NCBI GenBank assembly: GCA_964035545.1
Contig: OZ037768.1
Location: forward strand, 23,035,319 to 23,099,318
Length of the DNA stretch: 64,000 bases
Reading direction: 5' to 3'
Origin: Bugula neritina
Taxonomy: Eukaryota; Animalia; Bryozoa
A program made the translations under genes and the position numbers. The notes below the pieces were generated by a model that saw only the letters and a list, made by a program, of their open reading frames with translations, made no database searches and was not told the origin of the DNA. Below, piece after piece: positions 1-64,000 of this stretch; the first letter of the stretch is position 1; each line of letters starts with the position of its first letter.

Positions 1-472
1 TAGCATTTTTACATTACACACAGTTGAGATAAACTCAATTTGTACTGCAAAGAGCTATGCATTATATTATGTTTCGTGAACACAGAAAAAGGAGGGAAAA
101 GCATTATTTAGGTGCTATAGATAATGCTGATACAGTCAATTTATATTAAATTGAATGAGTAATGCCTAAGCTTTGTGATGACGCAAAAAGGTGATGAATA
201 ACAGAAGTCTTTCAAAATTTTCATTGTAACTCAAATTCAAACAGAATAACTTTGATATTCACCTAATGACATAACCATGAATTCACACTTTAGTTCACTT
301 GATAGCATTATGCTATCAAGAATGATGGAAAAATCATTGCAATTGATGTTCAATATTGAAGATATGTATTCTGTTTATTATCACTGCAACCACTGCACAT
401 AAAATAATGGTTAGTGTGAAAGTGCCATAGAGCCTCAGTACCATGAATTCCTACCATGGGATAGCCCCTTAC

Positions 473-709
473 CCTGACACTCTCCCCAGTAGGCAAGCTC
501 CAAGTCTAACTCTGGATTCTCACATCGGGTCACGTCAAACTCGCTGAAAGAATTGTACGTCTGCTTGTTATTTGCGCAGACTGGCTGAGAAGCCTGGCAG
601 AAGTCACCTTGACACTTGCATCGACATTCGGGGACAGGAAGTCCTTCTGCCGAGATCGCCACGTGACAAGTATGGCGTTCATTCGGACACTCGGCTGGCA
701 TGCAAACAA
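473..709 (-). CDS. Gene B exon: atypical follistatin/Kazal domain
   Basis: [14 protein letters not shown]...[36 protein letters not shown]...YWGECQ; 237 nt, phase 1-1. Confidence 0.85.
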
Positions 710-3700
710 CTAGAGGCGAAACAAAATGATCCTTAACCCATTTACACATACAAATGCTGATAGTATGACGTCTGGTAGAGAAGTATATGTAGAGATCTTC
801 CCACTTGACTTACACAAAACACTTACGCTCACAGTGGAAGCCGTTTCCTCGGAAACCCTCATTACAAGTACATCTATAACCGCCTTCAGTGTTGGTACAT
901 TTAGCATTCTCATCACAACTTTGCCCATCCTCGCATTCGTCAATATCTAAAAACACAGGCTAATACTTAGCATATTTCCACACAGACAGCAGAATTCATG
1001 CGGAAGAGTAAAAATGTAGTAATAGTTTCAAAGTATTTAAAAATAAAGTTATGGTACAATTATTACCATTGCTAAGACATATCAATCTAAATATTTTAAC
1101 TGTACAACAAGTAGCTAACTAATAGTAACAAACCATCACAGGTCTGTGCTATTCCATTCCACTTGTAACCACGGTTACACAAGCAATGATGTGTTCCTCT
1201 CTGGTTGACACACCTGGAGTTATCCCCACAAGCATTTTCTATTTCTATGCACTCGTTTATATCTACAATGCAGACATATCCGCGCATCAGTAAGAAACAA
1301 GATGGCTACCTACTATTAAATATGGCAGTTAAACAAAAACAGTTAGAATTTTATTAACTCCCTCACCTATACAATGAGTGTTGTTGTACTTGTAGCCACT
1401 CAGGCATTCACATTTATATGTACCAGCGGTGTTAACACACTTGGCAGAGCGAGGACACGGGGAGGGCCCTTCGAGGCACTCGTCCACATCTACAAGAAAC
1501 AATGCACTCAGTCTATGCTAAGGCAAAGTAAAAAGGCTATAATCATATTCAACTCAAATGAATTAAGTGCCAAAGATTGTAAAAAACCGCTAGAACTGTG
1601 GAAAAGCAAAAAAAATGGTTAAATTATTAGAAGTTGGCAAGAACCATGTTTACTGTTATTGTGACCAGATAATATTTACCTGCACAACTTTTGCCTGACC
1701 CAACATATCCCTCTCTGCACTCGCACCTATAAGCTCCATCTAGATCAATACACTCGGCGTTATCATGGCACAAGTGAAGGCTCGGCTTTTCACACTCATT
1801 GATATTAACACAACTATTTTCTTTCTGCAAGTAAAAAAAAGTTTAAAGAAATTGAGATGTAGATTTGACAAATTAATCAATTAGCAAACTGTGCACTAGT
1901 TTCAATAATAAATTCATATTTAAGACTTGACAATGACTAAATATCACTATTAAAAGTCTCAACAGCAGACCCACCTTCTTATAACCTGCTTTACAAACAC
2001 ATTCATAGGAGCCTTCCTTATCTTCACACTGCTGATTATCTGGACATACCACATTGTCCTCTACACACTCATCGATGTCTACATGAACAATATGCACAGT
2101 TGTGATATACCTTTGGGCACTCACAATATGTATCGTTACTATATTATACTATAATATTATACAAAAAGTACAAAAGGTACAAGCAGATATGTTTTAAAAA
2201 TTGCAAAAGATGATGCTTTCAATTAATTCTCCAAAATAAAATAACTGGTTGATTGATGTGCAGTTCAAATCTATTGATGTTGTAAAAACTGAGCAAAATC
2301 TTCAAGTCCTTGAAACAAGAGAGTGGCAAAAATATTTCAAAAAATGTTTCAATATAAATCCTTACTCCATGCAGACTTCCAAATGCATCTCAAAATTCAA
2401 CATTTCAATTAGGCAAACTAGCAAGGTTATAAAAACATAAACTTTATTCACTTGAGCTAAAACATCACAAAATAAGTTAAGACTAGCAGTATTTACAGCC
2501 AGTTCAGTATGAGACTTACCAACGCATGTAGTTCCACCAAAACCATAGCCATCCTTGCAGTCACAGCTGTAACTACCAACTGTGTCCCTACACGTACCCT
2601 CATCTCCACAAGGGTTTCCCTCAGTGCATTCATTTACATCTGCAAATAATTGAAACAGGTTTTAGTAATAAACTTGTCTAGCTATTTATTATGCAATGTA
2701 TACAGGGCTACTATATCATGCAGCTATAGATAGCAACTACCATATTAACTGCGCACACAGCTATACATAAAACTATATTAAACAGTTATAAAGAGCATTT
2801 CAAATATTTAGTTTACAAACATTATTATATTTCAGTTCACCAAACCTTGTAGATATGTGTACTCAAAGGTATAAACTCTGAACCAACAAAAATTACTCGA
2901 TTACTAAATATTAAAACAATAGTCAAAGTGATAAAAAATGTAATGATTAAAATAAAAGTAAATGCTTTTGTTAAAGATTTTAGTAATGACTTTCACACAA
3001 AAATTAGATTCTGTTTCAAAAACAATTTTGTCTATAGTTTCCACATGTCGTATGGGCATATAAAAACCATTTAAAAAGCTTGAGAATAAAGATATGCATA
3101 GTAGAAATTTATGCAGCCACTTACTCTCGCAGTTAGGGGGCGTACCAGCAAACCCCACCTTGCATTCACAGATGAAACCAGATTCTGATGGTATACAGTC
3201 AGTATTGTATGGACAAGGTGAACCAATATTGCAACTGGTAGCTATAAATAGTAATCAACACGTCTAATAGTCATTGTATAACTATAAATAGTAACAACAT
3301 GTCTAATAGTCATTGTATAGCTATAAATAGTAACAACATGTCTATTAGTCATTGTATATAGCTATAAATAGTAACAACACGTCTAATAGTCATTATATAG
3401 CTATAAATAGTAACAACATGTCTATTAGTCATTGTATATAGCTATAAAAAGCAATATAGCAAATGACAATTACACAGTTGTAGACAATAAACTTTTTATA
3501 AAATATTTTTCAAATGATGATCTTTAAAAGTAAAATTTCTAAGCGTAGAAAAACAATAGTTATGAGTTATACAGGCTTTTTTAACACTAATAGTAACATT
3601 CAGCAAAGCAAGTTTTTATATGATCAGCTTCACATGCTTAGTGAATCTGCTAAATACTATAAGCCAAATTATATTCCATACAACAGTCAACTTAGGCCGA

Positions 3701-6700
3701 GTAACCTATTACACAAAATTTTAAACAACGGAAGTTTTACACATCCTTAAGTTACTATTAAATTAGTTACTAGGTACTATTAACTAGTAACTATTAACTA
3801 GTCACTAGTAACTATAGTAATAAGTGAGCTGAACTTACGCAAGCAATCGCCGTCTGCACCAACTCTATATCCTGTCACACAGACACAAGTCTCGTGATTG
3901 GTGGAGTTACGAAGGCACACTGCGTGTTCCGAGTCGCACTTAAGAGTCTCACATTCGCCAATGACCTCTACAAGTAATGCCACTCACTGTAAGACATCAC
4001 TGCAGATTTGCAATGCTAACGGTACACAATAAAAATCAAAGCAATATGCTAGAGTTATGGCAAAGCCATGAGATCAAATATCATTGAGAGCTTTACAGTA
4101 GCAATGCTATGAGATGCAGACGACACAAAATAAAATATAATAATGAAAAGGCACATGAGTCACCTCAACTTCTACTAATTACAGTTTTATATTTACCAGT
4201 ACACTCAAATCCATTTCCTTCATAGCCATCTTGACAGACACACTCATACGAGCCAACAGTGTTGTTACACCGAGCATGCTCACTGCACTCATTGAGATTT
4301 GCTTCGAGGCACTCGTCGACATCGACGCAAACATTATCAACAGAGCTAAAGCCGTCTTGACAGACACATTCATAGCTGCCGTCAGTGTTGGAACACTCGA
4401 TGTGATTGGTCGAGCTGACATCACATTCATAATCTCCAGTCTCGCATTCATTTATATCTGCAAAAGGAATCGAAACTCAAAACATCGGAAGTCATCAAAC
4501 TAGCTCAACCAGCTAATTATACCATTTCTCAGACGTAGACTAATACATACCCATACGACTAAGTTTTTATTACTTCTAATGCTAATAAAAAGATAGTTTC
4601 AATAACAAAGCTTAAAGCTAAAAACTAAAATTAAAAACTGGGACTAAAAATAGCCTTTGTTTAGTGCTGAGCAATAGATGTTCACATAAAGTAATAAGAC
4701 TAAAATAGATCTGCCATTGAATAGAGGAAATAAACAGAGAGCTGCAATAAACAGTTAGAAGACTAGCATTGAGTACTCACCCTGACAGCCTGTGGATGTG
4801 ACTTTATAGCCATCCGGACATTTGCACGAGTAGGTCTTTGGTAGATTAGTACAGTTACCGGGAGACGGACAGAACCGGTCTATATTCTCTGCTGAACACT
4901 CGTCCAAATCTGTGAAAAACAACTAAATACTATAAGGAAAGAATTTAGTTAAATTAGTTAGAGCAAGATTTTAAAAAGAAATGTACACTCGTCCAAATCT
5001 TCGAACGGAAATTAAAATATGTTAGCAGAGAGAATAAAATGAGGTTGAAAAATAAACTTTTAAATTGAACGTGGCGAAACGATTTATTTTTTACAACAAA
5101 TTCTACAGATGGCTGTATGAAGTCATACATGAAACATACTTCAATGTAACCACACCATTTTTGATAGTGACATAAATAGGTCTACCTACACATAGCAAAT
5201 GCTGTCAATACTTACTCCTACTCTTGCACAATCAGCTACACTTACTCCTACTAATGTACTGTCAGTAATACTTACTCCTACTAATGTACAGTCAGCTACA
5301 CTTACCTACACACTTGCCGTCAACCATCTCGTAGCCAGGAGAGCACACACATTCATACTTCTGAGGAATGGCTCGATTCAGACAGATCACATGATCTCCA
5401 GAGCAGACGGAGGGCTTAGCTAGACACTCATCCACATCTACAGTTAGAATGAGCTCCTTGAATAGTATTTACTAAATGTAATCAACTTACCAATGAAACA
5501 CTTGAAATTTACAGTTTTCAATAAAGAATAAATTGTTTTTATTAAAAAGAATTTAATGTGGACAAAAAATTTCATGACTAATAATTGAATTTTTGTATGA
5601 AAAATTGACCATTAGTGCGAAAAATCCTCAAACTAAGGAGTTATCTCCTCCAAACTAATAGAAATATTGATGACATCACAACCGCCAAGTAAAATCAAAA
5701 GACACAAGAAAGTTTATAAGAGTAGTCTGAACTCACCTCCACACACTTTGCCATTTCCTTCAGTTCCCGGATGACATCTGCAATCGTAGCCGCCATCTTC
5801 TTCTACGCAGTCAGCAAGGGTGTGACAGTTGTGAGCTCCAGTCGTACATTCGGCGACGTCTGCAACATTATCTCATAGAATTATTCGATTATCATTAGCA
5901 TTGCTATGAGTCATCTGATTACCAAAAGTACATTCTATTTTTATCTCTAACTCTAAAAAACTCTTTATTCTCAAAACCTTCTAGTTAATGTTTTTTTAGC
6001 CTCACAATTTTATATTTACTTTATTAAAATGAAGTCAAAAAGTAACAACTCATTCTATATAATACATTGGAGTTACCTTCACAAAAATCCATGTAAATTT
6101 TTAAAGGTTACTGTTTTTCTAACCTAATAATTTATTAAGCAATAAATACAACAAATTAATCACTTATTGTATATTATGCTTTGGAGTTACCTGCACAATC
6201 AAGGCCGTTACCACGGTAACCTTGCAAACAGACACATCTGCTACTGTAGTCGTCTGCTACACATTCAGCATTAGCATGGCATGGGCCGGTGAGAGAACAT
6301 TCCAGATCAGCTGTAGTTGGTAATCAATATATACAGTATCCAGCATACACTATGAGGTCTATATTAGTCCAATACATGTATATGTATGGATAACTGTATA
6401 ATATATTATTATATTATATTATTTTATATTAAATTATTACATATTGCATAGTAATAATCTAACAGACGTACGCAGGCAAAGATCTCCGTCAGGCAGGAAC
6501 CCCTCCTCGCAGGTGCAACTGTATCCACCCTCTGTGTTGGTACACTGAGCATGCTCCTGACACGAGTGCATGCCTCGGTCACATTCATTGATATCTAGAG
6601 GAAAACAACTCCCAATCTAAGCTATATATGTATAATATTCACATTACCACCAAAAAGGATGAGTTCAGATTATTTTAGGAGTTGTCTGCACAAATTATCA

Positions 6701-9700
6701 AGTCGCTTGTAAATAGACACAATAAAGCCTTCAAAACCTTAAAGCTCTACTGTTTATAAAATTGTGAAGTTAATAACAACCAATGACAGGTCTTGGTGCT
6801 CAACAACAACCAATAGAAAGACTATGTCTGCATTGTAACTGAAAAATTGAATTTCTCTTAGTAAAGGGATCAATTCAAAAGACATCTACTATCACCATTA
6901 CAACAAGTCCTATTGGCTGTTATTTTCCAATATTAATTAAAATTTCTAACTCTGTTGACTCCACCACTTTACTATACCATTAAAAGAAAATTTCAGAGTT
7001 TTTTTCTGAGTTATGTACACGAAGATTGTACAATGTATACTATAGACAGGGGAGGGGTCGGTGGGGCACATTCTACAGCAAGTGGAACAAAACAACTTTC
7101 AAGTGCCTATTAATAATACCTTACAGTACAATTCGGATTAAGTTATTCAGTGTTTAAAAACGCTTTTACTTGCTCAAAGTTTTGCTCAAGTACAAATAAA
7201 TTTGAATCTAAATAAAGAGTCAAGTCAAACCAATGGCTGGCTAAGTCAAGGTCACATCAATTCTAGCTGCAAAAGCAGACAACTTCTTAGCATGCTGGAA
7301 ATACTTATTTTCTCTCAAACTTATTACCTTAAGTTCAGCGGACTCACCAGTGCAAACTTTACCCTTCTTGGCATAGCCCTCTACACATTCACACGTGTAG
7401 AACCCAGGCATGTTTTTACAGCTAGAGTGATCTCCACATGCCTCGGGGTCATCGCATTCATTGATGTCTTTGCACACCTGATTGACCTCTCTATACCCGG
7501 AGTGGCAAGGGCAGGTGGGGCCACGCTGTGTGAGAACACATGAACTGTGAATGTCTGGACACGTGTCAGGTTTACACAGACGCTCTGCAGGAAAAAGAGA
7601 AAATACTAGAACAGTTTAAGACCAATTGAACTTCATATATCATCTCTCAATGCGGACATCAGGCAAAACCCACCAAATGCTGTCTGATTTTCATATTAAG
7701 AACTTACTAAAATAATTTTCCATTTTAGCCATCGCAATTTAAAAAAGTTTGCATTTATTCTACTTCATAAAATGCTTGTAAGGAAATATAGCTTATAATC
7801 ACTGTGACCATCTCTACGCCAACTCACCTGGTTTACAGATTTGCCCATCTCTGTAGTAACCTTCGTAACAGTTGCAGACGGGATAGCCGCTGCTGCCGTC
7901 ACATGTAGAATGTTCCGGACAGCGGATACTCTCGTCACACACCAAAACTTCGCACTTCTGTCCGTTCCACTCTCCGCCGAGACACACGCAGTCATAGCCG
8001 CCATCTTTGTTGACACACATCCTGTCATTGGTGCATTCGTGAGAGACTATGCATTCATCTATATCTTGACATTTGTCTTCTTGTAATGAATTTATCAGAC
8101 TGTATCCAGAGTCGCATTGGCAGCCATCTTGAGCAGCGTTACACTTGCCATTCTTACCGCAGCCACAATCTGACGGTACAACATTTAAATGATTTGCAAT
8201 ACAACAGAGTAGATTATCAGTCTGAAGCTTGAAAAGGAAAACTAATTTATTGTTTGGGGTAGCTTTGAAAACTATTTGAACCAATAGCTTATTCTTTGAG
8301 CTTGTACTAAAAAAAAATTAAAAAACTCAGCTAAAAATTGCATTTATAAATAAAACGTTTGTTTTTTGAGAAAATAAATTATTGATATTGCAGAGCGTTT
8401 TTATAATTTTTTTACATTTACCTCTAGATAATCTAAAGCTGAGCTTGAATTATCAATTATCAGTAAACAAGTTTTTTCTGCAAACTATGGCATTCGTTAC
8501 TTTAGTATCAAAATATTGAGAAAATTTAGCACAATTTTCATTCTCCAAAAGTCTGACATGAAAACTTTCTGAAAGCTAACAAATACTTCAAGAGCTCCAA
8601 CTAACAGTTGAATAGCAGTCAACATCGTTTACTGAATATACACAGATTTCCAGAAACTTCTCTTAGATGTCTCACCTCTCAGAGGTTGACAGCGCATAGC
8701 CTCTCTTTCACGAACACAATGCTCGTTGTTGCCTTCACAATCGTCATCCACTCTGCACTCATCCTCCGAGTGACACCGGACTCCGTCTCCGGTATAGCCA
8801 GCTGCACAGGTGCACCCGTACCCACCAGGAGTGTTGGTGCAGACGCCATTAGCAGCAGAACACAGATGCTTCTCCAGACACTCATCAATATCTTCACATG
8901 TAATGAAATGAATATAGTTTCAAGAAATAGACTAAAACTTTAGTAGAGAAACACTTGATAGTCTAATAACGCTGTGAAAAAAGCTTTGTGAAGTAATAAA
9001 AACACAAGAAATGCTCAGTATTTCTGTAAACTGGAAACAGATAAAATAGCCAAGTGAACCAAGTTAACTATAATATGAACTAGGAAGTGCAGGGCTTGTC
9101 AGTAGAGTGAGTCGATGAAATCAGTTGGTAGTGAGACGGTTGGCTAACAGAATTATATGCTAGTGAACTGTTGTAAAAATTGTCATCAACTCAAATTGAC
9201 AACTAGTAACTGAAAATGATAGAGTGTGTAATATTAACCATTTCATATAAAAACTCAACTGAAATGGAATTGAAGTTGTCTTCTATCTGGTATTAGTATA
9301 AACTAACTATAAAGTATCTAATACTACAGAAAGCTACAAGTTATATCCTACCAGTACATTGAGGGTTAGACTTAGAGCCAATATTTCTGTATCCAGGCTG
9401 ACACAAACAGACTGATTTCCCTTCAATAACTCCGGAACAATAGGCATTATCTCCACATGATCCTGGCACGCAATCTTTGCTATCAGAGGCTAAAAAGAGC
9501 ATTATATCTTTATATATTAATTACAATACCTACAAATATTTCTGGTAAAAGTATAAAACTCTTCATTATTAGGATTAAAAATCAAGTTATACTCATATTT
9601 GCATCAAAAAGCGATTCTGTAAACAATGAAAGACTTACCTTTACATACTTTCCCATCTCCTTTGTACCCCTCATAGCACTCACACCTGTATCCACCCAAT

Positions 9701-12700
9701 GTATTTATACAGTTGGCTTCTCTTGAACAGAGATATTCTTCAGCACACTCATTGATATCTGAATGTTTCAATAACTTGGTTATAATGCAGTATAATTATA
9801 TTATTCTAAATAAATATAATTATTTAATGTGCCAATTATTGAATGAACAGTGAAGGTATATAAAATATCATAACACCTTTTGGATAAAATAAAAAAACAT
9901 TATGGATAAAATGAAACAATTAAAAGTTGTGTCGTATCCTTTTAGTAAAGGTAATTACCAACTCCCACACAAACACTCACCGACGCAAGTCTTATAATTT
10001 CTATCGTAGGTATATCCAGGTTTACATAGACAGGTGTAACTCCCTTTTTTGTTGAGACACTTAGAATCAGGTGGACATTCATCCTCATTCAGTAGGCACT
10101 CATTGATGTCTATTTGGAAATTCATATTTATAAAATCTATTTAGAGGCTTAGACATGTATGAAGATGTTTATACATGCTGACTAGATGCTATTACGTGAT
10201 GATAAGAGCTTTCTAAGTGTACTTCTAACAGATTGAAAGTTGGCAAAACAGCTGTTAAATAACAAAATGCTTACCAAAACATCTTCCAGTTGAGACGTCT
10301 CTATTGTATCCATCCGGACACAGACACTCGGCTTTTCCAGAGGAGCTGTCACAGCGGCCATCTTTACCACAGTACGCAGACGCACAGGGATTTTCCGGCT
10401 CTAGAAACAGTATACAGTGAGAGTATACAGTGAGAGTATACAGTGAGAGTATACAGTGAGAGTACACAGTGAGAGTATACAGTGAGAGCATACAGTGAGA
10501 GTATACAGTGAGAGTATACAATGAGAGTATACAGTGAGAGTATACAGTGAGAGTATACAGTGAGAGTATACAGTGAGAGTATACAGTGAGAGTATACAGT
10601 GAGAGTATACAGGTACAGTATACAGTGAGAGTATACAGTGAGAGTATACAGTGAGAGTATACAGTGACAGTATACAGTGAGAGTATACAGTGAGAGTATA
10701 CAGTGAGAGTATACAGTGACAGTATACAGTGAGAGTATACAGTGAGAGTATACAGTGAGAGTATACAGTGAGAGTATACAGTGACAGTATACAGTGAGAG
10801 TATACAGTGAGAGTATACAGTGAGAGTATACAGTGAGAGTATACAGTGAGAGTATACAGTGAGAGCATACAGTGAGAGTATACAGTGAGAGTATACAGTG
10901 AGAGTATACAGTGAGAGTATACAGTGAGAGTATACAGTGATAGTATACAGTGACAGTATACAGTGACAGTATACAGTGACAGTAAAACGTCAAATTGACT
11001 CTTGTATATTTTCAATGGCATTCAATTGCATAGATATGAAAGTCACCATGATAATAATGCTAGTACACACTTTTTTAAAATAACTTAGACGTGTTACATA
11101 TTTATTGGTTGATGTAAAGCAGAAACTTATTGATATTGATAACCTCCCACTCTGAACTATTAGATATTACATGATTCTCAGACTTTATACATGAAACTAT
11201 TTTAATCCTGAAGAAATGGTAAAGTGAGTTCTCAATAAATCTGTTTTGAAGTCGTGTGGTTTATAAAGAACAATTAGGAATAGATACAACTTCTATCCCA
11301 CACACACCTGTTGAGCATTCTACCTTCCCATCCCCGGAGTAGCCATCTTTACACTTACAGAGGTACATTCCCGGGACATTCACGCAGTCGGCATTCTCAT
11401 GACAATCACTCTGTCCTGTCTTACACTCATCTACATCTACAAGTTGTTGTGTATAGAAAGCGTTTAGAGTAAAATATATTGTAAATATATAGTATCATAG
11501 AAAATATTTAAATTAAACTATATAAACTAGGCGAATTTAAAAACCAAAAATTGTTATATAACCAAAACATTTTCATAAGTGTAACATGATACAAACCCCA
11601 AAAAATTATATAAAGGTTGAAAATCACAACCCAAAAAATGTATACCGAAAAGTTTTTAAAGTATTGCAGATCATAAATTATTATCCAGAAAAAAACTTAA
11701 AAGTAAAATAACAAGAAAGATTAGAACAAAGTAAGTATTTTAGAAATCAATATGAAAAATGCTAATAAATATTCATTCGGCGATACAGGAGTAGGTGACT
11801 CACCTACACATCCGGGTTTCCCGTCCATGGGAAAACCCAGGCCAGAGAATCCATATACACAGATACAGTTACCATCAAAGCAGTCAGCATTGAAGTCACA
11901 TACAGTATCACCACACACTATCCCGGCAGCTGAAACAGTTTGAGTCTCACAATAGACAGTTTATATGTCAGCAGCTTAAACATAATAGATTACTATATAC
12001 ATACATGTGTATGTATATTATGTTAGATTATTATATAATCTAATCATGTATACTGTATATGTATGTATATATGTATATATTACACATGTATGAATGTTTA
12101 ATCTCAGTAATCACCATGTGAAAAATGAAGTATTTACTAAATACAACAATACAGATAGTAATGCTGATTAATAATCAATAATACAATATAATATATTATA
12201 TATTACATATTACTATATTACACTTTACTACACTATATATTACTATATTATATTATAATATATTACTATAATATATATTACTACACTATATATTACTACA
12301 CTATCTATTACTACACTATCTATTACTATACTATATATTGCTACACTATATATTACTATAATATATATTACTACACTATCTATTACTATACTATATATTA
12401 CTATACTATATATTACTATACTATATATTACTACACTATATATTACTATAATATATATTACTACACTATATATTACTACACTATATATTACTACACTATC
12501 TATTACTACACTATCTATTACTATACTATATATTGCTACACTATATATTACTATAATATATATTACTACACTATCTATTACTATACTATATATTACTATA
12601 CTATATATTACTATACTATATATTACTACACTATATATTACTATAATATATATTACTACACTATCTATTACTATACTATATATTACTATACTATATATTA

Positions 12701-15700
12701 CTACACTATATATTACTATAATATATATTACTACACTATCTATTACTATACTATATATTACTATACTATCTATTACTATACTATATATTACTATAATATA
12801 TATTACTATAATATATATTACTATACTATATATTACTTACTATATATTACTATATTACGCATACTGACCTGTACAATGCACTCCATTACCCACATATCCT
12901 GGTAGACATTCACATTTAAAGGAACCTTCTAAGTCAGTACATTTAGAATGTGGAGAACATCCAGTCACTAGTCTTTTACACTCATTTTCATCTGTATTAC
13001 CACAAGATAGTGTGTATTATATTTATATATTATATTTATATCCTATATATAAATTTCATAATGTTTGTGTGTGATATGGTATTAAGAAGCATATGTTACT
13101 CATTATGATATTATAATCCCATCTGTAATAAAATACATTAAATCTTATTGGATCATAATAACATTGAAAGAACAGTATTTTTAAGAGCGCAATGCAATTG
13201 GACATGAAAAAACAGGTTTTTAGAAAAAAATAATAATGTATTTACAGAATAGATTAATAGACATTACCATATATTAGAATTGTCTATAATAGCAATGTTG
13301 GTAACCATGACGATATTATACTCACTGACACAATCACCATCTTTGTTTTCAACATAACCTCCAAAACATTCACATTTATAGGAGTCGCCCAGTTTAACAC
13401 AGTTGGAGTTGTTTCCACAATTGTCTAGGCCGGCAATGCAGGGATTGAAAACTACAAGACAGATGGCGCAGTTATAAAATGCGACATCGCACCGTATGCG
13501 TTCAGTAATTGTAACACTATAGAGTTGCACTTACCTACGCACTCTGCCCCTTGGGCTATGTAGCCCTTGGCACACTTGCAGGTATAACTCCCGAATGTAT
13601 CTTCGCACACAGAATTCTCAGAACATTTGTGAGACCCCATCAGACACTCGTCATCATCTGCAATGAGATTAAAGCACGATTACTATACATACTTTGATAA
13701 AAAATAAAAATAATTATAATAACTATTAGTAATATTGTTACAATATGTAAAGATATTATAAATTCAAAAAGAGTCAATTAAATTAAAATGTAAAAATAAA
13801 CTTTTTCTTATGACGAAATGATATATTGTGGAGAATTTACGTTATAAGTAAAGAAATACCAAAGATATACGTACTGATGCAGTTTTCACAGGATCCACTA
13901 AATCCTTTTTTACACTGACATTTATAACTTCCTGGAATATTTACACACTCGGCAAGTGTCCCACAATTCACTTCCTGTTCGTCACATTCATTGATATCTA
14001 AACAAGAAATTATTTTCAGATCTAAGACTCTGCAATCAATATTTGATATTGTTGAAAAATTATAATGATTGGCTAAAAATACAAAGAAAGCATGACTATA
14101 TGATTCATAGACTGAGATTCATAAACTAAGACTTATAGACTGAGTACTGACAAAGACAAAGGTGTCAACAGCTATGAGTCTTTGCCAATATTTCCACTGA
14201 CTTTTAAAAGATTCAAACAACAAATTTCATTTGAAGTCGTCAGTTTTGTAGCTATTGCAGAGAGAAAGTTAGTTACAGTCCGAGTGACCCTTTTTGGGGA
14301 GAAAACTCCCACAGCATATTATATAATACCATAAAGAGAGCATCTAATCATAACCGCCCTGTGTCTACCTGGAGGTAGTAGCATTTGAATACTCACCATT
14401 ACACTGCCTCATCTCGGGGTTGAATCTGTAGCCATCCACACAGTCGCAGGTGTGGGAGCCGTCAGTATTCACGCAGACCGATAAGTCATCACAGTCATCT
14501 CTTCCCGACGTGCACTCATTGATGTCTACAATAGATAGACATTATAGTTTAATATAACATATAATATGTAGACTGATGTATTTTCTTAGAGAATGTATAA
14601 ATAGAATATGTGTTCAAATAATACCAGTTCAAATAGGCAATTGATTGTCATTTCGCATTGGAAAGCTAAATTTCTATCACCAATATTTTGTGCATAATAA
14701 ACAGAAAAGTACGGACCCTTGCAGTTCTCTCCGTCTCCCCGATATCCTTCATGACAGGTACATGTGTATGACCCTTCAGTGTCCTCACAGTCTGCGTGAG
14801 CTGAGCATCTGTGTGTGTTCTCTACACACTCGTCTATATCTATAAATATCACACTCATCTATATCTATAAATATCACACTCATCTACATCTATAAATATC
14901 ACACTCATCTATATATATAAGTATCACACCCATCTATATATATAAATATCACACCCATCTATATCTATAAATATCACACTCATTTATATCTATAAATATC
15001 ACACTCGTCTATATTTATAAATATCTGAGTATGTGTCTATAAATATCAATGTCTGCTTGCATATATTATATATTAGTATGTGTGCTATAAATACTACTGC
15101 GCAATATATTACTGAATATCAGAATGAAGATATAGCAACCTCAGAGTATACAGTCTTTGAATGGTTGACATAATCTTGCAGCTATTTTAAACAAATCAAG
15201 AACTGAATAAAACCAACCAATCACAATACTTGACACTCCAATAAGACTCAAATTCTAAAGCTCAGCACTTTTTAAAAAGTTAGAGCTCACTAAACCTACA
15301 TAGCATAGAAATGAACTATAGAAATAGATTGAATCATTCAAAAAGGCAAAACACTCAAAAACCAAATGCAAAATGCTACAAAAGCTACTCCATTGTGCAG
15401 ACATGATACATTTACAGAACAGTCTGTACTCTATGCTATAGCATCTATGTATGCACATCTTCCCTTTAGAAGAGCGGCTGAATTATAAGCAGAAATGTAT
15501 AACATAGTAAGTAGCTAGTAGTTGGTCACATGACTTTAGTCTCCATGGCGACTGAAAACGCCAACTTACTTGTACACTCAACGAATCCATCGCCCACAAA
15601 TCCAGACTCACATATGCAATCATACGCATCACTTCCTTCCTGCAAGCACAGAGCGTGCTCAGCACATGCGTTGTTGGCAGGATCACAGCTCGGCAAATCT

Positions 15701-18700
15701 ACGGAGCATGAAATAAACTTGAATCAATAAAAAATATTTAAAAAAAATTAAAATGAGTAGAGACAGCCAAGTGGTGAGCCGAAAAAGCAACTTTTCCTAT
15801 TAACATCCTGAAAGACACTTTTAATGTAATGTACTGTTGAAAACTGACCCTAGACTAACGTCTGAGTTATAACATTGAGCTCTACAGTATGTTTCTACTT
15901 AGGACTAACCTGGAACACAGATCTCTCCTTCCTTCTTATATCCCTCCACACATGAACAAGTGAAAGAACCAGGAGTGTCTGTGCATTCAGCAAAATCAGG
16001 GCACACTGACTTCTCTAGCAGACACTCATTGATGTTAGTACAGACTCCCTGAGAGCTCATTGTATATCCTGTGTTACAGGTGCATTGGTATGAGCCAATG
16101 AGGTTCTCACATTCGGAGTTTTCTCCACATGGTGACTCCTCAAGCGGAACGCATTCATTGATGTCTAAAACCATTTTCACAGCATGAACAGTCAAAGTGA
16201 TGAAGGCTCGTATTTAAATGCAAAATAATTTGATTCAATCAATTAAGTTATATTTCATAACTTTGAGTTCAAAAAGAAAGTTCCAATGGCTAGTAGTTCT
16301 AAATTCCACTTTTTACTTTTTGTTATCAAGAATCAAGTTGATAAGAACGACAGTTGATGGTAAAAGTAGAACATGCAAATATTGGAAAATATTTTTACCA
16401 ACTAAAACATTTTTTACTAATTATTAAAAAAAAACAATTATCAGTTGATGATAAGTATTGCTAATAACAAACAGCTAATAACAAACATTATTCTGCTAGC
16501 TTTATTAAAACTGTTCAAAGTTTTAGGACAACTAAAATGCAACAAAAAGAATCATTTATCGTATATCTCATATGCATAATTTGTGTATTTCATTATTTAA
16601 CAACCATTTAAAACTACTTTCTGCTATAAATGAGAGTTGCAACACCATGAAAAAACACCTCTTTAAAAATTTGAAAATAAAATTGCAAATCAAGCAGAAG
16701 AGCTCTATGATAATATCAATATCAAACTCTATAGTTGATCTCAATGACTTACCAAAACATTTCTTAGCATTTCCAGTATCGCTATAGTACCCATCCTTAC
16801 ACTGGCACTTGTACGAGCCGGGAGTGTTGACACAGACTGTAGAATTCTCACATCTATTCCAGCCATTTACACACTCATTCACATCTGCAAAGTACACAAC
16901 TCCCATACTAGACTTAGTCCCATACTTTAATATCTGATAAATGCTCAAATCAACAAGGTCATCAGATACATTAACTTTAAAGTATAACAGCAGTTTAAGG
17001 AGGGTTCCACTTTCATTAACCTGAGGTTTACACTGTATAACCTGAGGTCATCACACTGTATAACCTGAGGTCATTACACTGCATAGCCTTAGGTCATTAC
17101 ACTGTATAGCCTCAGGTCATCACACTGTATAACCTGAGGTCATTACATTGCATAGCCTCAGGTCTACACTGTATAGCCTCAGGTCATCACACTGTATAAC
17201 CTGAGGTCATTACATTGCATAGCCTCAGGTCTACACTGTATAGCCTCAGGTCATTACACTGTACAACCTGAGGTCATTACACTGCATAGCCTCAGGTCAC
17301 TACACTGCATAGCCTTAGGTACACACCGTCACAAATTTTTCCATCGGCAGACTTGGTGTACCCCTCATCGCAGTCACACTTGTAGCTTGGCACGAGGTTT
17401 TTACAAACAGAGTGTTCCGGGCAATCGTGTTTTCCTTTGCATTCATTGATGTCTTCGCACTCTCCTGTAATTAAGCATACCAATAGTACTAGACATCAAT
17501 GCTAAGGTATAAACAGTATTGCTATTACGCGGTGACAATACTGGCGTTGTTTAGTAACATAAAGCTTAGAAAAGAATTTTCTTTACTCTCAGCTTTAAAT
17601 CTTATCTAGTAGTGACATCAGTACATGTATATTATCATATTAGATGTATACATATATAATAGGCTAAATCCTATAGACAATACTAATAAATATATTACTA
17701 CTATACATAATATATTACCAACAATAATATACTATATATCATCATAATAAGTATTACTATTATATTAGCAGTCAAGTTGTTATTAGAATTTAAATCTGAA
17801 CCACAAAATTCAAATCTAGGAGTACATATGTTGCAGAAATTGTTTTATGACATTTTTATCAAGATTTGAGCTCAAACAATTAACAAAATGAAAAATAAAT
17901 AACCTTTTATATTGTATATATTTGTTTTAAATAAAAGTACACTATCAATATACATTACTATATTATATTACTACTGTATTACACTGTATTACTATATTCC
18001 TGTATTATTATATTACTACTGTATTACACTGTATTACTATATTCCTGTATTATTATATTACTACTGTATTACACTGTATTACTACAAGTTTCTCACCTGT
18101 AAACTTGTATCCTTCCTCACACTCACAAGAGTAGGTCCCGGGCCTATTCCGGCAAGTGGCTCCCTCTACATCGCAATCATTTGGCTCATCACACTCATTG
18201 ATGTCTAAGTAGAAGATATAACAATATAAAACACTACAGGTTACTAGTTCTGTACAACTCTACTTCCAAAATTACTAGTCAGAATGAAGCTCTAGCTTTA
18301 TTATTACATAACAATTATTATATAACAATACGTTTTACATAACAGTGTATTTCCTGAAGTTTTTATTTTTAAATATTTCTCTCAAAACACATGCAGTATG
18401 CATAGAACCTTTACATATTACATGTATAACAGTGACATTGTTCACTGCGCCTTAAAATATGTCCCACATAACGTATAATAAATTTAAATACATTCCATAT
18501 ACTAAATTAAATTTTACTTATTTATATATAAAATACTTTTATATATAATACATTACACATTATTTATATATACTACACAAAATTACTTTATACATAATGC
18601 AATAAAATGCATTAATATAATATAATACATAAAAAGAATTTATATGTTATATACTGAAAGCATTCTATATATAATATTATATTGAAATATTTTACATAAT

Positions 18701-21700
18701 GTATTATATATCCTTTGAATAAATAATAAAATACATTTTATAATATATTATATTAATTTATATATAAAACAATAAAATGCTTTAATATATACATATAATA
18801 ACGCATAAAAGCATTTTATACATAATAATATATTAAACTACTTTATATATAAAATAATAAACTACTTTATATGTATATTACATACAACATACAAGTGTAT
18901 GTCCCTCTACTCACCTTCACAACCATCACTTCCAATCCTGTACCCTTTCTTACAGAAGCACGTATTAGTAACACACACAGAGTTATCTCCACACGAGTGA
19001 GGCTCACTGCTGTTTTTACCATCCGTCTCACAAGTCACTTTCCATGTACAATCATCTAGCAGGGCAGTTGTTTGAGCCTGTAAAGCCAGTCTAGACATGT
19101 TTTCTATCTTATGTATAGAATCACTCTGTTAGTTGGGTCTTTCTGAAGTCTACAGTTACTCTATTATTTAGCTATAATTCCATGAACATAGATCTATAAT
19201 CATTCTATTACTTATCTACAATAATAGCTTTAGAGCATGTTTACAATGTCTACAATTAATCTGCAACATATTCATTATCCCTCTACTATATGCCTACGTG
19301 CATGCTATAATTTTATCTAATAAAATTCTATAAAATATGTAATTACTATCAATGTATTATTATATCGTGTTTAAAACTAGTCTATGATAGACCGATTTCC
19401 CAACCGTTACTTACGGGAAGGGGGCTAACCATCCCCTCAATTTCGCAGCTAATAAGTTTGCTGCACTCCTCTTTGGGAATGCAAGCGTCTCCATGTCTCA
19501 CAAAACCTTCCACACACTGGCACTGAATCGTGATGTGTTTGGGGTCGTTTTCCTTGCATAGCAGGTCCAGTTGCTTTCCCTCGCAGTTCTTTACACACAC
19601 TCCTTTCTCTACTTTAAACACTTCATTGGCTCCACACTCAACGGCTGTAGTGTGCAATGGTAGGTCATGCATGTATATAATACAGGTTTAGTCAAACTGT
19701 AAATTTGATGAAAGTTTTAAAAATAATCATTGAGGAATTTTGAAAGTTAAAATGACAGAATAATTGATTATAATAGTTTTCCAAAAGGTTAGAAAATTAC
19801 CTTAGAAATCGATTTAGGTTTTTACACATGAAGAATGAACAATGAAGAAAACAATCAATTATTCTATCATTTCTTATATAGGTTAGATGACCATAGCAGC
19901 TAACAGCACTTATTGTGAGGAAATAGAGTTTGCTTCTGTCCTTCTAAGTGGAAGCAACTCCAAACAATACTGAGAGAGACAGGAAAATGTCTATTAAATA
20001 AAAGAGAATGAAGACTCACGACACAGATTAGGTGAGCGGTGCTGCACAGGTATGAAGTGTGTGTTGATACAGGTATCAGCAAAAGCCGACAGGTAATCAC
20101 AGATTGTCTCTTCGGTCTTCATCTGACAAAAGTCAAACACGCATTCTTCCAGAACGTTCTTCACATACTCCTCCGGATCGTCAAACAGCTTCAAACATTT
20201 CTGAAACAGCAGACAAATGTATTTCTATGAAACAGCAGACGAATGCATTTCTATGAAACAGCAGACGAATGCATTTCTATAAAGCAAATTGGAAATGTAA
20301 CTCTATAACAGCAAAAACTTCTAAAAAAAGCAACATACTACAACTATATACCAAAGAAATCCATAATCACCTTAATATGTGTCAGTTTATACTTTTCAGT
20401 AATGAATTTGACAAATGTAATTACAAGAACACAATAATAATAAGATAAGAGATATAGTCATAAGCTGCATTCTAATACAAAAGAAATACAAGTCTGCGTT
20501 CACCTTAGCTTCCTCATCATCCTTGAAGAAGCGCTCGATGACTCCACATTTAGCCCTGGCTTTCTGTTTGTCCAGCTCAGAGCACGGTTTCAGCGGATCT
20601 GCAGCTACACAAGGCTCGTTGTCATTACAGTCCACGTCGCTGTCGAAGTCGTCTGTCCTCCAGGAGTTGCCCCACTTATGTTCATTGCTGATCTATCAGT
20701 AAAGATTACAGCGTATTAAAACAAAACTACATAGAATTTTTTAAAAGTTTGAATAAAAACAAACAGCCAAATAATAAAAGGCAAATATAGATGTAATGTT
20801 TTGTATGGAGCTTTTTACCACATGTGTATGTCATAGCAACAGTATGCTAGTTTATTACAAAGCACTAGCATGTGAAATCCACAATCAAGTGAGAAACTTT
20901 GTTGGTTCAATTTTTTAGCCAACAATATTTAAATAAAGCTGCAGCTGCAAAGCTATTTCTCTAACACTCGACTAGGTATACATTTTATACCAACATAGCT
21001 TCAATATCAACATAGCCATAGAAGCTAATAGGTACTTACAATGATGCCAGGGCCCTCTGGCCCCCCACACTTGGGACCTGTAGTAAAGTCATCTGTAGGA
21101 TCTAGGTTATAGTTTCCACAGAGACCACAGATGTTGCTCTGGTAGGAAGGCCTCACTTTCATCTCAAAGATGTGCCCTCTGCTGTATTCAATCTCTATTC
21201 CTAGCTTCACATCTATGAACGTCTGCAATATATGAGAGGGGGGAGATAGACTTAACAATAACACGGTTGGTTCATAGGCTACATGGTTCAAGAATGCACT
21301 TTTGTTTCAAGTTTTATAAGTTTTGATTTTTTTATAAAGATAAACATTTCAGATCGATTTACTTCACTGTTATTAAAAGTCAAATAATGAAAAGTATTGC
21401 ATAAGTGTAAAACTGAAAAGTACAGAAAAAAGCCACATATCTATGATGAAGCATAAATTATTACTAAATTACCCTGCTTCGTGACAACTTCAAAGAAATT
21501 ATTTTGTTAAGAAATGAATGAGGCTTTCTCAGCCTCAGAAATGCCAATGCAATGTTTAGCTAACATGTAATAAATATGAAACATTGCAATAAAGGAGTAT
21601 AACTAAATAATTTACAAAATTCCTGATGAAAAAAAAAGCTAATAAACAAGGATTTTCTATTTGATAGAACTTGTATAGAAGTTATAAATCTACTAATTCT

Positions 21701-24700
21701 ACAGATTTACACAAAAGAGATCTAAAATGCCAGTAGTTACTAGAAGTAGTTTATTCAGTTACAGCTTTTTTATTTAGTTTATTCAAAATATTTCACATCT
21801 GGGGTACATTAGGCCACTTCACCATACTACCGTGTAGAATGGATATACTCACAGCTACTGGCCGTTTGGGCATTACAATGATGCCGTCAAGGGTTGTGTA
21901 CGGCTTAGTGATTAATGCACCATTGAGATGTACAACACCATGTCCACTGAACGTTACCGTCTACAAATATTAATATAGTATAGTATATTGTAAATGTTAT
22001 AATAATATATCATACTAAATCATATAGCATTGCATAATAGTTTATTATAGCACATTATAGTAAATTATATAATAGTAAATTATATCACATTATATATTAC
22101 TATACAATAATATATTATATTACATTACATATTATTATACAATAATACATTATATTACATTACATATATTATTATACAATAATATATTATATTACATTAT
22201 ATAAATTATTATACAATAATATATTGCAGTACATTATAAATGATTATAAGAAGTGATGAGGAAGTGAAAAATTGGTGTTAACTTTACATGAAAAAAAATC
22301 AAAGTTAGATTTGGCAACTGAAATGTAACACTTGATACAGCATTAGCAACGGTCAAAAAATATACTAAAGTAAAAATCAACTTGCCAACTGAACTTCTTG
22401 CATATTTACTAAACCAATTATATCTGAATAAACTATGTAACTAAGATTAGTTCCACGAATATAACTTAAGACTTGACCAATGAACACTAATGTTACAGAC
22501 ATGAATTACCACTCGGCCAATCAAAATAAGTGTTACAGTCAGAACTCACCAAGTTTCTGCCTCCATGGAGTCGTATATGAAGAACTTTCATCATGGAAGT
22601 CGCAATGTGAGGTTTCCATCTTTTGAAGTCTCCGTCAACTTCAAAGTTGGGTAAGTTTCCATTCGGGTGGCCGTCTTTGCACTCATCCCTCACCATCGTG
22701 TATATGCACATGCCTTGGTAGTCGTGTTTCCTGTTGTCATACGTGTAGCAATGTGGGTCCCCTCTGCATCGGCACGACACACCTACAGATGAAACAAGGC
22801 TAATTCAAAGTTGAAGTTTACATAATTCAAAATAAACTAAAGTTAGACAAAACAGAGGAAATGTGAAAAGTTTGAAAGTCGAATCATATAAAGCATCATT
22901 TATACACCTGAGCTTAGTTCTAATAATCTGTATATGTAAGGCAAAATCTTCGAAACCAAAAAATTACATAAGGGAAAAAGACAAAACAAAAGTACAAAGA
23001 GTTCCATAAATTCTCACTGTCTATGCAAAGTACCAACATATATCTAACCCAGAGTGCTATTTGCTGAACTAAATAGTGCCTTAAATGCATTGATTTCAAC
23101 CGCCATAATGCTTTGAACACTATAAACATTATATATGTTTTATAATTCATACTTTTTATTAAAAAGGTATTAGTAAATCTTTCAAAGTGCATTTGCTAAA
23201 AAGGTTTGCCCTCCTATATCAAAGAATATATTTTACTAATGCAAGCACTCTTCTAGTATGTAGATTCAGTAATTCTTCTCAACATTTCCAATTACATAAG
23301 AATATTCTAGAGTGCAAAAGAAGCAAATTAGCCAATCAGATCTCTTTGTCAAACTATGGTCATGTGACCAAACACTCTCCAAGTTTTTTTGTAGTGTGCT
23401 AATGACGCACTAGAGGTAGACCTAATCACAAAGTTCAAGGTCAAACATACGCTGCTCTCTGAAGCACATATTGCACGTGTCAGCGCATTCTACTATCATA
23501 TCCTCCGACTCTGTCAGACATTTCCCTTTTTCCTTTCGTGTCTGGCAGTCAGTTGCTTCATCAAAACATCCATTAGGACCTGTAAATTTGTGCAAAATCA
23601 CTAAAGAACACTTGAAAAGGGGAAGCATCACTGGAAAAACACAACTTAAACATTAATTAACCCCATCAACCAAATTTTAAGAAAAATATCGACCATGATG
23701 ATAACCGGTCACAATGAAATGAAAACAAAACTTGATTACCATTTCACTTTAACTCTTTCCCAACTAGTAACAAAGAACTAACCTCGTACTTTCTCTGTCC
23801 AGCACTTGGCACACGTAGATTTGCAAACTTCTATTATGCTGCAAATAAAATTGTAAACCATAAATATATCATAATATCAGATATGCTATAAATGGTCCAC
23901 AACATGCCATAGATTAAAAATGGAAATATACAAAATCTTGTGCAATTTTTCAAGTTTCGTATTTTCCATTAGTCCATAGAATTGCAAGTATTTGAACATT
24001 TCATCAGGTTAAATACTCTATTCTCAATACTATTAAGTGAACGAATAAGCGAGTGAGTGAGTGAGTGAGTGAGTGAGTGAGTGAGTGAGTGAGTGAGTGA
24101 GTGAGTGAGTGAGTGAGCGACCGAGCGAGCGAGAGAGTGAGTGAGTGAGTGAGTGAGTGAGTGAGTGAGTGAGTGAGTGAGTGAGTGAGTGAGTGAGTGA
24201 GTGAGTGAGTGAGTGAGTGAGTGAGTGAGTGAGCGAGCGAGTGAGAGAGTGAGTACAACTGGGCTCTAATAAAGAGACTTATCATGTTTGCTGGCTTCAG
24301 ACAGAATTGCAGTAACTTCACACATGCACCTACCTGGGTTCTTCACACCTGACAGTGTTGGCATACTGGGCGCATGCTGCAGGCCTGTCATCTTTACACG
24401 CTACAGAGAACCAGAAAGTCAGCTATGTTGACATTGTATGTATGAGCTTGTTTATATAATAGAGCCACATTACCTAATGAATTTAATTTCTCATGATACT
24501 ACAATTAAAGTCTATTTCTAACAATAGTCAATCTATGCATGAAACCATTAGACAAATAAACCAAATAACATAATGATGGTCACTGTAATGTTTACAAGCT
24601 CAATCAAGCATATTGCTTACATTCAAACATTTAAAAAACTCATAAAATATTTAGCCTGTGTGAAACCTGGTGAGTTTTTCTAAGGATTACGAGTTGTGAC

Positions 24701-27700
24701 CCACCCGGCCCGCCTTCTATAGAGTAGATGGAGTTTCTCCAAGGTCCTCCGCAAATCTGAGCCTTGTTACCATCACATTGTTTGTTACAGTCGGACTCTT
24801 TGGTCCTGCCGTATTTGTTATAGTCGTTGCTACAGAAACACTGGAAGGAGAACTGGGTCCCTGCGTACTTGAATCCTATGGAAGTTAGCAGACGTACAGC
24901 AAACAGCAGACAATCTAATACTGACTTACAGCATTAGTATGAAATGTATCTAGGAAGTAACAGGGCTAATGGAGCATAGTAAAGCTATGGAAACAGTATG
25001 AATAATACTATATATATAGAAACAGGGGAGAAATAGTAAATATATATAGAGACAGGGGAGGATAATTCTGACAGCTGTTACTACTACTACTACTGAGTAT
25101 ATGTATAACTAAACACTCTACCTTTGGATTTACAGAGGCTCACACATTTCTCGATAGTGTTGGTGCCAGCGAGTTTCTTTGAGAACTCGTCCAAATCTCG
25201 AACTCTTCGGTCTTCAAAGCAGCCCAAATAACTGACGTCTGCAGAACAAAATGTACTGCTATGTTGGACCTTCTTCTGTATTCACTCTATCAGTGTTATT
25301 TTGGATGATTGAACAAAAATACAATTGCAGTACAAATCACCACAAGAGGCAAAGCAATGATGTTCCCAGAGTTGGGTTAACCAAAATAACTTGTGTTAAA
25401 AATAGATACATATAAATTATTTCAATCTCAAGTTTAAACTACAAAATTCGAATGTTTTGAATGTATAAAGCTGTTAGATATAAATAGTTTGATTTTTCAA
25501 GAATCTCTAATGTCAAAGCTGCATGCTACACATTCTGATACATGAGAAGAGATCATGAGACTGTATGACATACCAAGACCAGTAGAGTAGACAGAGTTGC
25601 GCCATGAGCCTCCACACTTCTCCTTCTTGTTTCCAGAACAATCTCTGTCACATTCCTTAAGAGGTTTTTCCCGGTACTTTCCGTAATCGTTTCCGCAGAA
25701 GCACTGCTTGGCAAACTGCAAACCGGCAAACTTAAATCCTGAAAAATTAAATTGCACAATAATATAACATAATGCTCAACCCCAAATGTTTGTATATGAA
25801 CCATTTATTAGGATATAAAAAATATAATTGAGTGACATTTTAAAGATAAAATTAAAAAAACTGTTTGAGCAATGTTAGAGCATTATAAAAATTTGCTATG
25901 CTTGTAATATATATATGTATATTGCTTTCTAGTATAAGGCTAAAAGGCAATGCTTCATTTATGTTCAGAGTTTTGTTCATTCCTCTACATATCTATAAAA
26001 GTACAAGAACACAGACAGCATAATATCTAAATCGTAGCTGTCTGCTAAATAAGGATAAATTATATTTTAAAATTTACTAACAGCACTTCCTACACAAGGA
26101 GATGAAGATTGATAACTGCAATGAGTTTACTAAACTAAAACGACAACGTGAAGCCATCACCCACCTCTCCTTTTACAATAGATAATGCATTGCCGCACCC
26201 CGTTTGTTGTGTCAAACGTAGCCTTTAGACCATCCAAATCCCGATCTTGCTCGTCTTCAAAGCAGCCCATGTACTGCGTGTCAATGGGTAACGGTTCTAC
26301 AGATAATCATATACTGTGCAAGATTGAACAACTATTAACACGGAACAGCCTGTACAGCTAAAACTTTTTATTACTCAAAGTTGCTACTTTATCAAACCCG
26401 ATTTTATTATGAAGTATGAAGTATAAGATGGTCATAAGGAGGCCAATCAAATTCCGTTTTTCTATTTGCTAAAATGAAATACAGTCTCATCATTGGCTGA
26501 GAGTTGAAGACATATTTCCTATGAGTAACACTCACCTATTGCTTTGCTAGACATTAAACCAAGGCATTAAAAATGCATTAGATTTTAACTTTTTACAAAG
26601 AAATTATGGCCTGCTTTTTTATTTTTTTTCAATGAGAAAGTTGCAACTAATTTTTCTACACAAGTGGCTGGTTTAGAGGCAGGAAAAGCATAGCAGGAAT
26701 TGTCCTTGGCCTTTGAAAGAAAAGCAATACTGACTAGCCATTCCTAGCTCTTAGTAAATAATTGAATCTAGAGGCGCAATTTGTATTGAATTACTGTTGA
26801 TACAACCTCACAATAAATACAATGAATAGTCTGAACTTGTGTAATAATTCAATTAAACTGAAAAAGTTTAGTATCTTTAAGCAAATAGATAGTAGCCATG
26901 AACAGGCAACTGGTGAGCAGAGGAAATGCTAAACTTACTAATGCCGGTAGAGTAGACGTTGTTCCTCCACGAACCACCACAGAGCTGGTCTGGATTCCCA
27001 GAACATTTCTTGTTACAATCGCTTTCACTCTTTACACCGTATTTACCATATGAGTTTCCACAGAAGCACTGATTACCATTCTGTACCCCAGCATACTTCA
27101 GATCTACGCAAATATAAGCACAGTACCACTGAAATAAAAATCAAAAATGAGATAAAATCCCAAAGAGTAATTACTAACTAGCGCCAACAATCTAAATTTG
27201 AAACTAAAGAATTTGGTAGCATGTGGTTTATCAATGTGACACCTACTTTGTGTCCTGCAGGCAGCAATACAGGCATCATGACTGTTATCGTTCAGCTGAA
27301 CAAAGTATCCGGAGAGATCTCGGGTTTCCTGGTCCTCATAACAACCCATGTACTCTACAGTTGCTAGGGAGCCTTCAAAAATCAAGACAGACCGCAATTA
27401 CAGTATCTGATAGTTTATTACCTTCTATACACAAGAGAATAACTTGTACATCAGCAAGATATGACTGTGACTACAAAAACTTTTTTACAATTTTAGAGAT
27501 TTATTAAAAGATAGCACATATAATAAAATATATGTTAAGCGGAATTTGAGGTCAAAATGAAGCAGAAATTGTAAAATATAGAATATATTAAAAGCCGCCA
27601 TGACACTGGGAATGTTGATAATTGCTTTTAGTTCATTTTTTAGTGTTTATGCTTTATAATGTAAACAATTTTTGACAAAACAAAACCTAGGCATTTTAAA

Positions 27701-30700
27701 AAAGACCCTCTTTCCAATAAAAACATAAATCAACCATAAGAAGAAACAATCTAGTTATAGTTAGCATTCAGGATGGAAAAGACTCAATCACAAAGGCACA
27801 AGAATAAAGTTATATATTCAGCATACACAGCTTGTGGCCAATCAAAACAAACAGCATAAGAAGAAACAAATTGACTCCAAACATACACATGCACCAGCTT
27901 TAAAGAGATTATAAAAATATTTTTGAGGGGGAGAAAATAGAAGTGTAAATTAGCTAGGTGTCTAAAGTGAAGGACGTGAACAGTGGACATGAAATTCCTT
28001 GTATCTAAGCAAATGTGGCACAAAATCATTTCAACTTTTTAGAAATAAAACTTAAATTTTCATAGAAAAGTCAAATTAACACCAAATTTAATCAATACCA
28101 AGTCCTGTAGAGTAGATGGCATTTCTCCAGGAACCACCACATTTCTCATCAGCATTTCCAGTACAATCCATATTACACTCAGTAACAGGTTTCTCTCCGT
28201 GTTTACCGTAATCATTACCACAGAAACAAGTTCTGGCAAATTGTAGACCAAAATACTTGAACCCTGAAATATCAACAGAAACGTGTAGAAAAATCAACCA
28301 AATTATAATAAAAACAAGTTGAATCTTGTAAAACTTATAAACTCACCTTTTCCTTTACATAACTTGGTACACTCTTCAATACTGTTAGTACTGGCAAGAA
28401 CATTTCTATCCTCTAAATCTCTGTCACCAGAATCCTCAAAACATCCCATAAACTGGACACCACTAGGCTCTGGTTCTACACAGGGAATTTCAGTTTAGTT
28501 AAGTAATGGTTTATTTAAGTATAAAGTTTTATAAGCAAATCTGATGTATTTGCATGATGGCGGTGAATGAAGGATTATTTGGAGTTATCTCCTGTTTTAA
28601 AAACAAAATAAACTTGAAAGTAAAAAACCACTAGAGTTTGCAGTTAATTCAAATCAATGTAATTCAAGCATTACTCTTATATCATGTGTGGTAATATCTA
28701 AATATCTATCATTTATGTATTTACATGAAACGCCAAACACTGCAAATCTTATGGTGTAGTTTGATAATTAGTTGAATGATGTACCATTGTAGGGGACACA
28801 ACTTTTAAAATAATTGTAGAAGGAATACGCGAAATGGTTTTTTTCACATCATATAAAGTATGTATGTATGCTCATCATATAAAAAGATAAACTAACTGAG
28901 TCCTGTAGAGTAGACGCTGTTTCTCCATCCACCACCACAGTTCTTTGTATCATCTCCAGTACATTTCTTATTACAATCACTTTCACTCATCTTACCATAT
29001 TTATTATACGTATCACCACAGAAACACTGATTACCATTCTGTACTCCAGCATACTTGAATCCTGAAACAACACAGTTACTATCAGTTTACAGAAACTCAC
29101 TCGTAATCAGTAACTGACAGGATGAGTTCAACTACTCGCAGCACTCATAACACTGATGGGAGACACACCTTGTTCAGTACACTTGGCTACACAGTTTGCT
29201 GGAGTATTACTCTGTAGTTGAGCTTGTTGATTAAGTATGTCTCTAGAAGACTCGTCTTTATAACATCCCAAATAGTTGAGGGTTTCTGCAACTAAAAATA
29301 GATATAAAAAATAAGCAAATTTCTCAATTGCATCAGATGCAAGTTGTTTGGTTTGGAAAAGTCAAATTTTTAAATTTCTAATTCGAAATTAGCAATTTAA
29401 AATGTCATTTTGAAAACAACAACAGAAATTTTCCAATGTGGTTTAGTAACTATACATAGTGTGATAGTAGATTTAGTTATAAGCATTAACGTATTAAATA
29501 ACACGTCAATAATTCAACCTTCTGTGTTTGACTTTCATTTGCTATACCAATAGCTTTTCTGTTTAGCACGAATGCATTAAAACAGCAAAATATAACCATT
29601 TTAATTGTGTTCCAATTATTATAGAGATGAAGAAGTTTTTGTATATTGACATATATGAGATTGCTAACCGTAATAAATACCTACAACGCTAGGTTTCATG
29701 AGGTGGTTAGAATGAAAACAAAAGTTGGGAAGACTTTGTTATAATTGGAAAATAACTACTAAAGAAATATTACTTTTTATGAGATGAGCAACTCACGCCT
29801 TTAAATTAAAACTCATTAAAACTTGGGCTGCTTAATTTTTTATTACACTTTCAGCTATCTCAATTTTAAAATGTCTTTTTTCTAAAGTGGATTTCTGAAT
29901 AATCACACATACAAGATATGTAACCTGGTGAAGTAGAAAAGTAACATTGTTGAATGTTAGAAGTTTTTCTCAAATTCCTCCAAGTATTTACTAACTGAGT
30001 ATTTTCTCAGATAATAAAAAATCAACATGAAATATACGCTTATTCATTTTAAGATGAAAATTAAAAACATCAGCTAAATGATGCTTTAGACTTGAGACAT
30101 ACCAAGTCCTGTAGAGTAGATGGCATTTCTCCAGGAACCACCACATTTCTCATCAGCATTTCCAGTACAATCCATATTACACTCAGTAACAGGTTTCTCT
30201 CCGTGTTTACCGTAATCATTACCACAGAAACAAGTTCTGGCAAATTGTAGACCAAAATACTTGAACCCTGAAATATCAACAGAAACGTGTAGAAAAATCA
30301 ACCAAATTATAATAAAAACAAGTTGAATCTTGTAAAACTTATAAACTCACCTTTTCCTTTACATAACTTGGTACACTCTTCAATACTGTTAGTACTGGCA
30401 AGAACATTTCTATCCTCTAAATCTCTGTCACCGGAATCCTCAAAACATCCCATAAACTGGACACCACTAGGTTCTGGTTCTACACAGAGAATAACAGGTC
30501 ATTCAAGCATATATTCCAATAGGAAATCTGATGTATTTTTCTGAATAAAAGCTTAATGTGAGTAACTTAATTTTAAACACAAAATAAAATTAAAAGTAAC
30601 TAACAACTAGATTGTCCAGTCGATTGAAACTAAAGTTATTCAGCATTACTAAAATATATGTGTGGCACTACTTAAACATCAATCATCTGATATCGATATT

Positions 30701-33700
30701 TATTGCACAGTTTAAATTTACATCAACGTCCAAATGCTGAAAATTGTATAAGGTGTCTCTTGATAACTAGTTCAAACAATGTACCATTGTGGGGAACACA
30801 ACTCTTAAATTAAATCAAATAGAAGAAATACGCGAACAGGTTTTATTAGACATTATATATAGTATATATGTATGCAGTTTATATAAAATAAACTAACTGA
30901 GTCCTGTAGAGTAGACGCTGTTTCTCCATCCACCACCACAGTTCTTTGTATCATCTCCAGTACATTTCTTATTACAATCACTTTCACTCATCTTACCATA
31001 TTTATTATACGTATCACCACAGAAACACTGATTACCATTCTGTACTCCAGCGTACTTGAATCCTGAAACAACACAGTTACTATCAGTTTACAGAAACTCA
31101 CTCATAATCAGTAACTGACAGGATGAGTTCAACTACTCGCAGCACTCATAACACTGATGGGAGACACACCTTGTTCAGTACACTTGGCTACACAGTTTGC
31201 TGGAGTATTACTCTGTAGTTGAGCTTGTTGATTAAGTATGTCTCTAGAAGACTCGTCTTTATAACATCCCAGATAGTTGAGAGTTTCTGCACCTGAAAAC
31301 AGGAGATTGAAATTGTTATATTCATGGAACTTTCTTGAAATCAATAAATGTAACCAGCGTAACATAACTATACAATACATTCGAGATTCTAATTGCATTG
31401 AAAAAAATTACAACACTGCATTCAATGAGAAATCAACATCAAATTAAAACTTTTTGATTCTGAACTGAAATATTCAGAACGAATACAGTTAAATTATATG
31501 TTATATGTCACAGATGTATCTGTAATTTACAAACTGTCAATATGTCATTTTACTTAACTTAGTACACACTTTATATCTCTAGGTTTTAGCTATCTGCATA
31601 GTTTAGCATTAAACTGATACAGATAGAGCTGAATAATCAAGGCTTGTTCTAATTTTGCTTGATTTCCTATGTTTTTTGTTTTTTAATTTGTTAGTAAATT
31701 TAAATGCGCAGATGGTGACTTCATGAAAATAATATTTATCACAACTCAACTACTATATTAGAATAGTTACAGTAACAACAAGATTTGGAAAAGCCTGTAT
31801 TATAGATGAGAAGTGTCAAAAAATAAATTATCTTTGAGAGTTTCAACTCGAAAACTAAATTAACAAAAATATTAATTAAACTCAGTCTGTTTAAATCTTT
31901 TATGTTACTACGTATACTTTTACATCAACTTGAAGATCAAAATGTTGTATAGTTACAAAGTTGGCATACCAAGTCCTGTAGAGTAGATGGAGTTTCTCCA
32001 GGAACCACCACATTTCTCATCAGCATTTCCAGTACATTCCATATTACACTCAGTAACAGGTTTCTCTCCGTGTTTACCGTAATCATTACCACAGAAACAA
32101 GTTCTGGCAAATTGTAGACCAAAATACTTGAACCCTGAAATATCAACACAAACATGTAGAAAAAACAACCAAATTATAATAAAAACAAGTTGAATCTTGT
32201 AAAACTTATAAACTTACCTTTTCCTTTACATAACTTGGTACACTCTTCAATACTGTTAGTACTGGCAAGAACATTTCTGTCCTCTAAATCTCTGTCACCA
32301 GAATCCTCAAAACATCCCATAAACTGGACACCACTAGGTTCTGGTTCTACACAGTGAATTACAGGTTATTCAAGTATAAAGTTTTATAGCAAATTCGATG
32401 TATTAATCCATGATAATAAATTGAAAATAAATTGGAATTATTTATTTTCTAGCAACAGCTGCAATTGAGCACACCACGAAATAATAACTAGAAGCAAAAA
32501 AACACTAGATTGTGGTTTCATTTCGAATAAAAATGATTCATACATCACTATTTGATGTGTGTGGTACTACCTTAATATTTTCATTCCATATTGATATTCA
32601 TTGCATAATTTGAATTCAGATATACACCGCAGTGCTGAAGGTACTATAATGTACTTCTTGATAAGTAGCTAAAATGATGTACCACTGTTGAGAACATAAC
32701 TCTTAATTGTAATGTAGGAAAAATACACATGTGAAAATGTTTTATTGTACATCATATGAAATAGGTATGTATGTATGTACATTATATAAAGTATGATATA
32801 TGATAAACTAACTGAGTCCTGTAGAGTAGACGCTGTTTCTCCATCCACCACCACAGTTCTTTGTATCATCTCCAGTACATTTCTTATTACAATCACTTTC
32901 ACTCATCTTACCATATTTATTATACGTATCACCACAGAAACACTGATTACCATTCTGTACTCCAGCATATTTGAATCCTGAAACAACACAGTTATTATCA
33001 GTTTACAGAAACTCACTCATAATCAGTAACTGACAGGATGAGTTCAACTACTCGCAGCACTCATAACACTCATAGGAGACACACCTTGTTCAGTACACTT
33101 GGCTACACAGTTTGCTGGAGTATTACTCTGTAGTTGAGCTTGTTGATTAAGTATGTCTCTAGAAGACTCGTCTTTATAACATCCCAGATAGTTGAGAGTT
33201 TCTGTACCTGAAAATTGAGATTAAATAAGCAAATCTCTGGATTGCACCCGATGCAAGCTGTTTGGTTTGGAAAAGTCAAATTTCCAAATTTCTAATTCGA
33301 AATTAGCAATTTAAAATGTCATTTTGAAAACAACAACGGAAATTTTTCAATGTGGTTTAGTAACTATACAAAGTATGATAGTAGATTTAGTTATAAGCAT
33401 TAACATATTAAATAACATGTCAATAATTCAACCTTCTGTGTTTGACTTTCATTTGCTATACCAATAGTTTTTCTGTTTAGCACGAATGCATTAAAACAGC
33501 AAAATATAACCATTTTAATTGTGTTCCAATTATTATAGAGATGAAGAAGTTTTTGTATATTGACATATATGAGATTGCTAACCGTAATAAATACCTACAA
33601 CGCTAGGTTTCATGAGGTGGTTAGAATGATAACAAAAATTGGGAAGACTTTGTTATAATTGGAAAATAACCACTAAATAAATATTACTTTTTATGAGTTG

Positions 33701-36700
33701 AGCAACTCACGCCTTTAAACTAAAACACATTAAAACTTGGGCTGCTTAATTTTTTATTACACTTTCAGCTATCTCAAATTTAAAATGTCTATTTTCTAAA
33801 GTGGATTTCTGAATAATCACACATACAAGATATGTAACCTGGTGAAGTAGAAAAGTAACATTGTTGAATGTTAGAAGTTTTTCTCAAATTCCTCCAAGTA
33901 TTTACTAACTGAGTATTTTCTCAGATAATAAAAAATCAACATGAAATATACGCTTATTCATTTTAAGATGAAAATTAAAAACATCAGCTAAATGATGCTT
34001 TAGACTTGAGACATACCAAGTCCTGTAGAGTAGATGGCATTTCTCCAGGAACCACCACATTTCTCATCAGCATTTCCAGTACATTCCATATTACACTCAG
34101 TAACAGGTTTCTCTCCGTGTTTACCGTAATCATTACCACAGAAACAAGTTCTGGCAAATTGTAGACCAAAATACTTGAACCCTGAAATATCAACACAAAC
34201 GTGTAGAAAAAACAACCAAATTATAATAAAAACAAGTTGAATCTTGTAAAACTTATAAAATTACCTTTTCCTTTACATAACTTGGTACACTCTTCAATAC
34301 TGTTAGTACTGGCAAGAACATTTCTATCCTCTAAATCTCTGTCACCGGAATCCTCAAAACATCCCATAAACTGGACACCACTAGGTTCTGGTTCTACACA
34401 GTTAATATAATAGTAAAATTAAATCTAAGTATAGTATAGTATTTAAGTATAAAGTTTTTTAGTAAATCTGATGTATTTTCTTGATAGTAATTTATAAAAG
34501 ATCAATCAAACTTTTCTTCTTTTTAAAACAAAAATAAAATTTGAAGTAACAAACCACTGGATTTTGCAGTCAATTCAAATAAACGCATTGTAAGCATCAC
34601 TATTGTATCACTACCTAAATATCTATCATCTATGTATTTACATAATTCACCTAGTGTTGAAAGTCTGATGTCGTTTGATAAATTGTTAAAATATGATGTA
34701 CCACTGTAGAGAACACAACTCTCAAATCAAATGAAGTAGAATAAACCGGTGAGATTAAACTTTTATTGCACATCATATAAAAATAAACTAACTGAGTCCC
34801 GTAGAGTAGACGCTGTTTCTCCATCCACCACCACAGTTCTTTGTATCATCTCTAGTACATTTCTTATTACAATCACTTTCACTCATCTTACCATATTTAT
34901 TATACGTATCACCACAGAAACACTGATTACCATTCTGTACTCCAGCATACTTGAATCCTGAAACAACACAGTTACTATCAGTTTACGGAAACTTACTCAT
35001 AATCAGTAACTGAGAGGATGAGTTCAACTACTCGCAGCACTCATAACACTCATAGGAGACACACCTTGTTCAGTACACTTGGCTACACAGTTTGCTGGAG
35101 TATTACTCTGTAGTTGAGTTTGTTGATTAAGTATGTCTCTAGAAGACTCGTCTTTATAACATCCCAGATAGTTGAGAGTTTCTGCAACTAAAAATTGAGA
35201 TACAATTGTGCGAATTTCTTCAAGTTTATGAAATGTCGAAACTGTTTGGATATTGAAAAGAAAGCTGGAACTACCTACAAACAGGAGATTGAAATTGTTA
35301 TATTCATAAAAGATATCTCATAAAATGATTCAAGGCGTGCTAGCATGCGCGAAAATTATATTTTCAACAGGACTATGAGAATGAATTTGCTGCAATCCTT
35401 GCAAATTGAACATGAGAAGAATGCCTTGCTTGTATTGGCACAATCATAAATAAGAAAAATTATGGATGTATTATGTTCTCTTCTAATGCACCCCAAAACT
35501 TTGACCACAAAATATAAGCTAGTTCAATTTTAGATAAAAATACATGGAAAAGTTGAACTAAGATAGAAATTCAGATGAAAATTTATAAAGCAAACAGCTA
35601 CATTATGCTTTAGAATAAAGACATACCAAGTCCTGTAGAGTAGATGGCATTTCTCCAGGAACCACCACATTTCTCATCAGCATTTCCAGTACATTCCATA
35701 TTACACTCAGTAACAGGTTTCTCTCCGTGTTTACCGTAATCATTACCACAGAAACAAGTTCTGGCAAATTGTAGACCAAAATACTTGAACCCTGAAATAT
35801 CAACACAAACGTGTAGAAAAATCAACCAAATTATAATAAAAACAAGTTGAATCTTGTAAAACTTATAAACTCACCTTTTCCTTTACATAACTTGGTACAC
35901 TCTTCAATACTGTTAGTACTGGCAAGAACATTTCTATCCTCTAAATCTCTGTCACCGGAATCCTCAAAACATCCCATAAACTGGACACCACTAGGTTCTG
36001 GTTCTACACAGAGAATAACAGGTCATTCAAGCATATATTCCAATAGGAAATCTGATGTATTTTTCTGAATAAAAGCTTAATGTGAGTAACTTAATTTTAA
36101 ACACAAAATAAAATTAAAAGTAACTAACAACTAGATTGTCCAGTCGATTGAAACTAAAGTTATTCAGCATTACTAAAATATATGTGTGGCACTACTTAAA
36201 CATCAATCATCTGATATCGATATTTATTGCACAGTTTAAATTTACATCAACGTCCAAATGCTGAAAATTGTATAAGGTGTCTCTTGATAACTAGTTCAAA
36301 CAATGTACCATTGTGGGGAACACAACTCTTAAATTAAATCAAATAGAAGAAATACGCGAACAGGTTTTATTAGACATTATATAAAGTATATATGTATGCA
36401 GTTTATATAAAATAAACTAACTGAGTCCTGTAGAGTAGACGCTGTTTCTCCATCCACCACCACAGTTCTTTGTATCATCTCCAGTACATTTCTTATTACA
36501 ATCACTTTCACTCATCTTACCATATTTATTATACGTATCACCACAGAAACACTGATTACCATTCTGTACTCCAGCGTACTTGAATCCTGAAACAACACAG
36601 TTACTATCAGTTTACAGAAACTCACTCGTAATCAGTAACTAACAGGATGAGTTCAACTACTCGCAGCACTCATAACACTGATAGGAGACACACCTTGTTC

Positions 36701-39700
36701 AGTACACTTGGCTACACAGTTTGCTGGAGTATTACTCTGTAGTTGAGCTTGTTGATTAAGTATGTCTCTAGAAGACTCGTCTTTATAACATCCCAGATAG
36801 TTGAGAGTCTCTGCAACTAAAAATTGACATCAAATAAGCAAATCTCTCACTTGTACCCCTATGCAAGCCGTTTGGTTTTGAAAAGTCAAATTTCCAAATT
36901 TCTAATTTGAAATTAACAATTTGAAATGTCATTTTGAAAACAACAACGGAAATTTTTTAAAGTGGTTTAGTAACTATACACAGTGTGATAGTAGATTTAG
37001 TTATAAGCATTAACATATTAAATAACACTTCAATAATTCAACCTTCCGTGTTTGACTTTCATTTGCTATATCAATAGTTTTTCTGTTTGGTACGAATGTA
37101 TTAAAACAATAAAATTTAACCATTTTAATTGTGTTCTGATTATCATAGAGATGAAGATTTTTTGTATATTGACATATATGAGATTGTTAACCGTAATAAA
37201 TACTTACAGCGCTAAGTTTCATGAGGTGGTTAGAATAATAACAAAGATTGGCGAAGCTTTTGTTATAAATAGAAAATAACTACTAAAGAAATATTACTTT
37301 TTATGAGATGAGCAACTCACACCTTTAAACTAAAAATCATTAAAACTTGGGCTGCCCAACTTTTTTGTACACTTTCAGCTATCTCAATCTTAAAATGTGT
37401 ATTTTTGAAAGTAAATTTTTGAATTTCTGAAGTAAAAAAGCAACATTGTTAAATGCTAGAAGTTTCTCTCAATTTCTTCCAAGTAGTTATTCACCAATTG
37501 AGTATTTTCTCAGATAATAAAAAATCAACATGAAATATTAGCCTATTCATTTAAAGATGAAAATTAAAAACAACAGCTAAATGATGCTTCAGGCTTAAAA
37601 CATACCAAGTCCTGTAGAGTAGATGGCATTTCTCCAGGAACCACCACATTTCTCATCAGCATTTCCAGTACATTCCATACTACACTCAGTAACAGGTTTC
37701 TCTCCGTGTTTACCGTAATCATTACCACAGAAACAAGTTCTGGCAAATTGTAGACCAAAATACTTGAACCCTGTAATATCAACAGAAACATGTAGAAAAA
37801 ACAACCAAATTATAATAAAAACAAATCGAATCTTGTAAAACTTATAAACTCACCTTTTCCTTTACATAACTTGGTACACTCTTCAATACTGTTAGTACTG
37901 GCAAGAACATTTCTATCCTCTAAATCTCTGTCACCAGAATCCTCAAAACATCCCATAAACTGGACACCACTAGGTTCTGGTTCTACACAGTAAATAATAG
38001 TAAAATTAAATCTAAGTATAGTATAGTATAGAATTTAAGTATAAAGTTTTATAGTAAATCTGATGTATTTTCTTGATAGTAATTTATAAAAGATCAATCA
38101 AACTTTTCTTCTTTTTAAAACAAAAATATAATTTGAAGTAACAAACCACTGGATTTTGCAGTCAATTCAAATAAATGCATTGTAAGCATCACTATTGTAT
38201 CACTACCTAAATATCTATCATCTATGTATTTACATAATTCACCAAATGTTGAAAGTCTGATGATGTCGTTTGATAAATTGTTAAATGGTGTACCACTGTA
38301 AAGAACACAACTCTCAAATTAAATGAAGTAGAATTAACAGGTGAGATTAAACTTTTATTGCACATCACATAAAGATAAACTAACTGAGTCCTGTAGAGTA
38401 GACGCTGTTTCTCCATCCACCACCACAGTTCTTTGTATCATCTCCAGTACATTTCTTATTACAATCACTTTCACTCATCTTACCATATTTATTATACGTA
38501 TCACCACAGAAACACTGATTACCATTCTGTACTCCAGCATACTTGAATCCTGAAACAACACACAACTCCAATTTAAATTGGAGCTTGCACATCTCAAACC
38601 TACTTACAAAATTACGACCACTTAGTGGATTAATATACCGATGTTCTGAATATCTCCCTCAAAAAATTTTACTTTTGATATATAATTCTTTCATCAATTC
38701 CAAGTTAAATTATTGTGCAGAGGCCTGGGGAAATGCAGCTAATACCCATCTAAACAAGATTTTTATTTTTCAAAAAAAGGTAATGCGTATCATGAACAAA
38801 AAACCGTTTGACCATCCATCAGCGCCTCTATTTACTAAGCATAAAGTTCTCTCAATATACCAGATTTACCGTTTTAAAGTGTTAAAGAAAGCTCATTCTT
38901 TTTTCTACTCTGACAATTTTTTTCCCACTCACTCTATCAATACACGTCAATCATTCATAAATCTCCCCCTTCCTCACTCTCAAACAGCAGCAGGTCACAG
39001 AAGAAACTGTTATCAGGAGGTGGCACTATGGAATGAACTGCCAATCCCTTTACGGTCAATTAGCAACCCTAATGAATTTGGGAGGAAGTTGAGGCTTTAT
39101 CTGTTAGAATAGTTGTATTTTTTTTGTATTTTTCTGGATAGAGTCGCTGTCAGCTCGTGTTGGCCCGCGCATGACTAGCTAGGCTATAGCGCAATGGGCC
39201 TCATCATCGCCTCCTTGGCATTTTCTAATGTCCTTGTGTTATTAAATACCTTTGATGAAATAAACCAAACAAACAAACAAACAAACTATCAGTTTACAGA
39301 AACTCACTCATAATCAGTAACTGACAGGATGAGTTCAACTACTCGCAGCACTCATAACACTCATAGGAGACACACCTTGTTCAGTACACTTGGCTACACA
39401 GTTTGCTGGAGTATTACTCTGTAGTTGAGCTTGTTGATTAAGTATGTCTCTAGAAGACTCGTCTTTATAACATCCCAGATAGTTGAGAGTTTCTACAGCT
39501 AAAAATATGAGATTGAAATCAATAAATGTAACCGGCGTAACATAATTATAACAACACATTCTCCTAATTGCATTGAAAAATACTACAATACTGTATCCAA
39601 AAGAAATCAACATCAAATTAAAACTTTTTGATTTTGAGCAAAAGATTTATTAACAAATATAGTCGTATGAAAACCTCAACAAACTATCGCTAAAAGTTCA

Positions 39701-42700
39701 CAATATTTATATTTAGCTTTAGTAACCGTAAACAGTGGTATGTCGAGTTATAATAATTTTGGTTCTTATTTTCCAAGTATATTATATCTTTTCAATAGTA
39801 TCATTATATTCATAATTTTATGCAGGCAATAACATAAATAATATAGTAAAATATTTCGCTATTTAATAATCTATATTTGACAGTCATTTGATTATTATTG
39901 TTTTTTATTCAGTAATTATGTATTTTCCCAACAAATTACCATTCTCATCTATTTTATAAGTGCAACTGTTATTTTTATATCAATAATAGTTAATTCCAAT
40001 TATTTGAAAATAACGAATATTACCTAATATTGAGATAAACACAGAAACAATTGAATTGAAAAGAATTTAAACAAAAACAGAAAAGAAGAAACTTTTTAGT
40101 GAGATTCTAAACCCACACCTAAAACCAAACTTCATCAGAGCAATTTTTGAGCTTGAGCCGTTCAAACTTTTCAATTACGACATCTATATAAATGTCAATT
40201 TTTAAATTGGATGTTTGAATAAACACAGAGTAAATATACCAAGTCCTGTAGAGTAGATGGCATTTCTCCAGGAACCACCACATTTCTCATCAGCATTTCC
40301 AGTACATTCCATATTACACTCAGTAACAGGTTTCTCTCCGTGTTTACCGTAATCATTACCACAGAAACAAGTTCTGGCAAATTGTAGACCAAAATACTTG
40401 AACCCTGAAATATCAACAGAAACATGTATAAGAATCAACCAAATTATAATAAAAAACAAGTTGAATCTTGTAAAACTTATAAACTTACCTTTCCCTTTAC
40501 ATAACTTGGTACACTCTTCAATACTGTTGGTACTGCGAAGAACATTTCTATCCTCTAAATCTCTGTCACCGGAATCCTCAAAACATCCCATAAACTGTAC
40601 ACCACTTGGTTCTGGTTCTACACAGTGAATGTGAGATTATTCAAGTATAGAATGTTTTTAGCAAATCTAATGTATTTGCATTATGTTGATGAATGAAAAA
40701 TCGGTCATTTATTTCCTTTTTTTTTAAACAAACCACAAAATTTTGCAGTCAATTCAAAAGTATGTATTTCAAGCATTATTCTTATATCACGTGTGGTACT
40801 ACTTAAATATATATCATCTACGTATTTACGTAAATAGCCCAACACTAAAAATCTTACAATTTAGTTTGCTAAGTAGTTGAATGATGTACTATTGTTGGGG
40901 ACACAACTCTTGAATTTCATGCAGTAAAAGAATCACAAGAAAAAAGCTTATTGAAGGTCAAATAAATGCACTAACTGAGTTCTGTAGAGTAGACGCTGTT
41001 TCTCCATCCACCACCACAGTTCTTTGTATCATCTCCAGTACATTTCTTATTACAATCACTTTCACTCATCTTACCATATTTATTATACGTATCACCACAG
41101 AAACACTGATTACCATTCTGTACTCCAGCATACTTGAATCCTGAAACAACATAGTTACTATCAGTTTACAGAAACTCACTCATAATCAGTAACAGGGAGG
41201 ATGAGTTCAACTACTCGCAGCACTCATAACACTGATAGGAGACACACCTTGTTCAGTACACTTGGCTACACAGTTTGCTGGAGTATTACTCTGTAGTTGA
41301 GCTTGTTGATTAAGTATGTCTCTAGAAGACTCGTCTTTATAACATCCCAGATAGTTGAGAGTTTCTGCACCTAAAACAGGAGATAGAAATTGTTTTATTC
41401 ATGGAACTTTATTTCATTAACTAATTAAAGTCATGCTAGTGTGCAAGAGAATTACTATCATTCTTTTACTTAGGACTATTGAAACAAATTTGTCGTAATT
41501 CTTGTAAATTGAACATGAAAAGAATGCCTTGCTTGTATCTGAACAAATATAAATCAAATTACTGTTGATGTTTTTATAATAAAAATTAATTTTTGGAAAC
41601 AATTTGTATAAATTCTATAATTCAAGAACTAAATAAATTTGAAATTGAAATTTTTATATTCATCGAAGTTAATTTCATTAAGTGACTAAAGCCACGCTAG
41701 TGTGCGAGATAATTACAATTATGCTTTCATTAAGGCTATTGAAAATCAAACATGAAAAAATGCTTTGCTGGTATCTGCACAAATATAAATAAAATTACTG
41801 TTGAGCTTCTGATAATACAAATTAATTATACCAAGAATATTAATTATTGAAAACAATTTGTGTTAATTCTATAATTCAAGAACTAAATAAATTTGAAAAA
41901 CCAAACAAAAAACTCATAAAAATGTTCATTGATGAACCAAGTTAAGCGAATCAATGCGAAGATTTTACGTTTGAAATTTCATGGAGCATTTATAACCAGA
42001 GCTATGTTGAAAAATTGGACTCTTTTGGTCAGCTACTTCATATATGACATTGTTAAACTATCGAAATAAGTTATTTAAATGAAAGAACTCTTAGGTTTAG
42101 ACATTTTAAAGAAGAATTATGGATGTATAATGTTCTGTTCTAATGCACTCCAAAACAATGACCTCAAAATATAAGCTAGTTCAATTTTAGATAAAAATTC
42201 ATGGAAAAAATTGAATTGAAAAAGAAATTCAGATGAAAATTTAAAAAGCAAACAGCTTGGTTACGCTTTAGATTAAAGACATACCAAGTCCTGTAGAGTA
42301 GATGGCATTTCTCCAGGAACCACCACATTTCTCATCACCATTTCCAGTACAATTCATATTACACTCAGTAACAGGTTTCTCTCCGTGTTTGCCGTAATCA
42401 TTACCACAGAAACAGGTTTTGGCAAATTGTAGACCAAAATACTTGAACCCTGAAATATTAACAGAAACGTGTAGAAAAAACAACCAAATTATAATAAAAA
42501 CAAGTTGAATCTTGTAAAACTTATAAAATCACCTTTTCCTTTACATAACTTGGTACACTCTTCAATACTGTTAGTACTGGCAAGAACATTTCTATCCTCT
42601 AAATCTCTGTCACCAGAATCCTCAAAACATCCCATAAACTGGACACCACTAGGTTCTGGTTCTACACAGGAAATAAAAACAAAATTAAATCGAAGGTTGA

Positions 42701-45700
42701 TTTTATAAAACTTCAAGTTCCTTTGGAAATGCTTAATCAAAAAATTAATAAAAGTTGTGGCCTTTCTCTAGGGCGAAGATCAGAACAATATCCAAGACTC
42801 TTACATCAATTCGAATAAAAGTAGATCGAACACTCAAATTAGCATCAAAACCTATGATGTAGCTCTTGATAAATACCTTGAAGCATGTACCATTGTGGGG
42901 GACACAACTCTAAATAAAATGTAGTGGAAGAAAAATGTGTAAAGGTTTTATTATAAATCATATAAAGATAAACTAACTGAATCCTGTAGAGTAGACACTG
43001 TTTCTCCATCCACCACCACAGTTCTTTGTATCATCTCCAGTACATTTCTTATTACAATCACTTTCACTCACCTTACCATATTTATTATACGTATCACCAC
43101 AGAAACACTGATTACCATTCTGTACTCCAGCATACTTGAATCCTGAAACAACACAGTTACTATCAGTTTACGGAAACTCACTCATAATCAGTAACTGACA
43201 GGATGAGTTCAACTACTCGCAGCACTCATAACACTCATAGGAGACACACCTTGTTCAGTACACTTGGCTACACAGTTTGCTGGAGTATTACTCTGTAGTT
43301 GAGCTTGTTGATTAAGTATGTCTCTAGAAGACTCATCTTTATAACATCCCAAATAGTTGAGAGTTTCTGCACCTGAAACAGGAGATAGAAATTCTAATAT
43401 TATTTATGTAGGTTCATTTCAATAACCGGCTAAAGCCACGCTTGTGTGCGAGAGAACTACAATTATTCTTTTCATTAGGACTATTGAAAATTAAAAATAA
43501 AAAGAATGCCTTACTGTTATCAGCACAAATATAAATCAAATTACTGTCGAGGTTTTATAGTAAAAATTATTTATGCCAAGATAATTTTTATGGAAAACAA
43601 TTTGTTTTAATTCTATAATTCAAGAATTAAATAAATTTGAAGAACCAAACAAAATATTCAAAAAACAATATCCACTGATGAACCAAGTTAAGCGAATCAA
43701 TGCGAAGATTTCAAGTTTGAAATTTCATGGAGCATATATAATCAGAGCTATGTTGAGAAATTGGACTCTTCTAGTCAGCTACTTCATATATGACATTGTT
43801 GAACTATCGAAATAGGTTATTTTAATGGAAGAACTTTTAGGTTTAGACATTCTAAAGAAGAATTATGGGTGTATTATGTTTTCTTCTAACGCAATCCAAA
43901 ACTTTGACCACAAAATATTAGCTAGTTCAATTTTAGATAAAAATTCATGGAAAAAGTTGAATTGAAATTCAGATGAAAATTTAAAAAGCACACAGCTAAG
44001 TTATGCTTTACAATAAAGACATACCAAGTCTTGTACAGCTTGAAAAATTCAAATTTTTCAATTACCGTACGACATCTATATAAATTTCAATTTTGAAATT
44101 TGATTTTTGAATAAACACAGAGTGAGCATACCAAGTCCTGTAGAGTAGATGGCATTTCTCCAGGAACCACCACATTTCTCATCACCATTTCCAGTACAAT
44201 TCATATTACACTCAGTAACAGGTTTCTCTCCGTGTTTGCCGTAATCATTACCACAGAAACAAGTTCTGGCAAATTGTAGACCAAAATACTTGAACCCTGA
44301 AATATCAACAGAAACATGTAGAAAAATCAACCAAATTATAATAAAAACAAGTTGAATCTTGTAAAACTTATAAACTCACCTTTTCCTTTACATAACTTGG
44401 TACACTCTTCAATACTGTTAGTACTGGCAAGAACATTTCTATCCTCTAAATCTCTGTCACCAGAATCCTCAAAACATCCCATAAACTGAACACCACTAGG
44501 TTCTGGTTCTACACAGAGAATAACAACAAAATTAAATCGAAGGTTGATTTTATAAAACTTCAAGTTCCTTTGGAAATGCTTAATCAAAAAATTAATAAAA
44601 GTTGTGGCCTTTCTCCAGGGCGAAGATCAGAACAAAATACAAGACTCTTACATCAATTCGAATAAAAGTAGATCAAGCACTCAAGTTAGCATCGAAATCT
44701 ATGATGTAGCATTTGATAGATACTTTAAAGCATGTACCATTGTGGGGGACACAACTCTTAAGTAAAATGTAGTGGAAGAAAAATGTGTAAAGGTTTTATT
44801 GCACATCACATAAAGATAAACTAACTGAATCCTGTAGAGTAGACACTGTTTCTCCATCCACCACCACAGTTCTTTGTATCATCTCCAGTACATTTCTTAT
44901 TACAATCACTTTCACTCATCTTACCATATTTATTATACGTATCACCACAGAAACACTGATTACCATTCTGTACTCCAGCATACTTGAATCCTGAAACAAC
45001 ACAGTTACTATCAGTTTACGGAAACTCACTCGTAATCAGTAACTGACGGGATGAGTTCAACTACTCGCAGCACTCATAACACTGATAGGAGACACACCTT
45101 GTTCAGTACACTTGGCTACACAGTTTGCTGGAGTATTACTCTGTAGTTGAGCTTGTTGATTAAGTATGTCTCTAGAAGACTTGTCTTTATAACATCCCAG
45201 ATAGTTGAGAGTTTCTACAGCTAAAAATATGAAATTGAAATCAATAAATGTAACCAGCGTAACATAATTATAACAACACATTCTCCTAATTGCATTGAAA
45301 AATACTACAATACTGTATCCGAAAGAAATCAACATCAAATTAAAACTTTTTGATTTTGAGCAAAAGATTTATTAACAAAATAAGTCGTATGGAAACCTCA
45401 ACAAACTATTGCTAAAAGTTCACAATATTTATATTTAGCTTTAGTAACCGTAAACAGTGGTATGTCGAGTTTTAATAATTTTGGTTCTTCTTTTCCAAGT
45501 ATATTATATCTTTTCAATAGTATCATTATATTCATAATTTTATGCAGACATTAACATAAATAATATAGTAAAATATTTCGCTATTTAGTAATCTATATTT
45601 GACAGTCATTTGATTATTATAGTTTTTTATTCAGTAATTATGTATTTTCCCAACAAATTAACATTCTCATCTATTTTATAAGTGCAATTGTTATTTTTAT

Positions 45701-47398
45701 ATCAATAATAATTAATTCCAATTATTTGAAAATAACGAATATTACCTAATATTGAGATAAACACAGAAACAATTGAATTGAAAAGAATTTAAACAAAAAC
45801 AGAAAAGAAGAAACTTTTTAGTGAGATTCTAAACCCACACATAAAACCAAACTTCATCAGAGAAATTTTTGAGCTTGAGCCCTTCAAATTTTTCAATTAC
45901 GACATCTATATAAATGTCAATTTTTAAATTGGATGTTTGAATAAACACAGAGTAAACATACCAAGTCCTGTAGAGTAGATGGCATTTCTCCAGGAACCAC
46001 CACATTTCTCATCACCATTTCCAGTACAATTCATATTACACTCAGTAACAGGTTTCTCTCCGTGTTTGCCGTAATCATTACCACAGAAACAAGTTTTGGC
46101 AAATTGTAGACCAAAATACTTGAACCCTGAAATATCAACAGAAACGTGTAGAAAAAACAACCAAATTATAATAAAAACAAGTTGAATCTTGTAAAATTTA
46201 TAAAATCACCTTTTCCTTTACATAACTTGGTACACTCTTCAATACTGTTAGTACTGGCAAGAACATTTCTATCCTCTAAATCTCTGTCACCAGAATCCTC
46301 AAAACATCCCATAAACTGGACACCATTAGGCTCTGGTTCTACACAGAGAATAACAGTTCATCTAAGTATAAAGTTTTATAAGCAAATCTGATGTATTGTT
46401 TCGAATAAAAGGTTAATTGGAATTATTAATTTTATTTTATTGAACATTAATCATCTGATATTGATATTCATTGCATAGTTTGAAATTTACATAAACAGCC
46501 AAACGCTGAAAATTTTGTGAGGCATCTCTTAATAGAGTAAAGGATGTACCATTGTAGGGAACACAACTTTCAAATCAAATGAAGTAGAATAAACAGGTGA
46601 GATTAAACTTTTATTGCACATCACATAAAGATAAACTAACTGAGTCCTGTAGAGTAGACGCTGTTTCTCCATCCACCACCACAGTTCTTTGTATCATCTC
46701 CAGTACATTTCTTATTACAATCACTTTCACTCACCTTACCATATTTATTATACGTATCACCACAGAAACACTGATTACCATTCTGTACTCCAGCATACTT
46801 GAATCCTGAAACAACACAGTTACTATCAGTTTACGGAAACTCACTCATAATCAGTAACTGACGGGATGAGTTCAACTACTCGCAGCACTCATAACACTCA
46901 TAGGAGACACACCTTGTTCAGTACACTTGGCTACACAGTTTGCTGGAGTATTACTCTGTAGTTGAGCTTGTTGATTAAGTATGTCTCTAGAAGACTTGTC
47001 TTTATAACATCCCAGATAGTTGAGAGTTTCTGCAGCTGAAATTAGATATCAAAGTAAATTACAGTTATGCTGTAGCTATTCCAACTAGTTCCAATTCTTT
47101 CTACAAAATATTTCTGCCCAACTAATATACTTAAACTAAAGTTTCTTATTAACTTATCCAACATCACTTCTATGTCACAGCTTTCATTATCAAAACACTC
47201 CTAAAGTTTTTAGTAAAAGTTAACTGACAAAAATTCTATGAAACAAGAAACTTATCAATCTAGATGTCTTTTCAACTAATGCAGAGAGTAGACGTTGAAT
47301 CAACTAAATATAGAGATATCTAAATGGTGTTACTAATAATACAACATACCTGCAGCGGCATAGCCCAAGACCAGAAAGAGCTGAAGAACGCTAATCAT
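473..47398 (-). CDS. Gene B (multi-exon, 3'-incomplete): giant secreted SP-WSC(23)-ShKT(2)-VWD-C8-TIL-EGF(~40)-follistatin/Kazal protein
   Basis: About 90 exons with GT/AG boundaries, mostly phase 1, chain in frame at the junctions I checked from ATG 47398 to the exon ending at 473. No stop codon is reached, so the gene continues past the left edge. Confidence 0.88.
827..18204 (-). CDS. Gene B block of about 39-40 EGF / calcium-binding EGF domains (fibrillin-like rod)
   Basis: About 34 exons, most with D[IV][DN]EC...C.N..G.Y.C.C..GY...G..C. Examples: 827-945, 4781-4909, 6472-6594, 9981-10109, 15910-16164, 18098-18204 (some ends approximate). Confidence 0.93.
3241..3447. repeat. About 40-bp minisatellite x5 containing the splice acceptor
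   Basis: gctataaatagtaacaacatgtctaatagtcattgtata units at 3241, 3281, 3320, 3361, 3400. Confidence 0.9.
5209..5306. repeat. 30-bp minisatellite x3 containing the donor core GTAAGT
   Basis: acttactcctactaatgtacagtcagctac repeats. Confidence 0.85.
10407..10983. repeat. 13-bp satellite (GTATACAGTGAGA)n, about 44 copies
   Basis: Directly visible; the source of the spurious [13 protein letters not shown] ORFs. Confidence 0.97.
12215..12857. repeat. 16-bp AT-rich satellite (CTATATATTACTAYA[C/A]-like)
   Basis: Directly visible; ends about 10 nt from a donor site. Confidence 0.93.
14824..15022. repeat. 25-bp minisatellite, about 8 copies, made of an acceptor plus the exon start
   Basis: Minus-strand unit ATATTTATAG|ATATAGAYGAGTGTG. 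Confidence 0.9.
17030..17322. repeat. 21-23-bp minisatellite, about 13 copies
   Basis: acactgtataacctgaggtcatt variants next to a donor. Confidence 0.92.
17960..18085. repeat. 48-bp tandem repeat, about 2.5 copies
   Basis: tattatattactactgtattacactgtattactatattcctg-containing unit. Confidence 0.8.
18915..19644 (-). CDS. Gene B TIL domain and following Cys-rich (TILa/EGF-like) linker; exons 19415-19644 and 18915-19077
   Basis: [18 protein letters not shown]...C...[20 protein letters not shown] matches the TIL pattern and directly follows C8. Confidence 0.82.
20020..20692 (-). CDS. Gene B VWD C-terminus and C8 domain; exons 20504-20692 and 20020-20200
   Basis: WGNSW...C...[25 protein letters not shown]...[12 protein letters not shown]...HRSPNLCP matches the C8 pattern. 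Confidence 0.82.
21040..22782 (-). CDS. Gene B von Willebrand factor type D domain; exons 22550-22782, 21853-21960, 21040-21222
   Basis: [28 protein letters not shown] at the start and [16 protein letters not shown] near the end are VWD signatures; exon phases are compatible. Confidence 0.92.
23451..24400 (-). CDS. Gene B two ShKT-like domains; exons 24334-24400, 23783-23838, 23451-23579
   Basis: [34 protein letters not shown] and [35 protein letters not shown] show the 6-Cys ShKT pattern ending C..TC..C. Confidence 0.82.
24050..24253. repeat. (GAGT)n microsatellite
   Basis: Directly visible. Confidence 0.97.
24705..27363 (-). CDS. Gene B three diverged WSC domains (six half-domain exons)
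   Basis: [13 protein letters not shown].../[12 protein letters not shown]; [13 protein letters not shown].../[13 protein letters not shown]; [13 protein letters not shown].../[13 protein letters not shown]...[10 protein letters not shown]. Confidence 0.9.
28099..47035 (-). CDS. Gene B array of 10 tandem units (about 1.6-2.6 kb), each of 4 exons encoding two WSC domains (types A and B): 20 WSC
   Basis: A: [14 protein letters not shown]...CTEQG|[15 protein letters not shown]...[15 protein letters not shown]: [13 protein letters not shown]...CKGKG|[15 protein letters not shown]...[14 protein letters not shown]. The last exon of each unit ends near 28099, 30102, 31969, 34016, 35626, 37606, 40240, 42285, 44132 and 45962. 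Confidence 0.95.
38563..39285 (+). mobile_element. 5'-truncated non-LTR retrotransposon (CR1/L2-group LINE; RT C-terminus, 3' UTR, tail), antisense to gene B
   Basis: NLNWSLHI...[18 protein letters not shown]...[15 protein letters not shown] resembles the post-RT thumb region of CR1/L2/Crack ORF2. Stop at 39112, AATAAA at 39259, (CAAA)n tail. Boundaries come from the empty site in the nine sister units. Confidence 0.9.
47350..47398 (-). CDS. Gene B first coding exon: signal peptide [16 protein letters not shown]
   Basis: 49-nt phase-1 exon with a hydrophobic core, A-x-A end and G|GTATGT donor; in frame with the first WSC exon. Too short for the ORF track. Confidence 0.88.
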
Positions 47399-47440
47399 GA
47401 TTAGAGAGAATACACAGAGCCGTAGCTCTCACCACACATC

Positions 47441-47476
47441 GACTGAGTTACAGTTAGCCCTTGTTGTGTTTATATA
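47441..47476 (-). promoter_or_regulatory. Core promoter of gene B: TATA box (TATATAAA, 47469-47476) and initiator (TCAGTC, 47441-47446)
   Basis: TATAAA begins 30 nt upstream of the A of TCAGTC (47444), the canonical spacing; predicts a 5' UTR of about 46 nt. Confidence 0.75.
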
Positions 47477-48087
47477 CGGACATGGCGATGTCTACTCGAC
47501 AAACATGACACGAAGTCAAGGATCCTAACGAAAATCGGTAGCAGCTTGCTTTGATAAGTTAATTAGCACTTTTCAGCTCTCATAATGAAGATTTGAACAC
47601 GAGTTCTTATATCTAGACATCTTGTTCAAGTTAATTTGTTTTGGATGGTAAATTTTCTGGAAATATCGAAATGTTACCTTAAAACCCAAACCCCTCAGTT
47701 GTATTTTCATATTATCCTATTCTATTATAACATTAAAAATATATGTCATTTTTAAACATCTCGTGTAGTTAGATGGAAATTGAGTTGGCTATGCAAAACC
47801 CCGTTACCAAAAAGGACTAAAGCAAATATGCTGAGAAACAGTGAGAATAAACATCTTGGGTATCAATGCATTAATGTGAAGTGTTCGCATATTCACTTAC
47901 AGCAAGTATTCTGTACAACATATTAACAATATCTATACATGTAGTACAAAAAATTTATAGATACTAGGCTATCATGTGTAGACCATCCATATATATATAA
48001 TCAACTTATCATATGCTAAATCAAAATACACACACATGCATGGAATACAAGTATATTACTACTTTTATATATTACTTGCTATATAGG

Positions 48088-48166
<79 letters not shown>
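48088..48166. repeat. (TA)n microsatellite
   Basis: Directly visible, between genes A and B. Confidence 0.97.
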
Positions 48167-48167
<1 letters not shown>

Positions 48168-48807
48168 TATTGCTAAATCTATCAGAAAAACACACTAATT
48201 TGCTGCTTTAGGTTGGTGCTAGCTAGCCATTAGCCCGTACACGTGTAGACAAAGTCAAGTGTCTCTCACAGTAGATACTGCTGCCACTTAGCGGCAGCTG
48301 AGGTAGTGACTGCCACTTCTAAAGACTTGTCACAGATTTAGTATATCCAGGCACCGTCTGCTTACACCCGGAGCAGTGTTCAGATGCCTTACACAATATA
48401 ACTACAGACAGCTAGTTGCTACAGCAATTCGTCTGTGGTATACGAAACCCTAACTACACACTGTCTACAGATAAGATGTTTAGAAAAATTTTAAATCACT
48501 TTATAAGTTGAGGACAAGCTCTGTAAAGTCAAATCATATAAACTCAAAATAATTTCACTCAGATTGTTCTTGTATAACTCAAAAAGCTCACATCTATAAG
48601 TGCAGCTTAAGTTTTTAAGACATAACGAGTAAAATGTGAAAAACAGTACTTAATTGCTAAACTCTATGTATGCAATAAGTGACAGCATGAAACATTTACC
48701 AGATTCTACTAAACAATAAGTTGGCTAGAAATACCTCCCTACAGAGTTTCTAGCTGCACGCACAAAGTTCAAGAGTTTTTATATTGTCGATTCTTAGACA
48801 CCGGTAC

Positions 48808-49526
48808 TTAAGTCTTTTTGACACAGTGGCAAGAGGAGGGGGTCTTGACCTAAAACAGTAAAAAAGTCAGTATATAAGAATATCAAATCCATATATTAAT
48901 AACTCAATTTGCTAAAAGCTACAATTCTTGTAAGAAACTATCATTTTATTTCTATGAGCTAAGAACTTCCGAGAAGCAATGCAGGCGAGATGGCTCTTCC
49001 AACATCACTGATAATGTTTACAAGGTTTTATTCACAGGCAACTTTTACTAACCAGGCACTGTTTACTCTCACAATAATACATGTCTAGACTTTACCAAGA
49101 TAGGAAAAATCCAGCCTTCATGGAAACTGCAATTTTCATTACCAAAACTACTTTCAAACTTGTCATTTGATCAAAATTATTAAGAATAAAAAACCTTTAT
49201 TTTTATTCAAATTTTTAAATAAATAAATTCTTTAACAAGAAGTGAAACTGTGGACATATGATATATTGGTCTGTATGATAGACAGATGAGAAAGCCAGGT
49301 AGATAAATGTGTCAAACTCTAACCTGCTCCAAATATCTGATGTCATCACACTGAGTAGGTACAGTGACACTAGTATACTCCAGAGGCTCACAGCAGGTGC
49401 CTGTCACGTTGCCACAGGTGCCTGCGCACTCTCTCAATGACACATGGTACTTGCTGGGGCATCCATTGACTGTTATCCTTTCAAACTTGGGTTTGAGTTG
49501 GCAATGGCTTTCAATTCCAGGCTCAT
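48808..49526 (-). CDS. Gene A C-terminal cystine knot; exons 49324-49526 and 48808-48849 (absent from the ORF track)
   Basis: CQLKPKFERITVNGCPSKYHVSLRECAGTCGNVTGTCCEPLEYTSVTVPTQCDDIRYLEQ|VKTPSSCHC shows CxGxC, CCxP and CxC. Confidence 0.85.
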
Positions 49527-51900
49527 CTGTATTACAGCAACAATTATTTTAACCAAGAACGCAAAAATCTACATTATGTGCAGGTCTCTGTATAAGCACA
49601 GGTGCCTAAAAATCATTAAACATATGAGGTGTATATCAATCTCTAAAGTGAGGTAATTCACTACAATTAAACAATGTTATGTATAATAAAATGTTTAAAA
49701 AGCAGATAATATAATTTTTATTCAATGCTATGAATTATCTTGAAACCTATTTAAAAATAAAAATTATAAAATTTTAAATAACCAAAATAATATGTACAGG
49801 ACATAACCTTCATTCATATATACTGCATTCTAGCTAATATACAGCATAGGCATGACATGCATCACATTGCTAATATACACATCAGTGTCTCCTGCCAATG
49901 CAGGTGCCCCTGTCAATGCAGGTGGTCTCTGTCAATGCAGGTGCCCCTGTCAATGCAGGTGGACCCATGAAACACGTACCAATGCAAGTGCCCTCATACA
50001 GAACAGTGTGTGGGATAGAGTAGAGACAGGATATCCTCCTAAGCATACACTTGTTATAGAATGTTCTAGGTGACTGGTTGTACAGCAGACCACACACATT
50101 GTCCTTCTGCAACTTCTTACAGCCTACAGGGCACTCACAGTATGGGAGATTAGCTTGGCTGACGTGACAATCCGCCCCTGGTCTCGCACACGTGTAGTTC
50201 AAACACCTCTCTAGAAATTCCAAACTCAGTAATGTATTAGTGAGTGAGTGAGTGAGTGAGTGAGTGAGTGAGTGAGTGAGTGAGTGAGTGTGAGAGTAAG
50301 TGAGTGGGTGTGAGTGAGTGAGTGAGTGAATGAGTGAGTGAGTGAGTGAGTGAGTGAGTGTGAGTGAGTGAGCGAGTATGATAGTGAGTGAGTGAGTGAG
50401 TGAAGATTAGGATGTTATGTAAATAGATTAAATCATTACAATTATTACTAGTCCCAAAAATTCTATATTTTTAACACACATTCTATTGTATATAAACTTT
50501 CTAAATAAAAAACATACAAGGATAATATAATCTGGAGACACAGGGATAGGGTACTATAAAATGAGGACATGAAGAGAGGATACATACCCTCAAGACATGG
50601 GGAGAGAGAACAAGGGATGATGTCTTCCAGTTTAGGCTGAGAATACTCCAAGTCCAGAAGAGGGTTCAATATCTGTCTGTGTCTAGTCTGAATACCATTG
50701 CCACAGGTAACACTGCATTCTCCCAACTCGGACCACTCTCCCAAGACTGGACCTGCATAACACAACCTGCTGCATGTATTGAATAGCCAAAATGTATAGT
50801 AATAACATCGATAAAGTAGTGCGTATATGACCCCCAATAGCAACAAAGTTTAATTCTATGAATGTTATTAGATGTAGTATTTATTATGTATTTTTAGCAA
50901 CATCCTAAAACAATCATCATAAAATAAAATGTAGCATTTAAAAGGATTCAAGTAAATTGCAGACGTCCTCACCTATAAACTGCAGACGTACTCACCTGTA
51001 ACGCAGACGTACTCACCTATAACGCAAGCTGTCTCCTTCTCCATGACTTCATGACGTCTGTTCAGACAAGCATGAGTGATCAAAGCACAGTACGACTCGT
51101 ATGTAATGGCCAGGGAACTACAAACCGGGCCGATTTTTCTATCTGAGTCGGCACAGACAGGGCACCGACACACCGGGCCGTTAGACTCTAAGCTACACTC
51201 CTCATAGCTCTCACAGTAAACTTTATCACACGTTTCTAAAGAATTTATTCTGATACAAATGCATGTCAATGCAAAAAAATGTCTAAGCTCTGACAAGACT
51301 GAGTGCTACTGTTTTGCAACCATAAATATTCCGTCTAAATGCCTAAAAACCATCACTTTTATACATTGAAAAACTGAAAAGATGAAACAAGCTTATTAAC
51401 AATGTGAAAACACTTAAAAAACTGCAAGTTTCAAATTTTAGGTTAAGGAAAATTAAAAGGACTGGTGTGATCTCTTTCTATTAAGCTCAACAGTGGTTGG
51501 CTATTGAATTTTGTAGTAAACAAATTGCTAAACATTTCAACAACGTTCAAACCCTCAGCACCTAGTCTTAGTTAGACAGTTGAAGATAATAACACCGTAT
51601 ATTACCTTGACACTTGCCCCAGTACGCCTTTTCCACATCAAATAGCTGCATCTGACACCGGGCTATATCAAAGTCTTTGTACGAGAGGTAAGTCACACCA
51701 TCCGTACCGCAGAATTCACCAGGAATTCGGCAATTATTCCCTCGGCATGTGCATTCACACACAGCCTCAGTTCCAAACACTCTGCACTTCTGGCCCAAGT
51801 AAGGACACGTCTCCAGTGTGCATATAGCTAAAACATGGAACACATGCTACAAGTGATACTAAGCATATAAATATATATGTTCGTGCGAATATGTTTATAA

Positions 51901-51936
<36 letters not shown>

Positions 51937-54900
51937 CAGTAGTAGTAGCAGTAGTAGTAGTAGCAGTAGTAATGTAGTATATATTTATATAGTATTTATT
52001 AAACGAATTGCACAAAAAATCAAATCAAGTTTCTCTGAATAAAACACAGAGTAAACCTGCAACAAATGTAGTAAAGTGGTTTTTGTTACTGAAATGTTTT
52101 AACTCAGCTGATGTAGTTTGTAGGACTATGATGAGTAAGCTTGATTGGGCATAGCACATGTTAACTAGTTGAGTAATACAGAGAGAGTGAAATTAGTATA
52201 AACATGAAACATTAGCTATTTAACAGATAGCTGTTCATAGCTTTTTCTCTGAAAGCTTTTTACAGCTTTTTCTCTGAAAGCTTTTTATAGCTTTTTCTCT
52301 GAAAGCTTTTCAATAGCATTTCCTTTAAAAGCTTGTATAGTAATAATGCTACAACACAACATAGTTAGAACTCCTTGTAAGAGAATTACCATTTAAATAT
52401 TTTAATTTCTACCATGTTTATATACTTCCACCAACCTTCACAGAAAAATCCATTTCCGCGATATTCAGCTTTACATTCACAAGAATAACTTCCGAGAGAG
52501 TTGATGCACGTGGCGTTGTCATGACAACTGTGTTTCTCAGACACACACTCATCGATGTCTACAATAAACAGTGTATGAGAACACTTTGAATGCCTATTTA
52601 GAAATCAGAGGTAAATTACGGGCTCATTTAGAGGACAGATAATTTCTTATATTAAACACAAATATCACTAATAATATAAACATTAAGCTTTGTTTTTCTG
52701 TGATCTGATTATACAATATAAACCTTGCAGGTATAATGTGTAAGACATTCAATAATATGCTAGTGAAATAAATAAATATGTTTTTCAGGTGCAGCAGGAA
52801 AGGAAATCTGTTGAATTAGTAAACAGGTGTAACCCACAGATTATATAATAAAACACATGAAATAATCAAAGGTGACTTTTAGCATGATCTAATCAAGTTG
52901 GAAATAAAACTTAAAATAATGTGAACACTCAAACTGTATCAACCAATCAAACTGCGTAACTCAAATTAGTATATAAACCAATCAAACTGCGTGACTCAAA
53001 CTATATCAACCAATCAAACTGCGTGACTCAAACTGTATAAACCAATCAAACGGCGTGACTCAAACTATATCAACCAATTAAACTGCGTGACTCAAATTAG
53101 TATATAAACCAATCAAACGGCGTGACTCAAATTAGTATATAAACCAATCAAGCGGCGTGACTCAAACTATATCAACCAATCAAACTGCGTGACTCAAACT
53201 ATATAAACCAATCAAGAGTAAGTTCTGACTCACCGACACAAGTATGACCTTGAAGATGAAAGCCAGGATAACAGAAACACTGGTATTTGCCAATCATATT
53301 GACACAGTAACCGTCCAATCCACATATGTCATAGTCTTCATAGCATTCATTGATGTCTACAAAAACATTTCTATATATCATTTACTCAAGTAAGAACAAT
53401 GCGAAAACATCAAGTTATTTTTTCCATTCAGTTGTGTCTAACAGACGTCAAGAAATTTCTTAGCGAATGCTGAAAGCTGAAATATTTTTTAAAAACAAAT
53501 CATGGCATTCATTAACTAACAAGTGTTTTAACTTATTTAACATTTACTGTTGATAAAATTGCTGAAGACAAAATCATTGTGGAGAAAGATATTTCACAGG
53601 AATATGCTCTCAATAAATTATAACCACTTTAACATCCTAAATAAAGCTTCTACCCAAAATCTTATATGCACTAGTATATCTATAATATAATATATTATAC
53701 ATATGAAAAGAAGTTAGGTTTTAATTACTATAGTGCATTGTGCTACAGTTACATGTGTAGTGACTGTAGTTATACACACATGTATAACTACAGTCATTGC
53801 ACACATGTATAACTACAGTCACTACACACATGTATAACTACAGTCACTACACACACACCCACACGAGTACAGAGCATGCCACAAACTTGCTCACCTTCAC
53901 AGCTACTACCTCCATCATACCTGTACCCAGAATAACATTGACAGTCATAGGATCCAGCTGAATTTATACACTCTGACAGGTGGGGACATACGGGCGGGGA
54001 GAGCAAGCACTCGTCTATATCTGTAACAAACATAGGTCCTTAGTCTATACCAATTCATAGCCTGTGACTACTATTTCACAAACGAAGCAGCTGCTGTATA
54101 AATTCTAATGTTGATTAAACCTTATCAGCAAAATTTATCCGTTATTTGGGGGGGAGACCTGCAATGACCCCAAACCTCAAGGTAAATGCACAAAAAATGG
54201 TCTAACAAAATACGGATAGAAAACTAACTAACAAAGCACTATTTATATTTGGAATGCTAGTTACCTTGACACAGTAGATATGAATATTTTCAAATTTAAA
54301 TAAAGTTATCATTTTATCCAACCACTATGAGAGAAAACAAATCTTATATATATACACACGGGGATTTAATAACAGAAGCAGACAATTTCTATTAGAGCTA
54401 TATAACGGAAGCAAATAACTCCTATCAGAGCTATATAACGGAAGCAGATAACTCCTATCAGAGCTATATAACGGAAGCAGACGACTCCCACCTGAACAGT
54501 TGACTCCATTTCCTTCATATCCAGGAATACACTGACAGTAGTAGCTGCCAGCTGTGTCATAGCACCAAGCGTTGAGATTACATGGGTACACCTCCGACCT
54601 GCACTCATCTATATTCTCACACTGACCGTATATCTGTAACAGACAGACAATATGGCGCGCAACCTTCATAGCAGTCAAAGTGATTATAGTCTAATTTCAC
54701 AAAGAATATTTCGAAATTATTTTTCATTTAAAACCAATATAAATCCTGATTGTTTAGTCAAGCAGATGTGACAGTTGAAAACATGCCATTCAATTCAGCA
54801 TTCAAGAGAGTAAAAACAATAAACCAAAGAGGTAAGGTCTACCATCATCTTATTTAGATACTTAGTTTCGTGCCGCCATGGGTATGAGTAACAGCGTCTC

Positions 54901-57900
54901 TAAGGCTATGTTTAACTTGTAATGTAAAGCTGATGGGAAGTCTGTAGATGTCTTCATATACTTCTGTTGGGAACTTTGTTGGTATTATGGATTATATTTA
55001 ACCGGAAGTATTTCAGAAGATTTCATTTTATTCCAGAAGATGAAAAGAAGTAAAGCTACATCAAGCAGTTATACTGAGTATTATAAAACATGTTCAAAGG
55101 CATGATAACTCCAAAAGAGACAATAAAACGTGAGTGCAACTCTGAATTACAAGTTTAGAAAGTTGTTTTACTATTTCTTTGGATTAGTAAATTAAAGTAA
55201 AGTTTTATCTGAAACAACTAGACAGCATTTAAACAAAGAAACACACATATTCTGCTGCAGATAACATCTACTAACCATTTCATATCCCGGCAGACAGACA
55301 CAAGTGACAGAGCCTGGCAGGTTCTCACACATCTGATCAGAGTTACATGTGAAAGGGTCTTCACACTCATCAACGTCTGCAAAAGACAACTCCAAAATAA
55401 TTGTTTGACAGCATTGGATAATATCAATTTTAAACTTACATAACACCAAATTCGAAGTTGCTTTTTCAGAAAGAGTCATGAAAATTCCCAATCAAATAGA
55501 CAAAAAGACACATATAGGCTGATGGATGGTGAGTGTAAATAAAAAGTCAAGAGTTGTGGGACGCTGCATAACTATGAATTAAAAAATTGCGGATATTTTT
55601 TGTAAACTTGTGAAGATTTATAAATGCACAGAACATACATCCTGTAAATATTTAAATAAACTATAATCCAAAGAGAGAGCTATTAATATATTACACTGTA
55701 AATATAATACACATACTATACAAAACATTAATAAAAAAGTTTTTATAAATTCCTATAAATATGCTTAATGATGATTTTAGGAATATTTACAATAACAAAA
55801 CAGTAAACTATTATTTACCTTGACACGATTTCCCATCAAAAGTGTAACCATCCCTGCATTTGCAAATGTAACTACCAACAGAGTCTTGGCATTGGGAGTT
55901 ACTTCCACATACATCTGCCACATCCTCACACTCATTGATGTCTACACAAAGTATCAGATTAGAAGTGAGTGAATGGATGAAAGTACAGCGAAACAGACCT
56001 CCAAATTTTCCAACTTGTATACTGAAAGATGTTAATATTGTTTATTTCTCTTGATGCGGTTTTGTTTACATTACATGTGAATCCAGGTGCAACAAATTTT
56101 AGCCAAGCATATGTTGAGTGATACAGAGAAAAGTTTTCAAATTTTTCTAGAAAACTTTTTTTGTGGGTGAGCTAGAAGAGCCTTGTTAGAATTTGCTCTA
56201 AACAAATGTGTCACGTGTCTAAAAGCTGGTAACATGGTGTAGGACCTTGTACAGTAGTGCAGAATGAGTTTAACTGAATACCACAGGAGACTGCAGTTGC
56301 TTCTTTGTACTGTCTTGTAAATGTTGATAAAAATATGAAATACACAGCTTAGTCAAATGGACTTTGAGCCTGACAGCTTACTTGTACATTCTTGACCAGT
56401 TCCTGTAAAACCACTTTTACATTGGCAGCTGTACGTTCCTGTTAGCTCATTAGAAATGCAGTCAGCAGTAACTGGGCAGACTGAGGGAGAACTGCATGGA
56501 TCAGCTACAATGTGATCAGTAATAATATAGCCAGTTATAATAATAGTCAGTTATAATAATAGTCAGTTATAATAATAATCAGCTATAATAATAATCAGCT
56601 ATAATAATAGTCAGTTATATTATAGCCAGGTATTTTCTAAAGCTCGTGGTTGTTATCTATAATCTATATGGTCAGTAGATTTACTAAATCCTAAGCACTC
56701 TACTAATATAAAAAATGCTAATTGATAGAAAACCTCAAGTGTTTGCAAACTCTGTGTTAACTTTAAATGCTTAAATAACCTGTATCACATTTAGGTAGTT
56801 TTTAAAATTAGAAACACTTTATCAAAAAAAATCTATAACACTAATATGGTGCCCCCCCCCCCCCGCTAGTATAACATAGCAGTATGGAGAAGTTGATTTC
56901 AAATTTAACTAAGTACAGTACGATTAACTGACTAACAGTACGACTAACTGACTCATAGTACGACTAACTGACTTGTATGACTCACCAACGCAACTCCCCT
57001 TCTCAGAGGTAAGAAACCCACTCCTACAGATACACTCTTCAACTCCATCTGAGCGTGTCACGCAGACAGAGCTTCTCTCTTCACACTGTAAAGTCTCACA
57101 CGGCACATCAATAGCTGAAAATATAAGACTGTAAGTTAGGTACGAGTTAAGAGAAGCAGTATGCAACTACTACAGGTAATACAGGGTTTTAGCACCAAAA
57201 GATGCTTTTAAATTTTGTTGATAATTTTTGTTTTACTGTAACGTTTCTCCTAAAGATTTTTATCACAACACATGCTCTTTAAATATCAGAGAAAATCTAC
57301 AGTTCATAGAGGTGACTAAACAGATTGAGGCTATCTTGAATCCTAAATGCATGAAGCAATCTAATTGGTGCCTTAAAGAACACGCTTTTAGATGAATTTC
57401 GAACGATTTAACATTAAATGCCTGCTGCACACTTGAAAAATCAGAAAGGCAAAAACTGCTTTCTTCTTTTAAATTACTAAAAGATATACTCAAGAAAGAA
57501 GCTAAATGTTACCAAACAATATTAAAAACGTGAAATAATATGACTGGGAGAGCACGCTTACGCATACAGTTGAAGCCATTTCCTTCATAACCTTCACGGC
57601 AGCGGCACTGGAAGCTGCCGTCGGTGTCTGTACAGTCAGCATCAACATGGCAGCCGTTAAAATTCTTCTCGGCACACTCGTCAACGTTCACACAGGAGCC
57701 AAGGCTATTCCTCTCATAACCCTGCTGACATACGCACGCATAGCTGCCGACACTATTCTCACAGACAACGTGACGGGCTGGGTCAGAGTCACATGGTGAC
57801 TTAAGACATTCGTTGACGTCTGCATAGAACAAGAACGCTTGTCAATCCAAACAGAATGGCCAGGAAACTAAATATATTTATATATATGCGGTTTATATCT

Positions 57901-60900
57901 GAAGAATACAACTCTATGTGTCAAGCCAGAACTGATGAACACGGATCACATGCAATTACATCTATAAAACCTACTAACGGTGTATGAGGCGACACATAAG
58001 AGTTGTAAAGTACATAGAATTATAACAAGAGTGTATGCAAGTGTAGGGCTAAAGATTACAGGTCCAACTGCAGATGTTTAACACAGTTGTAGCTTAGAAG
58101 CAATGATCTCTCCTGTCACTACCACAATCTCTAAACAGTACCTCTCATCAATGTATCTGTCCTACATATTTATACTCACCCTGACAGCCTGTGGATGTGA
58201 CTTTGTAGCCATCTGGACATTTACACGAGTAGGTCTTCGGTAGATTAGTACAGTTACCAGGAGACGGACAGAACCGGTCTACATTCTCAGCTGAACACTC
58301 GTCCAAATCTGTGAAAAACAACTAAATACCATCAAAAAATAATTTAATTAAACTAGTTAGAGCAATATTTCAAAAAACAGGAAATAGTGAGTATAACAAA
58401 TGTTGTTTTAGATTTAAAATATTTAATACTAGTTTATTAGTAATTTGACTGCATGATTTGCTGAATACTAACTAAAAATTTAGTCGCAAAAGAAATAAAA
58501 AACTAAAAATTTATCCTTTTAGAAACATAGAGTACTCCTGTTTAAGTATAATTATGATCCAAAATAGTTTTCCTTGGCTGTGCGAAATATTCTAGTATTG
58601 CAAAAGCATTTCTGTCAACGGAATTATCCAGCCCTTACCAACACACACTCCGTCCTGCATTACAAATCCTAGAAGACAAGCACACTTGAAGCTACCCGGA
58701 GTGTTTAGACAAACTACATTCTCTCCTTGACATGACGTGGTAGTGTTGGCACATTCGTTAATATCTGAAGTATGTACGACATACACTAATAAAATATAGC
58801 ATAAGTTGCAATTAAAACAAAATACAATGCACATTTATAGACTGTTAACCATTCATGGCTTGTACGCCTTGACCAACTGCAAATCTTTTTTTTTTCAGTT
58901 ATAATCAACTGAATTTTTTTTTACTTTGACTAAACTTAACAAAAAAACTCAAACATTTATAGCAAATATCGCATTATACATTGGGGTAGATTTTTTAAGC
59001 ATTTGACTTTTAAGCCGCCAGTCTTTTGCATTGTTAGAAATCTTCAGATTTGATTAAAAATATGCTATTAGCACATTTAAACAAACTCAAGCTTGATAGC
59101 TCAATGATACATCTTTGACATTTATATCTTCCTCTATCGACTATCATAGAATATATTTTACAAATTTGTTTAAAATAAGTGGCTGAAGTCATGTAATTTA
59201 CTTGAAGTAGAAGCACTAAGCTGTGTGATGTTTTAAAAAGTAGACAAGAAATATTTACTAGTAGACGTGTAGACAGTCTTACCTTCACATCGTAACCCGA
59301 GTTTAACAAACCCATCATCGCAGACGCACTCATAGGCCCCGTATGTGTTCACACACATGGAGTTCTTAGGACAGTAGGCTAAGCCAGACTCACACTCAGA
59401 TACATCTACGGACACAGCAAATATTCTGCTGACCGGTTCTACTAGGAAACTAGGCTATATTTCTTATTTTCATTAAAATATCAACATCATACAAGGTTTC
59501 AATGGTACTCTCTAAGCCCTAAGGCTTTCAACAGCTGAGCAACTTTTATATTCATAGTTACACAAAATTCATTTGCCAATTACTCCCTACTTCCACATCC
59601 CAGAGACATTTAATTTTATGAAATAAAATAAAATAACCAATGAAATCAAATAAAAACATGTAAGTTAAACGTATAGATTTCATGTCGGTAGAGAAAAAAG
59701 CTGTATGGATTAGGAATGTACTATTCAAGGTTGAATTGCTTTCTTTGAAAGTCCTCGTCTTCATGCATGGCAAAATAATGCTTGTTTTTACTAGATTAGT
59801 TGAAACGAGTGAATTTCAAACTTTCCATCAACACAAATCAGTGCTATTTATTAAAAGATGTAACTCCCACTAGCTCAATATAATGCTTATATGATTTGAA
59901 AGCTTCATACACAGCTGATGCACCAAGTCAACTCTTCTACTAGTCAAATCACCAGAAGTGTTAGTAATCAACTCACTTTACGAGGGTTATGTTGTAAACT
60001 AAAAGTAAAGCATACCGTCGCAGTGTGTGCCATTGCCTTCAAAACCTTCTCTACACAAACACTTCCACAGACTGCTTCCCCTATCAACTGTGCAGTCAGC
60101 CTTAGAGTGGCAGGGGCCATGTTCTACGCAGGCGTAGTCAGCTGTAAAGAGGCAAAACTCCAGTAACTAAGGCTATGCATATACCTTTGCAATTACCATC
60201 TGACAAAACCTCTGTGGTGTATCAACTACATACAATGCTTCCTAAACAAAACGTAGAGTTATTGCTGTGGAAAAGCGATCAAACAGAAAAACCTAAACCC
60301 TGCCAATACAGACTCATTACATCACTGTGTTATATGTGGCCCCATCCCCCCATTTAGCAAATTAGCCACCAACAAGGTTGTAAAAACTAATATGTTGTGT
60401 ATACATTAACACCTTTGTTTCCTTACTTCTTATTCACTAGATCTTTTTGTTCATGCAACTTTTCGCATTTTCCTGGTGCAGAACTCAGGTATACTTTTCT
60501 CTAATCCATAAAGTTTTACCTTACAGTGCTTCTTCAAATTATAAACCATAACTGTAGAATGGATGTGATACTACTACAGAGTATAGCCTGTGTACCCTAC
60601 TACAGAGTATAGCCTGTGTACCCAAGCTAGATCTTTACTCACGCAGGCACGATGTGATGCCGTCCCCAATGTAACCGGACAAGCAAGTACACGTGTAACT
60701 CCCCTCCGTGTCTGTGCATTGGGCATCCACATGACAGTCAGTAGCTCCCTCTGTACACTCATTGTAATCTACAGGAACACAGCGGCAGTGGTGTATGTAT
60801 AAGTACAGTGCATGACACACAGACAGTCAAACAGACACACAGACAGCCAGACAGACACACAGACAGCCAGAGACACAGACAGCCAGAGACACAGACAGAC

Positions 60901-63745
60901 ACACAGACAGACACACATAGGCACATAGAAGACACACAACAACTGCTATATTTCAGGTTACACAGCATGAAAATTATATTACAATCCTGCTACTAAATAA
61001 ATTAGTCTTTTCCAAAAATAAATTAAATACTAGCTTAAAGTCATGGAAGATTTTCTACAATCACAGCATCTGCTTAGCACAGCTACAGTCAACTATACTC
61101 TCTACCTCTTCCTTACACGACATCTCAGTCAATACTCTGCAACTCTTCAACTTATAAACAAACACTGAATGTCCTCAAGTTTTAGAATAACAAGATTAAC
61201 TTTCTGAACAGTTTTTGACCAACTTACTAATGCACTTTCCGTTGCTCCGTTTGAACCCATCCTCACATTCGCACTTGTAATACCCAGGTTTGTTGATACA
61301 GTTGCCATGACTACCACAGGAAACAGATCTGCACTCGTCGACATCAGTGCACACACCATCTACACGTTCGTAGCCGGCAATGCACATGCACGCAGGTTCT
61401 TCATAGTAAGAGTCTACGCACACACTGTACGGTTGTGCAGAGCAGTCCATGGTGTAGCATGATCCTAAACGTGAGAAAAGGTATAATACGTAGACATAGT
61501 AATTTATGGAAGTTAGCAAAACTGATTGGATTGTATTAAAGTGATGGTATATCTAAAAGTTTCCTTTATAAGAAATTTAAAATTAGGCTGAATACAGATG
61601 CAGAAGTGATTATGAGATATAAACTTACCTATGACTTTCTCGCAGTAAAACCCGTCTCCAATATATCCGGCATTGCATGTGCACACAGGAGAGTTGTACT
61701 GTTCAGAGCAAGTGGCGTGTCTATGACAATTCACTCCGCTTGTATCACAAACATTGGTAACTATATCAATAAGCAACATTAACAAGTACTCTAGGGTAAT
61801 ATAAAATAGTACTCTAGAAGTAATATAAATAGTACTCTAGGAGTAATATAAAATAGTACTCTAGAAGTAATATAAAATATACTCTAGGAGTAATATAAAA
61901 TAGTACTCTAGAAGTAATATAAAATAGTGTCTCAATGAAAAAGCTGGCAATGTGATATGAATACCAGAAATAACCTTTTGCAACACAAACTATTCCATAC
62001 AAAACTTATATCACAAAAAATAAGCATTAAATTCACATTAATAAATAAATAAAATACTTATACTGAATCGTCACATAATAAAGGCCAACAAATTAGAGTT
62101 TGTTAGACTAAATTCTTTGACTTTCCTATTCCACGCTACTAATTGCATTACTCAGTGGACACAGTGTAAACTAGAAGTGACACAGTCTATACGAACCACA
62201 CTGGTAGCCGTCCCAGGTGCCTGTAGCGCACACACAGGTATAACTACCAGGAGTGTTGACACACACTCTATACTGAGCATCTTCACAGGGGTAGTCCACG
62301 CATTCATCTATGTCCTGGCAGCGACTATACCACAGGAAGCTGACTTCTTTGTATCCAAAGTCACATACACAGCCGTCAAAGTCAGCGTTACAACTGCCGT
62401 ATTCCCTGCAACCACATTCTACAAGCAGATGAAATAATATACTTTTATAGGAATTTGTATCCTTATACAAGGACACATGCCCTCTCACAGGGGCACACAT
62501 CCTCTCCCATAGATTTAACAAAAGCTTTGGAGTTTATTTTAGTTATATAACATAAAATTTGAGTTAAAATATATTATCATTGTATTTGTTATCTGTCCCT
62601 AACTTTGTATTTATAGACATCTTTAATTTTCTTTAACCATGAGCCCTTGTTATAGTTTGTATACTGAGAAAATGTAAATCTTTCCAGTAAAACTAAAAAG
62701 TATAACCTGACAGATAGTCTTACACAAGGAAAAGTTTTCTTAAAATATTATAAGTTTTGCTACAAAACAGCTATTTCAGCTGTATAGACTTGACATAATA
62801 TATTGTTAGATTTACAGTTTATATACTATACAGTTTATATACTATACAGTTTATATACTATACAGTTTATATACTATACAGTTTATATACTATACAGTTT
62901 ATATACTGTACAGTTTATATACTGTACAGTTTATATACTGTACAGTTTATATACTGTACAGTTTATATACTGTACAGTTTATATACTGTACAGTTTATAT
63001 ACTGTACAGTTTATATACTATACAGTTTATATACTATACAGTTTATATACTATACAGTTTATATACTATACAGTTTATATACTATACAGTTTATATACTA
63101 TACAGTTTATATACTGTACAGTTTATATACTGTACAGTTTATATACTGTACAGTTTATATACTGTACAGTTTATATACTGTACAGTTTATATACTATACA
63201 GTTTATATACTATACAGTTTATATACTGTACAGTTTATATACTGTACAGTTTATATACTGTACAGTTTATATACTGTACAGTTTATATACTGTGCAGTTT
63301 ATATACTGTACAGTTTATATACTATACAGTTTATATACTATACAGTTTATATACTATACAGTTTATACACTATACAGTTTATACACTATACAGTTTATAC
63401 ACTATACATTTTATATACTATACAGTTTATATACTATACAGTTTATATACTATACAGTTTATATACTATACAGTTTATATACTATACAGTTTATATACTA
63501 TACAGTTTATATACTATACAGTATATGAAAGTAACCTGGTAGAGGGAGGCAGTCGTAAGAGCCAGGTATATTTACACACAGGTATTCCTCATCACAAGCA
63601 TAGTAATCAGCACACTCATTGATGTCTTCACAGATCAGGCCATTACCACGATATCCTTTGGTGCAGTTACACTCGTAGAGGCCAATGGTGTTAGTGCAAA
63701 CAGAGTGGGATGAACAGCTGGACCCTTCTTCACACTCATTGATGT
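48808..63745 (-). CDS. Gene A (multi-exon, 5'-incomplete): EGF(n)-follistatin/Kazal(2)-TSP1-follistatin/Kazal-CTCK protein, paralogue of gene B
   Basis: 24 phase-compatible exons ending VKTPSSCHCVKKT* (TAA 48808-48810). Confidence 0.88.
49980..50210 (-). CDS. Gene A follistatin/Kazal exon 3
   Basis: CLNYTCARPGADC...PYCECPVGC...VCG...TFYNKCMLRRISC...YEGTC, 10 Cys. Confidence 0.85.
50238..50403. repeat. (GAGT)n microsatellite
   Basis: Directly visible. Confidence 0.95.
50588..50752 (-). CDS. Gene A thrombospondin type-1 exon
   Basis: GEWSELGECSVTCGNGIQTRHRQ...PCSLSPC; phase 1-1, 165 nt. Confidence 0.88.
51017..51827 (-). CDS. Gene A follistatin/Kazal exons 1 (51606-51827) and 2 (51017-51235)
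   Basis: CECTC...FCGTDGVTY...YWGKCQ and CDKVYC...PVCRCPVC...GPVCSSLAITYESYCAL...C. Confidence 0.87.
51901..51970. repeat. (TAG)n microsatellite
   Basis: Directly visible. Confidence 0.95.
52436..63745 (-). CDS. Gene A block of about 21 EGF/cbEGF domains plus one truncated EGF (18 exons)
   Basis: D[IV][ND]EC cbEGF consensus in most exons, e.g. 52436-52558, 53234-53356, 57562-57819, 58180-58308, 63536-63745 (some ends approximate). Confidence 0.92.
52927..53215. repeat. 31-35-bp minisatellite x9 (AACCAATCAAACTGCGTGACTCAAACTATAT)
   Basis: Directly visible, next to the donor at about 53233. Confidence 0.93.
54375..54480. repeat. 33-bp tandem repeat x3
   Basis: ggaagcagataactcctatcagagctatataac. 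Confidence 0.88.
60814..60916. repeat. Compound (GACA/CA) microsatellite
   Basis: Directly visible. Confidence 0.85.
61786..61927. repeat. 24-bp minisatellite x6
   Basis: agtactctagRagtaatataaaat. Confidence 0.9.
62813..63524. repeat. 16-bp satellite (TRTACAGTTTATATAC)n, about 44 copies
   Basis: Directly visible; the source of the spurious 241-aa ORF. Confidence 0.97.
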
Positions 63746-64000
63746 CTAACATATACATTGATGTCTATTACATATCAAAACAAATTAGTTTCATGTAGCC
63801 AAAGTTTGGTTTACAACTTTTTTAGAAAGAAAAATAACTGACACAACAGCTGGTAACATATCTTGAAATTTTGGAGTTGTGGCACCTTTTAGACTCGTGA
63901 GCCAAATACGCAAATAATTGCCAGTTGCTTAGCAGTGGTCAACTATTTAAACATCAAATTTTCATGACAATTATCACAATGCTATCAATTATTATACCAT

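What the first reader, a model, noticed from the sequence alone, without database searches (positions are those of the whole stretch)
473..63745. Tandem pair of giant WSC-mucin-fibrillin hybrid genes: candidate undescribed adhesive/gel/matrix polymer system
Seen: gene B is SP-WSC23-ShKT2-VWD-C8-TIL-EGF~40-FS..., and gene A is ...EGF-FS-FS-TSP1-FS-CTCK. Known: VWD-C8-TIL plus a C-terminal cystine knot is the polymerisation chassis of gel-forming mucins and VWF; cbEGF arrays form Ca-stiffened rods in fibrillins; WSC domains are putative glycan binders. Inference: the full architecture is a mucin-type polymer in which a cbEGF rod replaces the Ser/Thr/Pro region and a 23-valent WSC head is added. 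It could serve in adhesion, mucus, tube/cuticle or microbe capture, and the paralogues might co-polymerise. I do not recognise this combination, but I cannot search to confirm novelty.
Basis: partly seen in the sequence, partly recalled or inferred. Interest (0 to 1): 0.85.

Follow-up and report, generated by a model that had tools for sequence, protein, structure and literature searches.

The report
Bryozoan twin mucus scaffold protein genes
Two neighbouring giant genes in a bryozoan-like genome encode secreted rod-shaped proteins built on an old animal design also used by a protein found in limpet foot mucus, and one copy has grown a new head of 23 putative sugar-binding domains; they are not true gel-forming mucins.

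Summary
Two intact tandem paralogues lie on the minus strand: gene A (54 exons, 2705 aa) and gene B (97 exons, 4757 aa). Both read signal peptide, head, one VWD(GDPH)-C8-TIL-E unit, 40 EGF, FS-FS-TSP1-FS, cystine knot. B's head has 23 WSC plus 2 ShKT; A's has 1 WSC plus 3 ShKT-like. Closest sequences are Bugula neritina (about 93%). The mucin-polymer reading fails: one D4/FCGBP-type unit, no D3 cysteines, no PTS region. The body is not new: the same order occurs in Trichoplax and eight molluscan genera, including limpet pedal-mucus protein P-vulgata_2, identified here by sequence; those carry fibrinogen/COLFI-like heads. Flatworm cohesive ap1 has a similar layout. I found no paper describing the family or its two conserved unpaired cysteines (a 9-Cys knot and a 7-Cys EGF), which suggest disulfide dimers and possibly polymers. 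The WSC head looks lineage-specific and is evolving concertedly. No transcript spans head and body; function is inferred. The scan noted the WSC array before on this same DNA only.

The parts
47350..47398 (-). Gene B exon 1: start codon and signal peptide (16 codons, phase-1 donor); TATA-like box at about 47476
   Evidence: conserved in second assembly
28099..47029 (-). Gene B WSC array: 10 tandem a+b units (20 WSC, 40 exons), coding identity 97-99.8%, unit length 1.6-2.7 kb
24705..27354 (-). Gene B WSC 21-23 (divergent copies; the last resembles the single WSC of gene A)
23451..24400 (-). Gene B two ShKT-like domains (3 exons)
   Evidence: 6-Cys pattern; local analysis only
18915..22782 (-). 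Gene B single D assembly: VWD with GDPH (residue 2316), C8, TIL (8 Cys, one pair lost), E/TILa
   Evidence: colinear with gene A exons that pass Pfam cut-offs
827..18204 (-). Gene B EGF rod, 40 modules, net charge about -170
13875..13997 (-). Gene B 7-Cys EGF exon (family signature, spare cysteine, residue about 3100)
473..709 (-). Gene B first follistatin/Kazal domain; FS2, TSP1, FS3 and cystine knot follow outside the window (L013:9832 down to 7801)
47399..48807 (.). 1.4 kb spacer between gene A stop and gene B start
48808..49526 (-). Gene A cystine knot (2 exons, 9 Cys) and stop
   Evidence: same end in KAF6037352
49980..51827 (-). Gene A FS-FS-TSP1-FS
52436..63745 (-). Gene A EGF rod, in-window part (exons A31-A48). 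The 5' part lies right of the window in L003 and L004 (start codon at L004:7755): signal peptide, 2 ShKT, 1 WSC, degenerate ShKT, VWD with GDPH, C8, TIL, E, first EGF exons including the 7-Cys EGF at L003:5795-5917

Best explanation
Genes A and B are old tandem duplicates of an ancient, apparently unnamed family of secreted scaffold proteins (head - one VWD/C8/TIL/E - EGF rod - FS-FS-TSP1-FS - cystine knot) and most likely act as cohesive components of a mucus, glue or surface coat. Shown from sequence: secretion signal, no membrane anchor, domain order, two modules with an odd cysteine. Inferred: (1) chains dimerise tail-to-tail through the spare knot cysteine (aligned to the first C of the VWF CC pair); (2) the acidic 40-EGF rod stiffens in seawater calcium and spaces the heads roughly 100 nm from the knot; (3) GDPH self-cleaves and the head stays attached by disulfide, as in FCGBP; (4) the conserved seventh EGF cysteine forms a second inter-chain bond, either zipping the dimer (as the extra MUC2 C-terminal cysteine does) or linking dimers into a network; (5) the interchangeable head gives ligand specificity, and in B 23 WSC domains give avid binding to glycans on biofilm, substrate, cuticle or microbes.
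For: Intact, selected genes. Same body in Trichoplax H2 RDD42651 (43 EGF-like motifs after VWD) and in Lottia, Patella, Gigantopelta, Batillaria, Pinctada, Potamilus, Sinanodonta, and (tail only) Solemya: tails 27-35% identical over 314-366 aa. [quoted passage not shown] Flatworm ap1 (lectin-VWD-C8-TIL-EGF17-19) is a cohesive glue protein by RNAi (PMC6410801, PMC8621496, PMC9229212). Knot has 9 Cys in all 15 family sequences listed. The 7-Cys EGF motif occurs in A, B, Trichoplax and every mollusc member and in 0 of 3168 EGF sites of the other proteins fetched. An intronless environmental contig joins 22+ EGF to the knot in one 1409-aa frame. GDPH kept in all members.
Against: No expression, localisation or biochemical data for these genes. 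P-vulgata_2 was low in abundance (FPKM 28) and gave no specific in situ signal. Orthology to flatworm ap1 was not tested and ap1 lacks the FS/TSP1/knot tail in its published domain lists. WSC also binds proteins (Kremen; PMC9024836). The knot lacks two of the three VWF inter-chain cysteines and a 10-residue loop, so the dimer interface must differ. The AlphaFold monomer of the 7-Cys EGF (pLDDT 75) does not show which thiol is free. The D-assembly tree does not resolve the family as a clade.
Confidence: 0.55

Rival explanations
1. Internal extracellular-matrix protein: a microfibril-like or basement-membrane rod whose FS-FS-TSP1-FS-knot tail binds growth factors or heparan sulfate, as follistatin, agrin and CCN-type modules do.
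For: Tail conserved from Trichoplax to bryozoans; cbEGF rod; knot matches Norrin, sclerostin, Gremlin folds; presence in sessile bivalves that lack a creeping foot.
Against: No TB domains (the true fibrillin hits carry PF00683, the family members do not); limpet member recovered from mucus; fast head turnover and concerted WSC expansion fit an outward-facing ligand.
Confidence: 0.2
2. Pattern-recognition or microbe-trapping lectin: the multivalent WSC head agglutinates microbes or food particles, and the body merely anchors it in surface mucus.
For: WSC binds beta-glucan in fungal proteins (PMC9024836); WSC is expanded genome-wide (at least 146 matches); fibrinogen-like heads in other members are also typical of recognition proteins (own knowledge).
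Against: The WSC copies are homogenised (97-99.8%), not diversified as immune receptors usually are; gene A has one WSC only.
Confidence: 0.13
3. One reading: a mucin/VWF-type linear polymer built by VWD-C8-TIL head-to-head links plus knot tail-to-tail links, with EGF replacing PTS.
For: VWD-C8-TIL and a genuine CTCK are present; CGLC/CGMC motif kept in VWD.
Against: Single D assembly, no D1D2, even cysteine count in VWD, C8 and TIL, C8 closest to D4/D2/FCGBP; no Ser/Thr/Pro-rich region (maximum 0.375 in 40 aa).
Confidence: 0.06
4. The WSC array is a separate gene or is mostly expressed as a short product that ends before the VWD.
For: No transcript spanning WSC to VWD was seen; the last WSC exon can read into the intron to a stop; the draft annotation splits these genes into pieces.
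Against: No second signal-peptide exon was seen before the VWD; phases match; gene A has the same WSC-ShKT-VWD junction with homologous exons; the draft also splits the EGF rod, which an intronless contig shows to be continuous.
Confidence: 0.06

Closest known systems
P-vulgata_2, limpet pedal mucus protein (XP_050406643; PMC7333891) and its molluscan orthologues
   Same: Signal peptide, one VWD with GDPH, C8, TIL, E, EGFs, FS-FS-TSP1-FS, 9-Cys short-loop cystine knot, 7-Cys EGF; alignable over the D assembly (25-27%) and tail (27-31%, P. caerulea copy).
   Different: Head is EGFs plus repeated fibrinogen/COLFI-like domains, not WSC/ShKT; only about 4-5 EGF between D assembly and tail, against 40.
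Trichoplax sp. H2 RDD42651 (annotated 'Fibrillin-1', 4339 aa)
   Same: Whole body including a rod of about 43 EGF and both odd cysteines.
   Different: COLFI-like repeat head; uncharacterised; automatic name is misleading (no TB domain hit).
Flatworm cohesive adhesion protein ap1 (Mlig-ap1, Mile-ap1, Tmed-ap1)
   Same: Lectin-type head, one VWD-C8-TIL(-VWC), long cbEGF series; works like a cohesive linker.
   Different: One C-type lectin, 16-19 EGF, Lys/Arg-rich flanks in Macrostomum, no FS/TSP1/knot tail reported; sequence not compared here.
Gel-forming mucins and von Willebrand factor
   Same: D4-like VWD(GDPH)-C8-TIL followed, after a Cys-rich spacer, by a C-terminal cystine knot: resembles the C-terminal part of MUC2.
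   Different: No D1-D2-D'D3, no PTS, EGF instead of VWC, knot with 9 rather than 11 Cys.
FCGBP, zonadhesin, alpha-tectorin
   Same: GDPH-type VWD-C8-TIL-TILa unit.
   Different: Those repeat the unit many times and have no knot.
Fibrillins
   Same: Long cbEGF arrays.
   Different: No TB/hybrid domains, no furin motif found.

Membership tests
Gel-forming mucin / VWF | Three N-terminal D assemblies (D1-D2-D'D3) | tested here: not met
   One VWD per gene
Gel-forming mucin / VWF | D3 inter-chain cysteines (VWF 1097/1099 and 1142; PMC8847404) | tested here: not met
   Even Cys counts; C8 aligns to MUC2 D4, FCGBP, VWF D2
Gel-forming mucin / VWF | Large Pro/Thr/Ser-rich O-glycosylated region | tested here: not met
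   S+T+P 16-18% overall, at most 37.5% in any 40 aa
Gel-forming mucin / VWF | C-terminal cystine knot able to dimerise | tested here: inconclusive
   Knot fold met; only one of three VWF inter-chain Cys kept; dimer not testable
Fibrillin | Tandem cbEGF arrays | tested here: met
   26-27 cb starts in 40 EGF
Fibrillin | 8-Cys TB and hybrid domains | tested here: not met
   Every rod exon is a 6-Cys EGF multiple or accounted exception; no TB Pfam hit in P0045 or other members
P-vulgata_2 / RDD42651 family (defined here) | Single VWD(GDPH)-C8-TIL-E, EGFs, FS-FS-TSP1-FS-knot in this order | tested here: met
P-vulgata_2 / RDD42651 family (defined here) | 9-Cys short-loop knot and one 7-Cys EGF | tested here: met
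P-vulgata_2 / RDD42651 family (defined here) | Head of EGF plus COLFI/fibrinogen-like repeats | tested here: not met
   Replaced by WSC/ShKT; one Trichoplax repeat as query found nothing in this genome (not proof of absence)
P-vulgata_2 / RDD42651 family (defined here) | Monophyly of the D assembly against FCGBP/tectorin/hemocytin | tested here: inconclusive
   Polytomy
Flatworm ap1 | Sequence orthology to Mlig-ap1 or Mile-ap1 | not tested
   No ap1 sequence was returned by the capped searches
Flatworm ap1 | C-type lectin head | tested here: not met
   Head is WSC/ShKT
Flatworm ap1 | Expression in adhesive gland cells and loss of adhesion on knock-down | not testable with these tools

The most novel reading that the evidence does not exclude
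An unrecognised, pre-bilaterian family of secreted scaffolds polymerises by a chemistry different from mucins and VWF: tail-to-tail through a 9-Cys knot and side-to-side through a conserved seventh EGF cysteine, with swappable recognition heads; the bryozoan has rebuilt it into a WSC-headed larval glue or colony coat in which A and B co-assemble, their shared EGF modules kept alike by gene conversion.
Probability: 0.2. Interest if true: 0.8.

Novelty: new variant of a known kind. Interest (0 to 1): 0.5.

Why it matters
It links a limpet mucus protein, a placozoan orphan and two genes of a major fouling bryozoan into one family with a testable cross-linking signature (two conserved spare cysteines). 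That gives concrete candidates for the poorly known bryozoan adhesive or surface matrix, suggests that similar domain sets in marine glues can reflect shared ancestry of a whole chassis rather than convergence, and offers a clean case of head replacement followed by concerted expansion. It does not establish a new polymer class without biochemistry.

Tried and rejected
One exception: the Rfam scan covered the whole window by reference, including that stretch. Local scripts also read it. Spliced models were searched exon by exon by reference; the joined models were never sent to a search tool and were only compared inside scripts with proteins already fetched. Two short primers were typed from a paper supplement. 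Rejected: assembly duplication of the WSC array; pseudogene; one fused A-B gene (stop, spacer, TATA, new signal peptide); further paralogues of the tail in this genome (only A and B found); a microsatellite 'exon' at 60821-60942 and a wrong last exon for A proposed by the parser; shared odd cysteine of A and B as independent evidence, since it lies in a conversion tract, until molluscs and Trichoplax confirmed it; Chromera WSC-TSP1 hit P0052 (TSP1-driven, 18% coverage). Metagenome scan for a head-spanning bryozoan transcript returned mollusc-type members (L027, L028) and one locus without a long frame. Paper searches for this architecture, the Lottia locus tag and bryozoan WSC expansion found no description; the library omits most subscription journals. 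P-vulgata_1 may be a further relative by its domain list, but its sequence has no reference here and was left out. One recalled PMC id was wrong and is not cited.

Full report
Setting. The window is G000:C4:23035319-23099318 of a 216 Mb assembly. I fetched 100 kb beyond the right end and 60 kb beyond the left end. The closest database proteins are fragments from Bugula neritina assembly GCA_010799875.2, 92-94% identical to the tails of both genes, so the organism is a Bugula lineage, probably a sister type of that assembly (inference; synonymous divergence about 0.18).

Observation. Cys-rich open stretches lie almost all on the minus strand. A parse trained on the locus and corrected by hand gives two complete genes with only GT-AG introns and no internal stops. 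Gene B: start at 47398, 97 exons, 4757 aa, signal peptide, 23 WSC, 2 ShKT, VWD with GDPH, C8, TIL, E, 40 EGF, FS, FS, TSP1, FS, cystine knot, ending 2.2 kb left of the window. Gene A: start 17.8 kb right of the window, 54 exons, 2705 aa, signal peptide, 2 ShKT, 1 WSC, a degenerate ShKT, then the same body, stop at 48808. Pfam confirms the domains exon by exon, with Kazal and ShK below cut-off. From the last ShKT to the end the genes are colinear exon for exon at 30-50% identity with saturated synonymous sites. Neither has a transmembrane segment or a Ser/Thr/Pro-rich region. Both are under purifying selection against the second assembly, dN/dS 0.17, no cysteine lost over 52 exons, and the A-then-B order is kept there.

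The WSC head. Twenty of the 23 WSC domains form ten a+b units whose coding parts are 97-99.8% identical while unit lengths and the two larger introns differ. The second assembly has at least five such units, more alike within than between assemblies and with fixed differences in all four exon types: concerted evolution, not misassembly. WSC is widely expanded in this genome (at least 146 matches), so the head is most simply a local phase-1 module shuffled in and amplified.

What the body is. A profile of the third follistatin exon found other unnamed bryozoan-like transcripts and Solemya proteins. One environmental contig without introns carries more than 20 EGF through to the knot in one frame, which shows rod and tail belong to one message. 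Following these hits gave long proteins from Pinctada, Lottia, Batillaria, Patella, Gigantopelta, Potamilus, Sinanodonta and Trichoplax H2. All have one GDPH-type D assembly, EGFs and the FS-FS-TSP1-FS-knot tail, alignable with A and B at 24-35% (E-values there are for a small local set). Their heads are EGFs plus repeated COLFI/fibrinogen-like domains. Trichoplax has about 43 EGF-like motifs after the VWD, the molluscs 4-7, so the long rod may be ancestral and the WSC head derived. The tail tree groups A, B and the environmental transcripts (support 85/87, open fork); the D-assembly tree joins A and B (100/100) but does not resolve the family. Homology of the whole body thus rests on domain order and shared rare features, not on a tree.

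Link to a studied protein. Kang et al. (PMC7333891) list P-vulgata_2 (vWFD, EGF x11, Kazal x2, TSP1) in all three limpet pedal mucus types and note similarity to flatworm ap1. The cDNA start in their supplement encodes the N-terminus of Patella vulgata XP_050406643 and their forward primer translates to residues at 1331 of it, so P-vulgata_2 is the limpet member of this family. It was low in abundance and is not among the probes that gave a specific in situ pattern. Flatworm ap1 proteins have a lectin head, one VWD-C8-TIL and 16-19 EGF and are cohesive glue components by RNAi; I did not compare their sequences, so this is a works-like argument.

Polymer chemistry. VWF and mucins join tail-to-tail by the knot and head-to-head by two D3 cysteines, aligned by D1D2 (PMC8847404). 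Here there is one D assembly with even cysteine counts; its C8 aligns best with MUC2 D4, FCGBP and VWF D2 (weak E-values of 0.02-0.2). The layout matches the C-terminal part of a mucin with EGF in place of VWC. The knot is real: family profile to VWF CTCK at E 3e-8, Cys_knot in 9 of 13 members, model pLDDT 94 with TM 0.78-0.79 to VWF knots (Foldseek E-values are weak, 0.004-0.02). It has nine cysteines in every member: the eight intrachain ones plus the first of the CC pair, without the other two VWF link cysteines (assignment from the alignment and my knowledge of the VWF structure). The only other odd module in A and B is one EGF with a seventh cysteine three residues before the last. The same motif is present in Trichoplax and every mollusc member and in none of 3168 EGF sites in the other fetched proteins, mostly fibrillins. 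It lies about 30 EGF modules before the tail in Bugula, about 20 in Trichoplax and 2-3 in molluscs, so pairing with the knot of the same chain is unlikely in the long forms. It may zip a parallel dimer, as an extra cysteine does in MUC2 (PMC10082768), link dimers into a network, or bind another protein; I put these at about one third each. GDPH is kept throughout; such sites self-cleave and stabilise the domain (PMC10880436), with fragments held by disulfides in FCGBP (PMC8267560, title).

Gene conversion. Seven tracts of 95-640 bp are 88-97% identical between A and B, include intron flanks and always pair positionally equivalent EGF exons. At one tested exon the paralogues are as alike as the two assemblies, so that event is not recent.

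Verdict. A real, intact pair; not a gel-forming mucin and not a fibrillin; a head-swapped, duplicated member of an old family whose only studied member that I found comes from limpet mucus. I found no paper naming the family or its cysteine signature, within a library that lacks most subscription journals. Limits: no read data, no transcript across head and body, no function. The joined models were not sent to any search tool. New variant of a known kind; interest 0.5.

Noticed in passing
window 4774-4977, 9629-10132, 11328-11517, 12432-13052, 13861-13954, 14681-15048, 15904-16200 against the matching gene A exons: Seven short gene-conversion tracts (88-97% identity, with intron flanks) confined to EGF exons of otherwise saturated paralogues.
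   Followed up: partly
L003:543-617 (minus): tRNA-Arg(CCT) gene inside a gene A intron, same strand as the gene (Rfam 66 bits, ARAGORN).
   Followed up: partly
L004:4590-4630 (plus): Hammerhead-like core with a four-pair stem II, antisense in gene A intron 7; seen in the sequence and stem II folds, but Rfam gave no hammerhead match.
   Followed up: partly
G000 C3:15.1-15.9 Mb, C5:0.23-0.27 Mb and 3.6-3.83 Mb, C8:5.8-5.9 Mb: Large clusters of WSC exons; at least 146 matches genome-wide, a possible lineage expansion.
   Followed up: no
window 38549-39376: The intron inside WSC unit 5 is 826 bp against 107 bp in the other nine units: an insertion of about 720 bp.
   Followed up: no
L004:8400-9200 and L005: Upstream of gene A: a tandem ubiquitin-like gene, a WD40 gene on the plus strand and a polyubiquitin gene; downstream of gene B the draft assembly annotates an inositol polyphosphate kinase and Sec61 beta.
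   Followed up: no
G000 C1:5.97-6.02 Mb: Two VWD units and a weak knot match (E 0.35) 40 kb further on the same strand: a separate candidate VWD-knot gene.
   Followed up: no
P0060 (Trichoplax RDD42651), P0053, P0055: Heads of about 7-8 tandem COLFI/fibrinogen-like repeats with weak or no Pfam hits; an under-annotated repeat domain.
   Followed up: partly
window 63536-63745 and 8676-8891: One EGF in each paralogue has only four cysteines (last pair lost) at the same position, a possible hinge in the rod.
   Followed up: no
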